DNA from: Solirubrobacteraceae bacterium | GTDB taxonomy: Bacteria; Actinomycetota; Thermoleophilia; Solirubrobacterales; Solirubrobacteraceae | DNA length: 64,000 nt | Assembly: GCA_036379935.1 (NCBI GenBank) | Contig: DASVFT010000166.1 | Span: 3,683-67,682 of the forward strand | Reading direction: 5' to 3' | In this document: positions 1 to 64,000 of the stretch, piece after piece | How the letters are laid out: every line of letters begins with the position of its first letter | Position numbering within the stretch: position 1 is the stretch's first letter | Notes under the pieces: generated by a model | The model's input: only the letters and a program-made list of their open reading frames with translations | Told to the model about the DNA's origin: nothing | Database searches by the model: none | Position numbers and translations under genes: made by a program

Positions 1-605
1 ACGCCGAGGAGTACTACCGCGCGATGTTCCGCGGGGGCATCGAGACCTGGAACATGCGCGATCGGCACATGGCCGAGACGCTCGACGCCATCGTCGCCCA
101 CCTCACGAGCACCCAGGGCGAGACGAAGGCGGTCGTGTGGGAGCACAACTCGCATCTGGGCGACGCCCGCGCCACGGAGCTCGGACAGTCCGGCGAGCTC
201 AACGTCGGTCAGCTCGTGCGCGAGCGTCACGGCGACCAGGCCCTGCTCGTCGGCTTCACGACCTACACCGGCACGGTCACGGCGGCCTCGGACTGGGGCG
301 GGCCGGCGGAGCGCAGGCACGTTCGCCGGGCGCTGCCCGGAAGCTGGGAGGAGCTCTTTCACGAGCACGGCGTCGAGCGCTTCCTGCTGGACCCGCGTGA
401 GCTCCACGGACGGCTGCTCGAGCGCGCGATCGGCGTCGTCTACCGCCCCGAGACCGAGCGCATCTCCCACTACTTACACGCCCGCATCGCCGAGCAGTTC
501 GACGCCGTCATGCACCTCGACGAGACCCACGCGCTGGAGCCGCTGGAGCGCACGAGCCAGTGGGAGACCGGCGAGCTGCCCGAGACCTATCCATGGGGCG
601 TGTAG
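1..605 (+). CDS. erythromycin esterase family protein, C-terminal fragment (5' end lies outside the window)
   Basis: The reading frame is open to the window edge ([12 protein letters not shown]...). Segments [13 protein letters not shown] and [13 protein letters not shown] resemble the Ere-type esterase family. The call is from memory of the family and was not searched. Confidence 0.55.
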
Positions 606-741
606 GTCAGGTCTCGGGGCCGGGGACGGAGGCGGAGGACCTGCGGACCGCGCGCCTTCGCTTGGACGTCGACCTCCTCGGCGAGCGCGTGATCGGCGCG
701 ATCGACTGGCTGGCCTCGCACCTCCCGCGGTCGCCGACGCG

Positions 742-2046
742 CTAGATCGGCACCCCGGGGATCCAGTTCGTTCCGGCGAGCGGCACGCGCGCCATCGCGG
801 CGGCCTCGACAGTGAGCGCGACGAGGTCCTCGGGCTCGAGGTTCTGGACGTGTGACTTGCCGCAGGCGCGAGCGAGGGTCTGCGTCTCGAGGACCATGGT
901 GCGCAGGTAGTTGGCCAGCCGCCGGCCCCCGAGCTCGGGATCGAAGCGCGCGGCGAGCTCGTCGTTCTGCGTCGAGATCCCGACCGGGTCGCGGCCCTCC
1001 TGCCAGTCGTCGTAGAACCCCGGCGCGGTGCCGATGCGCTCGTAGTCGTCGGCGAAGGCAGGCGAGTTGTCGCCCAGCGCGATGAGCGCGGCCACCCCGA
1101 TCGAGACCGCGTCGGCCCCGAGCGCGAGCGCCTTGGCGACGTCGGCGCCCGAGCGGATCCCGCCCGAGACCACGAGCTGCACGCGGCGGTGCATGCCGAG
1201 CTCCTGGAGCGCCTCGACGGCGAGACGCACGGCCGGCAAGGTCGGTATCCCGACGTGCTCGATGAAGACGTCCTGGGTGGCCGCGGTCCCGCCCTGCATG
1301 CCGTCGAGCACAACGACGTCCGCGCCCGCCTTGACCGCGAGCGCCACGTCGAAGTACGTGCGCGACGCCCCGATCTTGACGAAGATCGGCTTCTCCCAGT
1401 CGGTGATCTCGCGCAGCTCCTCGATCTTGATCTCGAGATCGTCGGGCCCCGTCCAGTCGGGGTGACGGCACGCGCTGCGCTGGTCGATGCCCGGCGGGAG
1501 GTCGCGCATCTCCGCGACGCGGTCGGAGATCTTCTGGCCCAGGAGGATGCCGCCGCCGCCGGGCTTGGCGCCCTGCCCGATCACGATCTCGATGGCGTCG
1601 GCGCGGCGCAGGTCGTCGGGGTTCATCCCGTAGCGCGAGGGCAGGAGCTGGTAGACGAGGGTCTTCGAGGCCGCGCGCTCCTCGGGCGTCATGCCGCCGT
1701 CGCCCGTCGTCGTCGACGTGCCCATCATGCTCGCGCCGCGTCCCAGCGCCTCCTTGGCCGGCGCCGAGAGCGCACCGAAGCTCATCCCGGCGATGGTGAT
1801 CGGGATGTCGAGCTCCAGGGGGCGCTTGGCGTGCCTGGTGCCGAGCACGACGTTCGTGTCGCAACGCTCGCGGTAGCCCTCGAGCGGGTAGCGCGAGACG
1901 CTGGCACCCAGGAGCAGGAGGTCGTCGAAGTGGGGGAGGCGGCGCTTGGCGCCGAAGCCGCGGATGTCGTAGACGCCCTCGCGCGCGGCGCGCTGGATGT
2001 CGTCGATGACCTCGCGGCTGTAGAGGGCCGACTCGCGCAGCGCCAT
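742..2046 (-). CDS. FMN-binding glutamate synthase family protein (GltB domain 2 / GlxD / MgsC-like), cysteine-less variant
   Basis: 434 aa with IAGMSFGALS, GQGAKPGGGG and VVSGGIRSGADVAKALALGADAV motifs. It is the third gene of a GATase/GXGXG/FMN operon. Where the paralogue at 21957-23390 has CHTGRCPVGITTQ, this copy has QEGRDPVGISTQ with no Cys. Confidence 0.85.
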   Translation of the reverse strand: MALRESALYSREVIDDIQRAAREGVYDIRGFGAKRRLPHFDDLLLLGASVSRYPLEGYRERCDTNVVLGTRHAKRPLELDIPITIAGMSFGALSAPAKEALGRGASMMGTSTTTGDGGMTPEERAASKTLVYQLLPSRYGMNPDDLRRADAIEIVIGQGAKPGGGGILLGQKISDRVAEMRDLPPGIDQRSACRHPDWTGPDDLEIKIEELREITDWEKPIFVKIGASRTYFDVALAVKAGADVVVLDGMQGGTAATQDVFIEHVGIPTLPAVRLAVEALQELGMHRRVQLVVSGGIRSGADVAKALALGADAVSIGVAALIALGDNSPAFADDYERIGTAPGFYDDWQEGRDPVGISTQNDELAARFDPELGGRRLANYLRTMVLETQTLARACGKSHVQNLEPEDLVALTVEAAAMARVPLAGTNWIPGVPI

Positions 2047-2047
2047 C

Positions 2048-2761
2048 TCAGAAGTCCCCCGCCTGGTCGATGGTGAAGTTGTAGAGCCGGCGCGCCGATC
2101 CGTAGCGGCGGAAGTCGGCGGGGTCGGCGTCGCCCATCCCGGCCTGCTCGAGCAGCGCCCCGAGCGCCGAGCGATGCTCCTCGCGCAGCTCCTTCTCGAT
2201 GCAGTCGGCCCCCAGGCCCGTCGCCGTGCCGCGCACGAAGAGCTGGGCCTCGTAGAGCGAGTCGCCCAGCGCCTCGCCGGCCTCGCCGCACACCACGAGC
2301 CGGCCCTTCTGGGCCATGAACGCGCTCATGTGCCCGACCGAGCCGCGCACGACGATGTCGGCGCCCTTCATCGAGATGCCGCAGCGCGACGAGGCATCGC
2401 CCTGGATGACGAGGAGGCCGCCACGGCCCGTCGCCCCGGCCGACTGGCTGGCGTTGCCCTCGACGAGGACCGTGCCCGACATGATGTTCTCGGCCACCCC
2501 GACGCCGCAGTTGCCGTGCACGCGGACCGTGGCCTGCTGGTTCATGCCGGCGCAGTAGTAGCCGACGTGGCCCTCGACGTCGATCTCGAGCGGCGCGTCG
2601 AGCCCGACCGCGATGGCGTGCTTGCCGCCCGGGTTGACGATCCGCCAGCGCCGCGTCGGCCCCGCACCTTCGGCGGCGGCATGCAGGCGCGCATTGAGCT
2701 CGCGCAGCGACGTGGTCGCCAGGTCGAAGACCTCGACGGCCGGCTCGGTCTCCGTGGCCAT
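2048..2761 (-). CDS. GXGXG-motif protein (glutamate synthase domain 3 / GlxC / MgsB-like)
   Basis: 237 aa from the ATG at 2761, which forms an ATGA overlap with the upstream stop. It carries repeated beta-helix motifs VEGHVGYYCAGMN, VHGNCGVGVAENIMSG, VEGNASQSAGATGRGG and VRGSVGHMSAFMAQKG. Confidence 0.8.
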   Translation of the reverse strand: MATETEPAVEVFDLATTSLRELNARLHAAAEGAGPTRRWRIVNPGGKHAIAVGLDAPLEIDVEGHVGYYCAGMNQQATVRVHGNCGVGVAENIMSGTVLVEGNASQSAGATGRGGLLVIQGDASSRCGISMKGADIVVRGSVGHMSAFMAQKGRLVVCGEAGEALGDSLYEAQLFVRGTATGLGADCIEKELREEHRSALGALLEQAGMGDADPADFRRYGSARRLYNFTIDQAGDF

Positions 2762-3666
2762 CAGACGAGCGCGCGCTCCCACACGTACAGCGTGGCCGGC
2801 GCGGGCTCCCAGACGTTGGCGTCCTCGGCACCGGGCAGCACCGCGATCGCGCGGTACTCGGAGGCCATCGCCACCCAGTCGTCGGTCTCGGCGAGCACCG
2901 CGGGCTTGCAGGCGATGGGGTCGCGCAGCACGGCGAAGCCGTCGGCCGTCCCGACCGCGAAGGTGAAGAAGCCGTCGAGGTCGCGCAGGCAGCCATCGAG
3001 AGCCTCGCGCAGGTCGGCGCCCTCGCGCAGCCGCCAGGTCAGGTAGCCCGCGGCGACCTCGGTGTCGTTGTCCGTTTGGAAGGTCATGCCCTCGCGCTGG
3101 AGCTCGCGGCGCAGGCGGTTGTGGTTGGAGAGCGAGCCGTTGTGCACGAGGCAGAGGTCCAGGCCCGTGGAGAAGGGATGGGAGTGCTGGGTGGTGACCC
3201 GGCTCTCGGTGGCCATGCGCGTGTGTCCGAGCGCGTGGCTGCCCTGGATGTCGTCGAGCGCGAACCGCGCGACGAAGTCCGACGGGAGTCCGGCCTCCTT
3301 GTAGATCTCGATGCGCTCGCCGACGCTCATCACGCGCAGCTCGGGGTGGCGCTCGCGCAGCCAGGTCTGGATGCGCTCGCCGTCGGCGTCGACGACGAAG
3401 ACCGCGTGGCTGGCGCGCACCTCGGGCTCGGGGTCGCCGCCGAAGGCGCCCGCCAGGCCCTCGGCCACCCGCGCCCAGTCGTAGCCGGGCTCGGGCGAGA
3501 ACAGCGAGACCTTGCTGGCGCCGGGCGGCGCCGGGTCGCGGTAGATCGCCACCCCCGCGCTGTCGGGGCCGCGGTCGTTGAGCTGCGAGAGCATGGCCCC
3601 GAGGTGCTCGCCGAGGCGGTCGGTGACCACCGCAGACTTCCCGAACAGGCCGACGATTCCGCACAT
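2761..3666 (-). CDS. class II (Ntn) glutamine amidotransferase (GltB domain 1 / GlxB / MgsA-like)
   Basis: 301 aa starting MCGIVG (Cys1 nucleophile), with HTRMATES and VHNGSLSNH motifs. It is the first gene of the trio. Confidence 0.85.
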   Translation of the reverse strand: MCGIVGLFGKSAVVTDRLGEHLGAMLSQLNDRGPDSAGVAIYRDPAPPGASKVSLFSPEPGYDWARVAEGLAGAFGGDPEPEVRASHAVFVVDADGERIQTWLRERHPELRVMSVGERIEIYKEAGLPSDFVARFALDDIQGSHALGHTRMATESRVTTQHSHPFSTGLDLCLVHNGSLSNHNRLRRELQREGMTFQTDNDTEVAAGYLTWRLREGADLREALDGCLRDLDGFFTFAVGTADGFAVLRDPIACKPAVLAETDDWVAMASEYRAIAVLPGAEDANVWEPAPATLYVWERALV

Positions 3667-3741
3667 GGCGCGATCTTAGTGTCGCCCACCACCACCGGCA
3701 GTGGGCAGGAACCCCACAATTCGGCGGAAGGTTATGTGACT

Positions 3742-4953
3742 TCAGTCCATGTCCAGGAGCCCAAGCCGGCTCGCCAACCACGGCGCGGGCACGGCCTGTA
3801 CGGCCAGCGTGACGATGATCGCGAGCGCGACGACGCTCGCGAGCTGTTCGCCGTTCGGGACCGCCAGCGCCGCGAGCACGCCGACCAGCGCGGCGGGCAC
3901 GACGCCCGTCTCGCGGGTCCAGCACACAAAAGCCAGCTCCGCGCGGCTCCAGCGGCTGCGCCGGTCCGGGAGCATGCAGATCGCCACCGTCGCCGGGCGC
4001 GCGACGAGCAGCAGGACCGCGACCACCGCCAGGCCGGGAAGGAGGTCCTCACCGAGCCTGTGGAAGGGCAGGTTGGCGCCCACCAGCACGAAGACGAAGA
4101 TCGTCACGATGTCCGCGAGGCTGCGCGCCGTGATGACGAGGTCGCGCTTGTGCTCGTCGTGCATCGAGAGCCCGAGCATGCGCATGTTCCCGACGATGAG
4201 GCCGGCGAGGAAGGCGCCCAGATAGCCGCTGCCACCCGCGAAGTCGAGCGAGACGTACGACATCGCCACGACGGCCAGCACCGCGATCGCCGCGGACTCA
4301 CGCCAGATGCCCGCGCGGCGGCTCGAGATCGCCGCCGATAGCACGATGCCGGCCAGTACGCCCCCCGCCGTGCTCAGCGCGAGCTGGCCGACGAAGTCTC
4401 CCGCCGGTCCCGTCAGCGAGTCGTGCCCGGAGAGCAGCGCGCCGGCGACGGCGAGCGCGAGCACCGCGCCCGTCGGGTCGTTGAAGGCCGACTCGGCCAC
4501 CACGGTCTGGGCAACCTTCGGACGCAGGCGCGAGCCGATGAAGAGCGGGATCAGGATCGCCGGGTCGGTCGGGGAGAGCACCGCCCCGATGAGAAGCCCC
4601 TGCTCGAACGGAAGGCCGAAGACCAGCGCGGCCGCCCCACCGGTGATGAGCGCGGTGACGATGACGCCTGGCACCGCGAGCAGGCCGAGGCTGAGCCAGA
4701 CCTTGCGCAGGATGTCGAGCGACAGGTTCAGCCCGCCGTAGAAGAGGATCGAGGACACGCCGAGGGTGAACACGAGCTGGGCGCCGAGCGAGTCGAGCGG
4801 GACGTCGAGCACGTCGAGCGCCGAAGGACCCAGCAGCGCCCCGAGGCCGAGCAGGAAGACGATCTCGGGGACGCGCAGCAGCGTGGCCAGCAGCCGGGCG
4901 ACGAGCCCGGCCACGAGCAGGAGGCTGAGCGTCAGGATGATGTCGCGCGTCAT
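3742..4953 (-). CDS. cation:proton antiporter (Na+/H+ exchanger family)
   Basis: 403 aa, polytopic, with a VAESAFNDPTGAV motif typical of NhaP/CPA1-type exchangers. It has an ATGA overlap with the upstream gene. Confidence 0.8.
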   Translation of the reverse strand: MTRDIILTLSLLLVAGLVARLLATLLRVPEIVFLLGLGALLGPSALDVLDVPLDSLGAQLVFTLGVSSILFYGGLNLSLDILRKVWLSLGLLAVPGVIVTALITGGAAALVFGLPFEQGLLIGAVLSPTDPAILIPLFIGSRLRPKVAQTVVAESAFNDPTGAVLALAVAGALLSGHDSLTGPAGDFVGQLALSTAGGVLAGIVLSAAISSRRAGIWRESAAIAVLAVVAMSYVSLDFAGGSGYLGAFLAGLIVGNMRMLGLSMHDEHKRDLVITARSLADIVTIFVFVLVGANLPFHRLGEDLLPGLAVVAVLLLVARPATVAICMLPDRRSRWSRAELAFVCWTRETGVVPAALVGVLAALAVPNGEQLASVVALAIIVTLAVQAVPAPWLASRLGLLDMD

Positions 4954-5597
4954 GGCTCACGGTCGGCATGTCGCTCCAGGGCGAGGCGGGCGATGTCCGC
5001 CGCCGTCAGGAGCAGCAGCACGATGAGCACCCCCGCGCCCAGGGCGACGACCACGAGCGTCTTCTTGGCGTCGGTGAGGCGCTGGTCGAACTGGCGTTCG
5101 ACCTCGGCGGTCCGCCGCGACTCCTCGCCGGCGAGCTGACTCGCCGCGGCGGCCATCGCCTCGAAGTTTCGGATCTCAGGTCCGAGGAAGAGCTGTCGAA
5201 CCCGGCTCTCACGGCCCGCGCGCAACGCGCGGTAGGCGACCACGTCGAGCGCCATGAAGGCGTCGAACGAGGTGCGCAGGCGGGCGAGCAGCGCGCGCTC
5301 GCGCGGCTCGGTGAGCTGGCGCTGCGCCGTGGCCAGCAGCCGCCCGACGTTTTGCGCAGAGCGCTCGAACTGCGACCGGCTGCGCCCGTTGTCGTAGCCG
5401 TAGGCGGTCTGCCAGCCGTTGACGTCGGTGACCGCGAACTTGATCTCCAGCGCCAGCGCCTGGCGGTCGGAGCGCGCCGAGACCTCGTCGAAGCGGTCGC
5501 TGAGCGATTGGAAGGCCGTGAAGGCCACGCCGATGGTGATCACCGGTCCCAGGACCGTCATCACGATCGCCGCGTAGAGCTTGGCGCGGATGGTCAC
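4950..5597 (-). CDS. membrane protein with four-helix-bundle (MCP-N-terminal-like) sensor domain and no output domain
   Basis: 215 aa. It has an N-terminal TM (LYAAIVMTVLGPVITIGVAF), a long helical periplasmic-type region, and a second TM (LVVVALGAGVLIVLLLL) near the C-terminus. Confidence 0.5.
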   Translation of the reverse strand: MTIRAKLYAAIVMTVLGPVITIGVAFTAFQSLSDRFDEVSARSDRQALALEIKFAVTDVNGWQTAYGYDNGRSRSQFERSAQNVGRLLATAQRQLTEPRERALLARLRTSFDAFMALDVVAYRALRAGRESRVRQLFLGPEIRNFEAMAAAASQLAGEESRRTAEVERQFDQRLTDAKKTLVVVALGAGVLIVLLLLTAADIARLALERHADREP

Positions 5598-5627
5598 GCG
5601 GCGAGTATCCTCGCCCGCCAGGTCGGG

Positions 5628-5855
5628 ATGCTGCCCTTCTTCCTCTTCGACACGGTCCCGGACATCCTGTGGCTGTCGCTCGCGGGCCTCGTGTACCTCG
5701 CCTGGATCGAGGTGCGCCGGGAGCCAGATCTCGTGCCCCAGGCCAAGCTGTGGTGGTGCCTGCTCGTCTTCCTGCTCAACCTCCCGGGCTACGTCGTGCT
5801 CAGGGTCTGGGTGGCGCTTCGGCGACGACGGCGCGCCTCAGACGCACGAGCTTGA
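5628..5855 (+). CDS. small 2-TM protein, PLD-nuclease-N-terminal (PLDc_N)-like
   Basis: 75 aa from the ATG at 5628. LAWIEVRREPDLVPQAKLWWCLLVFLLNLPGYVVLRVW matches the PLDc_N pattern (W..D....P.....K..W...I.llP..G...Y). The 3' end overlaps the convergent regulator gene by 56 nt. Confidence 0.45.
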   Translation: MLPFFLFDTVPDILWLSLAGLVYLAWIEVRREPDLVPQAKLWWCLLVFLLNLPGYVVLRVWVALRRRRRASDARA

Positions 5856-7494
5856 CCGCGAGCTCCAGCGACAGCAGGTCCTCCGTGGCCAGCTCGAGCC
5901 CCGTCAGCTTCTCGATGCGATCGAGGCGCTGACGCAGGGTGTTGGCGTGGATGAAGAGCTTGCGCGCCGTGCTGGTGCCCACACGGCGCTCGGCGAGGTA
6001 CTGCTCGAGCGTGGCGAGCAGCTGCGTCTCGCGGCGCTCGTCGTAGGCCAGCAGCCGCTCGACCGCCTCGCACAGGCGGTCGTGCGGCGCGTCGTCGAGA
6101 GCGAGGTGCACGAGGTAGCGGTACGCCCCCAGCTCGTCGTAGGCGAGCGCGCCACCGGCCGGGGTCAGGGCCCGCGCGATGGTGGCGGCGTCCTCGGCCT
6201 GGCGCAGGCTGTCGTCCGCGGCGTCGGCGCCCGAGCGCACGGCGCTGATGCCGATCGCCACGCCCTCGCTCGCGCCGAGGTCGCGCAGCGCCGCCACGTC
6301 ACCGCGCTCCGCGCCCTCCGCCAGGGGAAGCAGGCCCCGCAGCGCCTCGCGCCCCGCGTCCACGAGCGCTCCGGCCTCGAGGTTGCGCAGCCGCGTCTCC
6401 ACATGCCCGGCCACGGCGGGCCACGCCGGCGCGTCCTCGCCGTGGCGCACGGGACGGGCGTGGATGAAGACGTGGGGCCGGGCGAGGTCGCAGCCCGCGG
6501 CGCGCGCGTTCGCCTCGGCGATGTCGAGCGCGCCGTCCTCGAGCGCCTCGAAGAGCGCCCGGACCAGGTTCTCGGCCGTCAGGCGCTCGATGTGCTCGGC
6601 GTTGCGCAGCGCGAGGGCGGCCTGGTTGGCGACCGCCTGGAGCAGCTCCTCCTCGTGCTGGGCGGGCGACGCGCGCACGCCCGAGCGCACGGCGACGAGG
6701 GCCCCCAGCTCCTCGCGCTCGTCGCGCAACGCGGCGCGGCACTCGACGTGCGGCTCGGGGAGCTCGCCCGGCGGATCGGAGGCGACGAGCTCCAGCGCGC
6801 CGTCCTCGCGGTTACGCAGCTGCAGCTGGCAGGCGTCGCACCCCAGCAGCCGGCGCACGCCACCCGTGAGCACGCGGTAGAGCTCCTCGCGACCGTTGAC
6901 CGCGACGATCCGCTCGCTGAGCTCGGCGAGGTTGGTGAGCGCGTCGACGCGCAGGCGGGTCTCCTCGTAGAGGCGCGCGTTCTCGATCGCCCCGGCGACG
7001 AGCGAGGCGGTGTGCACAAGGAAGTTGAGCACGCCCTCGTCGAACTCGCGCGGCGCGGCGGTGTGCAGGACGACCACACCCAGCACCTCGCCCGAGCGGG
7101 CGGGCACCGGGACCGCCACCATCGACTGAAAGCGCTCCTCCTCGAGCTGGGGCACGTACTTCATGCGCGGGTCTGAGAGCGCGTCCTCGCGGATGAAGGC
7201 CGGCTTGCCGGTGCGCGCGACCCAGCCCGTCAGGCCCTCGTCGAGCGTGAACTCGATCTCGCCCACCAGGTGGGCGTAGATGCGCGACGCGGCGCGCATG
7301 CGCAGGCGCTCGCCGTCGCGCAGGTAGACGAAGCAGGCGTGGCACTCCGTCGCCTCGGTGACCAGCTCGACGATGCCGTTGAGGACGCGCGACAGGTCAA
7401 GCGAGGAGCCGACCGCGCTGATGATCGCGTACAGCGTGTCGGACTCGAGCCGTACCCGCTCGAGTTGTGCCGCCAGGTCGCTGCGCCCCGCCAC
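5800..7494 (-). CDS. GAF-domain / PucR-family transcriptional regulator
   Basis: 564 aa. The N-terminal region is GAF-like (VAVPVPARSGEVLGVVVLH). The C-terminus carries a PucR-type HTH (STARKLFIHANTLRQRLDRIEKLTG). It is divergent from the amt operon. Confidence 0.8.
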   Translation of the reverse strand: MAGRSDLAAQLERVRLESDTLYAIISAVGSSLDLSRVLNGIVELVTEATECHACFVYLRDGERLRMRAASRIYAHLVGEIEFTLDEGLTGWVARTGKPAFIREDALSDPRMKYVPQLEEERFQSMVAVPVPARSGEVLGVVVLHTAAPREFDEGVLNFLVHTASLVAGAIENARLYEETRLRVDALTNLAELSERIVAVNGREELYRVLTGGVRRLLGCDACQLQLRNREDGALELVASDPPGELPEPHVECRAALRDEREELGALVAVRSGVRASPAQHEEELLQAVANQAALALRNAEHIERLTAENLVRALFEALEDGALDIAEANARAAGCDLARPHVFIHARPVRHGEDAPAWPAVAGHVETRLRNLEAGALVDAGREALRGLLPLAEGAERGDVAALRDLGASEGVAIGISAVRSGADAADDSLRQAEDAATIARALTPAGGALAYDELGAYRYLVHLALDDAPHDRLCEAVERLLAYDERRETQLLATLEQYLAERRVGTSTARKLFIHANTLRQRLDRIEKLTGLELATEDLLSLELAVKLVRLRRAVVAEAPPRP

Positions 7495-7645
7495 GGCACG
7501 ATGCTACCGGCCGCTATGTACCCCGCATACATGAATTCGGCCGAAATGGTGGCCTCAAGCCACATTGCCCGGTGCGCGCGCCACTGGATAGAACTATCGC
7601 GACCCCGTCGTGCGGGGACATCGGTGGCCGTAGAGAGGGGACTGG

Positions 7646-9118
7646 ATGCTGTCGTTCATCTTCGCCCAGGTCAAGTCGCTCGAGGAAGCGGCCCCAACGC
7701 AGTCCCTGACGCAGGACTCCGCCGTCCTGGGCGAGCAGTTCTACTTCTTCACGGTCGTCTTGATGTGGCTGATCCACGCCGGCTTCATGTCCTACGAGGC
7801 CGGCGTCGCCCGACGCAAGAACGTCATGGCGACGGCGATGAAGAACATCCTCACGATCGCCGTCGTGACGCCGACCTTCTACTACTTCGGCTGGTGGGTC
7901 TACAACTGCAATCAGGCGGGCCTGCCGATCGGCCCCAACTCCTCGGACTTCACCGCCGCCGCATGCCAGGGCGGCATCCCGTGGAGTGACGCGTTCGGCC
8001 CCAACCTGACGAACAACATCAACCTGATCTTCTTCCTCGCCTTCCTGCTCTTCTCGTGGACGACGGCCTCGATCATGTCGGGCGCGATCATCGAGCGGGC
8101 GCGCATCTCGGCCTATCTCGTGCTCGCCGCCCTGCTCGGCTCGGTCGTGTGGATCCTCGACGCGGCATGGGGCTGGAGCGCGGGCGGCTGGCTCACCATG
8201 CGCTTCGGGTTCCACGACTCCATCGCCTCCGCGGTGGTCCACGGCGTGGCGGGAGCGTTCACTCTCGGGGTGCTGTTCAACGTCGGGCCGCGAATAGGCA
8301 AGTACACGAAGGACGGGCTGACGCGCGCGTTCAGGCCCCACAACCTGCACATCACCGCGCTCGGGCTGATGCTGATCTTCACCGGGTTCTACGCGTTCTA
8401 CGGCGCGTGCCTGGTGATCGCCTCGACCTCGTTCCCGGGGTGGGCCAACATCTACCTGAGCCCGACGACGCTCGGCTCGATCACCATGGTCATCACCATG
8501 GGGTTCGCGGGCGGCTTCACCGGCGGCTACTTCGCCAGCCGCGGCGATCCGTTCTGGACCATCTCCGGCGGCCTGGCAGGGGTCATCGGCGTCTCGGCCG
8601 GCGCGGACGTCTACGCACCGACCCTCGCCTACCTGGTCTCGATGCTCACGGCCGTCCTCGCGGTCTACGCCGGCGGCTGGATCGAGACCAAGATGCGCGT
8701 CGACGATGCCGTCGGGGCGGTGGCCGTGCACGGCTGCTCCGGCTTCCTCGGGATCCTGTGGGTCGGCGTCTTCGCCGCCGGATACCCGACGGGGATCAAC
8801 AACGTCGAGAGCTCGATCGGGGGCCAGCTCATGGGCCTGGCGACCTTCCTCCCGCTCGGCTTCCTGTCCGGCTGGGTGGCGTCCTACGTGCTCAAGCGCC
8901 TGAACCTCCTGCGCGTCCCCGTCGAGGTCGAGCTCGAGGGCCTGGACCTGGCGGAGTACGAGACCGACTTCTACCCCGAGCACGCCCGGGCGCCCGAGGT
9001 GATCGTCGAGCCCGACGGCTCGCTCACCCCGGGCGAGGAGCTGCTGCCGCGCGAGCTCGCGTCGCTCACCAACGGCGCCAGACCGAACGACCGAGTCGGC
9101 GCGGGAGTGGGGGGATAG
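7646..9118 (+). CDS. amt: ammonium (possibly methylammonium) transporter, Amt/MEP/Rh family
   Basis: 490 aa, polytopic. FHDSIASAVVHGVAGAFTLGVLF and VDDAVGAVAVHGCSGFLGILWVGVFA correspond to the conserved Asp and twin-His regions of AmtB. The SD sequence GAGAGGGGA lies upstream of the ATG. Confidence 0.9.
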   Translation: MLSFIFAQVKSLEEAAPTQSLTQDSAVLGEQFYFFTVVLMWLIHAGFMSYEAGVARRKNVMATAMKNILTIAVVTPTFYYFGWWVYNCNQAGLPIGPNSSDFTAAACQGGIPWSDAFGPNLTNNINLIFFLAFLLFSWTTASIMSGAIIERARISAYLVLAALLGSVVWILDAAWGWSAGGWLTMRFGFHDSIASAVVHGVAGAFTLGVLFNVGPRIGKYTKDGLTRAFRPHNLHITALGLMLIFTGFYAFYGACLVIASTSFPGWANIYLSPTTLGSITMVITMGFAGGFTGGYFASRGDPFWTISGGLAGVIGVSAGADVYAPTLAYLVSMLTAVLAVYAGGWIETKMRVDDAVGAVAVHGCSGFLGILWVGVFAAGYPTGINNVESSIGGQLMGLATFLPLGFLSGWVASYVLKRLNLLRVPVEVELEGLDLAEYETDFYPEHARAPEVIVEPDGSLTPGEELLPRELASLTNGARPNDRVGAGVGG

Positions 9119-9268
9119 ATGCTCAGCTTCCTGATCAGCCTGGCCATCATGTTCAGCCTCGTGGGCGCCTGCGTCACGTGGGCCAAGCGCGAGGAGCGCC
9201 GGCGGATGGCCGCCGACGAGCTCGACCCAATCCAGGAGGTGCTCGGCGGTGCCCGGGATCATCGATAG
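9119..9268 (+). CDS. 49-aa single-TM protein
   Basis: It is too short for the ORF track and was read from the sequence: MLSFLISLAIMFSLVGACVTWAKREERRRMAADELDPIQEVLGGARDHR. The ATG directly abuts the amt stop (TAGATG), preceded by GGGGGGA. Confidence 0.4.
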   Translation: MLSFLISLAIMFSLVGACVTWAKREERRRMAADELDPIQEVLGGARDHR

Positions 9269-9584
9269 CGCGCCCGACTGCATCACCCACGTCAGCGGCG
9301 CGAAGCCGCCCGACGATTCGGCGGACTTCATCATCCAGGCCGCCTACGCGAAGTGCCAGGGGATCATGACCTTCGGCCCGGGCTCCACCTACGGCGACGG
9401 CGGCGCGGGCGCCGCTGGGTCCTACATGGTGCTGACGTGGATCGGGATCATCGTCATGGTGGCGGTCATCGTGGCCTGGGTCGTGTACGAGGACCGGCGT
9501 CTGTGGCGGCACGTCGCCCGCATCCAGGGACGGCCCCGCGGCGGGCCGGCCGCCGGCGTGACCGAACGTCCCGTGACGGATTAG
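9249..9584 (+). CDS. 111-aa membrane protein (one C-terminal TM)
   Basis: The GTG start is preceded by AGGAGG at about 9 nt. TM segment: SYMVLTWIGIIVMVAVIVAWVVY. An alternative ATG at 9366 (MTFGPGS) is possible. Confidence 0.45.
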   Translation: MPGIIDSAPDCITHVSGAKPPDDSADFIIQAAYAKCQGIMTFGPGSTYGDGGAGAAGSYMVLTWIGIIVMVAVIVAWVVYEDRRLWRHVARIQGRPRGGPAAGVTERPVTD

Positions 9585-9602
9585 CGAGAGGAAGAGAGCA
9601 GC

Positions 9603-9764
9603 ATGGCATCCCAGCGCAGGCGCCAGATCGAGTTCCCGCCGCTTCAGACGCACAAGAAGAGCTTCGAGCTTGCGATGATCGCCATCTCGATCATCTGCGT
9701 GATCGTCGTCCTCGTGATCCTCCTCGCCACCAATATTGGCAACGAGTTCCGTCCGACCGTCTAG
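9603..9764 (+). CDS. 53-aa single-TM protein
   Basis: Read from the sequence: MASQRRRQIEFPPLQTHKKSFELAMIAISIICVIVVLVILLATNIGNEFRPTV. A purine-rich SD (GAGAGGAAGAGAG) lies upstream. Confidence 0.45.
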   Translation: MASQRRRQIEFPPLQTHKKSFELAMIAISIICVIVVLVILLATNIGNEFRPTV

Positions 9765-10113
9765 CGCCCAGGCCCACGCCGGGCGCCCGACGTGGGTTCG
9801 GCCCGCCATCCTCGTCGTGGGCCTCTTCGCGATCTGCCTCGTGGTCGCCAGCAGCTGCCAGCGCCGCCAGGTCCGGATCACCAAGGAGGCGGCCATCGTC
9901 ACCGCCACGCGGGCGGCCGACTTCCGTCCGCAGCGCACGCAGGTGCGGCTCGTGCGCCAGGGCCTCAATGGCCATCCGTTCTGGGCCATCTCGCTCTCCA
10001 TCCCGCGCAAGGGGGGCAACGGCTACCAGCGCGTGTCCGTCGCCCGGGTCGACGCCAACAGCGGCAAGCTCGTGGCCTTCACCGAAAACGCAAGCACGGA
10101 AGGAGCGCCATGA
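9736..10113 (+). CDS. membrane-anchored PepSY-like protein
   Basis: 125 aa from a TTG start, with TM PAILVVGLFAICLVVASS. This is followed by ITKEAAIVTATRAA...GHPFWAISL...VARVDANSGKLVAF, which resembles a PepSY fold. The stop overlaps the GS-like ATG (ATGA). The start codon is uncertain. Confidence 0.45.
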   Translation: MATSSVRPSSAQAHAGRPTWVRPAILVVGLFAICLVVASSCQRRQVRITKEAAIVTATRAADFRPQRTQVRLVRQGLNGHPFWAISLSIPRKGGNGYQRVSVARVDANSGKLVAFTENASTEGAP

Positions 10114-11501
10114 GCGCAGCACAGGGAAGCGAGCCGCTCGTCGCTCCGCAGACGGCGGATGAGGTCCGCAAGCTCGCGCGCGACGGCGAGATCGAGTTCC
10201 TCTTCGCGCAGTTCGTCGATATGCACGGCAAGCCGAACGCCAAGCTCGTTCCGGCGCACCATCTGGACGACCTGCTCGCCGATGGCGCGGGCTTCGCGGG
10301 CTTCGCGGCCGGAGACATCGGCCAGGGCCCGCACGACCCCGATCTCATCGCCATGCCCGACGTGCGCAGCTACACGCCGCTGCCCTGGCGGCCCGGAGTC
10401 GCCCGCTTCGCGTGCGACGTCACAGTGGAGGGCGAGGAATGGCCGTACTGCCCGCGGACGATCCTGCGCCACCAGCTCGAGCGGGCCGCGGCCTTGGGCT
10501 ACGAGTTCCGCATCGGGGCCGAGCTCGAATACTTCCTCGTGCGCCGGCGCGAGGACGGCTCACTCGAGCTCGCCGATCGCTTCGACACGCTGGAGCAGCC
10601 TTGCTACGACATGCGCGGCCTGACGCGCAACCTCGACTTCGTCTCCGCGGTCTCGCGCAACATCACGGCGCTGGGCTGGGACAACTACGCGACCGACCAC
10701 GAGGACGCCAACGGGCAGTTCGAGCAGAACTTCGAGTTCGACGACGCGCTCGTCACCTGCGATCGCGCCGTCTTCTTCCGCTACATGGTCGAGGCCATGG
10801 CCCAGGAGCGCGGCATGCTCGCGACGTTCATGCCCAAGCCGTTCGCCCACCTCACCGGCAACGGCTGTCACTTCCACATGAGCCTCTGGAAGGACGGCGC
10901 GAACGTCTTCGAGGCCGATCCGGCCGACGACCCCCGTGGCCTGGGGCTCTCCGAGCTCGGCTACCAGTTCGTCGCCGGCCTGAAGGCCCACGCCAAGGCC
11001 TACATCGCGGTGACCGCGCCGACCGTGAGCTCCTACAAGCGCCTGGTGGTGGGCGCCCCGACGAGCGGCGCGACCTGGGCGCCGGCCTACGGCCGCTACG
11101 GCTACAACAACCGCACGCAGATGCTCCGCATCCCCGGTCCTGGCCGCATCGAGGACCGCACGGTCGACGGATCATGCAACCCGTACCTGGCCGCCACGGC
11201 GGTGCTGGCGGCCGGGCTGGACGGCATCGAGCGCGGGCTGGACCCGGGGGACCCCAACTCGCTGAACCTCTACGAGACCGACGAGGCCCAGCGCAAGGAG
11301 CTCGGCATCGACGTGCTGCCGGCCAACCTGCTCGACGCGACCCGCGAGCTCGAGCGCTGCGACGTCCTGCGAGCCGCGCTCGGCCGGGGGCGCGACGAGG
11401 ACTACCTCGACTACTTCGTGCGCTGCAAGCGGCGCGAGTGGCAGCAGGCCCACGAGCAGATCACGCAATGGGAGCTGGACCGGTACCTGCAGCTGTTCTG
11501 A
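10110..11501 (+). CDS. glutamine synthetase family protein (gamma-glutamyl-amine ligase candidate: GmaS/PuuA/GlnA3-like)
   Basis: 463 aa from the ATG at 10110 (SD GGAAGGAG). Motifs: ELEYFL, TFMPKPFAHLTGNGCHFHMSLW, NRTQMLRIP, EDRTVDGSCNPYL. Confidence 0.9.
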   Translation: MSAAQGSEPLVAPQTADEVRKLARDGEIEFLFAQFVDMHGKPNAKLVPAHHLDDLLADGAGFAGFAAGDIGQGPHDPDLIAMPDVRSYTPLPWRPGVARFACDVTVEGEEWPYCPRTILRHQLERAAALGYEFRIGAELEYFLVRRREDGSLELADRFDTLEQPCYDMRGLTRNLDFVSAVSRNITALGWDNYATDHEDANGQFEQNFEFDDALVTCDRAVFFRYMVEAMAQERGMLATFMPKPFAHLTGNGCHFHMSLWKDGANVFEADPADDPRGLGLSELGYQFVAGLKAHAKAYIAVTAPTVSSYKRLVVGAPTSGATWAPAYGRYGYNNRTQMLRIPGPGRIEDRTVDGSCNPYLAATAVLAAGLDGIERGLDPGDPNSLNLYETDEAQRKELGIDVLPANLLDATRELERCDVLRAALGRGRDEDYLDYFVRCKRREWQQAHEQITQWELDRYLQLF

Positions 11502-12340
11502 GCGACGAGCAGGTCGAGGCCTTCCACCGCGACGGCTTCCTCGTCATCGAGGAGGGCTTCATCTCCGACCGCACGATCGAGGCGCTGCGCGAGCGCTTCG
11601 ACCGGTTGTTCGCGGGCGAGTACGCCTCCGGCATCCAGCCCGACGAGGTCAACTGGAGACCAGGCCGCGATCCCGAGGACAGGACGCGGCAGATCTGCAA
11701 CGGCTGGCGGGCGGACGACATGATCGCCGCACAGGTGCTCAGCGAGCCGACGGGGCGCATCGCCGCCCGACTGATGGGCTACGGCGGCGCTCGCATCCTG
11801 CAGGACAACTGCCTCTGGAAGCCGCCCGGCGCGCGCTCGCTCGGCATGCACCAGGACGGCTCCTACGCCGACTACCTGGTCCCGGCGGAGATGATCACCT
11901 GCTGGGTGGCGCTGGACGACACCCGCGCCGAGGGCGGGACGATCGAGTACGCGCGCGGCTCGCACCGCTGGCCCAAGGTCCCACCCGACCGCGGGAGCTT
12001 CCACGCCCCGGACGACTGGCTGGCGCCGCTGCACGCCGCCGCGCCCGAGGGTGAGGAGCCCGAGGTGGTGCCGGTCGTGGTCAAGGCCGGCGGCTGCTCG
12101 TTCCACCACTCGCTCACCTTCCACGGCTCCGGCCCCAACGAGGCGACCACGCACCGGCGCGCGATCGTCTCGCACCTGCTGCCGGCTCAGGCGCGCTTCC
12201 ACCCGACGAACGTCGACCCGATCTACTCGCGCTACCGGCGCCGCGGCGACCTGTCGATGGACGAGTCGTTCTTCCCGGTGCTCTGGGACGAGGCCGGCGG
12301 GCGCACGTCCTGGCTCGACGAGTTGCCCAACCTCTCGTAG
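11468..12340 (+). CDS. phytanoyl-CoA dioxygenase (PhyH) family Fe(II)/2-oxoglutarate oxygenase
   Basis: About 290 aa. It has MHQDGSY (HxD) and TFHGSGPN (distal His), plus LSDEQVEAFHRDGFLVIE at the N-terminus. The only canonical in-frame start is the ATG at 11468, which overlaps the GS-like gene by 34 nt. The start is uncertain. Confidence 0.75.
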   Translation: MGAGPVPAAVLSDEQVEAFHRDGFLVIEEGFISDRTIEALRERFDRLFAGEYASGIQPDEVNWRPGRDPEDRTRQICNGWRADDMIAAQVLSEPTGRIAARLMGYGGARILQDNCLWKPPGARSLGMHQDGSYADYLVPAEMITCWVALDDTRAEGGTIEYARGSHRWPKVPPDRGSFHAPDDWLAPLHAAAPEGEEPEVVPVVVKAGGCSFHHSLTFHGSGPNEATTHRRAIVSHLLPAQARFHPTNVDPIYSRYRRRGDLSMDESFFPVLWDEAGGRTSWLDELPNLS

Positions 12341-12915
12341 CGCCCGCCGTGGAACAGCAGCGGCGTGCCCGGATGCTGGCGCGCGTACTCGACGCGCCCG
12401 AGGAAGAGCGAGTGGTCGCCGCCCCAGTACGAGCGCTCCACACGCGCCACGAAGTGCGCGAGCGCGGCTTCGACCAAGGGCGTGTCGCGCACGAGCTCGA
12501 AGCGCGGCTCCGGAGCTCCGTTCGCCACCCGCCCCGCGAAGCGATCCGAGAGCGCGCTCTGGGTCTCGCTCAGCACGCTGACGCCGTACCGGCTCCCCTC
12601 GTAGAGCAGGCCACACATCTTGGTCCGCCGGTCGACGGACACCAGCACGAGCGGTGGGTCGAGCGACACCGACATGAAGGCGTTGGCCGTCATCCCGTGG
12701 ACCTTCTCGCCCTTGAGCGTCGTGATCACCGTGACGCCGGTGGTGAACATCCCCAGCGTGCGGCGTAGAGCGGCCGCGGGATCGTCGCCCTCGTCGGCGA
12801 GGTCCGGCCGCTGGACCTCGGCGACCTCGTCGAAGCGGGTCTCTCCGATGCCGTCCGGGCCGGCCCAGCTGAGCGGGAAGTCGAACTCCGCGGGCGGGCG
12901 GGCGGCGTCGCTCAT
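12232..12915 (-). CDS. flavin reductase family protein (NAD(P)H:flavin oxidoreductase)
   Basis: 227 aa with FTTGVTVITT...HGMTANAFMSVSLDPPLVLVSV. It starts 1 nt after the stop of the upstream Tdm-like gene. Its low-complexity C-terminal tail is antisense to the PhyH 3' end. Confidence 0.8.
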   Translation of the reverse strand: MSDAARPPAEFDFPLSWAGPDGIGETRFDEVAEVQRPDLADEGDDPAAALRRTLGMFTTGVTVITTLKGEKVHGMTANAFMSVSLDPPLVLVSVDRRTKMCGLLYEGSRYGVSVLSETQSALSDRFAGRVANGAPEPRFELVRDTPLVEAALAHFVARVERSYWGGDHSLFLGRVEYARQHPGTPLLFHGGRYERLGNSSSQDVRPPASSQSTGKNDSSIDRSPRRR

Positions 12916-12916
12916 G

Positions 12917-15244
12917 TCATGCGCGCGGGCGGGTCTTGTCCGGGTCGTAGAACGGGAAGCGGACGACCTTGGCCGCGATGCGCTTCTGGAGCCCGTCGAG
13001 CTTGCCCACCTCGACCTCCGTGCCCAGCTCCGCGTACTGCACGGCCATGCGGCACAGCGCGACGTTCTTGCGCAGCGTCGGGCTGCGGGTGCCGCTGGTG
13101 ACGACGCCCACGCGCTGGCGGCCCACGTAGACCTCGTCGCCGTGGCCGGCGGTCTCGTTGCCCTCGAGATCGAGACCGACGAGCCGGTGCTGGGGGTGCG
13201 CCGCGCGCTCGACGAGCGCGTCCTTGCCGACGAAGTCCTCCTCGCCGTCGAGCTTGACCGCGAAGCCGATGCCGGCCTCGAAGGGGTCGACCTGGTCGTC
13301 GAACTCGTACCCGGCGAAGATGAGCCCCGCCTCGATGCGGATCATGTCCAGCGCCTCGAGGCCGAGCGGCTTGAGGCCGTGCGGCTGGCCCGCCTCCCAG
13401 ATGGCGTCCCACACGGCCGGGCCGTCGTCGGGGTGGCAGAACACCTCGTAGCCGAGCTCGCCCGTGTAGCCGGTGCGCGAGACCACGACGGGGACGCCGT
13501 CGTAGCCCCCGATGCGCCCGACGAGGAAGCGGAACCACTTCAGCTCGTCGAGCGGGGGCTGCGTCGGGGGCGTCCAGATGATCTGCTGCATGATCGCGCG
13601 GCTCTCGGGCCCCTGGACCGCGAGGTTGTGCAGCTGATCGGTCGAGGGCTTGACGAAGGCCTTCAGCGCGAGGCGCTCGGCCAGCTCCTTGAGCCAGACG
13701 CCGTCGTAGGGGTCGCCGCCGACGAAGCGGAAGTTGTCCTCGCCGAGGCGGAAGACGGTGGCGTCGTCGATCATCCCTCCGGTCTCGTTGCACAATGCCG
13801 TGTAGACCACGTGGCCGACCGCCAGCCGGCGCGCGTCGCGCGTGATCGCGCGCTGGATCAGCGTCTCGGCGTCGGGGCCGAGGACCTCCCACTTGCGCAG
13901 GGGGGAGAGATCCATGACGACCGCCTTCTCGCGGCAGGCCCAGTACTCGGCGATGGCGCCCTCGTTGTTGTAGCAATGGGGCAGCCAGTAGCCGCGGTAC
14001 TCCACGAAGCTCTCGGTCAGCGCGCTCGTGCGCGGATGGAAGGTGGTCTCCTTGGTCAGCACGGGCTCTGCCTCCGGGGTGACGCGATGGGCGATCGCCG
14101 CCGAGAAGCGGTTCTCAGGCGAGTACACGCGCACGTGGACGTCGGTGAGCTCCCAACCGTTGGCCGGGTCGATGTCGTCCGGGCACGCCGACGAGGCGCA
14201 GACCAGGTCGGTCATCGCCCGCAGCAGCACGTAGTCGCCGGGGCGCGACCAGGGCTCGTCGAAGAAGAGGACGTTGCTCGCGTCGAACCCGGTGTTGTAG
14301 AAGAAGTTGAGCGCCTCCCATCCCTTGCGCTCGGCGATGCCGTAGGGCGTGACCTGGCCGTTGAAGTTCGCCGTGCAGTTGATGTGGCCCGGATAGCCCA
14401 TGTCCTCGTAGTACTTCGAGGTGCAGGCCAGCGCGAAGGTGTCGTGACGCCCGACGGTGTCGCGCACGACCTCGACGAGCGGGTCCATGTCGACGTCGTA
14501 GAACTTGCCCTGAAGGCCCGGGCTCGGATAGGCCTGGCCCATCAGCGTGCGGGTCGTGGCGCCGTCGAGGCCGCGCTCGAGCCCCTTCTCGAGCTTGGCG
14601 CGATGGAAGGCCAGGAAGTCCGAGCACTGGCGCCCCTGGACGTCGATGACCTGGATGTACTCGCCCCGGCGCACCTCGTAGGCGAGCGCGCTCGCGAGGT
14701 CGACGCGGAAGTCGAGGCGCGGCTCGGCCAGCGGCGGCGGCAGCTCCACGTCGGTCGCGGGCCGCGGCGCGGCGCGGCGGATCTCGATGACGAGCGCCGA
14801 CGCCGGCGGATCGCCGTCCACCACGCGGCCTCCGGGCGCCGCCACGATGACCAGCGCGTCGCGCTGGGCGAGGAAGGCCTCCGAGGCGCCGGGCGGGCTG
14901 TCGCGGCCGAAGAGCAGCAGCGCCTTCGCGTCATGCGGGGCCAGCCCGCGCGCGTGCAGGACGGCCAGGAAGGCGTCGTCGGCTCCGCTGCGCACGAGCT
15001 CGCGCAGCGCACCGGCCGGCGCGTCGGCGCTGGCACCCAGGGCGCCGGGATCGTGGCGCCCGTCGGGCGCGAGGACGGTCAGCTCGGCCGGCTGCCCGCC
15101 CTCGACGTCGATCACCGTCATGCGGTCGTCGCCGCGCAGCTCGACGACGGTGGCCGAGCCGGGCCTGACCCACCAGGTCTCCAGGCTCGGATCGGCCGGC
15201 CTACGCCCGGCGACGAGCGGTCGACTGCCGGTCTCGATCGCCAT
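12917..15244 (-). CDS. DUF1989 + GcvT aminomethyltransferase fusion protein (TMAO demethylase Tdm-type architecture)
   Basis: 775 aa. The N-terminal ~400 aa hold DUF1989-like segments (VIDVEGGQPAEL; YIQVIDVQGRQCSDFLAF; CTSKYYEDMGYPGHINCTANF; VCASSACPDD). The C-terminal ~370 aa are GcvT-like (VVMDLSPLRKWEVLGPDA, SRTGYTGELGYEVF, IEAGLIFAGYEF). Confidence 0.8.
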   Translation of the reverse strand: MAIETGSRPLVAGRRPADPSLETWWVRPGSATVVELRGDDRMTVIDVEGGQPAELTVLAPDGRHDPGALGASADAPAGALRELVRSGADDAFLAVLHARGLAPHDAKALLLFGRDSPPGASEAFLAQRDALVIVAAPGGRVVDGDPPASALVIEIRRAAPRPATDVELPPPLAEPRLDFRVDLASALAYEVRRGEYIQVIDVQGRQCSDFLAFHRAKLEKGLERGLDGATTRTLMGQAYPSPGLQGKFYDVDMDPLVEVVRDTVGRHDTFALACTSKYYEDMGYPGHINCTANFNGQVTPYGIAERKGWEALNFFYNTGFDASNVLFFDEPWSRPGDYVLLRAMTDLVCASSACPDDIDPANGWELTDVHVRVYSPENRFSAAIAHRVTPEAEPVLTKETTFHPRTSALTESFVEYRGYWLPHCYNNEGAIAEYWACREKAVVMDLSPLRKWEVLGPDAETLIQRAITRDARRLAVGHVVYTALCNETGGMIDDATVFRLGEDNFRFVGGDPYDGVWLKELAERLALKAFVKPSTDQLHNLAVQGPESRAIMQQIIWTPPTQPPLDELKWFRFLVGRIGGYDGVPVVVSRTGYTGELGYEVFCHPDDGPAVWDAIWEAGQPHGLKPLGLEALDMIRIEAGLIFAGYEFDDQVDPFEAGIGFAVKLDGEEDFVGKDALVERAAHPQHRLVGLDLEGNETAGHGDEVYVGRQRVGVVTSGTRSPTLRKNVALCRMAVQYAELGTEVEVGKLDGLQKRIAAKVVRFPFYDPDKTRPRA

Positions 15245-15255
15245 GGGCAGGAAGG

Positions 15256-15454
15256 CTAGATGACTGATTCCGCGGCCCGCGCGGCCAGATGGCCGTGCAC
15301 CGTGGATGCCGGGCGACGCGGGCCGAAGGGGGACAGTGGCAGAGCGGGCACCGACGGCCGGAGGCCGTTGGTCGGTGACCTCTTCGGACCGTGGCGATCC
15401 GGCGCCGCGGGGCGCGGACAGATGGTCGTGGGCGTCGTGGAATCAGTCATCTAG
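15256..15454. repeat. 199-bp imperfect palindrome with 16-bp perfect terminal inverted repeats (possible MITE-like element or long RNA hairpin)
   Basis: CTAGATGACTGATTCC at 15256-15271 is the exact reverse complement of GGAATCAGTCATCTAG at 15439-15454. The interior is partly self-complementary with indels, and the apex lies near 15355-15362. It fills the whole intergenic gap, and the right arm contains the ACAD-fold gene stop codon. Confidence 0.75.
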
Positions 15455-16854
15455 GCCTTTCCGGCGGGCTCGCGCGCCTCGTCCTTGTCCGCCTGGTCGG
15501 CGAGCTGCTTGGCGAGTTCGCGCTTGGCCGCGGCGTCGAGCTTCTTGATCTCGTTCTCGACCACGCGGCGGTTGTACGTCTGGTTCCAGTAGTCGAGCGA
15601 CTCGAAGCCCAGCAGCACCGCCTTGCCGACGAACTGGCGCAGCACCTCGTTGGTCGGGCCCATGACCCAGCCGGCCTTGGCGTCACGCAGGTAGCGCTCG
15701 ATCTCCATGTCGCGCTTGTAGCCCGACCCGCCGCAGGCGTGGAGCATCTTGTCCACCACATGGGCGGTGTTCTTGGCGGCCTCGAACTTGATCTGCCAGG
15801 CCCAGTGCAGGTAATCGGCGCGCGCCGTCTCGCCGGGCTTGAGCTCTCGCCGGTTGTCGTCGGTGGCGCGGTCCATCGCCTGCGCGACCGAGAAGACGAA
15901 CAGGCGCGAGGCGTTGGTGTCCATCACGGCCTCGCCGACGTAGTCCTGGATCGTCGGGTAGTCGGCCACGCGCATGCCGACGTCGACGTGGCGCTTGCGG
16001 GTGGTGTGGCGCTTGGCGATGTCGATCGCGCCCATCGCGATGCCGTTCCACACCGACGAGGAGCCGATGAGGAACCACGGGTCGACGGCCTCGTCGTTGG
16101 AGGCGGCGCCGTCGCCGATCGGCCCGACGATCTGGTCGCCGGGGATCTCGATGTTGTCGACCTCGATCGGGCCCGACTGGTTGCCGCGCAGGCCCAGCGC
16201 GTCCCACAAGGAGGGCTGGGACTTGACGTGCTCGCCGTCGATGACGAAGACGGACAGGTCGTCGTAGCCCTTGAAGTCGGGGCTCGTGGTCTGCACGACG
16301 TAGAAGTCCGCGAAGCCGCCCGACGTGGTCCACGACGCCTTCTTGCGCACCTTGAAGCCGCCGTTGGCGCGCTCGGCGCCCGACGAGAACGGGTACCAGA
16401 AGTGCGAGCCGGTCTCCGGGTCCGAGTACGACAGCGTGCCGATCTTGCACTCGTTGAGGGGGCGGATGTACTTGTCGACGAGCTCTGGCGTCGGGCGCAG
16501 CATGATCGTGGCCACGGCGCCGGTGTGCATGACGTAGCACATGGCCGTCGACGCGCAGCCGTAGCGCGCCAGCGTCTCGCAGGTCATGCAGAAGGCGACG
16601 TGGTTCTCGCCCAGGCCGCCGTACTCCTCGGGCACGATGAGCGACAGGAAGCCGTTCTCGGCCAGGATCTCGAAGTTGCGCCGCGGGAAGAGCAGCTCGT
16701 CATCCGAGCGCTTGGCGTTGGCACGCAGCTCCTGCTCGCAGAGCTCGATGAGCTTCGTCCGCAGCTCCTGCTGGCGTTCCGTGAGGACCCAGTCGGGGTC
16801 CCAGTCGTATCCGAGCCCCCAGAAGGGCTCTCCTCCCCACGCCTTATCCGCCAT
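15451..16854 (-). CDS. acyl-CoA dehydrogenase-fold flavoprotein (possible two-component monooxygenase/oxidase component)
   Basis: 467 aa from the ATG at 16854 (SD GAGGAGAGG). It carries ALGLRGNQSG and ACGGSGYKRDMEIERYLRDAKAG ACAD-type motifs. About 60 aa form a charged C-terminal extension. Confidence 0.8.
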   Translation of the reverse strand: MADKAWGGEPFWGLGYDWDPDWVLTERQQELRTKLIELCEQELRANAKRSDDELLFPRRNFEILAENGFLSLIVPEEYGGLGENHVAFCMTCETLARYGCASTAMCYVMHTGAVATIMLRPTPELVDKYIRPLNECKIGTLSYSDPETGSHFWYPFSSGAERANGGFKVRKKASWTTSGGFADFYVVQTTSPDFKGYDDLSVFVIDGEHVKSQPSLWDALGLRGNQSGPIEVDNIEIPGDQIVGPIGDGAASNDEAVDPWFLIGSSSVWNGIAMGAIDIAKRHTTRKRHVDVGMRVADYPTIQDYVGEAVMDTNASRLFVFSVAQAMDRATDDNRRELKPGETARADYLHWAWQIKFEAAKNTAHVVDKMLHACGGSGYKRDMEIERYLRDAKAGWVMGPTNEVLRQFVGKAVLLGFESLDYWNQTYNRRVVENEIKKLDAAAKRELAKQLADQADKDEAREPAGKA

Positions 16855-16881
16855 CGCCTCTCCTCGGTCGGGGGATCGATC

Positions 16882-16895
16882 GTACAAACTTGTAC
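16882..16895. promoter_or_regulatory. 14-bp palindrome GTACAAACTTGTAC (candidate operator)
   Basis: Read directly. It lies 28 nt upstream of the ACAD-fold ATG, in the divergent 208-bp intergenic region. Confidence 0.35.
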
Positions 16896-17013
16896 AGAGC
16901 AACTTCTACCGCTCCCAGACTCGCCTGTCCATCCCGTGCGAGGTGAACGACGCATGGCACGCCGCCGTTGACGCTGTCCGGGGGGCGTGGTAGAAGACGC
17001 TCTGCCCGGCCGT

Positions 17014-17027
17014 GTACCAATTGGTAC
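17014..17027. promoter_or_regulatory. perfect 14-bp palindrome GTACCAATTGGTAC (candidate operator)
   Basis: Read directly. It lies 36 nt upstream of the APC permease ATG. It shares GTAC ends and symmetry with the site at 16882. Confidence 0.4.
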
Positions 17028-17062
17028 GAGCCTGCTGGGCGTCCCGTCGAGAGCGAGGGCCA

Positions 17063-18616
17063 ATGGCGTATGCCGAGGTAGAGGAGAGACAGCTACTCAA
17101 GGCGATGACATGGTGGGACGGGTTCGTCGTCGCGCTCGCGAACCCGGGCTTCCTGATCGCCGCGTTGGGCTCGTCGATCGGTGCGTTGGGGACGACGGGC
17201 GCGTTCGTGCTCTGGACCGTGTCGATCGTCTTCGGCGCGCTGCAGAACAACATCCATGCCGAGTTGGCGTGCATGTTCCCCAACAAGTCCGGCGGCATCG
17301 CCCTCTACGCGCACGAGGCGTGGCGCAAGTACCTCACCTTCATCGGCCCTGTGGCGACGTTCGGCTACTGGATCGGGTGGTCGGTCGTCCTGTCGATCAA
17401 CGGCCTCGTCGCCGGCACGCTGATCCAGGCCGAGTGGTTCTCGAAGAACACGTGGACCAAGAGCGGCGCGGGCTTCGACCTGTCGCTGCCGATCGTGATC
17501 GGCATCGGCCTGATCGTGCTCGTCTGGCTCTTCAACATCTACGGCGTGCGGCCGGCCGTGTGGTTCGGCTACGTGACCGGCGCCCTGCTGTGCGTCCCCG
17601 CGTTCGTGCTCATGTTCCTGCCCTACGTCACCGGTGACTGGCACAGCGCGAACATGCAGTGGAACATCGGCGCGGGCGGCGGCATCCCGCTCGTGCTCAC
17701 GTGGCTGTACTTCATGTGCTGGTCCTCGTACGGCATCGAGGTCGTCGCCACGTTCGCGCCCGAGTACCACGACACGGAGCGCGACACGCCGAAGGCCCTG
17801 CGCTCAGCGGCGCTCTTCTCCGTCGCGGTCTACGCCCTGCTGCCGCTCGGCCTGGGCGGCACGCTCGGCACGAAGGCGGTCGCCGACGACGCGACCTTCA
17901 TCGCCTTCTACACCCAGGCCTTCGACAAGATCGTGGGCCACGGGCTGACCAACGTGATGATCGCCTGCATCGTCGGCGGTCTCGTGCTGTCGATGAACAC
18001 GGCGACCATGGACGGCTCGCGCGCGCTCTACGGCATCTCGAAGGACGGGATGACGATCCGCGAGCTCGGAGTGCTCAACCGGTTCCGCGTCCCCGGGCGC
18101 GCGATGACGATCGACGCGATCCTCAACATCTTCCTGATCACCTACTTCACCGGAGTGCTGTCGATCCTCGCGGTGAGCAACATCGGCTACGTGTTCGCCA
18201 CATGCTGCGCGCTCGCCGGCTTCCTGCTGCTGCGCAAGGACCGGCCGAACTGGCCGCGCCCGATCCGCTTGCCCGACATCTGGGTGCCGATCGCCAGCGT
18301 GCTGCTGGCGATCAACGTCGTCCTCCTCATCGCCGGCGGCTTCCTGTACTCGGGCGGCTTCCTCGGCATCACGGGCTACGGCTATGGCTGGGACAAGACC
18401 CGCACGGGCCTGATCGTCCTCGTCGCGGCCTTCCTGCTCTACGTCTACCGGCACGTGGTCCAGGACAAGATCCCGCTGCGGCTGCGCGAGGAGGTCCCGC
18501 AGACGCCGGAGGACCTCTTGGTCCATCCCGAGCTGGCTCCCGCGGGCGTGGGCGACCCGGACGACCTCATCGCGACGGCCGGGCCCGCGCCGCCGCCGAC
18601 GTCGCCTTCGTCCTGA
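17063..18616 (+). CDS. APC-superfamily amino acid/amine permease
   Basis: 517 aa from the ATG at 17063 (SD GAGGG), with about 12 predicted TM segments. General APC features are present (GIALYAHEAWRKY, MNTATMDGSRALYGISKDG). Confidence 0.85.
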   Translation: MAYAEVEERQLLKAMTWWDGFVVALANPGFLIAALGSSIGALGTTGAFVLWTVSIVFGALQNNIHAELACMFPNKSGGIALYAHEAWRKYLTFIGPVATFGYWIGWSVVLSINGLVAGTLIQAEWFSKNTWTKSGAGFDLSLPIVIGIGLIVLVWLFNIYGVRPAVWFGYVTGALLCVPAFVLMFLPYVTGDWHSANMQWNIGAGGGIPLVLTWLYFMCWSSYGIEVVATFAPEYHDTERDTPKALRSAALFSVAVYALLPLGLGGTLGTKAVADDATFIAFYTQAFDKIVGHGLTNVMIACIVGGLVLSMNTATMDGSRALYGISKDGMTIRELGVLNRFRVPGRAMTIDAILNIFLITYFTGVLSILAVSNIGYVFATCCALAGFLLLRKDRPNWPRPIRLPDIWVPIASVLLAINVVLLIAGGFLYSGGFLGITGYGYGWDKTRTGLIVLVAAFLLYVYRHVVQDKIPLRLREEVPQTPEDLLVHPELAPAGVGDPDDLIATAGPAPPPTSPSS

Positions 18617-18631
18617 TCGCGCTGCGCCCGC

Positions 18632-19039
18632 CTACTGCGGGCGCAGCTCCCAGCGGGGCAGGTGGGCGATGGCCTGCCGGTAGCGCCGTCGGTGGACGGG
18701 CCGCACGAAGACGAACCAGATCATCATCGCCATCGGCAGCAGCACGAACACGTTGAAGATGTTGCCGGTGAGCGTGAAGAAGATCGCCAGCGCGGCGACG
18801 ACCATGCCGAGGGCGATCGGCACCATGCGGAAGCGCCACTGGAGCCGCCGGATGGCCTCGTACTGCTCGGCCGGGATCTGGCGCGTGTCCCAGCGCTTGC
18901 CGCAGCGCTCGCACCGCCACTCCTCCCCGTAGCGCAGGTCGCGCTTGGAGCCGCACTCGCAGGTGACCGCGATCGGCGGGCCGCGCAGGACCGTGCCCGG
19001 CTGCTCGCGGCCGAGGCGCTCGCGCGGCCTTACGTCCAC
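18632..19039 (-). CDS. zinc-ribbon membrane protein (C-x-C...C-x2-C followed by 2 TM)
   Basis: VTCECGSKRDLRYGEEWRCERCGKRWD is followed by MVPIALGMVVAALAIFFTL and FNVFVLLPMAMMIWFVFV. It is the last gene of the operon. The only upstream in-frame start is the GTG at 19039, which overlaps the preceding stop. The start is uncertain. Confidence 0.5.
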   Translation of the reverse strand: MDVRPRERLGREQPGTVLRGPPIAVTCECGSKRDLRYGEEWRCERCGKRWDTRQIPAEQYEAIRRLQWRFRMVPIALGMVVAALAIFFTLTGNIFNVFVLLPMAMMIWFVFVRPVHRRRYRQAIAHLPRWELRPQ

Positions 19040-20274
19040 GGGTAGGGCCCCTTGGAGGCCGCGTGCGTCGCGCCCTGCGCGAAGCGGCCGAGGCGGAAGG
19101 CGTCCAGGAGCGGCTCGCCGTCGTCGAGGATGTCGTCGGCCGCGAGCCGGCCGATGGCCAGCGTCTTGAAGCCATGGCCGGAGTCGACGATCGCGTAGAC
19201 GTTGGGAAGGACCCAGTCGCACACGGGGTAATTGTCGGGTGTGTGGGGGACGATGCCGCCGTTGGCGGTCACGCTCCAGTCGTCCGAGCGCCCGCGGAAG
19301 CGCCGCAGCGCCCTGGCCAGCCCCGAGGTGAGGAACTCCGCGAAGGCCGGCTCGGCCACGTGCGCGGGGTTGCCCCAGCCGTACGGGTCGAGCTCGGGAT
19401 CGTCCAGGAAGACCGGCAGGCCGCCCCCCGCGATCGAGCTGCTGCCGCGGAAGTAGATCCCCCAGGGGCCGTCGACCAGGACGCGGTTGTCGCGATCGGA
19501 GCGCAGCGGCTCCTCCTGGTCGAGGTGCACGACCGGCGGCTCGGCGCCTGCGCCGCTCAGGCCCACGCCGCGCAGCTGGAACTCGCCCTCCTGGGCCTTC
19601 ATGTAGGAGACCAACGGGCGTGGCTTGCCGCCCACCTCGACCTCCGGGCTCAGGCCGAGCATCCTCCAGACGCCCGCGATCCACGGTCCCGGTGCGACGA
19701 TCACCGTCTCGCACGGCACGCGGCCCTCGCTCGTCGCCACGGCTCGCCCGTCGCGCTCGAAGCCGACGACCTCCACGCCCTCGCGGATCTCGGCGCCGGC
19801 CGCGCGCGCCCGGTGGGCGAGGTGGCGCACCGTCTGCATCGCGTCCGCCCAGCCTCCGCGGCGCTCGTGCAGCACGGCTTCGACCGGGGCGTCCCAGTCG
19901 GCCCAGGTCCACGACAGGTACTCGCGGCAGCGCTCCGCGCCAAGCACGAGCTCTGACTCGTACCCGGCGCGCTCGTGCTGCTCGCGGATGGCGACGAGGT
20001 CGTCGACCTGGCGCTCCGGCACCGCTGCGAGGTAGCCGACCTGCCGGAACCCGTAAGCCTCGGGCTCGGCCTCGAACATCTCCACCGACAGCCGCACGAG
20101 CTCGGTGATCGCCTCGGCCCGGTAGTAGTTGCGGACGATCCCTCCCGCGATCCCCGAGGCGCCGGCGCCCGGGCGCGCCTTGTCGAGCACGACCACGTCA
20201 GCGCCGCGCTCGGCGAGGCGCCAGGCGACCGAGAGGCCGTTGACCCCGCCGCCGACGACGACGTGGGACGGCAT
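19030..20274 (-). CDS. FAD-dependent oxidoreductase, DAO family (sarcosine-oxidase-beta-like), paralogue 2
   Basis: 414 aa with VVGGGVNGLSVAWRLAERGADVVVLDK (GxGxxG). It ends ...SKGPYPWT. The ATG at 20274 overlaps the upstream stop by 1 nt. Confidence 0.85.
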   Translation of the reverse strand: MPSHVVVGGGVNGLSVAWRLAERGADVVVLDKARPGAGASGIAGGIVRNYYRAEAITELVRLSVEMFEAEPEAYGFRQVGYLAAVPERQVDDLVAIREQHERAGYESELVLGAERCREYLSWTWADWDAPVEAVLHERRGGWADAMQTVRHLAHRARAAGAEIREGVEVVGFERDGRAVATSEGRVPCETVIVAPGPWIAGVWRMLGLSPEVEVGGKPRPLVSYMKAQEGEFQLRGVGLSGAGAEPPVVHLDQEEPLRSDRDNRVLVDGPWGIYFRGSSSIAGGGLPVFLDDPELDPYGWGNPAHVAEPAFAEFLTSGLARALRRFRGRSDDWSVTANGGIVPHTPDNYPVCDWVLPNVYAIVDSGHGFKTLAIGRLAADDILDDGEPLLDAFRLGRFAQGATHAASKGPYPWT

Positions 20275-21533
20275 CAGCTCCAGGGATACGGGCTGTTCGA
20301 CACCGGGTGCAGGTCGCCGGTGGCGAAGCGCTCGTAGCGGAAGGGGTGCAGCAGCGCGGAGTGCTCGCCCTGCAGCACGCGGGCGATCTCGCGGCCCACC
20401 GCGATCATCTTGTAGCCGTGGTTGGAGTCGGCCGCGACGAAGACGTTCGGGCGCATGTAGTCGAAGACGGGGAAGTTGTCGGCCGTGAAGGCGCCCACGC
20501 CGCCCGAGCGCGTCTGGCGGTAGCGCGGTCGCGAGCCCTCGAAGCGCTCCATGCAGTGCGAGAGCGCCGCGCAGAAGAGGTCGGGGAACTCCGGCTCGAC
20601 CGTGCCCGTCGGATAGGGGTCGAGCGCGAACTCGTGTCCCTTCGGCAGCGGTGAGGCGCCGCCCTGGACGCTGTGCTTGTCCTGCTTGTAGTAGATGCCC
20701 CACTGCTCGTCGGTGATGAGCCGCCCGTCGTCGTCGTGCAGCGGCGCGTGGCTGTCGACGTGGACGACCGGGGGCAGGGCGCCGTCGTTGGTGACGAAGA
20801 TCGCCGGATCGACGCCGATCTCGCCCTCCTGGAGGTACCAGTAGGTCCACATCTCGCGCTCGGAGCCCGCGACCTCCAGGCGCCGCGGCAGGCCGAGCAT
20901 CTCCCACAGCACCGGGATCCAGGGCCCCACAGCGACGATGACCTGCTCGACCGCGATCGCCCCGGCCGAGGTCTGCACGTGCGTCACCGCGCCCGAGCCG
21001 TCGAGGTCGAACCCGGTGACCTCGACGCCCTCCTCGATCTCCGCGCCGGCGGCGCGCGCCTTGGAGGCCAGGCCGAGCATGGAGTCGCGGTTGTAGGCGA
21101 ACCCGCCCGCCCGCTCGTGCAGGCAGACGCTCAGCCCCGGCGCCCGCCAGTCCCCGAACAGCGAGCGCATGTGCGCCGCCACCTCGGCCTCGCCGAGGAT
21201 GAGCTGCGACGGATAGCCGATCTGCTGCTGGCGCTCGTGGACCGTCGTGAGGTCGTCGACCTGGGCCCCGTCGCCCAGGGCGATGTAGCCCGAGCCGTGA
21301 TACGCGAAGGTCTCGGGGTCGGACTCCCAGATCTCCACGCAGGCGGCCATGAGCTCGGACATCGCCGGCTGGAAGTAGTTGTTGCGCACGACGCCGCAAG
21401 CGATGCCGGAGGCTCCGGCGGCCACGCCGGTCTTGTCGACGACGAGGACGTCCTCGCCCTGCTGGGCGAGGTGCCACGCCGTGGAGAGCCCGTGGACTCC
21501 CGCTCCGATGACGAGATGGCCGGTCGCGCGCAT
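20274..21533 (-). CDS. FAD-dependent oxidoreductase, DAO family (sarcosine-oxidase-beta-like), paralogue 1
   Basis: 419 aa with VIGAGVHGLSTAWHLAQQGEDVLVVDK. It ends ...SNSPYPWS and aligns by eye with the downstream paralogue along its whole length. Confidence 0.85.
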   Translation of the reverse strand: MRATGHLVIGAGVHGLSTAWHLAQQGEDVLVVDKTGVAAGASGIACGVVRNNYFQPAMSELMAACVEIWESDPETFAYHGSGYIALGDGAQVDDLTTVHERQQQIGYPSQLILGEAEVAAHMRSLFGDWRAPGLSVCLHERAGGFAYNRDSMLGLASKARAAGAEIEEGVEVTGFDLDGSGAVTHVQTSAGAIAVEQVIVAVGPWIPVLWEMLGLPRRLEVAGSEREMWTYWYLQEGEIGVDPAIFVTNDGALPPVVHVDSHAPLHDDDGRLITDEQWGIYYKQDKHSVQGGASPLPKGHEFALDPYPTGTVEPEFPDLFCAALSHCMERFEGSRPRYRQTRSGGVGAFTADNFPVFDYMRPNVFVAADSNHGYKMIAVGREIARVLQGEHSALLHPFRYERFATGDLHPVSNSPYPWS

Positions 21534-21534
21534 C

Positions 21535-21960
21535 TCAGTGGGCCGGCGCCTCCCAGCCCTCGAGCACGCCCGGCCGCCAGTCCTCGCCGACGGTCCGCGA
21601 GCCCTCGACCCAGGGGCCGAGCTCGGGCTGGGGGAACTTGCAGTGGGTCTCCTTGAGCCGGATGCCGTAGGAGTTGCCCGCCTGCAGATGCGCGATCAGG
21701 ACCTTGCGGGCGATCTCGTGCTCGCGCCCTTCGGGGATCGCGAAGTAGATCTTCAGGAAGGCGTTGGAGTAGCGGTCGAACACCGCCGGCGTCCCCTCTT
21801 CCTGCAGGAGCTCGATGTCCTCGAGCCAGTTGATGTCCTGCCCGGGCGTGGCGGCCTCGAGGTCGATGTCCTCGACGAGGCCGATGTCCTCCTGGTAGGG
21901 GAAGCGCTGCCCGGAGAGCTCCTCCGCGTCGAGGGCGACGATCTTGCGCGGCTCGCTCAC
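21535..21960 (-). CDS. hypothetical 141-aa acidic protein, translationally coupled inside the amine operon
   Basis: The GTG at 21960 forms a GTGA overlap with the upstream stop. The stop lies 1 nt before the next ATG. The composition is non-biased (…DRYSNAFLKIYFAIPEGREHEIARKVLIAHLQAGNSYGIRLKETHCKF…). I do not recognise a family. Confidence 0.6.
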   Translation of the reverse strand: MSEPRKIVALDAEELSGQRFPYQEDIGLVEDIDLEAATPGQDINWLEDIELLQEEGTPAVFDRYSNAFLKIYFAIPEGREHEIARKVLIAHLQAGNSYGIRLKETHCKFPQPELGPWVEGSRTVGEDWRPGVLEGWEAPAH

Positions 21961-23390
21961 GGCTCCACCGCCTCGCGCTCGGGGAGCCGGTCGATGGGGT
22001 TCTCCAGATAGCGGTCGAGCATCGTCTTGATCTCGTCGAGCGCGCGCTCCTCGGACACGCCGGGGATGTAGCTCGTGCCGGCGAGCGGGACGCGGGCCAT
22101 GGCCGCGGCCTCGGTGGTGAGGGCGGCGAGGTCCTCGGGCTCGAGGCTGTGCACGTTGGTCTTGCCGCACGCGCGCGCCAGCATCTGCACCTCGAGCGTC
22201 ATCGTGTGCAGGAAGTTGTAGACGCGGTGGGCGGCCTCCTCCACGTGCAGTCGCTTGCGCAGCTCGGGGTCCTGCGTGGTGATGCCGACCGGGCAGCGGC
22301 CCGTGTGGCAGTGGTAGCAGCGGCCGGCCGCGACGCCGACGGTGCCCTCGTAGTCGGTGACGCCCGGGATCTCCTTGTTGCAGTTGAGCGCCATGAGCGC
22401 GGAGTGGCCGATCGCCACCGCGGTGGCCCCCAGCGCCAGGCACTTGGCGACGTCGCCGCCGTTGCGGATGCCACCGGCCACCACGAGGTCGATCTCGTCG
22501 GCCAGCCCCACGTCCTCGAGCGCGCGCCGCGCCTCGGGGATGGCGGCCATCAGCGGGATGCCGGTCTCCTCGGTCGCCAGGTGTGGCCCCGCGCCGGTGC
22601 TGCCCTCGGCGCCGTCGAGGTAGATGACGTCCGGACCGCACTTGGCCGCCATGCGCACGTCGTCGTACACGCGCGCGGCGCCCAGCTTGAGCTGGATCGG
22701 CACCTCGTAGTTCGTCGCCTCGCGCGTCTCCTGGACCTTCAGCGAGAGGTCGTCGGGGCCGAGCCAGTCGGGGTGGCGCGCCGGGGAGCGCTGGTCGATG
22801 CCGGGCGGCAGACTGCGCATCTCCGCGACCTGCTCGGTCACCTTCTGGCCCATCAGGTGGCCGCCGAGCCCGACCTTGCAGCCCTGGCCGATGAAGAACT
22901 CGATCCCGTCGGCCAGCATCAGATGGTGCGGGTTGAAGCCGTACCGGCTCTGGATGATCTGGTAGTACCACTTGGTCGAGAGGTCGCGCTCGGGCGGGGT
23001 CATCCCGCCCTCACCGGAGCACGTCGCCGTCCCGGCCATCGAGGCGCCCTTGGCCAGCGCCATCTTCGCCTCCAGGGAGAGCGCGCCGAAGCTCATGCCC
23101 GTGATGTAGATCGGGATGTCGAGCTCGAGCGGCTTCTTCGCGAACCGCGCCCCGAGCACGGTCTTCGTCTCGCACTTCTCGCGGTAGCCCTCGATGACGA
23201 AGCGGGTCAGGGTCCCGGGCAGGAAGATGAGCTCGTCCCAGTGCGGGATCTTCTTGAACATCGAGAAGCCGCGCATCCGGTAGCGGCCGAGCTCGGCCTT
23301 CATGTGGATGTCGTCGATGACCTCCGGCGTGAAGATCTGGCTGCGCCCGAGGACCGTGCGCTGAGAAGGAGCGTTCTCGTCGGGGGTCAC
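21957..23390 (-). CDS. FMN-binding glutamate synthase family protein (GlxD / MgsC-like) with Fe-S-type cysteine motif
   Basis: 477 aa from the GTG at 23390 (GTGA overlap). Motifs: ITGMSFGALS, GQGCKVGLGGHL, VVAGGIRNGGDVAKCLALGATAV, RCYHCHTGRCPVGITTQ. Confidence 0.9.
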   Translation of the reverse strand: MTPDENAPSQRTVLGRSQIFTPEVIDDIHMKAELGRYRMRGFSMFKKIPHWDELIFLPGTLTRFVIEGYREKCETKTVLGARFAKKPLELDIPIYITGMSFGALSLEAKMALAKGASMAGTATCSGEGGMTPPERDLSTKWYYQIIQSRYGFNPHHLMLADGIEFFIGQGCKVGLGGHLMGQKVTEQVAEMRSLPPGIDQRSPARHPDWLGPDDLSLKVQETREATNYEVPIQLKLGAARVYDDVRMAAKCGPDVIYLDGAEGSTGAGPHLATEETGIPLMAAIPEARRALEDVGLADEIDLVVAGGIRNGGDVAKCLALGATAVAIGHSALMALNCNKEIPGVTDYEGTVGVAAGRCYHCHTGRCPVGITTQDPELRKRLHVEEAAHRVYNFLHTMTLEVQMLARACGKTNVHSLEPEDLAALTTEAAAMARVPLAGTSYIPGVSEERALDEIKTMLDRYLENPIDRLPEREAVEP

Positions 23391-24166
23391 AGGACCAGCT
23401 TCCTCTCGGAGGGCTCGAGGCTGTCGTAGTTGTAGAGCTTCTTGCCGCACACGAACTTCTGCAGTTCGGGGGGCGCGCCGAGGCCGTAGATGCGGAACTT
23501 GCGCTCGACGAGCTCCGTGTCGGCGTCGGTCCACTCGCCCTCGACGCAGTCGATGCCCAGCGCCGCGACCTTGCCGCCCACGTAGATCGTGCCGTCGTAC
23601 ATCGAGTCGCCGAGGCCGGGGCCCACGTCGCCGCAGATGATCTGGCGCCCGCGCTGCATCATGAAGCCCGTCATCGAGCCGGCGTCGCCGAGCACGAGGA
23701 TGGTCCCGCCCTTCTGGTCGATCCCTGTGCGCGCGCCGACCTGGCCCTTGACGACGAGATCGCCGCCGCGCAGCGCGGCCCCCGCGAGCGAGCCGGCGTT
23801 GCTCTCGACGACGACCACCCCCGACATCATGTTCTCGGCCACCGACCAGCCCACGCGGCCATTGATCTGGACCTCGGGCCCGTCGATCAGGCCGCAGCCG
23901 AAGTAGCCGAGGCTGCCCTCGAAGGTGATCCGGCAGCGCGTGAGGATGCCGGCGGCGAGCGAGTGGCGGGCGCTGGGGTTGAGGATCGTGACGTCCTTGA
24001 CGCCCTGCTCGTAGACCAGCCAGCGCAGCTCGGCGTTGATCTTGCGCGTCGACAGCTCGCGCGCGTCGAGCACGGCACGCTCGCCGTCGATCTCGGCGAT
24101 CTTGGGAACGCTGCCGTCGAGCTCGACGAGCCCGCGGGCGTCGTAGGTCGCGCTCAGGCTGTCCAC
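23387..24166 (-). CDS. GXGXG-motif protein (GlxC / MgsB-like)
   Basis: About 259 aa from the GTG at 24166, which overlaps the upstream gene by 13 nt. Motifs: FEGSLGYFGCGLIDG, INGRVGWSVAENMMSG, VKGQVGARTGIDQKGG. The start is moderately uncertain. Confidence 0.8.
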   Translation of the reverse strand: MDSLSATYDARGLVELDGSVPKIAEIDGERAVLDARELSTRKINAELRWLVYEQGVKDVTILNPSARHSLAAGILTRCRITFEGSLGYFGCGLIDGPEVQINGRVGWSVAENMMSGVVVVESNAGSLAGAALRGGDLVVKGQVGARTGIDQKGGTILVLGDAGSMTGFMMQRGRQIICGDVGPGLGDSMYDGTIYVGGKVAALGIDCVEGEWTDADTELVERKFRIYGLGAPPELQKFVCGKKLYNYDSLEPSERKLVL

Positions 24167-25089
24167 ACCATCACCGCGCCCTCGTAGGGGTCGTAGGTCT
24201 CGATCTCGCGGTCGACGACCTTGCGGATGGCGATCTCCTCGGAGGCCAGGGCGACGATCTCGTCGGACTCGTAGAGCACGAGCGGCTTGGCGCCGAGCTC
24301 GTCCTTGGCCACGCCGAGCGCGTCCTCGGTGACGCAGATGTAGGTGAACACGCCGTCGAGCTCGCGCAGGCTGCGGCGCATCGCGTCCTCCAGCGAGTCG
24401 CCCTGGGTCAGCCGCTCGGCCAGGTAGACGGCGATGATCTCCGAGTCGCACTCCGACTGGAATCGGTGGCCGGCGCGCTCCAGGCGCCGCCGCCACTGGT
24501 GGTAGTTCGTGAGCTGGCCGTTGTGGACGACGGCCACATCGGGGAAGGGGTAGGCCCAGTAGGGGTGGGCGTTGGCGATGTCCACGTCGGACTCGGTCGC
24601 CATCCGCGCGTGCCCGATCGCGTGGGTGCCCACGAAGCCGTTCAGGCCGTAGTCGGCCGCCACGGTCTCGGCGTCGCCGAGGTCCTTGACGATCTCCAGC
24701 GAGCGCCCCAGCGAGAGCACCTCGGCGCCGCGCACGTCCTCGATGTAGTCGGCGAGCTCCTTGAGGTCGCCGTCGTGGTCGAAGGTGACGGTCATCGCGT
24801 GCTCGGAGCTGGCGTCGATCGAGCCGACGCGCGCGCCGAGCGAGCCGAGACGGGCCTCGATCTGCCCGCGCTGGCGGCGCAGGCGGTCGGTGAACTCGAA
24901 GTCCTGGTGCCCGTTGGCCTCCGACAGCTTCACGTGCATGACGTAGCCGTCGGCGTCGGGGCGGTAGAGCGCGTAGCCCGTCGAGTCCGGCCCCCGGTGC
25001 TTCATGGCCTGGAGCATGCGCGTCATGTCGCGCCCGATGTCGTGGCGCTCCTCGCCGTCGCGGTAGATGATCCCGGCGATCCCGCACAT
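24154..25089 (-). CDS. class II glutamine amidotransferase (GlxB / MgsA-like)
   Basis: 311 aa starting MCGIAGII, with GHARMATES and VVHNGQLTNY. It starts 2 nt after the GS-like stop. Confidence 0.85.
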   Translation of the reverse strand: MCGIAGIIYRDGEERHDIGRDMTRMLQAMKHRGPDSTGYALYRPDADGYVMHVKLSEANGHQDFEFTDRLRRQRGQIEARLGSLGARVGSIDASSEHAMTVTFDHDGDLKELADYIEDVRGAEVLSLGRSLEIVKDLGDAETVAADYGLNGFVGTHAIGHARMATESDVDIANAHPYWAYPFPDVAVVHNGQLTNYHQWRRRLERAGHRFQSECDSEIIAVYLAERLTQGDSLEDAMRRSLRELDGVFTYICVTEDALGVAKDELGAKPLVLYESDEIVALASEEIAIRKVVDREIETYDPYEGAVMVWTA

Positions 25090-25091
25090 GG

Positions 25092-26585
25092 CTAGGGGAG
25101 CACCTCGAGGTACTCGTCGCGCTCCCAGTCGGTCACGGCGGCGAGGTAGCGCTCCCATTCGTCGCGCTTGTAGTGGTGGAACACCTGCCACAGGCGCCCG
25201 GGCATCGCGCCGTCGCGGATGACCTCGTCGTTGCCGAGCGCGACGAGCGCGTCGCCCAGGCTGTCGGGCACGCGCTCGAGCGGCTGCTTGCCGTTGGACT
25301 CCTGGAGCAGGTCGTAGGTGTTGGCGCTCTGGGGCTCGCCGGGGTCGAGCTCGCGCTTGATCCCGTCCAGGCCGGCGACCAGCAGGGCCGCCACGGTGAG
25401 GAAGGGGTTGCACGACGAGTCCACGCCGCGGTACTCGAAGCGCCCGCCGGAGGCGACGCGCACGGTGCAGGTGCGGTTCTGCCAGCCCCAGTTCTTGTAC
25501 ACCGGAGCCCAGAAGCCGACGTCCCACATCCGGCAGTAGGAGTTCACCGTCGGGTTGCCGACGCACATCAGCGCCCCGAAGTGGTCGAGCATGCCGCCCA
25601 GGAAGGAGCGGGCGATGTCCGAGAGCTGGGCGGGGCCGTCCGGGTCGTGGAAGACGTTGTTGCCCTCGTCGTCGACGAGCGTGAAGTGGTGGTGGTGGCC
25701 GTTGGCCGAGACGCCCGTGAACGGCTTGGGCATGAAGCTCGGCAGCAGGCCGTGCTTGCGCCCGACCGCCGCGCAGAGCTGGCGGTAGGTCGTGATGTTG
25801 TCGGCGGTCTTGACCGGCCGGTCGAAGCGGAAGTTCAGCTCGAGCTGTCCGGGGGCGTCCTCGTGGTCGCCGTAGCTCATGTCGAGGCCGAGCGCCTGGC
25901 CGTACTCGACCACGTCGAGCAGGACCGGACGAAGCTCCTCGAACTGGTGGATGTGGTAGCAGTAGGGCTTCGTCACGCCCTCGGCGGACGAGCCGTCCTC
26001 GGAGCGCCGCAGCCACATCATCTCCGGCTCGATGCCGATGAGGAAGCTGTAGCCCAGCTCGCGCTCGAACTCGGCGACGACGCGCTTGAGGTTCTGGCGC
26101 GGGTCGGCGTCCATCAGCTCGCCGGTCTCGGTGTCGTAGCAATCGCAGTACACGCGCGCGACGCGCGGATCCCAGGGCAGCTGGGCGAAGGTGTCGAGAT
26201 CGGCGATCGCCGCGAGCTCGGACTCCTCGGGTCCGAAGCCGATGTAGTTGCCCGCGCGGTCGGTGAAGAGATTGGCGGTGGCGCCGTACACGAGCTGGTA
26301 GCCCTTCTCGGCGACCTGCGGGAAGAACGACGAGACGACGCCCTTGCCCATGACCCGGCCGGTGACCGAGACCTGCTGGAAGAAGACGTACTTGATCCCC
26401 TGGCTCTCGATCCGGCGCGTGATCTCCTCGATCCGCTCGCGCCGGCCGGGCTGGTTGCGCGCCTCCTCGAGCGTGGCCGGGGGAGGCGCTGTCTTCGGCG
26501 TCTCGAGAACGGTCTTGACGGTGCCGCCGAAGCTCAGCGGAGCCTGCGGGTCGACGGCAACGCTTCCCTCGTAACGGTCGGTCAT
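25092..26585 (-). CDS. glutamine synthetase family protein, type III/GlnT-like (gamma-glutamylmethylamide synthetase GmaS candidate)
   Basis: 497 aa from the ATG at 26585 (MTDRYEG; SD GGAGAG). Motifs: IEPEMMWL, SFMPKPFTGVSANGHHHHFTL, NRTCTVRV, EYRGVDSSCNPFL. The longer track start at 26660 lies upstream of a -10-like box. Confidence 0.85.
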   Translation of the reverse strand: MTDRYEGSVAVDPQAPLSFGGTVKTVLETPKTAPPPATLEEARNQPGRRERIEEITRRIESQGIKYVFFQQVSVTGRVMGKGVVSSFFPQVAEKGYQLVYGATANLFTDRAGNYIGFGPEESELAAIADLDTFAQLPWDPRVARVYCDCYDTETGELMDADPRQNLKRVVAEFERELGYSFLIGIEPEMMWLRRSEDGSSAEGVTKPYCYHIHQFEELRPVLLDVVEYGQALGLDMSYGDHEDAPGQLELNFRFDRPVKTADNITTYRQLCAAVGRKHGLLPSFMPKPFTGVSANGHHHHFTLVDDEGNNVFHDPDGPAQLSDIARSFLGGMLDHFGALMCVGNPTVNSYCRMWDVGFWAPVYKNWGWQNRTCTVRVASGGRFEYRGVDSSCNPFLTVAALLVAGLDGIKRELDPGEPQSANTYDLLQESNGKQPLERVPDSLGDALVALGNDEVIRDGAMPGRLWQVFHHYKRDEWERYLAAVTDWERDEYLEVLP

Positions 26586-26640
26586 GCGCACTCTCCGGGT
26601 GTCGATGGGGTGCGAATCCAGCGCGGGCGAACGCGGCCCG

Positions 26641-26672
26641 ACTATATCTGGATTGGTCAAATTGGTCTATTC
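26641..26672 (-). promoter_or_regulatory. AT-rich patch with direct repeat GACCAAT-TT-GACCAAT and -10-like TATAGT (candidate promoter/operator of the GS-like operon)
   Basis: The minus-strand reading is GAATAGACCAATTTGACCAATCCAGATATAGT. It is the only AT-rich stretch in the 80-nt gap and straddles the GntR stop codon. Confidence 0.3.
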
Positions 26673-27488
26673 GCGCGAGCGGCGACCGATCGCCGGCACC
26701 GGCGGCGCTTCCTCCAGCCAGCGCACGACGTGCAGGTCGAGGCTGCGAGGCAGGAAGGTGTCGACGGAATGCTCGAGTGGAGCTCCCTCGGCGGTGCAGG
26801 TCACGTGCTCGATCTCGAGCGCCGCGGTGGTGTCGGTGACGCCGAGCGCCCGGCCGACCGGGTCGCGCTCCGTGAGGACTCGGGCCATGATGTGCGAGCG
26901 GTTGTAGGCCACCGGCACGCCCTGCTTGAGCAGGACGTCGAGGACCATCTGACCGCGCTCCAGGGCGTGGCGGAGCTTGGCGGGCGCCGGCAGCGGGATG
27001 CGCGGATGGACGACGTCGCGCATGTGGGCGGCGGGCCCGCCGTCCATGACCACCACGCGGGTGATGGTCGTGGCCAGGGTCTCGGGCTCGAGCTCGAAGA
27101 GCGGCGCGTGCTCGGAGCCGAGCGGCAGCCGCTCGATGTCCAGCTGTCCCAGCTCGAGCCGGACGCCGCGCTGGCGGGCCAGCTCGTTGTAGGAGACGAG
27201 CTTCTCCAGGCCCTCGTCCAGGGTCCACGACGTCGCCTGCCCGACGAAGGTGCCGCTGCCCTGGCGGCGCACGATCTCCCCGCTCTCCTCGAGTCGGCGC
27301 AACGCGGTGCGCAGCGTGCCGCGCGAGATGCCCAGCCGGGCCGAGAGCTCCTGCTCAGGCGGCAGGCGCTCGCCGGAGCGGTGACGACCGGTCGCAAGCC
27401 AGCGCCGCAGCGCGTCCTCCGCGACGTCCACGAGCGAGGTCCTGACCTCACGAGGCGCTGCCGTACCGGAAGAGGACCCGTTCGTCAT
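26667..27488 (-). CDS. GntR-family transcriptional regulator (HutC-like, UTRA effector domain)
   Basis: 273 aa. N-terminal wHTH: LPPEQELSARLGISRGTLRTALRRLEESGEIVRRQGSGTFV. The C-terminal ~150 aa are UTRA-like. Confidence 0.85.
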   Translation of the reverse strand: MTNGSSSGTAAPREVRTSLVDVAEDALRRWLATGRHRSGERLPPEQELSARLGISRGTLRTALRRLEESGEIVRRQGSGTFVGQATSWTLDEGLEKLVSYNELARQRGVRLELGQLDIERLPLGSEHAPLFELEPETLATTITRVVVMDGGPAAHMRDVVHPRIPLPAPAKLRHALERGQMVLDVLLKQGVPVAYNRSHIMARVLTERDPVGRALGVTDTTAALEIEHVTCTAEGAPLEHSVDTFLPRSLDLHVVRWLEEAPPVPAIGRRSRE

Positions 27489-27543
27489 GGACGAGCAGAT
27501 GGTAGTCGCGCCCGTCCAGCGCCCTGTGGCGCTTGCGCGCGGG

Positions 27544-27578
27544 CGGCGGCCGGCCGGCTCTCGTGCCGGCCGGCCGCG
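27544..27578 (-). terminator. GC-rich hairpin downstream of the CocE-family gene
   Basis: GGCGGCCGGCCGGC-tctcgt-GCCGGCCGGCCGCG gives a ~13-bp stem, 11 nt after the stop. There is no U-tract. Confidence 0.35.
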
Positions 27579-27588
27579 CCCGGCGGAC

Positions 27589-29292
27589 CTAGGGCTGCGG
27601 CTTCTGGCGCGGCGGCAGCTTGAACGTGCTGCTCACCGAGTCGCGCACGGTCTCCGGCGGGACCGTGATCGTGTCGGCGAGATAGCCGGCGAGCTGCGTG
27701 CCGGGGTCGCCCTGGATGGTGCGCGTGCGCTGGTAGGTCAAAAACGGCAGCGTCACCGAGCCGCCGACGACCTTCACCGTGTCGAACAGCGGCGTGTGGA
27801 TCCACCAGTCCTCGTTGGCGTCGGTCACGCGCACCGCGATCCGGTGGCCGGCCGCGAGCTTCCAATCGGCCGACCACAGGTCGAGCGTCTTCTCGCCGCT
27901 CGAGCGGGCGAGGAAGCCCTGGCGCGTGATCAGCGGCCCGATGCCGTACTGGTCGAGGTCGTAGACGTCGACCACGAGGTTGGCGTTGGGCCTGGTGGTG
28001 GCCACGTCCACGATCGCCCTGCCCGATCCGGACAGGTGGGCGGCGTAGGGCAGCGCCGGCGAGATCGTCCACACGCCGTCGGTGTCGCTTGTGCCCGTGG
28101 CCGAGCCCGAGCCGTCGTCCGTGTAGCTGCCGGCGCGTAGCGGGCTCGTGTAGCCCTTGGCGTCGACGGGCGGCCACGACTGCTCGGCGCGCCACTTGCC
28201 GTCGTTGGTCTGCACGGCGATCTGCGGATCCTGGACGGTGGGTGCCACGCCCTTCAGGAACCGGTCGTAGAAGCGCATGACCTCGTCGAAGAAGCCCGCG
28301 CGTCCCATCTTCAGGCGGCCGTTGTCGTCGGTCTCGTTGCCGCGCACGTGCTCCCACGGGCCGAGCCACGCGCGCTCGTAGCCGCCGTGGCTGGCCAGGT
28401 ACTGCGCCGTGCCGTCGGAGACCGTGTTGTTCTCGGTCAGGCCCTGCGTGAGGAACAGCGGCACCGTGGACCCCGCGGCGCCCGGGATGAGGTTGCGCTC
28501 ACGCCAGTACGCCGAGTAGTGGTCGTCGTTGGCGCTCTGGTCGGTGAGGTTGAGCACCGGGCAGCCGGGGCGCTGGGTGTCGTTCAGGCCCGTGGCGTTG
28601 TAGTTGGGGTCGTCGAGCGCCGGGCCGGGGGTCAGGTCGATGAGGTCGTACAGCGCGGGCGTGGCCACCGAGTTGAGCCGGCGGATGCCGTCGCCGTACA
28701 GGTAGCGATAGAGGTCGTACACCGGCTCCTGGGCCACGACCGCCTTCAGGCCGGACGGATGGTGGTCGACGCCGATGAGCCCGGTGACGGCGTCATAGGA
28801 CTTGCCGTACATGCCCACCGCGCCGGTCGACCACGGCTGCGCGGCGGCCCACTGGACGGCGTTGACGACGTCCGCCTGCTCGCCGGGGCCGGCCCAGTCC
28901 AGGCAGCCGGTCGAGCCGCCGAAGCCACGCAGGTCGACCATGACGTAGGTGTAGCCGCGCTCCATGAGCTTGGCGCCCTTGATGAAGTCGAGGAAGCGAT
29001 CCGACGGGCCGGCGGGACCGACCGGGTCGTACGAGGCGTCCTCCACGGGCCCGGCGGGCCCGACCTGGCCGGAGTGGTTGAAGTACGGCCCGATCGACAC
29101 GATCACCGGCGTCTTGGCATCGGCGGCCAGGTTGCTCGGGCGCAGGATGTCGGCGTGCAGCTGCACGCCGTCCGAGGACGGGATCGTGGCCTGCGTCCAC
29201 GTCGCGCCGGGCGGCACGTCGGCCGCCCCGGCGGCAGCCGGCAGCACGCCGAGCGCGACCGCCGCAAGGCAGATCAACAGAAGCGGTTTCAT
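27589..29292 (-). CDS. secreted CocE/NonD-family hydrolase (X-Pro dipeptidyl-peptidase S15-like)
   Basis: 567 aa with signal peptide MKPLLLICLAAVALGVLPAAAGAAD. The nucleophile region is VGMYGKSYDAV. The C-terminal domain is beta-rich. Confidence 0.8.
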   Translation of the reverse strand: MKPLLLICLAAVALGVLPAAAGAADVPPGATWTQATIPSSDGVQLHADILRPSNLAADAKTPVIVSIGPYFNHSGQVGPAGPVEDASYDPVGPAGPSDRFLDFIKGAKLMERGYTYVMVDLRGFGGSTGCLDWAGPGEQADVVNAVQWAAAQPWSTGAVGMYGKSYDAVTGLIGVDHHPSGLKAVVAQEPVYDLYRYLYGDGIRRLNSVATPALYDLIDLTPGPALDDPNYNATGLNDTQRPGCPVLNLTDQSANDDHYSAYWRERNLIPGAAGSTVPLFLTQGLTENNTVSDGTAQYLASHGGYERAWLGPWEHVRGNETDDNGRLKMGRAGFFDEVMRFYDRFLKGVAPTVQDPQIAVQTNDGKWRAEQSWPPVDAKGYTSPLRAGSYTDDGSGSATGTSDTDGVWTISPALPYAAHLSGSGRAIVDVATTRPNANLVVDVYDLDQYGIGPLITRQGFLARSSGEKTLDLWSADWKLAAGHRIAVRVTDANEDWWIHTPLFDTVKVVGGSVTLPFLTYQRTRTIQGDPGTQLAGYLADTITVPPETVRDSVSSTFKLPPRQKPQP

Positions 29293-29462
29293 GCAGCCTC
29301 CAAACGGCGGCCGTGTTCGTTCCTTGCGCTCCCCTGCGCCCGGCCGCGCCGGCCGGATGATGCCCCGGGGCGGCCGGCGTTATGCCCAGATCGTGGCGAG
29401 GACGACAGCGGCGACTCTGGGATCGCTCTGGATCAGCGCGCCCAACCCTGGCGCCCTGGCGC

Positions 29463-29888
29463 TCAGGCGATGTCGTTGACCAGCAGCGCGCCGGTCTCAT
29501 ATGCGGCATCACCGAGTGCGGTGTCCCAGGTTGCCAGCAGGACGTCCTTGGCCTCGATCGCCAGCGCAGATGCGAGATGGACGGCGTCATAGCCACGCAG
29601 GGCGTGCCGCGCGGCAAGGTCTCCGGCGTGCCGTGCGAGCGGCTCGTCGATGCCGAGGATGCGCAGCTCCGCGTAGATCTCCTCGAAGGCCTCGACGGCC
29701 AGGGCATGCGCGGGCTCGTCGATCCGGTCCGCTCGCCGAGCAGCCGCCAGTGCCGCGCGGGCCTCGGGGTAGACGAGCTGGCTCGAGACGAGTAGCTCGG
29801 CGCGATCCCAGAGCTCGGCGGCGAGATCGGAGCCGGGCTCCTGGAACACCAGCTTGACCAGCGCCGAGGTGTCGAGGTAGACGATCAG
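29463..29888 (-). CDS. vapC: PIN-domain toxin VapC (apparent CTG start)
   Basis: LIVYLDTSALVKLVFQEP... carries conserved acidic positions (LDTS, YPEARAAL, GYDAVHLASA, TWDTALGDAA). The first canonical start (GTG 29849) would remove the first catalytic Asp. An in-frame CTG at 29888 overlaps the antitoxin stop (CTGA). Confidence 0.65.
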   Translation of the reverse strand: MIVYLDTSALVKLVFQEPGSDLAAELWDRAELLVSSQLVYPEARAALAAARRADRIDEPAHALAVEAFEEIYAELRILGIDEPLARHAGDLAARHALRGYDAVHLASALAIEAKDVLLATWDTALGDAAYETGALLVNDIA

Positions 29889-30172
29889 CGCCGTTGATCA
29901 GCGACGAGCTCTGAGACGGGCTTGGCCGCGGCGATCCGCTCATGCCGCCCGCGGCGCCGGCGGGGCCCCGTCGGCTCGCGCACCAGGCCGCGCGAGCGCA
30001 GATCGGCGAGCGCGTCGCGGTCGCCGACGGGCACCAGGCGCGCCACGTGCCGACCGCGCATCGTCACGACGATCTCGGCCCCGTTCTGGACCTGCTGGAC
30101 GTAGCGGCTGAGGTGATCGTGAAGCTCCCGGACCCCGACCTCGGTCTTGAGGCGATCTGAATGTAGCGTCAT
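29885..30172 (-). CDS. Phd/YefM-family type II antitoxin
   Basis: 95 aa with VGVRELHDHLSRYVQQVQNGAEIVVTMRGRHVARLVP, typical of the Phd/YefM N-terminal fold. It lies directly upstream of vapC. Confidence 0.75.
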   Translation of the reverse strand: MTLHSDRLKTEVGVRELHDHLSRYVQQVQNGAEIVVTMRGRHVARLVPVGDRDALADLRSRGLVREPTGPRRRRGRHERIAAAKPVSELVADQRR

Positions 30173-30260
30173 GGAGGGTTATCGTACACGCTACATCGGT
30201 CGGAGCAGCGCAGCTCGGCGCAGAACGCAGAGACCCCCGCGTCAGCAGGGGTCTCTCGCA

Positions 30261-30346
<86 letters not shown>

Positions 30347-30429
30347 AGGTGGGATCGCCGGGGCCTCAGCGGCCGCCGGCGGGGGCCGAGTATAGCTCCG
30401 CTCCGGGGCGCGCTTCGGGCGCGCCGCGG

Positions 30430-31617
30430 TCACGCGGGCGCCGGCGCGGCGGCTCGCAGCGGACCGGTCGAAGTGGCGCGCACGAGCAGGTCGGCGAGCA
30501 CGCCCCCGGCGCCGAGGGCCGCCATCGCGATGGCCGGCGAGGCCGCTTCGACCAGCGCGCCGGCCAGCGCGCTGCCGGCGGCGATGCCGACCGAGATGCC
30601 CGTCGCCGTCCAGGTGAAGGCCTCGGTCAGCGTGCCCGCGGGCGCGAGCTGGTCGAGCATGCCGTTGGCCGAGACGAAGGTCGGGGCGATGGTGGCGCCC
30701 GCGACGAGCAGGAGCAGCGCGAGCAGGACGGGGTCGCCGGACGTGCCCAGCACGGCGTGGGCGCCGCCCCAGCCCACCAGCGTGACGGCCAGGCGACGGC
30801 GCGCATCGGCGGCGGCGCCGAGCTGGCCGACGGCGAAGCCCGCGGCCATCGAGCCGACGCCCCAGACGCCCAGGAGCACGCCGGTCAGGTCGCGATGGCC
30901 GGTGCCGTCGAGCGCGGCCGGCACGACGACCTCGACGGCCCCGACCGAGAGCCCGCAGAGCACGAACACCGCGATCAGGACGCGCACGCCAGGACCGCGC
31001 AGGGCGCCGGTCAGGTCGCGCTCGCGGCCGATGTCGGGGCGCCAGCCGCGCGAGACCGGATGCGCGGAGAACAGGAGGTCGCCGACGAGCAGGAAGCCCG
31101 CGCAGGCGACCATCGCTGCCGCGGACGACCACGAGCCGATGCCGGCGACGATGGCCAGCGGGCCGCAGATGTAGACGATCTCGAGCAGCGCGCCCTCCAG
31201 CGAGTAGGCGGCGTGGCGCGCGTCGGCGCTGTCGAGCAGGACGGGCCAGAGCGCGCGCATGCACGCGCCCACCGGTGGTTGGGATGCGCCGGCGGCGGCC
31301 GCGGCCGCCAGGATCGCGCCCAGCGGCGCGCCGTCGGGCAGGATCGCGAGCAGGAGGATCGCGGCGGCCGCGCACGGCGCGCCGACGCGCAGCACGAGCG
31401 TCTGACCGCGCCGGTCCACCACCCGCGCGAGCGCGGGGTTCGACAGCCCGAGCGCGATCGCGTAGGCACCGGACGCCAGGCCGCCCTTGGCGTAGGAGCC
31501 GGTGATCTGCTGCGTGTGCAGCACGAGCAGCAGTCCGAGCGCGCCCATCGGCAGTCGCGCCACGCACGAGGCGACGAAGAGCGACAGGACCCGGGGCGTG
31601 CGCAGGACGGCGCGCAT
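30430..31617 (-). CDS. MFS transporter
   Basis: 395 aa with about 12 hydrophobic segments. The composition is Ala/Gly/Leu-rich, typical of actinobacterial MFS permeases. Confidence 0.75.
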   Translation of the reverse strand: MRAVLRTPRVLSLFVASCVARLPMGALGLLLVLHTQQITGSYAKGGLASGAYAIALGLSNPALARVVDRRGQTLVLRVGAPCAAAAILLLAILPDGAPLGAILAAAAAAGASQPPVGACMRALWPVLLDSADARHAAYSLEGALLEIVYICGPLAIVAGIGSWSSAAAMVACAGFLLVGDLLFSAHPVSRGWRPDIGRERDLTGALRGPGVRVLIAVFVLCGLSVGAVEVVVPAALDGTGHRDLTGVLLGVWGVGSMAAGFAVGQLGAAADARRRLAVTLVGWGGAHAVLGTSGDPVLLALLLLVAGATIAPTFVSANGMLDQLAPAGTLTEAFTWTATGISVGIAAGSALAGALVEAASPAIAMAALGAGGVLADLLVRATSTGPLRAAAPAPA

Positions 31618-31683
31618 GCCGACAGGATGCCGGTCCCCGCGCGCGGGCGCGAGACGGTTTGGCCGTGGCCGGATCGACGATGC

Positions 31684-32148
31684 TCAGAGCAGCGACAGGG
31701 CGCCGGCCTCGAGCGCGAGCAGCGCGCGCTTGGACGCGAGCCCGCCGGCGTAGCCGGTGAGCGACCCGTCGCTGCCGATGACGCGGTGGCACGGGCACAC
31801 GATCGCGAGCGGGTTGCGGGCGTTCGCGAGGCCGACGGCGCGGGCCTTGCCGGGGTGACCGATGCGCGCGGCGATGTCGGCGTAGCTGGCGGTCTCGCCG
31901 TACGGGATGCGCAGGAGCTCGGCCCAGACGAGCTGCTCGAAGGCGGTGCCGTGTGCCCGCATGGGGAGGTCGAAGGCGGTGCGCTGCCCGGCGAAGTACT
32001 CGCCGAGCTGGGCCGCGGCCGCGGCGAAGCGGGGGTCGTCGGAGACGTCGCCGGCGCCGAAGTCCACGCGCGTGAGGGCGCCGTCGTCGGCGACGGTCAG
32101 GCGCAGGGGGCCGATGGGGGAGGGGATCGTCGTGTGCATGTCCTTCAT
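31684..32148 (-). CDS. ogt: methylated-DNA--protein-cysteine methyltransferase
   Basis: It has the active-site motif PCHRVIGSDGSLTGYAGG. The start is taken at MKDMHTT (32148), because the longer track ORF would run through the lexA SOS box. Confidence 0.8.
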   Translation of the reverse strand: MKDMHTTIPSPIGPLRLTVADDGALTRVDFGAGDVSDDPRFAAAAAQLGEYFAGQRTAFDLPMRAHGTAFEQLVWAELLRIPYGETASYADIAARIGHPGKARAVGLANARNPLAIVCPCHRVIGSDGSLTGYAGGLASKRALLALEAGALSLL

Positions 32149-32212
32149 GACGCCGGCCCGCGCCGTGTCGTGAGATGGGGTTGCGTTCCGTCCAGGAACC
32201 GCGCTACCGTGT

Positions 32213-32226
32213 CGAACACGTGTTCG
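32213..32226. promoter_or_regulatory. SOS box (LexA operator) CGAACACGTGTTCG
   Basis: GAAC-N4-GTTC palindrome, 38 nt upstream of the lexA ATG and 65 nt upstream of the divergent ogt start. Confidence 0.75.
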
Positions 32227-32263
32227 CTTCATCGCTGAGACCGAACCGCCGAGGAGCCCTCAC

Positions 32264-32908
32264 ATGGATCTGACCAAGCGCCAGCAGGAGATCTTCGACT
32301 ACATCAAGCGCTACTCGGCGAAGTATGGCTATCCGCCGACCGTGCGCGACATCGGGAAGGCCGTGGGGCTCGCGTCCTCGTCGACGGTCCACGCCCACCT
32401 GGCCAACCTCGAGAAGCTCGGGCTGCTGCGCCGCGATCCGTCCAAGCCGCGCGCGATCGAGCTGCTCGACCGCGTCCGCGAGGACGTCGGCAGCGCCGTC
32501 GGCAGCGCGGTGGAGAGCGCCCTCGGCGTACTGCGCCCCGGGCTGCCGCTCGTCGGTCAGGTCGCGGCGGGCTCGCCGATCCTGGCCGAGGAGAACATCG
32601 AGGAGTACGTCCAGGTCCCGCCGATCGCAGGCGGCGACGACGGCGAGTTCATCCTGCGCGTCCGCGGCGAGTCGATGAAGAACGCCGGCATCCTCGGCGG
32701 CGACTTCGTCGTCGTGCGCCCGCAGGAGACCGCCACCGACGGCGAGATCATCGTCGCCCTGGTGGGCGAGGAGGCAACCGTCAAGCGCTTCTACCGCGAG
32801 TCCGACCACGTCCGCCTGCAGCCGGAGAACGAGACCATGGAGCCCATCCGCTCCAAGGAGGTCCGCATCCTCGGCCGGGTGGTGGGCGTATTCAGGAGCG
32901 TCACATGA
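32264..32908 (+). CDS. lexA: transcriptional repressor LexA
   Basis: 214 aa. N-terminal wHTH: PPTVRDIGKAVGLASSSTVHAHLANLEKLGLL. Ala-Gly cleavage site: GQVAAGSP. Ser/Lys dyad: RGESMKNAGI...VKRF. Confidence 0.95.
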   Translation: MDLTKRQQEIFDYIKRYSAKYGYPPTVRDIGKAVGLASSSTVHAHLANLEKLGLLRRDPSKPRAIELLDRVREDVGSAVGSAVESALGVLRPGLPLVGQVAAGSPILAEENIEEYVQVPPIAGGDDGEFILRVRGESMKNAGILGGDFVVVRPQETATDGEIIVALVGEEATVKRFYRESDHVRLQPENETMEPIRSKEVRILGRVVGVFRSVT

Positions 32909-33198
32909 CCGCCGCACTCTCTCCGGGGCGTTTCGCCGCCCCTGACGCCACCCGCCTTGGCCGGTCCGTGCTCTCGCACTGTCCCGGCCCGGCGGTCGGC
33001 GTCAGGGACGACGATCCGCGCCGGAGACAGCACGGTGGAGTGCTCTTGGACGACGTGATCTTGGGGGCCTGGGCGGATCTGGCGGCCCATCACACCGTCA
33101 GCTGCCCGGTGTGCGCGGGATCGATGGCGCCGCGCTACGGCTCCGGCGCGCGGCCGGTCGGCGGTCGCTGCCGGCGCTGCGGCTCGACGCTGGGCTGA
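32905..33198 (+). CDS. small putative zinc-ribbon protein coupled to lexA
   Basis: 97 aa with an ATGA overlap with the lexA stop. The C-terminal half is VSCPVCAGSMAPRY...GGRCRRCGSTLG (C-x2-C...C-x2-C). The N-terminal half is compositionally biased, so coding status is uncertain. Confidence 0.35.
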   Translation: MTAALSPGRFAAPDATRLGRSVLSHCPGPAVGVRDDDPRRRQHGGVLLDDVILGAWADLAAHHTVSCPVCAGSMAPRYGSGARPVGGRCRRCGSTLG

Positions 33199-33210
33199 GC
33201 CGGGCCATTC

Positions 33211-33495
33211 CTACGACCTGGGGGCGGAAGCTGAGCGAGCGTCCTGAATGGTTACGACAACGACTCGGTCTTCTGACTCAAGGAACACGTAGACAAGCAA
33301 CAGCCACCGCCACGGCCCGAGCACGAAGCGTAAGCCTTCCCACCTTCCGCCGAGCGCGGGTCCCATGAGCGGGAACCGCTGCAAGCCGCGCAGGGACCTC
33401 GCCACACGCGCGCGCGAATTGGCGGGCAGGGTGTGCGTGCGAATGAGCTCATCGAGATCCTCGATCGCGGCCGCGGCGAGCTCGACCGACGGCAC
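33211..33495 (-). CDS. RelE/ParE-family type II toxin
   Basis: 94 aa. AAAAIEDLDELIRTH...LRFVLGPWRWLLLVYVFLESEDRVVVVTIQDARS follows the ParE/RelE pattern. It starts 2 nt after the antitoxin stop. Confidence 0.75.
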   Translation of the reverse strand: MPSVELAAAAIEDLDELIRTHTLPANSRARVARSLRGLQRFPLMGPALGGRWEGLRFVLGPWRWLLLVYVFLESEDRVVVVTIQDARSASAPRS

Positions 33496-33497
33496 GG

Positions 33498-33743
33498 CTA
33501 CAGCTCGTCGAGCGACACCGTCTCGCCGCGGGTGGCCTGCTGAAGGCCGAGTTGTGCACGTTCGTAGGCACCCGGGATGCTGTCGAGGAGCTCAACGATG
33601 TTGCGTGCGTCGGGGTCCGCATCGTCGAGCGCGCTCGAGAGAAGCGAGCGGGCGATGGTGCCGGGCTGGACATGCATCCGATCGGCCAGCCGCGAGAGCT
33701 TCTCCGCCCGATCGTCATCCAGCGTGATGTTCAGCCGCTCCAT
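33498..33743 (-). CDS. ribbon-helix-helix (CopG/ParD-like) antitoxin
   Basis: 81 aa from the ATG at 33743. MERLNITLDDDRAEKLSRLADRMHVQPGTIARSLL has the RHH signature. Confidence 0.7.
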   Translation of the reverse strand: MERLNITLDDDRAEKLSRLADRMHVQPGTIARSLLSSALDDADPDARNIVELLDSIPGAYERAQLGLQQATRGETVSLDEL

Positions 33744-33754
33744 CTGAGGCCAGT

Positions 33755-33781
33755 CTACACGGAACGACACGGCTCGTGTAG
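33755..33781. promoter_or_regulatory. inverted repeat CTACACG-N13-CGTGTAG upstream of the RHH antitoxin (candidate TA operator)
   Basis: 7-bp perfect arms read directly, 12-38 nt upstream of the antitoxin ATG. Confidence 0.3.
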
Positions 33782-33869
33782 GGCCCATGCCGACAGGGTC
33801 GGTACTGCGACGACTTACGGCGGCCACGTTCCGCGGCACCAGCCCCGGGCTTGTGCTCCCATACTGACC

Positions 33870-35309
33870 GTGGCGGGAGTCTCGACAGCCCAACGCCGGC
33901 GCCTCTCCGAGGCGGAGACGGCGCGGGTGCTCGACGAGCTGCGCGACCTTCTTGGCGCTGACCGCGTCCTGACCGGGCGCGACGTGCGCGAGCAGCACGG
34001 GGTCGACGAGTCGTTTCACCCAGCTGCCGCCCCCGACGCCGTCGTCTATCCGACGAGCACCGACGAGGCCGCGGCGATCGTCGCCGTCTGCGCGCGCCAC
34101 CGGGCGCCACTCGTGCCGTTCGGCGCCGGCACGTCGCTCGAAGGGCATGTCGCCGCGCTGCGCGGTGGCGTCAGCGTCGACATGCGCGAGATGAACCGGA
34201 TCCTGCGCCTGTCGGTCGAGGACCTCGACGTCACCGTGCAGGCCGGCGTGACGCGCACCCAGCTCGACGCCGCACTGCGCCCCGAGGGAGTCTTCTTCCC
34301 GGTCGATCCCGGCGCCGACGCGACGCTCGGCGGCATGGTCTCGACCGGCGCCTCCGGCACCACGACCGTGCGCTACGGCGCCATGCGCGAGAACGTCCTC
34401 TCGCTCGTGGTGGTGACCGCGGACGGCGACGTGGTCCGCACGCGCTCCCGGGCGCGCAAGTCGTCGGCCGGCTACGACCTCACGCGCCTGTTCATCGGCG
34501 CGGAGGGGACGCTCGGACTCGTCTGCGAGGTCACGCTCCGTGTGCATCCGACGCCCGAGGCGATGTCCGCGGCCGTGTGCGGCTTTCCCAGGCTGCGCGA
34601 CGCGGTCGATTGCGTGGTCGCGGTCTCCCAGCACGGGATCCCCGTGGCGCGCATCGAGCTCCTCGACGAGATGCTCATCGAGGCCATCAACCGCCACGAC
34701 GACCTCGACCACCCGATCGCCCCGACGCTCTTCCTGGAGTTCCACGGAACGCCCGACGAGGTGCGGGCGCAGGCGGCCGAGACCGAACAGCTCGCCTCCG
34801 AGCACGGGGGCGAGGGCTTCCGCTGGGCCACCGACGAGAGCGAGCGCCGGCGGATGTGGGAGGCGCGCCACCGCGGCTACGCGGCGACCCAGGCGCTGCG
34901 CCCCGGATCGGCGGCGTTGGCGACCGACGCCTGCGTGCCGGTCTCCGGGCTCGTTGACACCATCCTCCAGACGCGCGCGGACCTCGACGAGCACGGCCTG
35001 ACCGGCGCGATCCTCGGCCACGTGGGCGACGGCAACTTCCACGTGACCCTGCTGGTCGACGCCGACGACCCCGCCGACGTCGAGCGCGCGATGGCCTTCC
35101 ACGATCGGCTCGTGCGCCGCGCCCTCGATCACGGCGGCACCTGCACCGGCGAGCACGGCGTCGGCTACGGCAAGGGCGCCTACCTGGAGCTCGAGCACGG
35201 CGAGGCCGCGGTGCGCATGATGCGCGCCATCAAGCACGCGCTCGACCCGCACGACATCTTCAATCCGGGCAAGGTAGCCGCTGCGGCGCCGCTTCCGGGC
35301 GACGAGTAG
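33870..35309 (+). CDS. FAD-linked oxidase (GlcD / D-lactate dehydrogenase family)
   Basis: About 479 aa from the GTG at 33870. It has the FAD-binding PCMH region PFGAGTSLEGH and a C-terminal GEHGVGYGK. The longer track ORF overlaps the TA genes and is rejected. Confidence 0.85.
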   Translation: MAGVSTAQRRRLSEAETARVLDELRDLLGADRVLTGRDVREQHGVDESFHPAAAPDAVVYPTSTDEAAAIVAVCARHRAPLVPFGAGTSLEGHVAALRGGVSVDMREMNRILRLSVEDLDVTVQAGVTRTQLDAALRPEGVFFPVDPGADATLGGMVSTGASGTTTVRYGAMRENVLSLVVVTADGDVVRTRSRARKSSAGYDLTRLFIGAEGTLGLVCEVTLRVHPTPEAMSAAVCGFPRLRDAVDCVVAVSQHGIPVARIELLDEMLIEAINRHDDLDHPIAPTLFLEFHGTPDEVRAQAAETEQLASEHGGEGFRWATDESERRRMWEARHRGYAATQALRPGSAALATDACVPVSGLVDTILQTRADLDEHGLTGAILGHVGDGNFHVTLLVDADDPADVERAMAFHDRLVRRALDHGGTCTGEHGVGYGKGAYLELEHGEAAVRMMRAIKHALDPHDIFNPGKVAAAAPLPGDE

Positions 35310-35365
35310 CCGGCCCACCCCCGGGGGCAGGGGATCGTGGCACGGCGCGGGGGTACGCCAGGCGT

Positions 35366-35722
35366 GTGTCGGCGCGAGACCGGATAGCCCACAGGGCCGA
35401 GCGCCTCGAGCTTCTGCTCGGCGGGCGGGCGCCCAGAGTGGTTCGTTGGCTGCCGGTCATCGGCGTCGCGCTGGGGATCGCGGTTGGCGCCGTCGTGTGG
35501 CTCGTCGTCGGTGCGGACGTCCTCTTCCTCCGCGAGGCGGTGCTGGCGCTCGGCGGCGTCCTCGGTCTGGTCGCGGGCCTGATGGAGCGAACGCGCGTCG
35601 GCCGCATGCTCTTGGCCGACCCGAACGTCGAGGTCCCTCCCGACCTACCCGCCGAGTTTCACCACGTGGTGCGGGGCTTCGACCATCGCGAGGACGCGAT
35701 GGCACGGCGCGACCGCTTCTAG
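35366..35722 (+). CDS. hypothetical membrane protein
   Basis: 118 aa from a GTG start, with two hydrophobic segments (WLPVIGVALGIAVGAVVWLVV; LALGGVLGLVAGL). I do not recognise a family. Confidence 0.4.
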   Translation: MSARDRIAHRAERLELLLGGRAPRVVRWLPVIGVALGIAVGAVVWLVVGADVLFLREAVLALGGVLGLVAGLMERTRVGRMLLADPNVEVPPDLPAEFHHVVRGFDHREDAMARRDRF

Positions 35723-35756
35723 CCGGCGGTCCGGTCGCGCGCTACCCTGGATCGTG

Positions 35757-36081
35757 CAGGCTAGGCAGCCGCGGCGGGACAGACAGCCCGTCGAGGAAAG
35801 TCCGGACACCGCAGGGCAGGGTGGTCGGTGACACCGACCCGGGGAAACCCGCGGGAAAGTGCCACAGAAACACACCGCCGATGGCGGAGCCTCTCGAGAG
35901 CTCCGCACAGGCAAGGTTGAAATGGTGCGGTAAGAGCGCACCAGCGTCGCGGCGACGCGGCGGCTGGGCAAACCCCACCCGGTGCAAGGCCAAGCAGGAC
36001 CGCTTGCAGGTGACCCGCCAAGGTCCAGGTCGGCCGCAGAGAGAGATGGCTGCCCACGACAGAATCCGGCTTATCGGCCTG
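35757..36081 (+). ncRNA. rnpB: RNase P RNA, bacterial type A
   Basis: Universally conserved blocks are present: GAGGAAAGTCCGGAC, GCCACAGAAACA, GGTAAGAGCGCACC, GGGCAAACCCCACC, ACAGAATCCGGCTTA. P1 pairing is CAGGC (35757) with GCCTG (36077). The ends are approximate. Confidence 0.9.
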
Positions 36082-36092
36082 ATACGGAAAAG

Positions 36093-36113
36093 CCCCGCTC
36101 CGGCGGGGTTTTT
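36093..36113 (+). terminator. rho-independent terminator after rnpB
   Basis: CCCCGC-tccg-GCGGGG followed by TTTTT. Confidence 0.7.
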
Positions 36114-36171
36114 CTATGCCTTGGCAAGCGGATGATTCGTGACGCACCCATGACGTGCGAGCGACAGCCGT

Positions 36172-36855
36172 TCAGACCGCCGCGTGCGCGAGCGCCGAGG
36201 GGCTGTGGCGGCTGACGATCGCGGGGGCCTCGTGGACGAGATCGTCGTCCTCGAGGGCTTCGACCATGAACATGGCGAAGTCCACGCGGCGCGTGATGTT
36301 GCTTTCGAGCACGGGGTCGCCCACGTGGCGGCTCCACACAGGCAGACCCTGGCTGTCGCCCTCCTCGAGGTCGCTGCCGCGCACGACGGTCCAGCGGGTG
36401 TCACTGGCGAAGATGCGCCGGCACGCCTCCACCTGATCGTCGAGGTCGGCGAAGCGGGCGAGGCGTGCCAGAGGCCCGCCGACCTTGACGAGCGCCTTGA
36501 TGCGCCACGAATAGACGTCCTGGCCATCGCGGGTGATGTGCCACCCGCACGAGAAGACGAGGCGGGCTCCCGGCCCGGCGTAGTCGAGGACCGCCTGGGC
36601 CGTTCCCGTGGAGTACCCATGCACTCCCCGCGGGACGAGCACGACGAGCACGCCGCCGCAGCCCGCCACCGCCCGGCGGATGACCTCGCGGTCGTCGGTC
36701 GCGCCGGGAACGATGCTGATCCGTCCGTCGAAGTCGGCGAGCTTGCCCACGCTCTGCTCGCGGCACACGGCGACCACCTCGTGTCCGCGGTCCAGCGCGT
36801 GCTGGACCATGTACCTCCCGAGCTTCCCGGACGCACCGACGATGCAGATCCTCAT
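36172..36855 (-). CDS. NAD(P)H-binding (NmrA/atypical SDR-like) protein
   Basis: 227 aa from MRICIVGASGKLGRYMVQHALDRGHEVVAV (Rossmann GxxGxxG). An alternative ATG lies 15 nt upstream. Confidence 0.7.
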   Translation of the reverse strand: MRICIVGASGKLGRYMVQHALDRGHEVVAVCREQSVGKLADFDGRISIVPGATDDREVIRRAVAGCGGVLVVLVPRGVHGYSTGTAQAVLDYAGPGARLVFSCGWHITRDGQDVYSWRIKALVKVGGPLARLARFADLDDQVEACRRIFASDTRWTVVRGSDLEEGDSQGLPVWSRHVGDPVLESNITRRVDFAMFMVEALEDDDLVHEAPAIVSRHSPSALAHAAV

Positions 36856-37547
36856 GCGACCTCTTCCCATCCTCGATTCGTCCCCGCGGGCTCGACGACG
36901 CTGGAGGATCTGCCCCCCACCGGTTTCGCCGCCGATCCTGGCACGGGGCCGACGCGCGCTCCGGCATCGTGGCTGCGGCGAGCGGCTTCGAGACCCGCGT
37001 GCCAGCCCGGGGCGCGACCGTGCGCCGGCGGCAAGACGAGGTCTGTGGAGAGACCCGCGGTCGCAATGAGCCACGCGATCACCGAGTTGGAGTTCCACAT
37101 GTCGCCTGCGTGCAGCTCGTCGCGTCCCCACACGGGCGTCGGCACGACGGTGATCACGTCGAGCAGCCGGCGCGCAACGTGCGGATCGCTGCTCAGCCGC
37201 CGTGGGGTGCCCACAGCCTCGCGGAGATCGGGAATCGACCCGCCACGCCAGCAGCGGACCTCGTAGCGAAACAGGCGCCACCAGCCAATGGAGCGGCTGC
37301 CGACGGGGCCCGTGGCGACGACGCCTCGACTCGCCTCGTCGTCGTCCGGGGACGGCGCGACCTCGACGGTATAGCGCTCGCCGGCGAGCTCAATGACGAG
37401 CGCCGCGTGATAGAGGTCGCATCGTGGCCGACGCTGGCGCGCGGCTTCGATGGCCTCGAACACGCGGCCGTTGAAGCGGACGGAGTGACCGCCCGCGCCG
37501 AGCGGGATCCAATACAGATCCACGGCTGCTGTGCGCGACGTCTGCAT
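36852..37547 (-). CDS. conserved hypothetical protein
   Basis: About 231 aa from MQTSRTAAVDLYWIPLGAGGHSVRFNGRVFEAIEAA. The core composition is non-biased and the C-terminal tail is low-complexity. It has an ATGA overlap with the downstream gene. I do not recognise a family. Confidence 0.5.
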   Translation of the reverse strand: MQTSRTAAVDLYWIPLGAGGHSVRFNGRVFEAIEAARQRRPRCDLYHAALVIELAGERYTVEVAPSPDDDEASRGVVATGPVGSRSIGWWRLFRYEVRCWRGGSIPDLREAVGTPRRLSSDPHVARRLLDVITVVPTPVWGRDELHAGDMWNSNSVIAWLIATAGLSTDLVLPPAHGRAPGWHAGLEAARRSHDAGARVGPVPGSAAKPVGGRSSSVVEPAGTNRGWEEVA

Positions 37548-37628
37548 GGTCGTGGCCGGAGGCTCGCCGCCAGAGCGTCGCCCGCCATCCGCAGTTGCAC
37601 GCACGGCGAGTGCGGATTGCCCGCAGCC

Positions 37629-38285
37629 TCAGCCCGCGCGCGCCACGCCGCGCTGTGACGGCCCCACGTGCTCGCGCAGCCAGCGCACCAGCGGGGTCGC
37701 CGACTCGAGCTCCTCGCGCACGCGCTTGCCGGCTCCAGGGCGGTGCAGCCACGGGCCGAGCGGGTGGCGACGGTGGACGGTGAGGCTGCGGCGCCGCAGC
37801 AGGTCCGCGCGTGGGTGGTCCGCCGGATAGCCGCGCGGGACGCGCGCCAGCGCGGGCGCGCCGAGCTCGAAGCCTGCGGCCTGCGCGCGTCCCAGCGCCC
37901 GTGCCAGCGGGGCCGCGGTGCGCCCGGCGTCGATCGCGCGTCGCAGGCGGTCGACCTGGTCGGCCGCGGGGGCGTGGATCCCGGCGGCGACGAGGAAGCC
38001 GTCGAGCGAGAGCTCGACGTAGTAGCCGCCCGCGCCCTCGTGCCCGATGGCGAGACCGAGCTGCTCCTTGATTGGCGGACGCGCGTGGAAGCGGGTGTCG
38101 TTCCACGGGCGGAACAGGTGCGGGCGCCCGAGGTCGGCGAGGTCGGCGGCCAGCGCGCGGGCCGGCGCCACCAGGTGCTCGTCGTAGCGCGCGCGGTTCG
38201 CCTTGAACCAGTCGCGGTCGTTGTTGGCCTCGAGGTCTGAGAGGAACTCGAGCGCCTCGGGCGGGAAGCCACGGAAGGCCGGCAT
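37629..38285 (-). CDS. DUF2461 (TIGR02453) family protein
   Basis: 218 aa. FPPEALEFLSDLEANNDRDWFKANRARYDEH and GYYVELS are typical of this family. Confidence 0.7.
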   Translation of the reverse strand: MPAFRGFPPEALEFLSDLEANNDRDWFKANRARYDEHLVAPARALAADLADLGRPHLFRPWNDTRFHARPPIKEQLGLAIGHEGAGGYYVELSLDGFLVAAGIHAPAADQVDRLRRAIDAGRTAAPLARALGRAQAAGFELGAPALARVPRGYPADHPRADLLRRRSLTVHRRHPLGPWLHRPGAGKRVREELESATPLVRWLREHVGPSQRGVARAG

Positions 38286-38314
38286 GGGCTGGATGATGAC
38301 TAGGCTCCTGGACC

Positions 38315-40054
38315 ATGCGCTTCGGGCTCTTCTACGAGCACCAGATCCCCCGTCCGTGGGGCGACGACGGCGAGCACCGCCTCATCCAGCACGCGCTCGA
38401 GCAGGTCGAGATCGCCGATCGCATGGGCTTCGACTACGTCTGGGAGGTCGAGCACCACTTCCTCGAGGAGTACTCGCACTCCAGTGCCTCGGGCGTGTTC
38501 CTGGGCGCCGCCTCGCAGCGGACGAAGCGCATCCGCCTGGGTCTCGGGATCCTGCCGCTCCCGACCGGGTACCAGCATCCCGCGCGCGTGGCCGAGACCG
38601 CGGCCATGCTCGACCTAGTGTCGGGTGGGCGCGTCGAGCTCGGCACCGGCGAGACGTCCAGCGGCGCCGAGCTCGAGGGCTTCGGCGTCGACCGCGAGAC
38701 CAAGCGCGCGCAATGGGAGGAGATGCTCCCGGTCGTCGCGCGGATGATGGTCGAGGAGCCGTTCGCCGGCGTCGACGGTCGCTTCCTGCGGATGCCGCCG
38801 CGCAACGTCGTGCCCAAGCCGCTGCAGAAGCCGCACCCGCCGCTGTGGGTGGCGTGCTCGCGGCGCGAGACGATCCGCCTGGCCGCCGAGAAGGGCATCG
38901 GCGCCCTGAGCTTCTCCTTCGTCGAGCCCGAGGAGGCCAAGGCGTGGGTCGACGAGTACCGCGCGATCGTCGCCAGCGAGCGCTGCGTCCCCGGCGGCTT
39001 CGCCGTCAACCCCCAGGTCGCCGTGGTGCTGCCGATGATGTGCGCTCCCGACGAGGCGCAGGCCATCGAGCGCGGCATCGACGGCGCGCACTTCTTCGGC
39101 TACTCGCTGGCGCACTACTACGTCTTCGGCGACCACCGTCCGGGGCGCACGAACATCTACGAGGAGTTCCTCGCCCGCCGCGACGAGGTCGGCTTCGCGC
39201 GCTCCATCATCACCGACGGCGGCGCGCCGCTGGGGGTGCGCGTGCTGCAGCAGGGGCTGGGCTCGCTACGCGGCGCGATCGGCTCGCCCGCACAAGTGCG
39301 CGACCTGTGCCGCCGCTACGAGGAGGCGGGCGTCGACCAGGTCGTCTTCGTCATGCAGGCGGGCCGCAACCGCCACGCGCACATCTGCGAGTCGATCGAG
39401 CTCTTCGCCGCCGAGGTGATGCCCGAGTTCGCCGAGCGCGCCGACGCGGCCGACGCGGCGCGCGCCGAGCGCTTCGGCGCGGCCATCGAAGCCGCCCTCG
39501 CGCGCCGCGAGCCGCCGCGCGCGAGCGACCCCGACTACGCGATCGTGCCGACCGCGTCCGGGCCGCCGGCCGAGTCCGGGCTCGCGCGGGCGACCGCCAA
39601 CGGCCGCCCGCGCCTCGCCGCCGTCCAGGGACTGCTGACCGACCAGGGCGAGCGCGCCTTCCGGGCCTTCGTGCGACGCTCCGACGACCTGCGCCTGGAG
39701 CGCACGGTCGGCACCCAGCGCGGGCTGAGGGTCGTCTTCGGCGCGATGGCGCAGGCCTTCGAGCCCGACAAGGCCGGCGGCTTCGTCGGCGAGCTGCAGT
39801 ACGAGCTCACGCGCGCGGACGGGGAGGTCATCAGCTGGACGCTCTCGCTCGACGCCCGGCGCGCCCGCGCGCGACCCGGGGCCGCCGGCGCCCCCGCGCT
39901 GACGCTCAAGGTCGGGCTGGCCGACTTCGTGCGCCTCGCCGGCCGCGACCTCGATCCCGGCAAGGCGCTGCTGACCGGGCGGATCGACATGGAGGGCGAC
40001 CTCGCGCTGGCGGCGCGGCTGGGCGAGATGTTCGGCCAGCCGAGCGCGCTGTAG
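38315..40054 (+). CDS. LLM-class (luciferase-like) flavin-dependent oxidoreductase fused to a C-terminal SCP2-like domain
   Basis: 579 aa. MRFGLFYEHQ...FDYVWEVEHHF...RVELGTGE form the LLM TIM-barrel. The last ~110 aa (ALTLKVGLADFVRLAGRDLDPGKALLTGRIDMEGDLALAARLGEMF) look like SCP2 sterol-carrier domains. Confidence 0.8.
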   Translation: MRFGLFYEHQIPRPWGDDGEHRLIQHALEQVEIADRMGFDYVWEVEHHFLEEYSHSSASGVFLGAASQRTKRIRLGLGILPLPTGYQHPARVAETAAMLDLVSGGRVELGTGETSSGAELEGFGVDRETKRAQWEEMLPVVARMMVEEPFAGVDGRFLRMPPRNVVPKPLQKPHPPLWVACSRRETIRLAAEKGIGALSFSFVEPEEAKAWVDEYRAIVASERCVPGGFAVNPQVAVVLPMMCAPDEAQAIERGIDGAHFFGYSLAHYYVFGDHRPGRTNIYEEFLARRDEVGFARSIITDGGAPLGVRVLQQGLGSLRGAIGSPAQVRDLCRRYEEAGVDQVVFVMQAGRNRHAHICESIELFAAEVMPEFAERADAADAARAERFGAAIEAALARREPPRASDPDYAIVPTASGPPAESGLARATANGRPRLAAVQGLLTDQGERAFRAFVRRSDDLRLERTVGTQRGLRVVFGAMAQAFEPDKAGGFVGELQYELTRADGEVISWTLSLDARRARARPGAAGAPALTLKVGLADFVRLAGRDLDPGKALLTGRIDMEGDLALAARLGEMFGQPSAL

Positions 40055-41235
40055 TGGTCGTCCCGCGCTACGACGAGGGCGGGTTCGCGGCCCTGCCGGC
40101 GACGGTGGCGCGGCTGCTGGGCGTGGGGGAGGGCGGTGTGGCGCTCGAGGGCCTGCCGGTGCCCGCGCGCCGCGTCGTGCTCGTACTGCTCGACGCGTTC
40201 GGCTGGCCCTTCTTCACCCGCCACGGTGACCATCCGCTGCTGCGCCGCCTCGACGTGGTGGCGCGGCTGACGACCCAGTTCCCGGCCACGACGACCGCGC
40301 ACATCACGACGCTGCACAGCGGGCTGGGAGTGGGCGAGCACGGGCTGTACGAGTGGAACGTCTACGACCCCGCGCTCGACGCGCTCGTCACGCCGCTGCT
40401 GTTCTCGTTCGCCGGCGACGGCGCGCGCGACACGCTGCTGCGCGCGGGCGTCGACCCGACGGTCGTGCTGCCGTCGCCGACGACCTTCCACGAGCGCCTG
40501 GGCGCGGCCGGCGTGGCCTCGCACGTCTTCGAGCCCGCCGCCTTCGCCCCCTCGACCTACGACGGCGTGCTGGCGCGCGGCGCGCACATCCACCCGATGG
40601 CCGACCTGCCCTCGGGGCTCGTCGAGCTGGCGGCCACGCTGCGCGCGGCCGAGGCGCCGGCCTACGCCTACGTGTACTGGGACGAGCTCGACACCACCGG
40701 CCACCTGCGGGGCCCTTCGTCGCGCGAGTTCGCGGCCGTGGCGGAGCGCTGCCTCGACGCCCTCGACGTTGGCCTGCGCGCGCTGCCCGAGGGGACCGTG
40801 GTCCTCCTGGCCGCCGATCACGGGCAGGTGGACGTCGACCCGGCCACCACCGTCTACGTCAACGAGGCGTGGCCGCAGCTGCCGGGGCTGCTGGCGCACG
40901 GGGCCGGTGGTCGTGTCCTCGCGCCCGCCGGCTCCGCGCGCGACCTCTTCCTGCACTGCCGTCCCGGCACGGTCGACGAGGTCGCCGGCGGCCTCGCTCG
41001 CCTGCTCGGCGAGCGCGCCACCGTGCACCGGGTCGCCGACCTCGTCGCCGCCGGGTGGTTCGGTCCCGTCGGCGAGCGCCTGCGCGCGCGGCTACCCGAC
41101 CTCTGCGTGCTCCCCGCGCCCGGCGAGACCGTCTGGTGGCGCGAGCGCCACCGCTTCGACATGCGCTTCCTCGGCCACCACGGCGGGCTGTCAGACGACG
41201 AGGCGCGGACCCAGGTGGCCGCCCTCGTCGTCTGA
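40054..41235 (+). CDS. alkaline-phosphatase-superfamily protein (nucleotide pyrophosphatase/phosphodiesterase-like)
   Basis: About 393 aa from the GTG at 40054, which overlaps the upstream TAG by 1 nt. Motifs: VLVLLDAFGW, TTLHSGLGVGEHG, LLAADHGQVD. Confidence 0.65.
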   Translation: MVVPRYDEGGFAALPATVARLLGVGEGGVALEGLPVPARRVVLVLLDAFGWPFFTRHGDHPLLRRLDVVARLTTQFPATTTAHITTLHSGLGVGEHGLYEWNVYDPALDALVTPLLFSFAGDGARDTLLRAGVDPTVVLPSPTTFHERLGAAGVASHVFEPAAFAPSTYDGVLARGAHIHPMADLPSGLVELAATLRAAEAPAYAYVYWDELDTTGHLRGPSSREFAAVAERCLDALDVGLRALPEGTVVLLAADHGQVDVDPATTVYVNEAWPQLPGLLAHGAGGRVLAPAGSARDLFLHCRPGTVDEVAGGLARLLGERATVHRVADLVAAGWFGPVGERLRARLPDLCVLPAPGETVWWRERHRFDMRFLGHHGGLSDDEARTQVAALVV

Positions 41236-41261
41236 TCGCGCCGGCCCCCCAGCGGCGAGCC

Positions 41262-41840
41262 TCAGCTTCCGTCGAACGGCTTGACGAGCGGGTTGAAGCT
41301 CGCGAAGAGCCCGGACGGGTTCGGGTACCACAGCCAGACGTGCATCGTCACGAGATCCGGGTGCCAGAAGCCGAACTTGGCGCCGGTCTTGCGGTTCTTG
41401 GGCTTGCACTTGTCCTGCGTGGCGGCGAACACGAAGGTCCCGTCCGCGTAGTGGCAGGCCGCTCCGAACGAGCCGTAGCGCGCGCCGGGAAGCGGCGGCG
41501 TGACCGGCTTCTTCGGGAAGACCCATTCGAGGGCTGCGAGCTGCCAGCCGCGTCCACGGCGCTCGTAGACGAGGATCGGCGGGCGCCGCACGTCGAACGC
41601 CTGGATCGTCGGGTTCATGTAGTGGTAGCCCATGCTCGGGATCATCCGGGTGATGATCTGATAGCCGTCGGCTCGCGCGCGGCCGAGGCTCGTGGCGTAC
41701 TTGCCGGTCGCGAGCCGCGCCGCCGCGAGCTGGTCGGCCAGGGCCGAGCGCCCAGCGGGAGGCTTCGCGGTGGCCACGATGCCGACCCCCAGCGCGAGGG
41801 CCAGGGCGATCGCCATCGACAACAGTGCACGCTTGGACAT
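41262..41840 (-). CDS. secreted hypothetical protein
   Basis: 192 aa from the ATG at 41840 (SD AAGGGGAG), with signal peptide MSKRALLSMAIALALALGVGIVATA. I do not recognise a family. Confidence 0.6.
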   Translation of the reverse strand: MSKRALLSMAIALALALGVGIVATAKPPAGRSALADQLAAARLATGKYATSLGRARADGYQIITRMIPSMGYHYMNPTIQAFDVRRPPILVYERRGRGWQLAALEWVFPKKPVTPPLPGARYGSFGAACHYADGTFVFAATQDKCKPKNRKTGAKFGFWHPDLVTMHVWLWYPNPSGLFASFNPLVKPFDGS

Positions 41841-41962
41841 CTGCTCCCCTTTCGTCGGTGGCGGCCACGCTACGAGCGCCCGGCGAGGAGCACATCGGGC
41901 AAGCGACCCATCTTTTCCGGCGCCGATACCTAGTTTGGGCTTGCCTCGACAGAGAACCGATG

Positions 41963-41976
41963 CGAACATGTGTTCG
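41963..41976. promoter_or_regulatory. SOS box CGAACATGTGTTCG overlapping the imuB start
   Basis: GAAC-N4-GTTC palindrome. The candidate GTG starts at 41970 and 41976 lie inside or at the edge of the box. Confidence 0.75.
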
Positions 41977-43166
41977 TGTCTTCTGTCGTCTGCGTCCTGC
42001 TGCCGCGCTTCGAGCTCGCCGTCGCCGCCGGCTCGCGCGCGGCGCTCCTGAAGGCACCCGCCGCGCTGGCTCCCGAGCCCGGCCGCGAGCAGTTCGTAGG
42101 GGAGGTCTCGGCGGCGGCGCAGGCGTTCGGCATCCATCCGGGCATGCGGATGGGGGAGGCGCTGGCGCGCTGCCCGCGGCTGGCTCTGGTCCCGCCCGAC
42201 CCGGTGGGAGTAGCCGAGGTCTGGGAGCGGATCCTCGCCCGCCTGGAGGCGACGGGTGCGCTGGTGGAGCCGGGGCGCCCCGGCCTGGCCTGCTTCGAGG
42301 CCCGCGGCCTGCGGCGCTTGCACGGCGGCTCGCTGGACGGGGTGCTGGGCGCCGTGCGCGAGGCGCTGCGCCGCGCCACCGTGGCGCGCCTCGGCGCCGG
42401 TCCCTCGCGCTTCTGCGCGGTCGTCGCCGCCGCGGCGCGCGCCCGCGCGCGCCGCCCGGGCTTCGTCGGCGGCGCCGGCGATCTGGCCGCTCAGCCCGTC
42501 GCGCTGCTGCGCCATCGCCCCGAGCTGGCGGCGCTGCCGCAGGAGCTCGAGCGCCTGGGGATCGTCACGCTCGGTGCCCTGGCCGCCCTGCCGCGCGATG
42601 CGATGGCCGACCGCTTCGGTCGTCCCGGGCTGCTGGCCCACGATCTCGCCTGCGGGCGCGACACGCCGCTGCGTCCGCGCCGTCCCGGCGAGGTGCTCGA
42701 GGAGGTCCTCGAGCTCGAGGAGTCCTCCTCGGGGGCTGCGCTCGAGCGCGCGCTCGGCCTGCTGATCGATCGCCTGCTGGCCCGCCGCGAGCGCGACGGG
42801 CGCACGCTGCGCGCCGTCGTGCTCGGCGCGGCGCTGGTCGAGGGCGGCACGTGGCGCGAGCGTGTCGTGTTCCGCGAGCCCCTGGCCGACGCCGGGCGCA
42901 TGCGCCTCGTCCTCGGCCAGCGCCTGGCGCTGCTGCCGGCGCCGGCCGAGAGCGTGCGCCTGTCCGTCGAGCGCTTCGGTCCGCCGCATCCCGCGGGCGC
43001 GGCGCTCTTCGACGACGGTCGCGCCCGTCGACAGGCGCGCCTGCGCGAGGCCATCCACCAGACGCGAGCGGCGGCCGGCCCCGAGGCCGCGCTGCGCATC
43101 CTGGCCGTCGATCCCGACTCGCGGGTCCCCGAGCGCCGCGCCGTGCTGACGCCCTTCGAGGTGTGA
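41970..43166 (+). CDS. imuB: Y-family DNA polymerase-like protein ImuB (lacks catalytic acidic motif)
   Basis: 398 aa. The N-terminus VCVLLPRFELAVAA replaces the DxDxF(F/Y)A motif. FGIHPGMRMGEALARCPRL is a Y-family palm/fingers-like segment. It is SOS-box controlled and sits upstream of dnaE2. Confidence 0.7.
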   Translation: MFVSSVVCVLLPRFELAVAAGSRAALLKAPAALAPEPGREQFVGEVSAAAQAFGIHPGMRMGEALARCPRLALVPPDPVGVAEVWERILARLEATGALVEPGRPGLACFEARGLRRLHGGSLDGVLGAVREALRRATVARLGAGPSRFCAVVAAAARARARRPGFVGGAGDLAAQPVALLRHRPELAALPQELERLGIVTLGALAALPRDAMADRFGRPGLLAHDLACGRDTPLRPRRPGEVLEEVLELEESSSGAALERALGLLIDRLLARRERDGRTLRAVVLGAALVEGGTWRERVVFREPLADAGRMRLVLGQRLALLPAPAESVRLSVERFGPPHPAGAALFDDGRARRQARLREAIHQTRAAAGPEAALRILAVDPDSRVPERRAVLTPFEV

Positions 43167-43182
43167 TGTTGCGCCGCTCCGC

Positions 43183-43231
43183 GAGGCCGCCCCGCCGGGC
43201 GAGGCCGCCCCGCCGGGCGAGGCCGCCCCGC
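43183..43231. repeat. 18-nt tandem repeat GAGGCCGCCCCGCCGGGC x2.7
   Basis: Read directly between the imuB stop and the next ORF. Confidence 0.9.
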
Positions 43232-43248
43232 TCCGCGCCCGGCGCCCC

Positions 43249-43494
43249 ATGAGCCCCGGCGCCCGCCGCCTCGGCGTCCCGCGCCCCGCGGCCGTGCTGG
43301 CCGGTCCCGGGGGCCGGCCGCTGTCGGTCGACCGCCACGAGGTCGTCGCCGTGCGCGAGTCGTGGCTCATCGAGGATCGCTGGTGGACCGACCGGCCGCT
43401 GCGACGGCGCTACTGGGAGGTGGTCACCGTCGACGGCCGCGACCTCGTCGTCTTCCGCGAGCTCACCGAGGGTCGCTGGTACCGGCACCGCTGA
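43249..43494 (+). CDS. small Trp-rich hypothetical protein following imuB
   Basis: 81 aa: VVAVRESWLIEDRWWTDRPLRRRYWEVVTVDGRDLVVFRELTEGRWYRH. It resembles small proteins I recall being annotated next to Y-family polymerase genes in Actinobacteria (unverified). Confidence 0.5.
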   Translation: MSPGARRLGVPRPAAVLAGPGGRPLSVDRHEVVAVRESWLIEDRWWTDRPLRRRYWEVVTVDGRDLVVFRELTEGRWYRHR

Positions 43495-43564
43495 CGCAGC
43501 GCGTGCGCAGTCTTGTCACAGCCGAGCGGTTGTCCCGTGACGCGGCTCCCGCCACCGTACCCGG

Positions 43565-44836
43565 GTGCCCCCACAACGCTCCCCGGGACCGTCCGATCGC
43601 GGCCAGGCCGGCGTCGACTACGTCACCCTCGTCCTGGTCGTGGTCGCGGCCCTGGGAGCGGTGGCGCTCGTCGCCGACGCGTCCGGGGTCCCGCGGGCGG
43701 TCCACCATCAACTGCTGCGCGCGCTGTGCGTGACGCGCGGCGGTGAGTGCGAGCAGGACCGGGCGCCGTGCCCGGTCGCCACCGACCGCCGCGACGACGC
43801 CATCGGCGCGAGGATCCTCGTCTTCCGCCTCGGCCAGGACAAGACGGTCGTCCGCGAGGAGCGCTCCGACGGCAGCATCGCCGTCACCGTGGCGTACGGG
43901 CGCGAGGCGGGGCTGGAGGTCGCCGATGGCGTGCGCCTGGCGGTGTCGCTCGGGCACGGTGGCATCGGGCTCGGCGGCGAGCTCACCGCCTCGGCCGTCG
44001 CCACGCGGGAGCACGGCTACACGTGGCTGCTGCACGATCCGCGCGCCGCCGACGCGATCGTGGACCGGCTCGGGGCCTCGCTCGGCGAGCTCGAGCGCCT
44101 CGTCGCCGCGGGGAGGATGCCCGCGCCGACCCAGCGCTACGGGCAGGGCGGGCTCTCGGTCACGGGTCAGGCGTCGCGCGGGGGCGAGCACGGGGGCGTG
44201 CTCGCCCTGTCGTCGCAGGACGTAGCGGGGTCGCGAATCGACATGCAGACCGGGCGACGGACGGCCTACGTGCAGCGCACGGTCGAGGGGTCGCTGTCGC
44301 TGACCGGCGCGGGCGGTGGCCTCACGGGCGCGCGCCGCGCGCGCGAGCGCTACGCCGTCACCTACGACCGCCGGGGGCGCCCGGTCGACCTCATGGTGAT
44401 GAGCGCCGGCCGGTACCGCGCCTCGATCGACCTGCCAGCGCGCCTGCAGCCCGCCGTCGGGCTGCAGTCCGTCCCCACGGGCCACGCGCGCACCTACGTC
44501 GAGGAGACGCACCTCGACCTCACCGATCCCGAGAGCCTGCGCGTGGCGGCCGCCTTCCTTCACCAGGTGAGCCATCCTCGCGCGGTGAGCGTCGGGCCGC
44601 CGGCGGCGGTGACCGACGCCCTGCGCCGCCGCCTCGACGCCGCGGGAGTCGTGCACGCGCGCACGTACGACGCCGACGAGCGCCGCTACGGCGTCGCGGG
44701 CGCGGTGAGCGTCAAGGGCATCCGGATCGGAGGCGAGCTCTCCCGCACGCTCGAGGCCAGCCACCTCGTCGCCGCCACCACCCGCGGCCTCGACGGCGTG
44801 TGGCGTAAGCGCGCGGACTGCCTTGCGCGGGCGTAG
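43565..44836 (+). CDS. membrane-anchored hypothetical protein with TadE-like N-terminus
   Basis: 423 aa from a GTG start. DRGQAGVDYVTLVLVVVAALGAVALV resembles the TadE/pseudopilin N-terminal motif. The remainder is beta-rich and unrecognised. Confidence 0.5.
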   Translation: MPPQRSPGPSDRGQAGVDYVTLVLVVVAALGAVALVADASGVPRAVHHQLLRALCVTRGGECEQDRAPCPVATDRRDDAIGARILVFRLGQDKTVVREERSDGSIAVTVAYGREAGLEVADGVRLAVSLGHGGIGLGGELTASAVATREHGYTWLLHDPRAADAIVDRLGASLGELERLVAAGRMPAPTQRYGQGGLSVTGQASRGGEHGGVLALSSQDVAGSRIDMQTGRRTAYVQRTVEGSLSLTGAGGGLTGARRARERYAVTYDRRGRPVDLMVMSAGRYRASIDLPARLQPAVGLQSVPTGHARTYVEETHLDLTDPESLRVAAAFLHQVSHPRAVSVGPPAAVTDALRRRLDAAGVVHARTYDADERRYGVAGAVSVKGIRIGGELSRTLEASHLVAATTRGLDGVWRKRADCLARA

Positions 44837-44867
44837 GTGCCCTGCCTCGTCATGAGGGGTACCGTCC

Positions 44868-45173
44868 TTGAGCACGATGCCCGAGTACCGCGCCTGGATC
44901 ACGATCCCGGGCTTGCCGATCGAACCTGACGACGCGTCGCTTGCGTTGCATCGGACGCTTGATCGCGATCACGGTGAGCTGGGTCCGATCCTGGGCGGGG
45001 ACGCGAGAGGGGTGCAGGTTGTCCTCTCCACAACCGCCTCGGATCCGGCGGCGGCCGCCGGAGAGCTTCATGCCGCGGTGGTCGATAGCTTGCGCATCGC
45101 GGGTCTCGAGCATCTCTACCCGTCGGCGATCGAGCTGGAGGTCGTCGACGAGCACACCTCGGCCGTGGCGTAG
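44868..45173 (+). CDS. hypothetical 101-aa protein
   Basis: It has a TTG start (alternative ATG at 44877) and non-biased composition. It ends 26 nt before the ATG at 45199 that abuts the dnaE2 SOS box. I do not recognise a family. Confidence 0.4.
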   Translation: MSTMPEYRAWITIPGLPIEPDDASLALHRTLDRDHGELGPILGGDARGVQVVLSTTASDPAAAAGELHAAVVDSLRIAGLEHLYPSAIELEVVDEHTSAVA

Positions 45174-45198
45174 CGAAGCGGGGCTCCGTCTTCGCCAC

Positions 45199-48882
<3,684 letters not shown>

Positions 48883-48928
48883 GGGCGTCGGCGGCGTACC
48901 GGGAGGCCGACAGGTATGTTCCCGCGCG

Positions 48929-49429
48929 ATGATCGCCGCGCTCGTCTTCGTGCTCGCCTTCGTCGTCCTCGGGCTCTCCGTCGTCTTCTTCGCGTTCAGC
49001 GGCGGGCCTCGCGGCGCCCATGAACGCAGGGCGGGGCCGTCGCGCGCGAGCCGGCGCGCCGTGGTGGCGGGAACCGTGATGATCGTCCTTGGGCTCGGGG
49101 TCGCGGTGCCGCTGGCCGTCGCCGTGGTCAACGGCAACGACCACGCCAAGAGCGCGCCGGGTGGCGTCGAGCTCACCGCGGCGGAGGTCCACGGCCGAGC
49201 CATCTTCGCCAGGTACTGCTCGACCTGCCACACGCTCAAGGCGTCGAACGCCGTGGGCAAGGTCGGGCCCAACCTCGATGTGCTGCACCCGCCCAAGGTC
49301 CTCGTCCTCGACGCCATCAAGAAGGGGCGGGCGCAGGGCCGCGGCCAGATGCCGCCGGGCCTGGTGGACGGCCAGGATGCCCAGGACGTGGCGGCCTACG
49401 TCGCCAAGGTCGCCGGCCGCGCCGATTAG
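48929..49429 (+). CDS. membrane-anchored class I c-type cytochrome
   Basis: 166 aa with two N-terminal TM segments, then a CSTCH haem-binding motif and a distal MPPG Met. Confidence 0.75.
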   Translation: MIAALVFVLAFVVLGLSVVFFAFSGGPRGAHERRAGPSRASRRAVVAGTVMIVLGLGVAVPLAVAVVNGNDHAKSAPGGVELTAAEVHGRAIFARYCSTCHTLKASNAVGKVGPNLDVLHPPKVLVLDAIKKGRAQGRGQMPPGLVDGQDAQDVAAYVAKVAGRAD

Positions 49430-49449
49430 GCGCGGCCCCGCATCGACCG

Positions 49450-49473
49450 AAAAAACCCGCCCTGACGGGTGGG
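49450..49473 (-). terminator. canonical intrinsic-terminator hairpin oriented for leftward transcription
   Basis: The minus strand reads CCCACCC-gtca-GGGCGGG-TTTTTT. On the plus strand the A-tract precedes the stem, so the U-tract exists only for the minus strand. Confidence 0.4.
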
Positions 49474-49494
49474 GGTGCCGCTGCTAGAGTGCCG

Positions 49495-49645
49495 GCCGTC
49501 AAGACCGCTGAGTTCTCCAGCTCCACCCGCACTCGTTGCGGGAGAGGTGGGGAAACGGGGGACCCAGAGTTGGGGCGAATCGTGTCGTCCGGCACGTAGC
49601 GCAAGCTCTTTCAGCGCGAGCCCGTCAGCTAACCCCGTAAGCACA
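49495..49645 (+). promoter_or_regulatory. ydaO-yuaA-type (cyclic-di-AMP) riboswitch
   Basis: Conserved blocks appear in the right order: CGCTGAGTTC, ACGGGGGACCCA, TTGGGGCGAATC, GTAGCG, GAGCCCGTCAGCTAACCCCGTAAGCA. It lies 25 nt upstream of the ATG at 49669. The boundaries are approximate. Confidence 0.75.
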
Positions 49646-49668
49646 CGAAAGAGGACGACGACAGAGGC

Positions 49669-50370
49669 ATGCCCCAGCCCGAGCCCCGCGCGTGGTGGTC
49701 CGACGTGCAGCACCTGCGCGACTCGATCGAGCGTAGGCGTGAAGCCGAAGCCCGCCGTGGCCTGCGGCTGGACGCGCGCTCGGCAGCACGGGCGGTGGCG
49801 GATCGTGCGGCGAGCGGTCCGGCCGAGAGCGAGGGTGAGCCGCGGGGCCGCTTCGCGCGCCCGGGGCCCGACGATCGCGAGCCGCGGGGCCGCTTCGCGC
49901 GCCCGGGGCCCGACGAGGGTGAGCCGCGGGGCCGCTTCGCCCGCCCGGAGCCCGACGATCGCGCGCCGCGGCGCCGCTCCGCGCGGTCCGAACGCGATGG
50001 CGACGAGGCGCAGCGCGACAGGGGCGTCCGCGCCGCGGAGGGCACCCGGCGCGCCCTGAAGGCGCCCTCGCGCCGTCGCACCGTCGAGATCACCGGACGC
50101 ACGGTGGGTGCGCCGTCGCTTCCGCGGCTGGTCCAGATCGACCGTCGCCGGCCGGCGCGACGGGCGGTGGAGCGCGTCGGGCCGCGGCCCGACCGGCTCG
50201 CGCTGTGGGCCGTCGTCCTCGGGTTCTTCTTGATCCTCGTCGCGGTGACGAGCACGTCGCATGCGGCCACCCGCGCCCCGGGCGCGCGCGCCGTCGACGG
50301 CCACACCGCGCACTCCCAGGTCCTTCGCGCTTACACGGCGACGCTGCGCGCTACCCCCCCGGCGCGCTGA
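49669..50370 (+). CDS. Arg-rich repeat protein with a single C-terminal TM segment (riboswitch-controlled)
   Basis: 233 aa with three copies of EPRGRFARPGPDD, TM LALWAVVLGFFLILVAV, and only about 37 aa after the TM. No enzymatic domain is recognised. Confidence 0.5.
   Translation: MPQPEPRAWWSDVQHLRDSIERRREAEARRGLRLDARSAARAVADRAASGPAESEGEPRGRFARPGPDDREPRGRFARPGPDEGEPRGRFARPEPDDRAPRRRSARSERDGDEAQRDRGVRAAEGTRRALKAPSRRRTVEITGRTVGAPSLPRLVQIDRRRPARRAVERVGPRPDRLALWAVVLGFFLILVAVTSTSHAATRAPGARAVDGHTAHSQVLRAYTATLRATPPAR
49837..49962. repeat. 42-nt tandem repeat x3 inside the riboswitch-controlled ORF
   Basis: GAGCCGCGGGGCCGCTTCGCGCGCCCGGGGCCCGACGATCGC occurs at 49837, 49879 and 49921 with a few substitutions. 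The repeat is in frame (14 codons). Confidence 0.9.
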
Positions 50371-50375
50371 TCATC

Positions 50376-50410
50376 GGCCGGGGCGGCCCCATGATGGGTC
50401 CGCCCCGGCC
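50376..50410 (+). terminator. perfect 11-bp GC hairpin 5 nt after the stop codon
   Basis: GGCCGGGGCGG-N13-CCGCCCCGGCC. There is no U-tract. Confidence 0.35.
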
Positions 50411-50467
50411 GCGTCGCCGTGGGTGGGCCTGACCGCAGGGGGCGTCCGCCCGAGCGCGGGCGGCCGC

Positions 50468-50545
50468 GCGCTCGCGGTACGAGGCACCTGCGCGCTCGCC
50501 TCACGAGGCACCTGGGCGCTCGCGCTCCGAGCCACCTGCGCGCGC
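50468..50545. repeat. 24-nt imperfect tandem repeat x3.2 (GCGCTCGCnnnnCGAGGCACCTGn)
   Basis: Read directly. Units start at 50468, 50492 and 50516, with a partial fourth. It is intergenic. Confidence 0.85.
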
Positions 50546-50683
50546 CGTGAGATGACCTACCTCAGGGGACGGCGTTGTCATCGCCGCTGCGCCGACGTAC
50601 ACTTACATCTCGTAAGCAGGTTGCTTCGCGTAATTTCGGCACGGACGCCGGCCTTCCATTCCTCTCCTCACGAAGGCCTCGCC

Positions 50684-51247
50684 ATGAAGACACCCATGAG
50701 CCGTTTCCAGATCCACGACGAGCTGACCGCGCCCGAAGGCTCGGTCCCGGTCCTGCGCGGGGCGCTGGCCACCGGCGGCCAGCTCCCGAACTTCCTCGGC
50801 GTCCTCGCCGGCTCGCCCGCGGCGCTGCGCGGCTACGCGCGCTTCCGCTCCGAGCTGCGCCACGGCACCCTCTCCCACGGCACGCTGGAGCGGATCGCCA
50901 TCGCGGTGGCCGAGCACTACGGCTCGGCGCCCGGCATCGCCCTGCACGCGCGCACTGCGCGCCAGGCCGGGCTCGGGCTCGACGAGCTCGCCCTCGCGCG
51001 CGAGTTCGACTCGCGCGACGAGCGCGAGGCGACGCTGCTGCGCTACCTCAAGGTGCTGATCGAGGGCCAGGGCAAGCCGCCGATGCACCTCCACGAGGAG
51101 GCGCGCGAGGCGGGGTGGAGCGACGAGCAGATCCTGGAGGCGGTCGCGTTCGTCGCCCTCGAGACGTTCACCGCGATGATCAACGTCGCCGGCGAGGTGC
51201 CGGTCGACGGCTCGACCGAGGACACCCGGACGCTGAGGGCCGCCTGA
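50684..51247 (+). CDS. carboxymuconolactone decarboxylase (AhpD-like) family protein, cysteine-less
   Basis: 187 aa from the ATG at 50684. The helical CMD-like core is ERIAIAVAEHYGSAPGIALHARTARQAG, but the usual CxxC position holds no Cys. Confidence 0.6.
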   Translation: MKTPMSRFQIHDELTAPEGSVPVLRGALATGGQLPNFLGVLAGSPAALRGYARFRSELRHGTLSHGTLERIAIAVAEHYGSAPGIALHARTARQAGLGLDELALAREFDSRDEREATLLRYLKVLIEGQGKPPMHLHEEAREAGWSDEQILEAVAFVALETFTAMINVAGEVPVDGSTEDTRTLRAA

Positions 51248-51279
51248 TCCCCACGCGGCGGCAGCGGTAGGCTGAACCC

Positions 51280-51687
51280 ATGAGCCTGGAGCCTCGAGCG
51301 ACCGGCTCGCCCGGCGGTGCCGGTGCGCGGCCGGCGGGGTGCTGCCCGTTCTACCACGAGGCTGTCGAGCTGATCGGCCGGCGCTGGACCGGCGCCATCG
51401 TCGCCGTCCTGCTCGACCACGGACCCCTGCGCTTCTCGGAGATCGCCCAGGCGGTCCCCGAGCTCAGCGACCGGCTGCTGTCGGAGCGCATGAAGGAGCT
51501 GGAGGCGCGCGGCCTCGTCGCGCGCCACGTCGAGCCGGGGCCTCCCGTGCGTGTGAGCTACGAGCTCACCGCGATGGGCCACGAGCTCCAGCCGGCGCTC
51601 GACGAGCTGCGGTCGTGGGCCCGGCAATGGCTGGCGGCCGACGAGGAGCGCCGCCGCCGCCAGGCCCGTCCCGTCCGCACGCTCTAG
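51280..51687 (+). CDS. HxlR-family (MarR-like wHTH) transcriptional regulator
   Basis: 135 aa: [59 protein letters not shown]. Confidence 0.85.
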
Positions 51688-52316
51688 CGCCGCGAGTAGA
51701 ACTCGACGATCAGCTGCTCGTCGACCGGTGCGGTGATCTCGCTGCGCTGGGGCCGGCGCACGAGCGTGCCCTCGAGCCGGTCGAAGTCGACCTGCAGCCA
51801 CGCCGGCATGGCCGCGGTCAGCTCCGTGGCCGCGCGGGCGACGGGCGCCACCGCGCTCGTCGCGGAGATCGCGACCGTCTGGCCGGCGCGCACCCCGTAC
51901 GAGGGGATCGTGACCCGACGGCCGTCCACGAGCACGTGCCCGTGGCTGACGAACTGGCGCGCCTGCGCGCGGGTCGTCGCGAAGCCCAGGCGGTACACGA
52001 TGTTGTCCAGCCGCGTCTCCAGGAGCGTGAGCAGCTCCTCGCCCATCCGGCCCTCGCGGCGACGGGCGGCGGCTTCGACGTAGCGTCGGAACTGGCGCTC
52101 GCGCACGCCGTAGTAGCGCTTGGCGCGCTGCTTCTCGCGCAGCTGGCGCCCGTAGATCGACTCGCGTCGCCCCCGTCGCGTGCCGTGCTGACCCGGCGGC
52201 GCAGGGCCGCGCCGCTCGAGCGCCGACTTGCCGTTCAGCGCGCGCTCCCCCTTGAGGAAGAGCTCGACGCCCTCGCGCCGGGAGAGCCGCTCGACCGGCC
52301 CCGTGTAGCGTCCCAT
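51684..52316 (-). CDS. rpsD: 30S ribosomal protein S4
   Basis: 210 aa starting [25 protein letters not shown], with an S4 RNA-binding domain ([34 protein letters not shown]). Confidence 0.95.
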
Positions 52317-52343
52317 GCCTGGGGACGTAGGCCGCGCGGCGGC

Positions 52344-52421
52344 GGGCGCTAGGCGCTGCGCCGGGCGGCGGGCGCTAGGCGCTGCGCCGGGCAGCGGGCG
52401 CTAGGCGCTGCGCACCGCGGC
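52344..52421. repeat. 26-nt tandem repeat x3 (GGGCGCTAGGCGCTGCGC + 8 nt)
   Basis: Units start at 52344, 52370 and 52396. The third copy contains the stop codon and last codons of the acyl-CoA synthetase gene. The array fills the rpsD upstream region. Confidence 0.9.
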
Positions 52422-54053
52422 CGCGGACTCGAGGCCGAGGCGCTCGATCGCGGCCTCGCGGAGCTTGAACTTCTGGACCTTGCCGGTGACGGTCATCGGG
52501 AACTCGTCGGTGAAGAGCACGTAGCGGGGGACCTTGAAGTGCGCCAGGCGGTCGCGGCAGAAGTCGCGGACGGCGTCCTCGTCGAGGTCGGCGCCGGGGC
52601 GCGCGGCGACGAAGGCACACAGCTCCTCGCCGTAGCGCTCGTCGGGCACGCCGACGACCTGGACGTCGGCCACGCCCTCGACCGCGTAGAGGAACTCCTC
52701 GATCTCGCGCGGGTAGATGTTCTCGCCGCCGCGGATGACCATGTCCTTGCTGCGCCCGACGATGTTCAGGTAGCCGTCGTCGTCCATGGTGGCGAGGTCG
52801 CCGGTGTGCATCCACCCGGCGCCGTCGAGCGCCTCGCCGGTGCGTTCGGGATCCTGCCAGTAGCCGAGCATCACGCTGTAGCCGCGCGTGCACAGCTCGC
52901 CCGGCTCGCCGCGTTCGACCACCAGCCCGCTCTCGGGATCGATGACCTTGACCTCGACGTGCGGCCCGACCCGCCCGACGCTGCCGACCCGGCGCTCGAG
53001 CGGGTCGTCGACGCGCGTCTGCGTCGACACCGGCGACGTCTCGGTCATCCCGTAGCAGATGGCCACCTCGGACATGTGCATCCGGTCCACGACCTTCTTC
53101 ATCACCTCGATCGGGCACGGCGAGCCGGCCATGATCCCCGTGCGCAGCGAGCCGAGGTCGAAGGCGTCGAAGTCGTCGTGCTCGAGCATGGCGATGAACA
53201 TGGTGGGCACGCCGTAGAGCGACGTCACCCGCTCCGCCGCGACGGCCCCGAGCGTCGCGCCGGCGTCGAACGAGGGCGCCGGGATGACCACGCACGCGCC
53301 GTGGGCCAGCGTGCCGAGGTTGCCCATGACCATGCCGAAGCAGTGGTAGAACGGCACCGGCAGGCAGGTGACGTCGTCCTCGGCGAGGTGCAGGAGCTCG
53401 GTGACGAAGAAGCCGTTGTTGAGGATGTTGTGGTGCGAAAGCGTCGCGCCCTTGGGAAAGCCCGTCGTGCCGCTCGTGTACTGGATGTTGATCGGGTCGT
53501 CGAAGGACAGCGCGGCCATCCGCGTGGCGATCGCCTCGCGGTCGGGCTCGCCGGCGGCGAGCTCGGCCCAGTCGTCGCCGTCGACGAAGACCGTGCGCTC
53601 CAGCGTCTCGACGCCGCCTGCGACCTCCTCGATCATCGCGGCGTAGTCGCTGCTCTTGAAGGCGCTGACGCTGAACAGCAGGCGCGCGCCTGATTGGCGC
53701 AGCACGTACTCGAGCTCGTGAGAGCGGTAGGCCGGATTGACGTTGACGAGGATGGCGCCGACCTTGGCGGTCGCGTACTGGACGAGGACCCATTCGATGC
53801 AGTTCGGCGCCCAGAGGGCGACGCGGTCGCCGGCCTCCACGCCGGCGCGCAGCAGCCCGCCGGCGAGCGCGTCGATGGCGGCATCGAGCTCGGCGTAGGT
53901 CAGCCGCACGCCCTGGTGGCAGCTGACGAGCGCGTCGCGGTCGGCGAAGCGCGCCGCGGTGCGCTCGAAGTGCGCGCCGATGGTGTCGCCGAGCAGCGGC
54001 GTGTCGAAGGTGCCGTGAGCGTAGGACGGAGCGGACATGGCCCCATTGTCCAT
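52401..54053 (-). CDS. AMP-binding acyl-CoA synthetase / fatty-acid--CoA ligase
   Basis: 550 aa with [18 protein letters not shown]-like [16 protein letters not shown] and GKVQKF. An alternative start lies at 54038. Confidence 0.9.
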
Positions 54054-54101
54054 CCGCTTTCAACCTGCGGTCCAGCGTGGCTTCGCTAGGTTCCACGGGC
54101 T

Positions 54102-55445
54102 ATGAGCGTGACCCAGCAGCCCACCACCGCGGACGACGTCCAGGCCATCGTCGACGAGCACGACATCCGCTTCATCCGCTTCTGGTTCACCGACATCCTC
54201 GGGCAGCTGAAGTCGTTCTCGATCAACGCCGCCGAGCTCGACGACGCCTTCGAGGGCGGCATGGGCTTCGACGGCTCGTCGATCACCGGCTTCAACGCCA
54301 TCGAGGAGTCGGACATGATCGCCATGCCCGACCCGTCGACCTTCGCGATCCTGCCCTGGCGTCCCGAGGCCCAGGGCGTGGGGCGGATGTTCTGCGACAT
54401 CCTCACCCCCGAGCGCACGCCCTACGAGGGCGACCCGCGCCACGTCCTGCGCCGCGCGCTGGAGCGCGCCAGCGCGATGGGGTTCGACACCTTCAACGTC
54501 GGGCCGGAGCTCGAGTACTTCCTGTTCAAGGACAAGGACTCCACCGAGGTCCTGGACGAGGGCGGCTACTTCGACCTCACCACCCTCGACGCGGGGTCCG
54601 ACGTGCGCCGCGAGACCGTCCTCGCGCTGGAGCAGCTCGGCATCCACGTGGAGTACACCCACCACGAGGTCGGCCCCAGCCAGCACGAGATCGACATGCG
54701 CTACGCCAACGCGCTGAAGATGGCCGACGACTGCATGACCTACCGCATCACGGTCAAGGAATACGCGATGAAGTACGGCTGGCACGCGACGTTCATGCCC
54801 AAGCCGCTCTTCGGCGAGAACGGCTCGGGCATGCACACGCACATGAGCCTCTTCCGCGGCACCGACAACGCGATGTTCGACGCCGGCGACCCCTACTTCC
54901 TGTCCGACACCGGCAAGGCGTTCATCGCGGGCCAGCTCAAGCACGCGCGCGAGATCTCCTCGATCTTCGCCCAGTGGGTGAACTCCTACAAGCGCCTGGT
55001 GCCGGGGTTCGAGGCGCCGGTCTACGTGGCGTGGAGCCGGCGCAATCGCTCGGCGCTCGTGCGCGTGCCGCTCTACCACCCGGGCAAGGAGCAGGCGACA
55101 CGCATGGAGCTGCGCTGTCCGGACCCCGCGTGCAACCCCTACCTGACCTTCGCCGCGCTGCTGCACGCCGGGCTCGAGGGCATCGAGAAGGGCTACGAGC
55201 TCCCCGAGCCGATGGAGAAGAACCTCTACCACCTGGCGCCGGACGACCGCAAGCGCCTGGGAATCGAGCAGCTGCCCGAGACGCTGGGCGAGGCGATCGA
55301 GCTGACCGCCGAGTCCGAGCTCGTGCTGCGCACGCTGGGCGAGCACATGTTCAATCGCTTCGTCGAGATCAAGCGACAGGAGTGGGAGGACTACCGCGTG
55401 CAGGTCACGCCGTGGGAGCTCGAGCGCTACCTGCCGGTGCTCTGA
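54102..55445 (+). CDS. glnA: type I glutamine synthetase
   Basis: 447 aa. Motifs: FTDILGQLKSF, GPELEYFLF, HHEVGPSQHEI, FMPKPLFGENGSGMHTHMSLF, NRSALVRVP. It is the third GS-family gene in the window. Confidence 0.95.
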   Translation: MSVTQQPTTADDVQAIVDEHDIRFIRFWFTDILGQLKSFSINAAELDDAFEGGMGFDGSSITGFNAIEESDMIAMPDPSTFAILPWRPEAQGVGRMFCDILTPERTPYEGDPRHVLRRALERASAMGFDTFNVGPELEYFLFKDKDSTEVLDEGGYFDLTTLDAGSDVRRETVLALEQLGIHVEYTHHEVGPSQHEIDMRYANALKMADDCMTYRITVKEYAMKYGWHATFMPKPLFGENGSGMHTHMSLFRGTDNAMFDAGDPYFLSDTGKAFIAGQLKHAREISSIFAQWVNSYKRLVPGFEAPVYVAWSRRNRSALVRVPLYHPGKEQATRMELRCPDPACNPYLTFAALLHAGLEGIEKGYELPEPMEKNLYHLAPDDRKRLGIEQLPETLGEAIELTAESELVLRTLGEHMFNRFVEIKRQEWEDYRVQVTPWELERYLPVL

Positions 55446-55600
55446 GCCGCTAGCACCCGGCGAGCACGAGCTCGCTGGCCGCGCGAACGCGCGTGGCGAC
55501 TGACTGCTACGCTCGCCACCGAGCGATGAGGCTCGCTCCATAACCGCGGCTCCGGGCCGCTGATGGCCTCTACGAGTACCTGTCAAACGTCTTCGTAGAG

Positions 55601-55870
55601 GTGGTTTACATGGAGTTGGCCGGATTCCCCGTCGTCGCCGTTGGCCTGTGCACGCCTGAGTGCGGGCGGTTCAGCGAAGGGCTCGAGCGACTGCCCGAAA
55701 CGTCGGCCACGAGGCGCGTCGGGCGCTTCAGCGACGGCCTCGAGCGATTGCCTGAGACGTCGGCGTCGCTGCGCATCGGGCGCTTCAGCGACGGCCTGGA
55801 GCAGCTTCCCGCGATGGCCGGCGGCGAACACAGCGGCAGCTTTGCCGACGGTTACGGGCGGAGGTCGTAG
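55601..55870 (+). CDS. possible repeat-containing small ORF (GRFS[ED]GLE[RQ]LPETSA x3); coding status doubtful
   Basis: 89-aa track ORF whose body is the 57-nt tandem repeat. Its TAG overlaps the antiporter GTG by 1 nt. An antisense ORF of similar size also exists, so either or neither may be real. Confidence 0.25.
   Translation: MVYMELAGFPVVAVGLCTPECGRFSEGLERLPETSATRRVGRFSDGLERLPETSASLRIGRFSDGLEQLPAMAGGEHSGSFADGYGRRS
55664..55819. repeat. 57-nt tandem repeat x2.7
   Basis: Units start at 55664, 55721 and 55778 (the last is partial). Read directly, with about 80-85% identity between units. Confidence 0.9.
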
Positions 55871-57051
55871 TGACGCCCGTTCAACTGGCGGCGATCCTCG
55901 CTGCCGCGGTGGTGCTCGCGAGCATGATCTCCGTCGAGATCGGGCTCTCGGTGGCGCTCGTCGAGCTCGCGCTCGGGGTGGTGTTCGGCAACGCTTTTGG
56001 CCTGGACCCCAACAGCGGTTGGCTCGTCTTCATCGCCAACTTCGCCTCGATCGTGCTGACCTTCCTTGCCGGCGCGGAGGTGGACCCCGATGATTTCAGG
56101 GAGCGGTTTGGAGCCGCCCTGGCGATCGGGCTGGTCTCGTTCGTGGGGCCGTTCGTCGTTGCGACGCTGGCCGCCTACGGCGCCCTCGGATGGTCGCTGA
56201 AGGCCTCGCTGATCGCCGGCACCGCCCTGTCCACGACGTCGCTCGCGGTCGTGTACGCGGTGCTCGTCGAAACGGGCCTGAACGACACGCGGATCGGCAA
56301 GCTGATCATGTCGGCGTGCTTCGTCACCGATATGGGCACGGCGGTCGCCCTGTCGGCGATCTTCCTGAAGCCGAACGCATGGTTCGGAGTCTTCCTGGCG
56401 GTTTCGGTGGCGCTCATCGTGGTGCTGCCGAAGATCGCTCCGTGGTTCTTCGGACGCTACGGCGACCGCGTCATCGAGCCGGAGATCAAGCTCGTGTTCG
56501 TGTGCCTGTTCGCCCTGATGGTCCTGGCCGACGCGGCGAAGGGCCACGCGGTGCTGCCCGCCTTCGTGCTCGGGCTGGTCATGTCGCGCCACTACCGCGA
56601 GCATCGCCTGGAACAGGAGCGCCTGCGTGTCGTGGCGTTTGCCTTCCTGACGCCCTTCTTCTTCCTGCGCGGCGGGCTGAACGTGTCGCTGGGCGCGGTG
56701 GCGGCGAACCTTGGCCTGCTCGTCGTCCTCTTCGCAGCCAAGATGGTCCCCAAGGTCGCCATGATCCTTCCGCTCGCGCGGCGGCACGCCCCGCAGCACG
56801 CCACGTTCACCACGCTTCTGATGTCGACGGGACTCACCTTCGGCACCATCTCCTCGCTCTACGGGCTGAACGCGGGCATCATCGACCGCACGCAGTTCTC
56901 GCTGCTCGTGACCGTGGTCGTGCTCTCGGCGATCGTCCCCACGGCGATCGCGCAGCGCTGGTTCGCGCCCGACGTCGAGGCTGAGCGCGCCGCTTCCCGT
57001 CGCGGCGCGCGGGCGTCGACACAACCCGTAACGGCCGGTGAGGGCGCATGA
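55870..57051 (+). CDS. cation:proton antiporter (CPA2-like, no KTN domain)
   Basis: 393 aa, polytopic, from a GTG start preceded by GGAGG at 5 nt. It is the second antiporter in the window. Confidence 0.85.
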   Translation: MTPVQLAAILAAAVVLASMISVEIGLSVALVELALGVVFGNAFGLDPNSGWLVFIANFASIVLTFLAGAEVDPDDFRERFGAALAIGLVSFVGPFVVATLAAYGALGWSLKASLIAGTALSTTSLAVVYAVLVETGLNDTRIGKLIMSACFVTDMGTAVALSAIFLKPNAWFGVFLAVSVALIVVLPKIAPWFFGRYGDRVIEPEIKLVFVCLFALMVLADAAKGHAVLPAFVLGLVMSRHYREHRLEQERLRVVAFAFLTPFFFLRGGLNVSLGAVAANLGLLVVLFAAKMVPKVAMILPLARRHAPQHATFTTLLMSTGLTFGTISSLYGLNAGIIDRTQFSLLVTVVVLSAIVPTAIAQRWFAPDVEAERAASRRGARASTQPVTAGEGA

Positions 57052-57479
57052 GCCCGTACGAGTTCACCAACGTCCTGGTCGCCCTGGACGGATCCGCGGG
57101 CGCGGCGAAGGCGCTCGACTGCGCGCTGTCGATCTGCTCGGCCGTCGGCGCGCGCCTGACGGCGCTGGCCGTCGAGGGAAAGCTGCCCGCCTACGCGGCG
57201 TCGCTGGGCGAGGTCGACGAGGTCAAGCGCGAGAAGGACGAGTACTTCGGTGGCGTGCTCGCCGACGCCACCGAGCAAGCGAGGGCCAGGGGCGTCGAGA
57301 TCAGCACCGATCTCGTTCCCGGGCACGCGGCGGAGGTGATCACCCACTACGCACGCGCCCACGGCCACGACCTCGTCGTCCTGGGCCATCGCGGCCATTT
57401 CCTGGGCGACTACCTCCTCGGCTCGACTGCCGACCGCGTGGCGCACCGTGCCCACTGTCCCGTCATGGTCGTGCGCTGA
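57048..57479 (+). CDS. universal stress protein (UspA family)
   Basis: 143 aa: NVLVALDGS...DLVVLGHRGHFLGDYLLGSTADRVAHRAHCPVMVV. It has an ATGA overlap with the antiporter. Confidence 0.85.
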   Translation: MSPYEFTNVLVALDGSAGAAKALDCALSICSAVGARLTALAVEGKLPAYAASLGEVDEVKREKDEYFGGVLADATEQARARGVEISTDLVPGHAAEVITHYARAHGHDLVVLGHRGHFLGDYLLGSTADRVAHRAHCPVMVVR

Positions 57480-57486
57480 AGCCGCG

Positions 57487-59462
<1,976 letters not shown>

Positions 59463-59463
<1 letters not shown>

Positions 59464-61388
59464 CAACCCAACTGTAGGCGGCGCGCGTGGCGAGGGACCT
59501 TGATCGGGACCCCGCGGGTCACGAGCTGCGCGGCACGCACGTGCCTGATGCTGACCTTGCGGCCGCCGAGGCGGCCGGTGACGCTCCCGTCGGGATGGAA
59601 GGTCAGGCGGCCGTGCGGCGCGACACGGCCGCTGATCGTGAGCGTCGAGTTGCCGTTCGCCACCGGGACGAGTCCCGTGACCGTGACGCCGGGCACGAAC
59701 TCGACGCGCCGCAGGCTGTAGCCGCGCGACGTCGCGGTCGCGCGGCCCGAGCGCAGGCCGCCGACCCTGGCGCCGACGGGGGTGATGCGTCCCGCGGCCA
59801 GCTCGTCGCCGAGGAACTGCAGGCGGACGTCGCGGACCGTGGCGGAGGCCGCGGCCACGGTCTTGGACGCGCGCGTGCGGCCGGGCAGGCGGCTCAGCCT
59901 CGTGGGCGCGATCGGCGTGGGCGCGATGATCGGCCGCGGGTTGGCACAGGCGGTGACCGGCTGCCCCGTGAAGAAGGCGGCCATCGCGTTCTTGGCGCAG
60001 TCGCTCACGTCGCTCGTCAGCACGGAGTGCCCGGTGTAGGGGACGGCGAGGATCTGCGCGCCCGGGATCCGCGACGCGACGGCCTGGGCGTCCTCGACCG
60101 GCGTGCGGACGTCGCCACCGCCGGTGAGGACGAGCGTCGGCACGGCCGGGAGCGGCAGCGGTGGCGCCGGGGGCGGGCTCGCGTTGGGCCATCCCAGGCA
60201 GACCGGGATGGCCTCGCTGCGCAGCGCCACGCTCCAGCCGAAGGCCCCGAAGTCGGTCGCCGGGTGTGCCTGTGCCGCGCCGACCGCCTGGGCGGCCCGC
60301 TGGCGAGCGGGCGCGTTGCGATCCCACGGGAAGATCGACTCCTCGCAGCGCGTGGCGACGAACAGCGCGTCGGAGTCGCTGGCGGTGTCCGTCTGCGCGC
60401 GCGTGTTGGGGATGCCGGTCAACCCGGCGGCGCGCAGGCGCAGGCGCAGCAGCGGCCGGCGGTCGCCCTTGATCGTGCTGCGCAGCGCCGCGGGCAGCTC
60501 GGCACGCAGCGTCGGATTGAGGTCGCCGGCGAGGAGGATCTCGAGCAGCCCGTCGCGCGTGAGGCGCAGCCTCACGCTGGTGCCGCCGGGCGTGTTGACC
60601 TTCCCCGTGAAGCCCGGGCGCCCGCCGGCCCCCGGCTGGCCGGCGCGGCGCGCGACCGTGGCCAGGTCGCGGCCGACGTTGTTCGTGATGCCGTTGCACA
60701 GGCCGTTGCCGCACAGCTCGCCGAGCGCGCGTGGCAGCGCCTTGAACGTCGAGACGTTGAGGACGTCCGAGCCCTCCGGCGGCACGACCGAGTCGAGGAC
60801 GATGGCCTCGACGTTGGCCGGGTACTTGGCCGCGTAGTCGAGCGCGACCTTGGTGCCGTAGGAGACGCCGAACAGGACGAGCTTCTGATACCCGGACTCC
60901 ACGCGGATGCTCTCGATGTCGTCGACGCTGTCAGCCGAGCGGAAGAAGCCGCGCGCCGGGCCCAGCTGGCTGGCGCACGACGCGGCGGCCTCCGTGATCG
61001 ACGAGAAGCCGCTCTCGAAGGCGGCGCAGCGCAGGCGGCCCGACGCACCGGTCCCGCGCTGGTCGAAGATCACGAGGTCGCGGTTGGTCAGCACCGGGCC
61101 AAGGATCGAGGCGAACTCGGTGACCGAGGGGAGGGCGGCCTGCCCGGGCCCGCCGGCCAGTCCGACGACGGCGGAGGCGGTCGGATTGCTCGTCGCGACG
61201 GCCCGCTTGATGCTCAGCGTGAGCGTGCCGGGGACGGCGCCGGTGCGGTCGAGGGGAACGGGGAGCTGGCCGCACTGGTAGCCCGCCGGCTCGCATGGCG
61301 CGTAGGAGATGGCCGCGTGCGCGGCGGGCGTCAGGCCCAGGACCGCGGCGGCCGCGGCGAGGGCCGCCAGAGTGGACCGGGCGCGCAT
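59463..61388 (-). CDS. secreted alpha/beta hydrolase (tripeptidyl-aminopeptidase-like)
   Basis: 641 aa with signal peptide [26 protein letters not shown]. It has HGGPG-like LAGGPGQA and the nucleophile elbow GVSYGT. The stop overlaps the downstream ATG by 1 nt. Confidence 0.8.
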
Positions 61389-61523
61389 CTCGAGCCAGGG
61401 TAGACCACGTGCGGTCGGCGGGTAGGCGATCGTCCGGTGCGCTCCCGCGGGGCCCCCCGGGTGCGCCGTGGCCTGCGGGCCGCCCGGTGCGCCTCGCCTG
61501 CGGGCGCATTAGTGTCCGTGGGC

Positions 61524-61916
61524 ATGTCGCATCACCGTGAGGCCGTCACCGCGGCCGGCGCGCCCGACGCCGTCGGCCCCTACAGCCACGCTGTCAAGAG
61601 CGGCGGGCTGCTCTTCGTGTCGGGCCAGGTCCCGCTCGATCCCGCCACCGGCAAGCTCGTCGAGGGCTCGGTCGGCGAGCAGACGCGCCGCTGCCTGGAG
61701 AACGTCCAGGCCGTGGCCGGCGCCGCCGGCGCGTCGCTGGCGGATGCCGTGCGCATGGGCGTGTACGTGACCGACATGAGCACGTTCGGACAGGTCAACG
61801 AGGCCTACGCCGCCTTCTTCGGCGACGGGCCGCCGGCGCGAAGCACCATCGGCGTCGCGGCGCTGCCGCTCGGGGCCCAGGTCGAGATCGACGCCGTCAT
61901 CGCGCTGCCGGACTGA
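61524..61916 (+). CDS. ridA: RidA/YjgF-family reactive-intermediate deaminase
   Basis: 130 aa: APDAVGPYSHAVKSGGLLFVSGQVPLDPATGKLV...ARSTIGVAALPLGAQVEIDAV. Confidence 0.9.
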   Translation: MSHHREAVTAAGAPDAVGPYSHAVKSGGLLFVSGQVPLDPATGKLVEGSVGEQTRRCLENVQAVAGAAGASLADAVRMGVYVTDMSTFGQVNEAYAAFFGDGPPARSTIGVAALPLGAQVEIDAVIALPD

Positions 61917-61920
61917 GGTC

Positions 61921-63153
61921 ATGGCGACATCGCCCCCCCGTTCCGCCGTCACCGCCGAGGACGTGCAGCGCGCGCGGGGCGCCATCGCGGATGTGGTCAA
62001 GCACACGCCTGTCCTGCCGTCGCTGACCCTGTCACAGCAGCTCGGCGCCGACATCGCCCTCAAGGCCGAGAGCCTGCAGCGCACGGGCTCGTTCAAGATC
62101 CGCGGCGCGCTCAACAAGCTGGCCGCGCTCGGCGAGGGCTGCGCTCGCGGCGTCACCGCGGGGAGCGCGGGCAACCACGGCTGGGCGCTGGCACAGGCGG
62201 CCCGCGCGCGCGGCGTGGCGTGCGAGGTCTTCATGCCGGTCGAGGCGGCGCTGTCCAAGGTCGACGGGTGCAACACGCTGGGGGCCACCGTTCACATCGG
62301 CGGCAACTCGGTGGACGACTGCGTGGCCGCGGCCCGCGAGCGCGCCGAGGAGGCCGGGATGGCCTTCGTGCACCCGTTCGACGACCCCGACATCGTCGCC
62401 GGCCAGGGCACGCTCGGGCTCGAGCTGCTCGAGGACGTCGACGACGTGGCCAAGGTCGTGGTCCCCGTGGGGGGCGGTGGCCTGGCCAGCGGCGTGGCCA
62501 TCGCCATGAAGTCGGCGCGGCCGGCGATCGAGGTCGTGGGCGTGCAGGTCGATTCCGTGGCCGCCTATCCCGAGTCGCTGCGCCGCGGGGAGCCCGTGGA
62601 GGTCCCCGCCGGCCTGACCATCGCCGATGGCATTGCGGTCAAGCGGCCAGGTGAGCTCACGCTGAGCCTCATCCGCGAATGGCTCGACGACGTGGTGGTC
62701 GTCGAGGAGGACGACGTGGCCGAGGCGATGGTCATGCTCATGGAGCGGGCCAAGCTCGTGGTCGAGGGTGCCGGAGCCGTGGGCGTCGCCGCTCTGCTCG
62801 GCGGCCAGGTCGTCCCGGCCGCCCAGGGCAGCACCGTGGTCGTGCTCAGCGGCGGCAACGTCGACGCCGGCCTGCTGGCCTCGATCGCCCGCCGCCACGA
62901 GAGCGAGGCCGGACGGCGGCTCGTCGTGCTGACCCGCGTGCCCGACCGGCCGGGCTTCCTGGCGCGGCTCCTGGCGCTGGTGGGCGAGGCAGGAGCCAAT
63001 CTCGTCGACGTCGAGCACGTGCGCGAGGGGCTCGACCTGCACGTGCGCGAGACGGCCGTCCAGCTCGTGCTCGAGACGCGCGGGCGCGACCACGCCGAAG
63101 AGGTGCTCGGCCGCGTGCGCGACGCCGGGTACGAGGCGCGCGTGGTGCGGTAG
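61921..63153 (+). CDS. ilvA: threonine ammonia-lyase (PLP-dependent, short form with C-terminal ACT-like domain)
   Basis: 410 aa with SLQRTGSFKIRGA (PLP lysine), GNHGWALA and GGGGL. It sits next to ridA, a common pairing. Confidence 0.9.
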   Translation: MATSPPRSAVTAEDVQRARGAIADVVKHTPVLPSLTLSQQLGADIALKAESLQRTGSFKIRGALNKLAALGEGCARGVTAGSAGNHGWALAQAARARGVACEVFMPVEAALSKVDGCNTLGATVHIGGNSVDDCVAAARERAEEAGMAFVHPFDDPDIVAGQGTLGLELLEDVDDVAKVVVPVGGGGLASGVAIAMKSARPAIEVVGVQVDSVAAYPESLRRGEPVEVPAGLTIADGIAVKRPGELTLSLIREWLDDVVVVEEDDVAEAMVMLMERAKLVVEGAGAVGVAALLGGQVVPAAQGSTVVVLSGGNVDAGLLASIARRHESEAGRRLVVLTRVPDRPGFLARLLALVGEAGANLVDVEHVREGLDLHVRETAVQLVLETRGRDHAEEVLGRVRDAGYEARVVR

Positions 63154-63165
63154 GGAGCGGCGCGG

Positions 63166-64000
63166 CTAGGCGTCCTCGTCGGGGAAGCGCGCTCCGGCTG
63201 GGATCACCGCGTCGCCGCTCACGTGGGCGTGCAGGCCGACGAGAGCGATCGCGCCGTCGGGCGCGCCGACGGCGGCGCCGCTGCCGATCTCGACCGCGTC
63301 GTCGAGGACGGCGCGGACGACCTGGGCGCCGGAGCGCACGACCGCGCCCGGCAGCAGGACCGAGTCGCGCACGACCGCATCGCGCTCGATGACCGCGCCG
63401 CGGCTGACGACCGATCGCTCGACCGTGCCCGCAACCGTCGTGCCGGGTGCCAGCATGCTCCGCGTGACCGATGCTCCGGGGAGGACGCGCGCCGACGCGT
63501 GGCGGGCGGGGGCGCGAGTGAGCACCGGCCAGGCGGGGTCGTCGAGGTCGATCGGCGGGGGCTCCTCGAGCAGCTCCTGGTGGGACTCCCAATAGGCGTC
63601 CACGGTGCCGACGTCGCGCCAGTAGCCCTCGAAGCGCGCCTCGCGCGCCGCGCCCGCGGCGACCAGGCGCGGCAGCAGCTCGTGGCCGAGGTCCTCGAGC
63701 TCGTCGTCGCCGCGCGCGGACGCGAGCTCCTCGAGCGTCTCGAGCAGTGGGTCGGGCCGGAAGACGAAGACCTCGTTGGCTACTAGGTTGCCCGCCGGGT
63801 CCTCGGGCTTGTAGGCGTACTCGCGCACGGCTCCGTCCTGAACCGTGACCACGCCGTAGCGGCCGGCGTCGTCGGGGTCGACCTCGGTCGTGACCATGGT
63901 CACCGCGGCGCCGCTGGACACGTGGTCCGCGACCAGCGCACCGTAGTCCTGGACGTAAACGGCGTCGGCGCTGAGGACCACGAGGGCGTCCGGCGCGAAC
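63166..64000 (-). CDS. glgC: glucose-1-phosphate adenylyltransferase, C-terminal part (5' end beyond the window)
   Basis: The ORF is open to the window end. It has FEGYWRDVGTVDAYWESHQELL and a C-terminal left-handed beta-helix repeat region. Confidence 0.7.
   Translation of the reverse strand, partial: FAPDALVVLSADAVYVQDYGALVADHVSSGAAVTMVTTEVDPDDAGRYGVVTVQDGAVREYAYKPEDPAGNLVANEVFVFRPDPLLETLEELASARGDDELEDLGHELLPRLVAAGAAREARFEGYWRDVGTVDAYWESHQELLEEPPPIDLDDPAWPVLTRAPARHASARVLPGASVTRSMLAPGTTVAGTVERSVVSRGAVIERDAVVRDSVLLPGAVVRSGAQVVRAVLDDAVEIGSGAAVGAPDGAIALVGLHAHVSGDAVIPAGARFPDEDA

Follow-up and report, generated by a model that had tools for sequence, protein, structure and literature searches.

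A methylated-amine catabolic island of Thermoleophilia with candidate substitutes for the canonical Tmm, Dmm and Mgd enzymes

Results

The window analysed here spans 64 kb of a contig of roughly 68 kb, from a metagenome-assembled genome (MAG) of a soil actinobacterium; one of its proteins is identical to that of a Solirubrobacteraceae MAG. Region 742-27488 of this window is a methylated-amine catabolic island of a type found across the class Thermoleophilia. The initial annotation had listed the genes of 7646-27488, and a GC3 frame plot together with Pfam and NCBIfam scans reproduced all of its genes and domain calls. The island is larger than that list: a second GATase/GXGXG/GltS trio (742-3666, minus strand), a PucR/GAF regulator and two more upstream genes are also members. 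Two small open reading frames (9249-9584 and 9736-10113) had gone unmentioned. The features are as follows.

742-2046, minus: MgsC, canonical FMN-binding N-methylglutamate synthase subunit (set A); Pfam Glu_synthase
2048-2782, minus: MgsB, GXGXG subunit (set A); Pfam GXGXG
2761-3666, minus: MgsA, class-II amidotransferase subunit (set A); Pfam GATase_6/7
3742-4953, minus: Na/H-exchanger-family membrane protein of the set-A operon; Pfam Na_H_Exchanger; syntenic in loci L002, L003 and L052
4950-5597, minus: 215-aa membrane protein; no Pfam match; syntenic with the PucR and Na/H-exchanger genes in the same three loci
5800-7494, minus: PucR-type regulator (GAF, GGDEF-like and HTH_30 domains; Pfam), divergent from Amt
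7646-9118, plus: Amt-family transporter; Pfam Ammonium_transp, 196 bits
9249-9584, plus: s111, 111-aa small membrane protein; coding GC3 signal, no Pfam match
9736-10113, plus: s125, 125-aa signal-anchored protein; GC3 signal, no Pfam match
10110-11501, plus: GmaS, gamma-glutamylmethylamide synthetase (GS1); TIGR03105
11468-12340, plus: PhyH-family Fe(II)/2-oxoglutarate oxygenase; Pfam PhyH, full length
12232-12915, minus: NAD(P)H:flavin reductase, StyB/HpaC-like, predicted reductase component of a monooxygenase; Pfam Flavin_Reduct
12917-15244, minus: Tdm, trimethylamine N-oxide demethylase, 775 aa, DUF1989, GcvT and GcvT_C; NF053776 equivalog
15451-16854, minus: ACAD-fold protein, predicted oxygenase component; Pfam ACAD N, M and C domains
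17012-18616, plus: APC-family permease; Pfam AA_permease_2
18632-19039, minus: 135-aa Zn-ribbon protein, CxxC...CxxC in the sequence, C-terminal hydrophobic region
19030-20274, minus: DAO2, second DAO-type FAD oxidoreductase, lineage-restricted paralogue; Pfam DAO
20274-21533, minus: DAO1, DAO-type FAD oxidoreductase; Pfam DAO
21535-21960, minus: u141, 141-aa acidic protein, always found after the set-B GltS subunit
21957-23390, minus: set-B FMN GltS-like subunit, divergent MgsC paralogue; Pfam Glu_synthase
23387-24166, minus: set-B GXGXG subunit; Pfam GXGXG; 36-40% identity to proteobacterial MgsB
24154-25089, minus: set-B class-II amidotransferase; Pfam GATase_6/7; start MCGI
25092-26585, minus: GS3, divergent GmaS-like gamma-glutamyl-amine ligase
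26667-27488, minus: GntR/UTRA regulator, first gene of the set-B operon; Pfam GntR and UTRA

The first block, initially described as a single run from Amt to the APC permease, divides into three transcription units on both strands: Amt-s111-s125-GS1-PhyH (plus), ACAD-Tdm-reductase (minus) and the APC permease (plus). Gene spacing agrees with the description of the second block as a tightly packed nine-gene minus-strand operon; adjacent genes from GS3 to the final gene overlap or are separated by 1-2 nt, and the GntR gene lies 81 nt upstream of GS3. The island layout recurs in 80 related loci from about 80 related genomes, and the arrangement is therefore not due to chance. Counts below refer to these 80 loci overall, to 74 loci for the adjacency of the ACAD and Tdm genes, and to 56 full-flank loci for gene presence, the flanks being 10 kb around Tdm. 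Serine-cycle-like and folate C1 genes occur in the related loci as well, namely those for a class-V aminotransferase, HpcH, FTCD_C and PurU.

The 775-aa protein, initially called Tdm-like, passes the NCBIfam equivalog NF053776 (1188 bits, cut-off 1100) and matches the solved Paracoccus TDM 9q59 with 919 bits. The three cysteines of the zinc site (C285, C301 and C365), D220 and D367 are conserved, while F327 is Tyr (PMC13619132). On the strength of the equivalog score and of the zinc and substrate-contact residues, it is a bona fide Tdm, converting TMAO to DMA and methylene-THF. The APC permease, present in 47/56 full-flank loci, has the TMAO permease NF053774 as its top NCBIfam match (200 bits, below the cut-off of 690), which suggests that it is distantly related to the TMAO permease of proteobacteria. 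The Amt-family transporter scores below the TIGR00836 cut-off and is thus a divergent Amt, probably serving (methyl)ammonium uptake. The adjacent s111 is conserved only in L002 and L003, where s125, whose stop overlaps the GmaS start, has 79-80% identity.

GS1 passes TIGR03105 (605 bits, cut-off 469.6), and its best PDB matches are the glutamate-methylamine ligase 9qur (427 bits) and RhGmaS 7cql (402 bits), with true GS at about 260 bits. It has the hallmark residues of GmaS (Asp50' to Ala, flap Glu to Trp, Asp177 present; PMC7948447) and, judged by these scores and residues, is a genuine GmaS. Set A shares 56/66/76% identity with Paracoccus MgsABC and 66/76% with Rhizobium MgsB and MgsC; its MgsC shares 76-78% with the MgsC proteins from Rhizobium, Paracoccus, Methylobacterium and Ca. 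Mycobacterium methanotrophicum, and its MgsA starts MCGI, so that the Cys1 nucleophile is present. At such identities the trio is a canonical MgsABC. The GmaS-MgsABC roles that the initial annotation had assigned to block 2 belong instead to the block-1 ligase, of the GmaS clade, and to this trio.

Block 2 is, by its sequence divergence, a lineage-specific paralogue of GmaS-MgsABC, joined by the 141-aa protein and the DAO-type oxidases. GS3 is 35% identical to GS1 and scores 345 bits against TIGR03105, below the cut-off of 469.6. Trp replaces the flap Glu and the Asp177 equivalent is retained in 15/15 aligned orthologues from related loci, and an insertion remodels the Asp50' loop. Neither ligase falls in the polyamine clade, GS1 and GS3 scoring 283 and 267 bits against PuuA (cut-off 650). 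Set B has 34/36/55% identity to Paracoccus MgsABC; for its GltS subunit, identity is 55% with set-A MgsC and 53-55% with the proteobacterial MgsC proteins. Searches of Pfam and NCBIfam gave no match for u141; it is present in 35/56 full-flank loci and has >7700 metagenomic homologues, every one annotated as hypothetical. Set B and DAO genes lie within 10 kb of Tdm in 30-35/56 full-flank loci, and in L021 and L023 they share one operon with ACAD-Tdm-PhyH. Two N-methylglutamate-synthase-like modules in one genome are hard to account for if both use MMA.

DAO1 (30/56 full-flank loci) shows weak similarity to SoxB, MSOX and MTOX and is a predicted N-methylglutamate oxidase/dehydrogenase. DAO2 is 43% identical to it, with orthologues only in L003, L004, L008 and L020. 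Both resemble sarcosine oxidases remotely, at 50-59 bits over the N-terminal half alone. In some Solirubrobacterales loci, a PF01593 amine oxidase occupies the DAO position. The Zn-ribbon gene (48/56 full-flank loci) always adjoins a DAO gene or the set-B operon; the C-terminal region of its product is probably transmembrane, and the protein is possibly a membrane anchor of the DAO enzyme.

As the initial annotation had claimed, canonical Dmm and Mgd enzymes are missing from the window, and so is Tmm: tblastn of the 64 kb with Rhizobium Tmm, DmmA, DmmB and DmmC found none, and with Paracoccus SoxB, SoxD and SoxA-like queries found no Mgd homologue. The sole exceptions were a DAO/SoxB cross-match at 26% and the DmmD aminomethyltransferase query, which matched the GcvT domain of Tdm. 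The canonical Tmm, Dmm and Mgd were likewise absent from the 10-kb Tdm flanks of the 80 related genomes, save for SoxA/SoxD-like matches in L076 and weak FMO-like matches in a few loci. Canonical tmm, dmm and mgd genes could sit elsewhere in the genome, beyond the window.

The ACAD-fold gene lies directly upstream of Tdm in 72/74 related loci from three Thermoleophilia families, a link kept even in a lineage where the protein is just 62% identical; its median conservation (84%) exceeds that of Tdm (75%). The start was set at Met17 from the homologue length of 466-467 aa. At the YEG motif, one of two places for the catalytic base (the other being IVD-type), Gly replaces the catalytic Glu. Among solved structures, the top matches are ordinary acyl-CoA dehydrogenases (about 27% identity). 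The family is small and separate, with full-length 50%-cluster representatives at 64, 46, 41 and 36% identity, and homologues at 46% identity exist without Tdm nearby. The nearest annotated plasmid homologue (35%) sits in an sfnG/ssuD/msuE cluster of FMNH2-dependent sulfur monooxygenase genes. Distant homologues occur naturally fused to a Fre/FNR-type reductase or are followed by one; reductase-fused homologues were also found in crustacean genome assemblies. The flavin reductase of the island has its start codon directly after the Tdm stop codon and is present in 53/56 full-flank loci. Given that the catalytic Glu is lost, that the gene adjoins Tdm so consistently, that a reductase is encoded nearby and that reductase fusions occur, the most likely role of the ACAD-fold protein is that of oxygenase in a two-component flavin monooxygenase.

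The PhyH protein has an intact HxD...H...R iron/2OG motif, and its nearest solved homologue, at 69 bits, is MysH, an oxidative N-dealkylase proposed to hydroxylate the carbon adjoining nitrogen before C-N cleavage (PMC10666671). Its gene follows GmaS here, Tdm in Gaiellaceae and set B in L088, placements that tie it to both the DMA-making and the MMA-using enzyme. It is absent within the 10-kb flanks of about half of the loci, including Solirubrobacterales-type loci, and may therefore be accessory. By analogy with MysH, it is a predicted DMA N-demethylase. We know of no characterised PhyH enzyme that acts on DMA or another small methylamine.

Discussion

The island shares its core with the aerobic TMA oxidation and N-methylglutamate pathway of Methylocella silvestris, Ruegeria pomeroyi, Paracoccus and Rhizobium: Tdm is orthologous (~57-61%) with a conserved active site, as are GmaS (39-41%) and set-A MgsABC, and an APC-type permease adjoins tdm on Rhizobium and Paracoccus plasmids as it does here. 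In contrast to the proteobacterial pathway, FMO-type Tmm, DmmA/B/C and SoxA/SoxD/SoxG-type Mgd subunits are absent from the window; instead, the island encodes the ACAD oxygenase and flavin reductase, PhyH, the DAO-type oxidases, the Zn-ribbon membrane protein and a second ligase/synthase module with the 141-aa protein. Among actinobacteria, the plasmid NZ_CP097321 of Ca. Mycobacterium methanotrophicum also carries GlnT(GmaS)-MgsABC (49% to GS1 and, for set-A MgsC, 78%), followed by a single FAD oxidoreductase with no four-subunit Mgd; this oxidoreductase is just 24-29% identical to DAO1 and DAO2. For Lake Washington Mycobacterium N-methylglutamate clusters, FMO-type Tmo and MgdA-D homologues have been reported (PMC5023230). 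Unlike the island, these Gram-positive mycobacterial clusters lack the ACAD-Tdm operon and set B with u141.

The candidate enzymes also have recognisable relatives. With group D ACAD-fold flavin monooxygenases (DszC, SfnB-type sulfur-scavenging enzymes, isobutylamine N-hydroxylase, DnmZ/KijD3), the ACAD-fold protein shares the three-domain fold, the loss of the base and a separate reductase gene; its scores are low (SfnB 61, DszC 47 and DnmZ 48 bits) and it is longer (467 aa versus ~390), with N- and C-terminal extensions. PhyH shares with MysH the fold, the iron/2OG motif and the chemistry proposed for DMA, at a match of just 69 bits. The DAO proteins share the FAD domain of the sarcosine oxidase family (MSOX/MTOX; SoxB of SOX/Mgd), and SoxB and MSOX-like proteins are their top matches, but only at 50-72 bits over the N-terminal half; they have no SoxA/D/G partners and no folate-binding domain, and pair with the Zn-ribbon membrane protein instead.

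The initial interpretation is partly supported. Its methylated-amine theme stands, with a true Tdm orthologue and a true GmaS present. It had offered two alternatives, different enzymes for the DMA and N-methylglutamate steps or degradation of another amine, and the former is the better reading because the canonical genes are missing from the window and from the related 10-kb flanks; the conserved ACAD/reductase, PhyH and DAO genes are obvious candidates for these steps. It had overlooked the missing Tmm, however, so that the ACAD/reductase pair may stand in for Tmm rather than Dmm.

Tentatively, and as the reading we favour among several, we propose that ACAD/reductase replaces Tmm, PhyH replaces Dmm and the DAO oxidases replace Mgd. 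TMAO would enter via the APC permease and (methyl)ammonium via Amt. The ACAD-fold protein, with reduced flavin from the adjacent reductase, would N-oxygenate TMA to TMAO, substituting for FMO-type Tmm. Tdm would convert TMAO to DMA and methylene-THF, and PhyH would hydroxylate a DMA methyl group to give MMA and formaldehyde in place of DmmDABC. MMA would then pass through gamma-glutamylmethylamide to N-methylglutamate via GmaS and MgsABC and/or GS3, set B and the 141-aa protein. Finally, the DAO-type flavoproteins would release glutamate and formaldehyde from N-methylglutamate in place of MgdABCD, possibly with the Zn-ribbon protein as their membrane tether.

The ACAD/reductase pair could equally be a DMA monooxygenase yielding MMA and formaldehyde, with TMAO, taken up by the permease, as the entry substrate and PhyH accessory or acting on another intermediate. 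In Solirubrobacterales-type loci the conserved set comprises APC, ACAD, Tdm, reductase, GS3, set B, u141 and an oxidase, and PhyH is not encoded within 10 kb. A full route from TMAO to glutamate has to consume DMA, and the only universal candidate for that step is ACAD/reductase. The transport partners, the APC permease with its TMAO permease match and an OpuAC-type ABC system in L088, are also TMAO-like, and amine-dealkylating two-component flavin monooxygenases exist in the NTA and EDTA monooxygenases, although their fold differs from ACAD. However, ACAD-fold monooxygenases, among them DszC, isobutylamine N-hydroxylase and KijD3, typically oxygenate heteroatoms; to our knowledge, those characterised act on heteroatoms or aromatic rings and none hydroxylates an N-methyl C-H bond. 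Such a scheme would also give no function to PhyH, even though MysH, its closest homologue of solved structure, is an N-dealkylase and the gene is linked to Tdm, GmaS and set B. Marine crustaceans generally accumulate TMAO, and if those with reductase-fused homologues do so, this would weakly favour TMAO synthesis over DMA breakdown. On balance, we think the DMA monooxygenase assignment less likely than the Tmm one.

The odd genes might instead be unrelated to methylated amines, the ACAD being an ordinary acyl-CoA dehydrogenase, block 2 serving ethylamine, ethanolamine or polyamine breakdown and the canonical tmm, dmm and mgd genes lying elsewhere in the genome. Our view is of 64 kb of one MAG, true ACADs are the top PDB matches, GS3 falls below the TIGR03105 cut-off and L076 has SoxA/SoxD-like genes. 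We nevertheless consider this improbable, given the ACAD-Tdm adjacency across three families and at 62% identity, the lost Glu and the reductase fusions, the shared operons of L021 and L023, and a GS3 that retains GmaS hallmark residues and scores higher with the GmaS-type model (345 bits) than with PuuA (267 bits). Similarly improbable, in our view, is a route in which free DMA is never demethylated: GS3 would ligate DMA to glutamate, set B and u141 would form N,N-dimethylglutamate, the DAO oxidases would strip both methyls in turn, and GmaS and set A would take free MMA. This would account for two paralogous ligase/synthase modules in one genome, for two DAO paralogues and for set B rather than set A travelling with Tdm, and the remodelled Asp50' loop of GS3 is in keeping with it, as is the weak DMA activity of RhGmaS (Km 16 mM; PMC7948447). 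Yet DAO2 occurs in just 4/80 loci, PhyH is left unexplained, and set B, the sole visible module in most loci, is more simply the MMA module of the lineage. We also know of no precedent for gamma-glutamyl-dimethylamide or N,N-dimethylglutamate as metabolites.

The assignment of ACAD/reductase, PhyH and the DAO oxidases to the Tmm, Dmm and Mgd steps would make the island a new variant of a known pathway, in which the usual enzymes of three steps are absent from the window and different, uncharacterised ones stand in their place.

Organisation of the island

Because the G+C content of the window is ~71%, genes were called from third-position GC. Pfam and NCBIfam scans reproduced every domain named in the initial annotation, coordinates included. 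The island comprises the following features, block 1 being the stretch from Amt to the APC permease:

742-2046, minus: FMN-GltS of set A, a GATase-II/GXGXG/FMN-GltS trio
2048-2782, minus: GXGXG protein of set A
2761-3666, minus: GATase-II protein of set A
upstream of Amt, minus: a 215-aa protein and a Na/H-exchanger-family protein
5800-7494, minus: PucR/GAF regulator
7646-9118, plus: Amt transporter (block 1, unit 1)
9249-9584 and 9736-10113, plus: two small membrane ORFs between Amt and GS1 (unit 1)
10110-11501, plus: GS-like ligase, GS1 (unit 1)
11468-12340, plus: PhyH protein (unit 1)
12232-12915, minus: flavin reductase (block 1, unit 2)
12917-15244, minus: Tdm, 775 aa (unit 2)
15451-16854, minus: ACAD-fold protein (unit 2)
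17012-18616, plus: APC permease (block 1, unit 3)
27488 to 18632, minus: block 2, comprising a GntR regulator, a second GS-like ligase (GS3, 25092-26585), a second GATase-II/GXGXG/FMN-GltS trio (set B, 21957-25089), the 141-aa protein u141, two DAO-type FAD oxidoreductases (DAO1, 20274-21533; DAO2, 19030-20274) and a Zn-ribbon protein

Block 2 is indeed the tight nine-gene operon that had been described, with genes that overlap or lie 1-2 nt apart from GS3 onwards and a gap of 81 nt between GntR and GS3. For block 1 the gene content stood, but the single run that had been proposed resolves into three transcription units over both strands. PhyH and the flavin reductase gene are convergent, with a 109-nt overlap of their 3' ends (12232-12340), and the C-terminal tail of the reductase is of low complexity. 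Scanning 7400-19200 for promoters and terminators yielded no signal over shuffled expectation, and no RNA element, riboswitches included, was found within the island by an Rfam search. Set A and the PucR/GAF regulator lie just upstream of the region originally delimited, and the presence of set A changes which genes are to be read as the classical N-methylglutamate pathway.

Conservation in related loci

Scanning of GTDB genomes with the Tdm protein gave 578 confirmed relatives, of which the best 80, 71-87% identical, were taken. All of these best 80 are Thermoleophilia MAGs, belonging to Thermoleophilaceae, Solirubrobacterales and Gaiellaceae where they are classified below class. Two high-GC, Thermoleophilia-like MAG contigs that carry the island (L040 and L060) are labelled Bifidobacterium breve, almost certainly a taxonomic mislabel.

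Synteny was followed with tblastn and by grouping the called genes into clusters. In 72 of the 74 loci that extend far enough upstream, Tdm is immediately preceded by the ACAD-fold gene on the same strand; the median identity of the ACAD-fold protein is 84%, whereas that of Tdm is 75%. Among the 56 loci with full 10-kb flanks, the ACAD-fold gene is present in 55, the flavin reductase, which sits 3' of Tdm in the same operon, in 53, the Zn-ribbon protein in 48, the APC permease in 47, u141 in 35, the set-B GltS in 34, DAO1 in 30, PhyH in 26 and GS3 in 18. Orthologues of DAO2 occur in four loci only, co-occurrence of GS1, Amt and PucR is limited to the two closest loci (L002 and L003), and trios resembling set A also occur in L070, L074 and L075.

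Gene order varies among the relatives. Gaiellaceae-type loci have the order ACAD-Tdm-PhyH, and in L021 and L023 a single strand carries GS3, set B, u141, ACAD, Tdm and PhyH. The more distant L088 (ACAD 62% identical) carries GS3-set B-u141-PhyH-GFA, then ACAD and an OpuAC-type ABC transporter, which replaces the APC permease, and then the reductase and Tdm; its GFA (glutathione-dependent formaldehyde-activating enzyme) gene, at 4671-4994 on the plus strand, lies between PhyH and ACAD. In Thermoleophilaceae relatives the Tdm operon stands beside genes for phosphoribulokinase (PRK), LysR, a class-V aminotransferase, an HpcH/malyl-CoA-lyase-like protein and an FTCD_C cyclohydrolase-like protein; across the related loci, the first four flank it in many (L007, L009, L011, L013, L018, L051, L070, L075 and L078, at ~12-21 kb or 4-8 kb). 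FTCD_C also appears in other loci (e.g. L004, L007 and L011), and PurU in L001. The flanking PRK, aminotransferase, HpcH, FTCD_C and PurU genes suggest C1 assimilation; none of these C1-type neighbours, LysR included, is present in the window.

Tdm and the classical N-methylglutamate genes

The 775-aa protein has the Pfam domains DUF1989 (residues 181-348), GCV_T (403-662) and GCV_T_C (687-767), the architecture of Tdm proteins of ~760-790 aa. It passes the NCBIfam equivalog NF053776 (1187.8 bits against a cut-off of 1100) and aligns over its full length with the Paracoccus TDM structure (9q59, 919 bits). In the Paracoccus enzyme C285, C301 and C365 form the zinc site, and D220, F327 and D367 are substrate residues (PMC13619132); all are identical here except F327, which is Tyr. 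On these similarities the protein is an orthologue of the TMAO demethylase Tdm and is predicted to convert TMAO to DMA and formaldehyde.

GS1 likewise passes the GlnT/GmaS-type model TIGR03105 (605 bits, cut-off 469.6), and among solved structures it matches two GmaS enzymes best (427 and 402 bits), true glutamine synthetases scoring ~260. It carries all three hallmarks described for RhGmaS (PMC7948447), namely Ala for Asp50', Trp for the flap Glu, and Asp177. GS3 fails the same model (345 bits, cut-off 469.6), is 35% identical to GS1 and has similar scores against an archaeal GS (267 bits) and the best GmaS structure (247 bits). Since the flap Trp and the Asp177 equivalent are kept in 15 of 15 aligned orthologues from related loci, GS3 is probably a GmaS-like amine ligase that forms a separate paralogue, with a remodelled Asp50' loop. 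A polyamine-type assignment of the PuuA kind was rejected for both ligases, as GS1 and GS3 score 283 and 267 bits against a cut-off of 650 for the GGputSyn model NF045547. A third GS-family gene, GlnA (54102-55445, plus; Gln-synt_C 436 bits), has both Asp50' and the flap Glu and is a canonical glutamine synthetase, which places GlnA, GmaS and GS3 all within 45 kb of genome.

Sets A and B share an architecture of adjacent GATase-II, GXGXG and FMN-GltS genes, and both amidotransferases start MCGI, so the Cys1 nucleophile is kept in both. Set A is 56/66/76% identical to Paracoccus aminophilus MgsABC and 66/76% identical to Rhizobium MgsB and MgsC, and its MgsC shares ~78% identity with the Methylobacterium and Ca. 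Mycobacterium methanotrophicum proteins. Set B reaches 34/36-40/53-55% against the same proteobacterial proteins, and the two GltS subunits are 55% identical to each other. Because set B is only 34/36/55% identical to P. aminophilus MgsABC, we read it as a paralogue of MgsABC and not as a proven orthologue. The initial annotation had taken block 2 for the GmaS-MgsABC of the N-methylglutamate pathway. However, GS1 and set A resemble the characterised proteins much more closely (56/66/76% vs 34/36/55% for the two trios), so that the classical GmaS-MgsABC consists of GS1 and set A, and block 2 is a second, divergent module. The 141-aa protein of block 2, u141, has no domain match and more than 7700 metagenomic homologues; its AlphaFold2 model, built from a shallow alignment of 82-95% identical sequences, has a pLDDT of 58.5.

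Canonical enzymes missing from the window

The queries used in tblastn came from a Rhizobium plasmid (Tmm, DmmD/A/B/C, GmaS and MgsB/C) and from Paracoccus aminophilus pAMI6 (MgsABC, GmaS, FMO, SoxB, SoxD and part of SoxA), and the targets were the 64-kb window and the 80 related loci, the best 80 of the 578 relatives. DmmA, the PDR/VanB-type DmmB and the DUF3445 protein DmmC had no match in the window or in the 80 related loci, and the aminomethyltransferase-like DmmD matched only the GcvT domain of Tdm. No Tmm/FMO of ~445 aa was found in the window with either the Rhizobium or the Paracoccus query; a few related loci (e.g. L069, L019 and L029) gave weak FMO matches (21-27% identity, 45-61 bits). 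With regard to MgdABCD, for which the queries covered SoxA (the alpha subunit of ~1000 aa with a folate domain), SoxB and SoxD, the SoxA- and SoxD-like queries found nothing in the window, and SoxB gave a single 26% match there, on DAO1; among the 80 related loci SoxA/SoxD matched in L076 only. The earlier observation that canonical Dmm and Mgd enzymes are missing therefore holds for the 64-kb window: Tmm, Dmm and Mgd are absent locally, and Tdm, GmaS and MgsABC are present.

The ACAD-fold protein and its reductase

The ACAD-fold protein has the N, M and C domains of the acyl-CoA dehydrogenases (Pfam), and its start was placed at Met17 because its homologues are 466-467 aa long. Aligned to 3pfd, 8i4p and 7w0j, it has Gly (VMGPTNE) in place of the catalytic Glu of the YEG motif, and this Gly is invariant in 25 homologues; the call of a lost base refers to the YEG position rather than the IVD-type one. 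The best NCBIfam match, under its cut-off, is the uncharacterised Rv1679/FadE16 family, with weak matches to SfnB, DszC and HsaA. The nearest plasmid homologue (35% identity) is from Methylocystis; its gene is flanked by sfnG and further genes for FMNH2-dependent sulfur scavenging, and an FMN reductase gene is close by. Among 1.84 billion cluster representatives the family is small and distinct, with full-length members 64, 46, 41 and 36% identical and generic ACADs below these. The AlphaFold2 model of the protein has a pLDDT of 45.9, from a shallow alignment of 82-95% identical sequences.

Two homologues of 770 and 882 aa, P0125 and P0150 (46% and 36% identical), are natural fusions to a Fre/FNR-type reductase (FAD_binding_6 and NAD_binding_1), and on a low-GC contig (L089) an ACAD-fold homologue is followed by a FAD_binding_6 gene. 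Both fusions carry introns and come from eukaryotic (crustacean) assemblies, P0125 from GCA_018991925.1 (L087) and P0150 from GCA_905338405.1 (L090). The former assembly is cited in a paper on Homarus americanus, the American lobster. The gene adjoining the fusion there encodes a chitin-binding cuticle-protein domain. Since TMAO accumulates in marine crustaceans, these fusions may be a clue to the substrate of the family.

A true acyl-CoA dehydrogenase was rejected given the missing catalytic Glu of the YEG motif, the synteny with Tdm and the reductase-fused homologues. Given the loss of the base, the operonic flavin reductase and the reductase fusions, the best-supported reading is that the protein is a two-component flavin monooxygenase (group D), its substrate being a matter of inference.

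PhyH and the DAO-type oxidases

The PhyH protein covers the full Pfam model and has the HxD...H...R iron/2OG motif. Its nearest solved relative (69 bits) is MysH, for which hydroxylation of the carbon adjoining nitrogen, followed by breakage of the C-N bond, has been proposed (PMC10666671). DAO1 and DAO2 share 43% identity and show weak similarity to SoxB, MSOX and proline dehydrogenase beta. No plasmid homologue of DAO1 was found at E<1e-15. On the plasmid of Ca. M. methanotrophicum, mgsC is followed by the gene for a single FAD oxidoreductase, which is just 24-29% identical to DAO1/DAO2. Some Solirubrobacterales loci have a PF01593 flavin amine oxidase after the Zn-ribbon gene, at the DAO position (L059, 18606-19808, minus; L065, 16521-16928, minus), and the final oxidase of the island seems to be interchangeable.

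Other features of the window

Outside the island, the following were noted:

30261-30346, minus: tRNA gene
31684-32908: Ogt/Ada-type methyltransferase and LexA, divergent
35753-36090, plus: RNase P RNA class A (212 bits)
43565-48882: two ORFs without domain matches, then a 1313-aa DnaE-type polymerase; this looks like a candidate ImuA/ImuB/DnaE2-type mutagenesis cassette
49496-49658, plus: c-di-AMP (ydaO-type) riboswitch (81.6 bits)
55513-55579, plus: fluoride riboswitch (36.4 bits; gathering score 34), followed by a small ORF (55601-55870) and then a Na/H-exchanger-family gene (55870-57051)

Discussion

We propose, tentatively and at somewhat less than an even chance, that the enzymes of the island act in series. 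The ACAD-fold protein and its reductase would oxidise TMA to TMAO, Tdm would convert TMAO to DMA and methylene-THF, and PhyH would demethylate DMA to MMA. N-methylglutamate would then be formed by GmaS with set A, by GS3 with set B and u141, or by both, and glutamate would be regenerated by DAO1 (and DAO2), which the Zn-ribbon protein may anchor. Beyond Tdm, GmaS and MgsABC, every function assigned here is a prediction.

The main competing explanation, which we consider unlikely, makes the ACAD-fold protein and reductase the DMA monooxygenase and PhyH an accessory, and is favoured by the Solirubrobacterales-type loci, in which no PhyH lies near Tdm. A bolder and very improbable scheme has GS3 and set B acting on DMA directly, via N,N-dimethylglutamate. 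It is also improbable that the odd genes are unrelated to the pathway and that the canonical genes lie elsewhere in the genome; the synteny data speak against this.

Taken jointly, the features may describe a Thermoleophilia pathway in which unrelated enzymes have taken over from three of the six classical systems, a composite reading that we regard as rather doubtful. If it is right, a new ACAD-fold two-component TMA N-oxygenase would replace Tmm (and its reductase-fused relatives in crustaceans could make TMAO), a PhyH Fe/2OG DMA demethylase would replace DmmDABC, a membrane-tethered N-methylglutamate oxidase of the DAO type would replace MgdABCD, and a second N-methylglutamate-synthase-like complex would have u141 as a new fourth subunit. 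Of the systems described so far, the proteobacterial TMA oxidation/N-methylglutamate pathway and the Gram-positive N-methylglutamate clusters (PMC5023230) come closest. In the literature we found no paper that connects methylated amines with an ACAD-type or two-component TMA/DMA monooxygenase, with PhyH or with these DAO proteins, and none that deals with methylated amines in Thermoleophilia. Tdm, GmaS, MgsABC and the intermediates are known; up to three of the enzyme systems appear to have been replaced, and the paralogous synthase module comes in addition.

Thermoleophilia are among the most abundant soil actinobacteria, and methylated amines (TMA, TMAO, DMA and MMA) are climate-relevant nitrogen and carbon compounds whose microbial sinks have been traced with tmm, tdm, dmm, gmaS and mgd markers, all defined in Proteobacteria. 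Should our assignments hold, there would be gene candidates for three new activities, namely oxygenation of TMA or DMA by an ACAD-fold monooxygenase, 2OG-dependent demethylation of DMA, and oxidation of N-methylglutamate by a simple oxidase. The family of u141, with thousands of uncharacterised members in metagenomes, would acquire a functional setting. Surveys that rely on tmm, dmm and mgd as markers would overlook this share of the soil methylated-amine sink, and an entire class of abundant, poorly cultured soil Actinobacteria would be degrading methylated amines unseen by them.

Follow-up and report, generated by a model that had tools for sequence, protein, structure and literature searches.

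Gene organization of the locus

We analyzed a window of 64,000 nucleotides from a Solirubrobacteraceae bacterium (GenBank assembly GCA_036379935.1, contig DASVFT010000166.1), in which the genes for a protein with the acyl-CoA dehydrogenase (ACAD) fold, a trimethylamine N-oxide (TMAO) demethylase (Tdm) and a flavin reductase form a head-to-tail trio, all on the minus strand. An earlier note on this DNA had described the first and the last of these as bracketing a Tdm-like gene on one strand, and its coordinates are borne out. The trio and the features around it are as follows:

9792..11501, plus strand: GS-like ligase of the GmaS type (PF00120 at 321 bits)
11495..12340, plus strand: PhyH-family Fe(II)/2-oxoglutarate dioxygenase (PF05721 at 94.7 bits)
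12232..12915, minus strand: NAD(P)H:flavin reductase, 227 aa, the proposed reductase component (PF01613 at residues 55-196)
12917..15244, minus strand: TMAO demethylase Tdm (DUF1989 + GcvT), 775 aa (NF053776; PF09347, PF01571, PF08669)
15256..15454, no strand assigned: palindromic, MITE-like repeat element of 199 bp between the ACAD-like gene and tdm (RNA fold, repeat copies)
15451..16854, minus strand: ACAD-fold flavoprotein without the catalytic Glu, 467 aa, proposed as the oxygenase component (Pfam ACAD domains, MGPT loop, AF2 model)
17012..18616, plus strand: permease of the APC family, transcribed divergently from the ACAD-like gene (PF13520 and PF00324)

The central gene of the trio encodes a bona fide Tdm, which scores 1187.8 bits against the NF053776 model (equivalog cut-off 1100), and the reductase gene is translationally coupled to it, with its ATG lying 1 nt past the Tdm stop. 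The 199-bp element is an insertion between the ACAD-like gene and tdm: it has an RNA fold of -111 kcal/mol (z = -5.4) and about 15 further copies with 80-97% identity elsewhere in the host genome, and in relatives the gap between the two genes measures 20-70 bp. Since almost every one of the 80 closest loci shows the three-gene arrangement again, it is not a matter of chance. On the opposite strand, the PhyH gene overlaps the GS-like gene at the latter's stop and runs convergently to the reductase gene. The GS-like ligase is kept in related loci and is part of a methylamine/N-methylglutamate module around the trio. The APC permease is likely the importer of the amine substrate. Its gene adjoins the ACAD-like gene in Labrys and in the majority of Thermoleophilia loci; of three loci from a basal clade lacking Tdm, described below, only G069 has it there. 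Near the ACAD-like gene we saw neither Etf nor fatty-acid genes, and its identified neighbors are amine-catabolic.

A distinct ACAD-like family lacking the catalytic base

The ACAD-fold protein matches the Pfam models Acyl-CoA_dh_N, _M, _1 and _2. Counted from the ATG it has 467 residues, as had been noted earlier (an alternative TTG at 16902 would give 483; homologs have 466-468). The charged C-terminal extension that had been put at about 60 residues is real and helical, but its length is only about 40-50 residues, with the core ending around residue 415-430. There is also an N-terminal extension of about 25 residues, absent from the earlier note, and both extensions are kept family-wide. 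Orthologs across the Thermoleophilia are 82-95% identical, and a long, fully supported branch separates the family from generic ACADs in the tree. Thus, these ACAD-like proteins are a distinct family with conserved terminal extensions.

Examination of the active site, a check that the earlier note had proposed, revealed that the ACAD catalytic glutamate is lost. The catalytic loop reads MGPT in place of YEGT, and in alignments the position of the glutamate at MCAD-376 is occupied by Gly399 and that of the glutamate at IVD-254 by Trp260. The loss at both positions extends across the whole family, with the IVD-type position being a Trp or another hydrophobic residue. The nearest Glu-less relatives (30-36% identical) also lack the base and have a VMAPT or IMGPT loop. 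The FAD-binding motifs are retained, namely GGxGY (here GGSGY), RDAK and the WTT loop with a Thr equivalent to MCAD T168; these intact motifs could point to a tightly bound cofactor instead of diffusible reduced flavin. Residues W153, H151, W217, W351 and W396 are among the invariant ones and might form a cation-pi pocket above the flavin.

An AF2 model built on a 95-sequence family alignment displays the ACAD fold with a pLDDT of 91.9, and in Foldseek searches it superimposes on ACAD structures with a TM-score of about 0.9 on the target at 20-27% identity. The resemblance to group-D oxygenases that the earlier note had anticipated did not emerge from this comparison: all 50 of the top 50 PDB neighbors are true ACADs and none is a group-D enzyme. 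The closest solved structures by sequence are likewise genuine ACADs, with short-chain ACADs recovered at E = 1e-35 and the nitrososynthase DnmZ at E = 6e-12. None of the NCBIfam equivalog cut-offs is reached. The best curated model is that of the Rv1679/FadE16 family (NF049984) at 218 of 600 bits, and therefore the protein is not a member of that family, for which we know of no established function; its own nearest relatives are similarly Glu-less in the loop. Against the curated group-D families (DszC, SfnB, HsaA and HpaH-C2) it scores 44-61 bits, compared with cut-offs of 430-850.

The proposed flavin reductase partner

The PF01613 domain of the reductase scores 117.5 bits (gathering score 27). 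Its scores against StyB (125 bits) and HpaC (119 bits) both fall under the cut-off of 200, and hence it belongs to no specific equivalog. The N-terminal extension of about 50 residues previously noted in this 227-residue protein measures 54 residues and is present in 53 of 83 homologs, while the tail beyond about residue 200 is not conserved among them. In most of the loci from Thermoleophilia and Hyphomicrobiales a PF01613 reductase adjoins the ACAD-like gene or sits less than about 7 kb from it; none was found within 9 kb in the loci from cyanobacteria. Crustacean homologs of the ACAD-like protein have an FNR-type reductase domain (PF00970 + PF00175), unrelated to PF01613, fused at the C-terminus. 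The dependence of the family on a reductant is thus supported twice, by adjacency to the PF01613 reductase and by the FNR-type fusion.

Genomic linkage to Tdm and the absence of Tmm

We surveyed the association of the ACAD-like gene with tdm across genomes. Among 251 sampled Thermoleophilia, an ortholog adjoins tdm in each of the 20 Tdm-positive genomes, and 20 of the 21 genomes with an ortholog of at least 79% identity have Tdm. A second, independent sample of 251 Hyphomicrobiales has eight carriers of the ACAD-like gene, all of them Tdm-positive and seven with the two genes adjacent, while none of 195 Tdm-negative genomes carries the gene (Fisher p = 4e-6, with the relatives not being independent). 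The link is also observed in Cyanobacteria and Acidobacteriota. In five further genomes Tdm is absent within 9 kb of the ACAD-like gene, yet it is found elsewhere in each genome. Hence, across four bacterial phyla the ACAD-like gene and a small reductase are genetically locked to tdm, for the most part where the genome has no Tmm. The basal clade of Thermoleophilia mentioned above (G033, G069, G159; 60-64% identity) has the ACAD-like gene beside GmaS/Mgs genes and no Tdm anywhere in the genome, so that TMAO would be a metabolic dead end in this clade. In some Alphaproteobacteria the ACAD-like gene lies directly 3' of mgs genes.

We judged the presence of Tmm with a bona fide Tmm protein query at E<=1e-20. 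PF00743 is a poor test, with a genuine tdm-adjacent Tmm scoring about 110 bits in two pieces; the high-scoring PF00743 genes of 30 Thermoleophilia have no relation to Tdm, with only 3 of these genomes being Tdm-positive and the genes never adjacent to tdm. The earlier statement that neither Tmm nor Dmm is present holds for the whole 94.5%-complete host genome: the Tmm query had no match, PF00743 gave only a 46-bit partial match, and DmmC (PF11927) and DmmA-like_C (PF22289) were not found. Tmm was detected in none of 24 Thermoleophilia genomes. Of 36 examined genomes with Tdm as well as the ACAD-like gene, Tmm is missing from 30, all 20 Thermoleophilia among them; in ACAD-negative, Tdm-positive Hyphomicrobiales 40 of 48 possess Tmm. 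Within Tdm-positive Hyphomicrobiales the association of the ACAD-like gene with Tmm absence has p = 0.055.

Xanthobacter sp. VTT E-85241 and two other Hyphomicrobiales (G251, G355, G422) possess an operon of the ACAD-like gene, in some cases the reductase, Tdm and DmmABC, and no Tmm homolog at E<=1e-20 in the genome. With Dmm and Tdm both present, the conversion of trimethylamine (TMA) to TMAO is therefore the only step left unassigned in them. The ACAD-like operon and Tmm are not strictly alternative, since Labrys KNU-23 and four related Hyphomicrobiales have the operon plus a 64%-identical Tmm elsewhere.

A candidate for the dimethylamine step

A PhyH ortholog, often directly beside tdm, is present in 19 of 27 DmmC-negative genomes that carry both the ACAD-like gene and Tdm and in none of the nine DmmC-positive ones; eight have neither DmmC nor the PhyH ortholog, and the other 28 of the 36 carriers have Dmm or PhyH. 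Given this mutual exclusivity, the PhyH dioxygenase may be the missing dimethylamine (DMA) demethylase, making it a candidate for the enzyme of the bottleneck step at DMA.

Predicted function and alternatives

Taken together, the loss of the catalytic base, the locking to tdm and the prevalent lack of Tmm suggest that the Glu-less flavoprotein and its reductase probably constitute an undescribed enzyme oxidizing methylated amines. More specifically, we propose, with a probability of roughly 0.6, that the pair is a two-component, reduced-flavin-dependent monooxygenase, most likely acting as a trimethylamine N-oxygenase in the manner of Tmm. The suggestion in the earlier note that a two-component amine oxygenase fills the missing oxidation step is thereby strengthened by the glutamate loss, the reductase adjacency and fusion, the co-occurrence with Tdm and the Tmm-less dmmABC operons. 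Literature searches did not find a published description of a Tdm-linked ACAD-like enzyme.

In the proposed pathway, TMA would enter the cell probably via the divergently encoded APC permease. The reductase would reduce FAD or FMN with NAD(P)H, and the ACAD-fold protein, with its flavin site kept, would take up the reduced flavin and form a C4a-hydroperoxyflavin with O2, from which oxygen would be transferred to the nucleophilic nitrogen of TMA to yield TMAO. The O2 dependence, the N-oxygenation chemistry and TMA (or DMA) as substrate are what we infer from this combination of features. Tdm, encoded immediately downstream, would then convert TMAO to DMA and methylene-THF; in some lineages DmmABC would demethylate the DMA, a step probably taken here by the PhyH dioxygenase, and the resulting monomethylamine would pass to the products of the neighboring GmaS/N-methylglutamate genes.

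A rather unlikely alternative is that the pair acts on DMA as DmmABC does, converting Tdm-released or imported DMA to monomethylamine and formaldehyde, for instance by N-hydroxylation, dehydration and hydrolysis. The absence of DmmC from the host genome and 26 other carriers is in line with this, as are the mgs genes directly preceding the ACAD-like gene in some Alphaproteobacteria and the Tdm-less basal clade, where adjacency to GmaS and N-methylglutamate-synthase genes fits a direct conversion of DMA to monomethylamine. However, in eight Hyphomicrobiales (including Labrys G252) the ACAD-like gene shares an operon with dmmABC, and a DMA oxidizer would hence be redundant there while TMA oxidation went unfilled. 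Moreover, it is the PhyH ortholog and not the ACAD-like gene whose distribution is complementary to that of DmmC. The chemistry also weighs against it: flavin hydroperoxides N-oxygenate amines, and to our knowledge the conversion of a dialkylhydroxylamine to a primary amine is not established chemistry.

Less probable still is a methylamine N-oxygenase of broad specificity that accepts TMA as well as DMA, with Tdm demethylating both N-oxygenated products and thereby leading from TMA to monomethylamine without Dmm. Such an enzyme would account for the eight genomes devoid of DmmC and the PhyH ortholog, and the FMO-type Tmm reportedly accepts DMA in vitro; but it requires Tdm to accept N,N-dimethylhydroxylamine, a presumed activity, leaves the Tdm-less basal clade unexplained and sits poorly with the Dmm or PhyH found in the other 28 carriers. 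We consider it equally improbable that the ACAD-fold protein is a flavin dehydrogenase or oxidase without oxygen insertion, acting on an acyl-CoA or another metabolite, with the reductase serving, for example, iron reduction for Tdm. True ACADs being nearest by sequence and structure, the intact FAD motifs and the existence of ACAD-fold oxidases such as nitroalkane oxidase speak for it; against it stand the loss of both base positions, family-wide and in the nearest Glu-less relatives, the linkage to two unrelated kinds of flavin reductase, one adjacent and one fused, and the amine-catabolic neighbors without Etf or fatty-acid genes. We rejected a role as a true fatty-acid ACAD in view of the lost catalytic base and the conserved amine context.

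The turnover of TMA and TMAO in genomes and metagenomes is currently mapped through tmm, tdm and dmm. If the ACAD-like enzyme performs the Tmm step as we propose, Thermoleophilia of soil and freshwater would, like filamentous cyanobacteria and several of the Alphaproteobacteria, be TMA oxidizers that escape such surveys. A class-B FMO would then have been cleanly replaced by a non-homologous two-component system with the ACAD fold, and a large Glu-less ACAD-like clade, whose members are routinely labeled acyl-CoA dehydrogenases, would gain its first functional clue. For TMAO synthesis in invertebrates, the fusion proteins of crustaceans suggest a candidate. We more tentatively raise the possibility that the family is an unrecognized and widespread class of trimethylamine monooxygenases in Thermoleophilia, Cyanobacteria, Alphaproteobacteria and Acidobacteriota, that the decapod and barnacle reductase fusion is the animals' own self-sufficient TMAO synthase, and that with a PhyH-type DMA demethylase the family makes up a complete alternative TMA-to-methylamine pathway missed by tmm/dmm surveys.

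Relationship to known flavoenzyme systems

The isobutylamine N-hydroxylase/reductase pair VlmH/VlmR and the nitrososynthases KijD3, ORF36 and DnmZ likewise combine the ACAD fold with the lack of a dehydrogenase base; they need an external flavin reductase and oxygenate an amine nitrogen, as proposed for the ACAD-like family. DnmZ is a detectable PDB relative, although the short-chain ACADs are nearer in sequence. VlmH and the nitrososynthases belong to secondary metabolism and act on primary amines, whereas the ACAD-like family is catabolic, Tdm-linked and endowed with its own terminal extensions.

The DszC/DszD system and the group-D DMS/DMSO monooxygenases of Acinetobacter baylyi are two-component ACAD-fold heteroatom oxygenases, as we propose here, and the DszC gene adjoins its own flavin reductase gene like the ACAD-like gene does. 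The DszC and SfnB models nevertheless match the ACAD-fold protein with only 47 and 61 bits (cut-offs 850 and 431), and these known oxygenases have a His in the loop where the ACAD-like family has Met-Gly-Pro. DszC and the A. baylyi enzymes oxidize sulfur, in contrast to the nitrogen proposed for the ACAD-like family. For the A. baylyi enzymes, one common reductase (MsuE) and the oxidation of DMS and DMSO have been reported (PMC13352529); Tmm carries out this heteroatom chemistry as well.

Tmm itself, a class-B FMO, catalyzes the same reaction as that proposed for the ACAD-like family, and both genes occur immediately upstream of tdm; yet Tmm, a Rossmann enzyme using NADPH and FAD, consists of a single component and has no homology to the ACAD-like protein, which has the ACAD fold and a separate reductase. 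Genuine ACADs, such as the short-chain ACAD and cyclohex-1-ene-1-carboxyl-CoA dehydrogenase (7P9X), have the fold and the FAD motifs in common with the ACAD-like protein, but they possess the catalytic Glu, which the latter lacks at the MCAD as well as the IVD position, and differ from it in its terminal extensions and amine-catabolic context.

Gene organization of the locus

In the window, which has a G+C content of ~72% and Thermoleophilaceae MAGs as its closest relatives, three consecutive minus-strand genes encode the acyl-CoA-dehydrogenase-fold (ACAD-like) flavoprotein, the TMAO demethylase Tdm and a flavin reductase, in that order, with a dioxygenase gene on the opposite strand:

15451-16854, minus strand: ACAD-fold protein, 467 aa, matched by all Pfam ACAD domains
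12917-15244, minus strand: Tdm, 775 aa, NCBIfam TMAO demethylase equivalog with a DUF1989 + GcvT architecture
12232-12915, minus strand: flavin reductase, 227 aa, Pfam PF01613
11495-12340, plus strand: PhyH, PF05721 Fe(II)/2-oxoglutarate dioxygenase, overlapping the stop of a GS-like (GmaS-type ligase) gene and convergent with the reductase

These coordinates and the Pfam/NCBIfam matches bear out the same-strand neighbourhood described in an earlier note made from sequence alone, and the gene which it termed "Tdm-like" proves to be a full Tdm (1187.8 bits in the TMAO demethylase equivalog, threshold 1100). A single base separates the tdm stop from the reductase ATG. The ACAD-like gene and tdm are separated by 199 bp (15256-15454) that form a strongly folding palindrome (-111 kcal/mol, z = -5.4), and other contigs of this genome carry about 15 more copies, 80-97% identical; the relatives have only 20-70 bp at this junction. 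The element resembles a MITE-like repeat that has inserted within the operon. The trio is surrounded by a methylamine island with two GS-like ligases, an Amt transporter, DAO-family flavoproteins, PucR and GntR regulators, glutamate-synthase-like GATase, GXGXG and FMN subunits of the N-methylglutamate synthase (Mgs) type, and an APC permease gene transcribed divergently from the ACAD-like gene.

An ACAD scaffold lacking the catalytic base

The ATG start of the ACAD-like protein was chosen because its homologues are 466-468 aa long. The charged C-terminal extension of the earlier note is present, albeit with a length of about 40-50 rather than ~60 aa, and about 25 further residues form a conserved extension at the N terminus. 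Among PDB sequences, true short-chain ACADs match best (E about 1e-35, ~27% identity). Alignments to these show the loss of the catalytic Glu: the Y-E-G-T of the ACADs is replaced by M-G-P-T, with Trp260 at the alternative IVD-type base position, while the flavin motifs GGxGY, RDAK and WTT are retained. The Glu-less loop is also found in five divergent homologues checked residue by residue and is common to many of the nearest relatives at 30-36% identity; its Met398 and Pro400 are invariant across a 95-sequence family alignment. An AF2 model from this alignment (pLDDT 91.9) has genuine ACADs as its Foldseek neighbours (TM about 0.9 on target), and no group-D oxygenase appears in the top 50 matches, so that the structural comparison proposed earlier came out on the side of the ACADs. 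Therefore, the protein combines an ACAD scaffold and an intact flavin site with the absence of the dehydrogenase base. In NCBIfam the protein stays far below every equivalog cut-off: the highest score is that of the Rv1679/FadE16 family (218 of 600 bits), and the DszC, SfnB and HsaA models give only 47-61 bits. It lies outside every curated group-D family as well as outside the true ACADs.

Linkage to Tdm and amine catabolism

Tdm is present in 20 of 251 sampled Thermoleophilia, and in all 20 an orthologue of the ACAD-like gene (79-89% identity) directly adjoins it; conversely, 20 of the 21 Thermoleophilia genomes (counting the window's own) whose orthologue is at least 79% identical possess Tdm. 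Among relatives the ACAD-like protein is the more conserved of the two (83-94% versus 60-89% identity). Of 251 sampled Hyphomicrobiales, 56 have Tdm and eight the ACAD-like gene; all eight carriers are Tdm-positive, with the genes adjacent in seven, while none of the 195 Tdm-negative genomes carries it. Cyanobacterial, acidobacterial and other alphaproteobacterial members have Tdm adjoining or elsewhere in the genome. The linkage of ACAD-like protein, Tdm and reductase is real, conserved and undescribed; a literature search found no paper describing the ACAD-like enzyme.

In a quick maximum-likelihood tree, with support by SH-aLRT only, the split between the family and generic ACADs is fully supported. 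Tdm- and methylamine-linked clades lie at the base of the family, with crustacean fusions and further clades nested inside. In distant clades (loci L088, L095, L126 and L128) a Cupin_7 (ChrR-like) gene follows the family gene; nearby lie a further PhyH gene and genes of the DMG-dehydrogenase-like (DAO + GcvT) or TMADH-like (Oxidored_FMN + Pyr_redox_2) kind. The whole family seems to be tied to amine catabolism.

The Tdm homologues of three cyanobacteria (G255, G258, G259) are shorter (about 640 aa, from model position 107-152 onward) and score 770-790 bits, under the 1100-bit equivalog cut-off; they seem to represent a Tdm variant with a truncated N terminus.

Reductase partners

Across the 80 loci closest to this one, the reductase is 3' of tdm on the same strand or within a few kb; in Alphaproteobacteria the ACAD-like gene and tdm directly flank it. 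Homologues from crab, shrimp and barnacle, encoded on large, Mb-scale genome scaffolds (proteins P0128, P0288, P0297, P0298 and P0305; 770-800 aa), instead fuse the Glu-less domain to a C-terminal FNR/cytochrome-b5-reductase-like domain (PF00970 + PF00175) that is unrelated to PF01613. Databases annotate them as "ACAD9-like" or "NADH-cytochrome b5 reductase 1", and the tree places them nearer to clades without Tdm linkage. Decapods and barnacles accumulate TMAO. Linkage to two reductase types, one by adjacency and one by fusion, argues that the ACAD-fold domain consumes reducing equivalents, a hallmark of a monooxygenase and not of a dehydrogenase, with the use of O2 here being putative. The closest precedent is provided by the ACAD-fold two-component DMS/DMSO monooxygenases (PMC13352529), and we class the protein as a new, putative variant of such enzymes.

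A candidate trimethylamine N-oxygenase

In Labrys sp. KNU-23 the gene order is permease; ACAD-like, reductase, Tdm, DmmD, DmmA, DmmB, DmmC, an arrangement shared by Xanthobacter sp. VTT E-85241, and in five further sampled Hyphomicrobiales (G355, G390, G422, G452, G480, G506; Labrys apart) the ACAD-like gene and Tdm have DmmC a few kb away. With both Tdm and Dmm present, TMA to TMAO is the one step on the way from TMA to methylamine that has no assigned enzyme. Genuine bacterial Tmm adjoining Tdm scores low on PF00743 in six-frame searches (about 110 + 40 bits, in two pieces), and hence we screened with a bona fide Tmm protein; the PF00743 matches that reach 250-360 bits in Thermoleophilia and in Hyphomicrobiales belong to a different FMO type without Tdm linkage. 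The screen found no Tmm homologue in 24 Thermoleophilia, including the window's own genome, which also lacks DmmC and DmmA-like domains, in agreement with the earlier note, nor in Xanthobacter, G355, G422, G469 and six other carriers. A 64%-identical Tmm is encoded elsewhere in the genomes of Labrys and four relatives, and a partial one in one cyanobacterium. Altogether, Tmm is absent from 30 of the 36 examined genomes with both the ACAD-like gene and Tdm; among Tdm-positive Hyphomicrobiales it occurs in 40 of 48 without the ACAD-like gene versus four of eight with it (p = 0.055).

We consider it probable, at roughly three chances in five, that the ACAD-like protein and the reductase form a two-component trimethylamine N-oxygenase working like Tmm. 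Against this, Labrys-type genomes retain both Tmm and the ACAD-like system, and the sequence and structure neighbours of the protein are dehydrogenases.

The main rival is a DMA-oxidizing or dual role. A basal Thermoleophilia clade (loci L084, L085 and L086 of G069, G159 and G033; 60-64% identity) has no Tdm anywhere in its three genomes, and its gene adjoins GS-like, GATase and GltS (Mgs) genes, accompanied by APC permease and PucR regulator genes in G069 and by DAO and PF01613 genes in G159. An enzyme oxygenating TMA alone would be hard to reconcile with this setting, and the substrate there may be DMA or another amine. The DMA step better fits PhyH, whose distribution is complementary to that of DmmC: its orthologue, often directly abutting tdm, occurs in 19 of 27 DmmC-negative versus none of nine DmmC-positive carriers with Tdm (p = 2.6e-4, a significance overstated by kinship), with eight carriers having neither. 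This makes PhyH a candidate alternative dimethylamine demethylase and the better candidate for this step, so that the ACAD-like protein and its reductase are left with the N-oxygenation of TMA.

A small zinc-ribbon protein (18632-19039, minus strand; 30-77% identity by tblastn) is co-conserved with the APC permease adjoining the ACAD-like gene in 51 related loci, the Tdm-less clade among them.

Follow-up and report, generated by a model that had tools for sequence, protein, structure and literature searches.

The central gene of the region studied here very probably encodes a true trimethylamine N-oxide (TMAO) demethylase, an activity predicted from the sequence of its 775-residue product, Tdm. 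It lies in the window, i.e., the whole stretch of 64,000 nucleotides from a Solirubrobacteraceae bacterium that was analyzed, and is part of a methylated-amine island that comprises a permease, an Amt transporter, GmaS-like ligases, MgsABC-like trios and DAO-type oxidoreductases. With good confidence, the region as a whole is best explained as a true Tdm in such an island, accompanied by partners for which we infer flavin monooxygenase chemistry. The elements immediately concerned are:

15451–16854, minus strand: ACAD-fold flavoprotein of 467 residues with all ACAD domains and without the ACAD catalytic Glu, candidate oxygenase component
15256–15454, no strand assigned: MITE-like palindromic dispersed repeat of 199 bp, an inverted repeat between the stop of the ACAD-fold gene and the start of tdm
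12917–15244, minus strand: tdm, predicted trimethylamine N-oxide demethylase of 775 residues (NF053776, PDB 9q59, conserved residues)
12232–12915, minus strand: NAD(P)H:flavin reductase of the HpaC/StyB type, 227 residues (Flavin_Reduct, 7e-34)
11468–12340, plus strand: PhyH-family Fe(II)/2-oxoglutarate dioxygenase of 290 residues, candidate DMA N-demethylase (PF05721 in relatives)

The initial annotation had described tdm as a reading frame for 775 amino acids that starts with ATG, and all of this was found in the sequence, on the minus strand, as were the two cysteine-cluster strings it had singled out, CTSKYYEDMGYPGHINC and VCASSACPDD. It had divided the protein into a DUF1989-like N-terminal region of about 400 residues and a complete GcvT-type aminomethyltransferase. 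The second part stood as described (GCV_T at residues 403–662, profile positions 2–255 of 255, and GCV_T_C at 687–767), whereas Pfam's DUF1989 itself covers residues 181–348 only. From its N-terminus, the protein consists of a DUF1989-like domain, the DUF1989 catalytic core, which binds Zn, and a tetrahydrofolate (THF)-binding domain of the GcvT type; residues 1–180 represent the poorly conserved DUF1989-like N-terminal domain that is present in all Tdm proteins (PMC12560246, PMC13619132).

The assignment to the Tdm type, likewise proposed at the outset, is borne out by the NCBIfam equivalog NF053776, which is matched with 1187.8 bits (cut-off 1100) over model positions 11–763 of 763, a whole-genome search with this model agreeing with the result for the tdm reading frame alone. 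It is further borne out by the cryo-EM structure 9Q59 of TDM from Paracoccus (E = 3.7e-275), with residues 28–787 of which residues 17–775 are colinear, the N-terminal domain included. A better fit of the N-terminal half to urea-carboxylase-associated DUF1989 proteins, with loss of the Tdm ligands, had been named as a finding that would speak against this identity. The models for urea-amidolyase-associated DUF1989 proteins, TIGR03424 and TIGR03425, returned 80.1 bits (cut-off 284.7) and 54.1 bits (cut-off 206), respectively, and the ligands are retained.

Residue conservation was scored on an alignment of 125 sequences, and the roles of the residues were taken from the literature (PMC13619132, PMC12560246). 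The published positions for metal, substrate and THF are conserved. Invariant in all 125 homologues are the Zn site C274/C290/C354 (C285/C301/C365 in Paracoccus, C263/C279/C343 in Methylocella silvestris), the substrate/product residues D209 and D356 (Paracoccus D220 and D367), H287 and D357, which correspond to the proposed Fe-site residues H276 and D346 of M. silvestris, and R469 and F661 of the THF pocket (Paracoccus R480 and F672); two further residues of this pocket, F571 and K770 (Paracoccus F582 and K782), are kept in 124 of the 125 sequences. By homology to the Paracoccus enzyme, the oxygen of TMAO would bind to the Zn ion of the DUF1989 core, whose ligands are Cys274, Cys290 and Cys354, and the substrate would be cleaved at this site into dimethylamine (DMA) and formaldehyde. 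Via an internal tunnel, the latter would reach the GcvT domain at the C-terminus and be fixed there on tetrahydrofolate as 5,10-methylene-THF.

The three-domain architecture and the identity of the three-Cys Zn site, of D209/D356, of H287/D357 and of the THF-pocket residues are shared with the known Tdm proteins (Msil_3603 from M. silvestris; Paracoccus sp. DMF, PDB 9Q59/9Q5A/9Q5L; Ruegeria pomeroyi; SAR11). In contrast to these proteobacterial cases, the host, represented by a Thermoleophilaceae-type metagenome-assembled genome, belongs to the Actinomycetota (Thermoleophilia), tmm and dmmDABC were not detected in its genome, the protein is about 57–60% identical to the characterized proteobacterial enzymes, and the operon contains the ACAD-fold gene, the flavin reductase gene and, in many relatives, the PhyH dioxygenase gene. 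The architecture had been thought to be known from Proteobacteria only, which mirrors the literature and not the databases: the operon is common in metagenome-assembled genomes of Thermoleophilia and other Actinomycetota, to which all of the 80 best among 578 confirmed Tdm-relative loci in species-representative genomes belong, and the same operon is present in a cultured actinomycete, Carbonactinospora thermoautotrophica, so the question of the partner proteins is open to a test at the bench. Tdm is carried by 10 of 401 sampled Actinomycetota genomes. A literature search of incomplete coverage retrieved no description of Tdm in Actinobacteria or Thermoleophilia.

The genes for the flavoenzymes said to flank tdm instead of dmm genes are indeed there: the ACAD-fold gene, with all ACAD domains, precedes tdm, and the flavin reductase gene starts 1 nt past its stop codon (TGA at 12919–12917, ATG at 12915). 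The linkage to the ACAD-fold gene is tight. According to tblastn, the gene immediately 5′ of tdm is an ortholog in 79 of the 80 loci from Thermoleophilia, and in the 80th the C-terminal codons of the ACAD-fold gene abut tdm. The same arrangement recurs in five loci of the phylum sample, and four of these belong to other actinobacterial families; the two genes occur in an identical set of 10 of the 401 Actinomycetota genomes. The median gap at the junction in relatives is about −1 nt, and the ACAD-fold protein is better conserved than Tdm, its orthologs sharing 78–94% identity. The flavin reductase is encoded within 10 kb of tdm in most of the 80 loci, though not always adjacently, and also near the ACAD-fold gene in loci L107 and L108. 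Its best models are StyB, HpaC and HsaB, each scoring below the cut-off. Matches in relatives (tblastn) cover residues 8–196 only; the last ~31 residues are not conserved, and the PhyH gene, which is convergent, overlaps their codons with its 3′ end.

Neither of the canonical monooxygenase systems was detected in the genome itself, which is 94.5% complete: the Tmm query returned only an FMO-like match of 25–46 bits, and DmmC and DmmA gave no match. Tmm and DmmC were likewise found in none of the 19 genomes with an ACAD-fold gene. As a positive control, the same Tmm and DmmC queries recovered true orthologs elsewhere in the Actinomycetota. A Tmm ortholog is present in one of the 401 sampled genomes and never alongside Tdm, and DmmC homologues occur in a few Actinomycetota genomes, never together with Tdm or the ACAD-fold gene.

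The remainder of the island consists of the following genes:

17012–18616, plus strand: APC-family permease (AA_permease_2), divergent from the ACAD-fold gene, probable methylated-amine/TMAO importer
10110–11501, plus strand: type III glutamine-synthetase-like ligase, GmaS (gamma-glutamylmethylamide synthetase) candidate (TIGR03105, 605 bits, cut-off 469.6)
7646–9118, plus strand: Amt-family (methyl)ammonium transporter
5800–7494, minus strand: GAF-PucR transcriptional regulator
19030–21533, minus strand: two tandem DAO-type FAD oxidoreductases (19030–20274 and 20274–21533)
21957–26660, minus strand: N-methylglutamate pathway block with an MgsABC-like trio (GATase, GXGXG, Glu_synthase) and a second GS-like ligase (25092–26660)

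The PhyH gene overlaps the stop of the GmaS-like gene. A permease divergent from its neighbor and of the APC family is likewise found near tdm in Rhizobium, and relatives of the permease adjoin both Tdm and TMADH-like genes. Its best NCBIfam match is the TMAO permease TmoP, but neither the score of 200 bits (cut-off 690) nor the identity of 26% to the permease encoded beside tdm in Rhizobium etli supports a true TmoP ortholog. Regulators of the GAF-PucR type also adjoin ACAD-fold homologues in other genomes, and the tandem DAO-type pair provides candidates for N-methylglutamate oxidases/dehydrogenases replacing MgdABCD.

The ACAD-fold protein constitutes a separate, sharply delimited subfamily. 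Where true acyl-CoA dehydrogenases of the MCAD type carry YEGT with the catalytic E376, it has MGPT with Gly in place of Glu, a motif that is invariant across 25 homologues, and the position equivalent to E254 of IVD is occupied by Trp. An AlphaFold2 model calculated from an alignment of 25 sequences, every member of which is more than 81% identical, reached a mean pLDDT of 49, too low for a fold search. When it was used as a query against a plasmid collection, only ACADs at 33–35% identity and no informative context were retrieved.

The protein is probably a methylated-amine oxygenase. An established group of N-oxygenases has the ACAD fold and relies on separate flavin reductases, examples being isobutylamine N-hydroxylase VlmH/VlmR and the nitrososynthases DnmZ/KijD3/ORF36. 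These and other group D monooxygenases (DszC, HsaA, SfnB) have the ACAD fold and the loss of the catalytic Glu in common with the protein studied here and require a separate flavin reductase of the HpaC/StyB type, one of which is encoded nearby in the window. Their sequence affinity to it is weak, however, and the protein is nearer to true ACADs. A literature search of incomplete coverage yielded no description of an ACAD-type or two-component TMA or DMA monooxygenase.

We propose that the ACAD-fold protein and the flavin reductase would together constitute a two-component flavin monooxygenase with a methylated amine as its substrate. As for the reaction, we tentatively favor N-oxygenation of TMA to TMAO, by which the pair would feed Tdm, over the conversion of DMA to MMA; for the DMA step, the PhyH-type Fe/2-oxoglutarate dioxygenase is the stronger candidate and would then be the likely DMA demethylase. 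The pair would thereby match Tmm, the class B flavin-containing TMA monooxygenase of Proteobacteria, in its place in the pathway and in its tight pairing with tdm, although the two are not homologous: Tmm has the FMO fold and works as a single component with FAD and NADPH, whereas the system in the window combines an ACAD fold with a separate flavin reductase. In line with TMA oxidation, the partner gene precedes tdm in the operon, an order that fits a supplier of substrate, and is coupled to Tdm almost exclusively. Of 80 TMADH-like loci (more than 12 with long flanks), whose route bypasses TMAO, just 2 contain the ACAD-fold gene, and PhyH together with GcvT is often present; this supports the same reaction. 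So does the finding that PhyH tracks Tdm: among 15 further genomes with Tdm, 13 have an ortholog, in many cases immediately 3′ of tdm. Two points argue against formation of TMAO by the pair. Tdm is absent in genome G051 and in the gene clusters of a clade of ACAD-fold proteins with 60–63% identity, so TMAO would be a dead end there, and the permease could import TMAO directly, in which case oxidation of TMA would not be needed.

The occurrences without Tdm lend weight to a less likely alternative, according to which the pair would use the product of Tdm and not supply its substrate, TMAO entering through the permease. The pair would then be a two-component DMA monooxygenase (DMA + O2 + reduced flavin to MMA + formaldehyde) and a non-homologous replacement of DmmDABC. 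DmmABC, a heme/FMN/Fe-S multi-subunit enzyme, has no homology to the ACAD-fold pair, to which the same role would fall; a likeness to the system in the window is the association of canonical DmmD with a GcvT-type THF domain (PMC5520151). For this alternative speaks that DmmC and DmmA escaped detection in the genome, and DmmC in all 19 genomes with the ACAD-fold gene, yet the MMA pathway is encoded in the same island. Tdm-less contexts of the ACAD-fold gene (G051, G069 and G033) had even made a DMA monooxygenase the leading reading. In G051, the neighbors of an 80% ortholog are ETF, a stand-alone GcvT and a TMADH-like gene that matches PDB 1djn with E = 2e-262. A split Tdm was considered for this genome and rejected, DUF1989 being absent from it entirely. 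Members of the 60–63% clade are located in GmaS-MgsABC(-SoxA/D-like) clusters with a permease and a flavin reductase and without Tdm. In locus L120, a TMADH-like gene adjoins ACAD-Tdm-PhyH, which would imply one consumer for two producers of DMA, and in 2 of the 15 Tdm-bearing genomes no PhyH ortholog was found. The DMA reading was nevertheless demoted to a rival because the 80 TMADH-like loci recurrently show PhyH plus GcvT and not the ACAD-fold gene, precisely where a consumer of DMA would be expected; PhyH, often with GcvT, is the gene common to Tdm and TMADH-like clusters. Flavin hydroperoxides also more typically carry out N-oxygenation than hydroxylation of unactivated N-methyl C–H bonds, although flavin-dependent N-dealkylation has precedents in NTA and EDTA monooxygenases.

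It is improbable that the ACAD-fold protein has a role unrelated to amine oxygenation, be it as an acyl-CoA, acyl-carrier or other dehydrogenase or as a non-catalytic or assembly partner of Tdm, with the flavin reductase serving some other purpose. The sequence neighborhood does point in this direction and counts against an oxygenase: the closest matches are true acyl-CoA dehydrogenases (E about 1e-35), the best NCBIfam match is the Rv1679/FadE16 family (219 bits, cut-off 600), and characterized two-component oxygenases score lower, with 44–61 bits for DszC, HsaA, SfnB, C2-HpaH and nitrososynthase, of which the first three reach 47–61 bits, far under the cut-offs, and E = 6e-12 for DnmZ. The adjacency of the flavin reductase is inconstant, and locus L121, of the TMADH-like type, possesses one without an ACAD-fold gene. 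Against such a role stand the lack of the catalytic Glu at both known ACAD base positions, the perfect co-occurrence and adjacency with Tdm over several actinobacterial families combined with a conservation exceeding that of Tdm, and the fact that all contexts seen for the ACAD-fold gene, with or without Tdm, are methylated-amine clusters.

Methylated amines, which serve as precursors of climate-active aerosols, form a significant pool of nitrogen and C1 units, and the annotation of their aerobic breakdown relies almost entirely on the proteobacterial markers tmm, tdm and dmmDABC. Tdm itself is ordinary here, and the interest lies in its phylum-wide coupling to an uncharacterized flavoenzyme with both canonical monooxygenases absent, so surveys based on tmm or dmm would miss these organisms. 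The chances appear even that Actinomycetota, especially the soil class Thermoleophilia, run a largely non-homologous aerobic TMA pathway, in which the ACAD-fold protein and the reductase would replace Tmm or DmmDABC, PhyH would perform the other oxygenase step, DAO-type oxidases would replace MgdABCD, and Tdm, GmaS and MgsABC would be the sole components in common with Proteobacteria. If this is true, the alternative pathway would be hosted by an abundant class of soil bacteria. Many tdm carriers have been reported to be without any known DMA monooxygenase (Lidbury et al. 2017; PMC5520151), and a non-homologous enzyme for the TMA or the DMA step would bear directly on this gap.

The palindrome of 199 bp noted upstream of tdm is one copy of a dispersed, MITE-like repeat and sits as an insertion between the ACAD-fold gene and tdm. 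It forms an imperfect inverted repeat with arms of 76 nt (71% complementary) and perfect termini of 16 bp, is flanked by CTAG at both ends, and its left terminus overlaps the TAG stop of the ACAD-fold gene. At least 15 copies are present in the genome, four of them full-length with 95–97% identity, and the predicted RNA hairpin has a free energy of −111 kcal/mol (z = −5.4). As a point against the main explanation, the repeat abolishes translational coupling of the ACAD-fold gene and tdm in this genome and may lower the expression of tdm. The 11 nt 5′ of the tdm ATG read CCTTCCTGCCC and are devoid of a purine-rich Shine-Dalgarno sequence, just as first noted. A sigma-70 promoter scan of positions 12100–17100, uninformative for an actinobacterium with 72% GC, gave no match.

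That the Tdm of this lineage acts on another N-oxide or a quaternary or tertiary amine and not on TMAO, or is poorly expressed here owing to the repeat insertion, is very improbable: the identity of just about 57–60% to characterized enzymes, Tyr316 in place of Phe327 of Paracoccus, the hairpin-forming repeat and the lacking Shine-Dalgarno sequence would fit, but the score exceeds the equivalog cut-off, all ligand and substrate-contacting residues are kept, position 316 is freely occupied by either Phe or Tyr (65 versus 60 among the 125 sequences, with Tyr also in the R. etli Tdm), and the tdm reading frame is intact with a GC3 of 0.96.

The genes flanking tdm constitute a methylated-amine island with the following features (window positions):
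742-3666: second MgsABC-like trio
11468-12340, plus strand: PhyH-family dioxygenase (Fe(II)/2-oxoglutarate type), overlapping the stop of the type III GS-like ligase gene
12232-12915, minus strand: flavin reductase (FR), a Flavin_Reduct protein with its ATG 1 nt past the tdm stop
12917-15244, minus strand: tdm, ATG start, 775 aa
15256-15454: imperfect inverted repeat of 199 bp between the ACAD-fold gene and tdm
15451-16854, minus strand: ACAD-fold protein (the partner), 467 aa; ACAD-fold gene, tdm and FR form an operon convergent to the PhyH gene
19030-21960: two tandem DAO-type oxidoreductases and a 141-aa unknown protein, after the MgsABC-like trio
around tdm: that MgsABC-like trio
around tdm: type III GS-like ligase passing TIGR03105, a GmaS-type family
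around tdm: Amt transporter
around tdm: GAF-PucR regulator
around tdm: GntR regulator
divergent from the operon: APC permease, best family match the TMAO permease TmoP, far under the cut-off
in the window island: second GS-like ligase

The initial annotation had placed a flavin reductase 1 nt downstream of tdm and an ACAD-fold flavoprotein gene before it; both were recovered, the former with its Flavin_Reduct domain and the latter with all ACAD domains. The APC permease shares only 26% identity with its Rhizobium counterpart. The DAO-type pair and the 141-aa protein occupy the place where MgdABCD would be expected. The FR carries a low-complexity, non-conserved C-terminal tail of about 31 aa (relatives have 174-201 aa); in this tail the FR gene shares 109 nt (12232-12340) with the 3' end of PhyH, which is convergent to it.

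The ORF at 12917-15244 (GC3 = 0.96) very probably encodes a true Tdm, as judged from its sequence. A Pfam search returned DUF1989 (residues 181-348, 161 bits), a complete GCV_T (403-662, 228 bits) and GCV_T_C (687-767), which bears out the two-part architecture proposed initially, and the two cysteine-containing strings quoted at that stage are present in the translation. A closer likeness to urea-associated DUF1989 proteins, named beforehand as the outcome that would speak against Tdm, was not seen, because the protein reached 1187.8 bits over positions 11-763 of NF053776, the NCBIfam equivalog model for TMAO demethylase based on the Methylocella silvestris enzyme (cut-off 1100), whereas urea-amidolyase-associated DUF1989 models gave 80 and 54 bits, well under their cut-offs. 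Residues 17-775 match the cryo-EM structure of Paracoccus TDM (9Q59, 9Q5A, 9Q5L) at E = 3.7e-275, and copies on alphaproteobacterial plasmids are 56-59% identical to the window protein. By homology to the Paracoccus enzyme, the Zn site would split TMAO into DMA and formaldehyde, and a tunnel would lead the latter to the GcvT domain for fixation as methylene-THF.

As the chain numbering of 9Q59 is that of the accompanying paper (PMC13619132), published residues could be transferred directly. The Paracoccus Zn ligands C285, C301 and C365, the TMAO-binding D220 and the product-binding D367 (PMC13619132) correspond to C274, C290, C354, D209 and D356 of the window Tdm, and the THF-pocket residues R480, F582, F672 and K782 (PMC13619132) to R469, F571, F661 and K770. 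H276 and D346, proposed for the Fe site in M. silvestris (PMC12560246), are matched by H287 and D357, so that all published metal-ligand positions, which the initial annotation had singled out for inspection, are kept in the alignment. These Zn, substrate/product, Fe-proposed and THF-pocket residues are invariant or nearly so among 125 aligned Tdm sequences that include the Rhizobium etli protein and three from other actinobacterial families. The sole difference is Y316 in place of Paracoccus F327, in a column where Phe (65) and Tyr (60) alternate freely across the 125 sequences and the Rhizobium enzyme has Tyr.

The host MAG (3.85 Mb, 176 contigs, 94.5% complete, 72% GC) is by no means the only actinobacterial carrier. 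Scanning a single genome for each species gave at least 599 pattern matches, at least 578 of which encode a Tdm relative; the best 80 of these (71-87% identity), mostly from soil surveys, all belong to Thermoleophilia or broader Actinomycetota MAGs, labelled Thermoleophilaceae, Gaiellaceae, Solirubrobacterales or only Actinomycetes or Actinomycetota, apart from two evidently wrongly labelled 'Bifidobacterium breve'. Thousands more homologues, annotated only as 'aminomethyltransferase', occur among ~5.8 billion non-redundant proteins from public genomes and metagenomes. Within the class and phylum samples, both small and phylogenetically non-independent, Tdm is a minority trait (10/151 and 10/401 genomes, respectively, six of the latter ten from three other families). 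Our literature search found no published description of an actinobacterial Tdm. The earlier view that Tdm is known only from Proteobacteria thus fits the literature but not the databases, where Actinomycetota copies are plentiful and include one from a cultured actinomycete, Carbonactinospora thermoautotrophica. In this organism (GCA_026614415.1), FR, an ACAD-fold gene and tdm (785 aa) lie in one operon, with FolD, FchA-like, FTHFS, DAO and IclR genes as neighbours, so that the complete module could readily be studied there by experiment.

An annotated Rhizobium etli plasmid, on which tmm and dmmDABC lie near tdm, supplied the queries for the canonical enzymes. DmmC and DmmA had no match anywhere in the host genome (94.5% complete), in agreement with the initial remark that dmm genes are missing at tdm; Tmm gave only an FMO-like match of 25-46 bits there, and a TMA dehydrogenase was not found in that genome either. 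Homologues of Tmm and DmmC were absent from all 19 genomes carrying the partner. Elsewhere in the phylum the queries did find orthologs: among 401 genomes, one has Tmm (60% identity) and two to three have DmmC (34-49%), and all of these lack Tdm. Since unrelated, uncharacterized candidate enzymes replace the canonical monooxygenases across the phylum, the Actinomycetota tdm operon is a pathway variant.

By tblastn, 79 of 80 Thermoleophilia loci have a partner ortholog immediately before tdm and in the same orientation; at the remaining locus, L019, the codons for the partner's C-terminus can be seen to adjoin the start of tdm. With 78-94% identity versus 71-87% for Tdm, the partner is the more conserved of the two, and its stop is separated from the tdm start by an estimated median of about -1 nt. 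The adjacency recurs in all five additional loci drawn from the phylum sample, which include four from other families of actinobacteria, and in Carbonactinospora, with the gene order FR-ACAD-tdm. In this small, phylogenetically non-independent sample the identical 10 of 401 genomes carry both proteins; in the class sample the partner occurs in all ten Tdm genomes and in three more without Tdm. It aligns with genuine ACADs at E ~1e-35 and has an MGPT motif, invariant across its subfamily, in place of the catalytic YEGT (Glu to Gly), while Trp occupies the alternative IVD-type base position. The partner passed no NCBIfam model, the best being the Rv1679/FadE16 family (219 bits, cut-off 600). An HpaC/StyB-type FR is found within 10 kb of tdm in most of the 80 loci, and partner and FR probably act together as a two-component flavin monooxygenase specialized for methylated amines.

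The 199-bp palindrome noted initially was found at the partner-tdm junction. It has at least 15 copies in the host genome, including four full-length ones on other contigs (95-97% identity), besides a variant family of ~172 bp at 82-84%. Its two ends are bordered by CTAG, the left one sharing bases with the TAG stop codon of the ACAD-fold gene, and in the ACAD-tdm transcript it is predicted to fold into a hairpin of -111 kcal/mol (z = -5.4). Given these multiple copies and junctions of 2-22 nt or overlaps in relatives, the element is a MITE-like dispersed insertion that broke partner-tdm translational coupling here. Directly ahead of the ATG, the native spacer of 11 nt, CCTTCCTGCCC, contains no Shine-Dalgarno sequence, as had been stated.

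Two steps lack a recognized enzyme in the island, TMA to TMAO and DMA to MMA, and the cluster holds two conserved candidate oxygenases, the ACAD-fold/FR pair and PhyH. Classical flavin-hydroperoxide chemistry includes N-oxygenation, with precedents among ACAD-fold proteins, and N-demethylation through methyl hydroxylation belongs to classical Fe/2OG chemistry. We tentatively assign TMA to TMAO to the ACAD-fold/FR pair, at a likelihood somewhat short of even. In favor of this assignment we count that the partner is almost exclusively coupled to Tdm, translationally and upstream of tdm, and that 80 metagenomic TMADH-like loci, which have an APC-TMADH-ETF core and represent a route bypassing TMAO, contain an ACAD-fold gene only twice, as against GcvT 36 times and PhyH 10 times, sometimes as a GcvT-PhyH-APC-TMADH-ETF operon. 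The assignment also draws on PhyH, whose orthologs were present in 13 of the 15 other genomes with Tdm (often immediately 3' of tdm) and were missing from all three that have the partner without Tdm. Tdm-less cases aside, the ACAD-fold protein follows Tdm only, whereas PhyH follows DMA-producing enzymes and is therefore the better DMA-demethylase candidate. That the pair is instead a DMA monooxygenase converting DMA to MMA is less likely, yet it draws on the Gaiellaceae MAG G051, which has an 80% identical partner ortholog beside a stand-alone GcvT, a TMA dehydrogenase match (1DJN, E = 2e-262) and ETF and no DUF1989 anywhere in its genome, and on a 60-63% identical partner clade in GmaS-MgsABC clusters with permease and FR and without Tdm. 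These Tdm-less occurrences are counter-evidence that has no explanation under the favored TMA to TMAO assignment. Other roles of the pair are slightly less likely again.

In two close relatives (L008 and L009), the tdm operon is followed on its 3' side by phosphoribulokinase-family, LysR, serine-glyoxylate-aminotransferase-like, malyl-CoA-lyase-like and FTCD_C (methenyl-THF cyclohydrolase-like) genes, which suggests serine-cycle or C1 assimilation in those Thermoleophilaceae. APC-permease/TMADH-like/ETF clusters such as that of G051 (L097) are numerous in soil and sediment metagenomes (L111-L190) and apparently represent an undescribed actinobacterial TMA-dehydrogenase route; they are often preceded by a PhyH dioxygenase and a stand-alone GcvT, whose best family match is the C-terminal half of Tdm. 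A Chloroflexota metagenome contig (L109) encodes a partner homologue 72% identical to the Tdm-less clade, clustered with a stand-alone 218-aa DUF1989 protein, a stand-alone GcvT, an APC permease, a second ACAD, a PNPOx-type flavin protein and hydantoinase A/B, and may represent the Tdm module in split form, from a different phylum.
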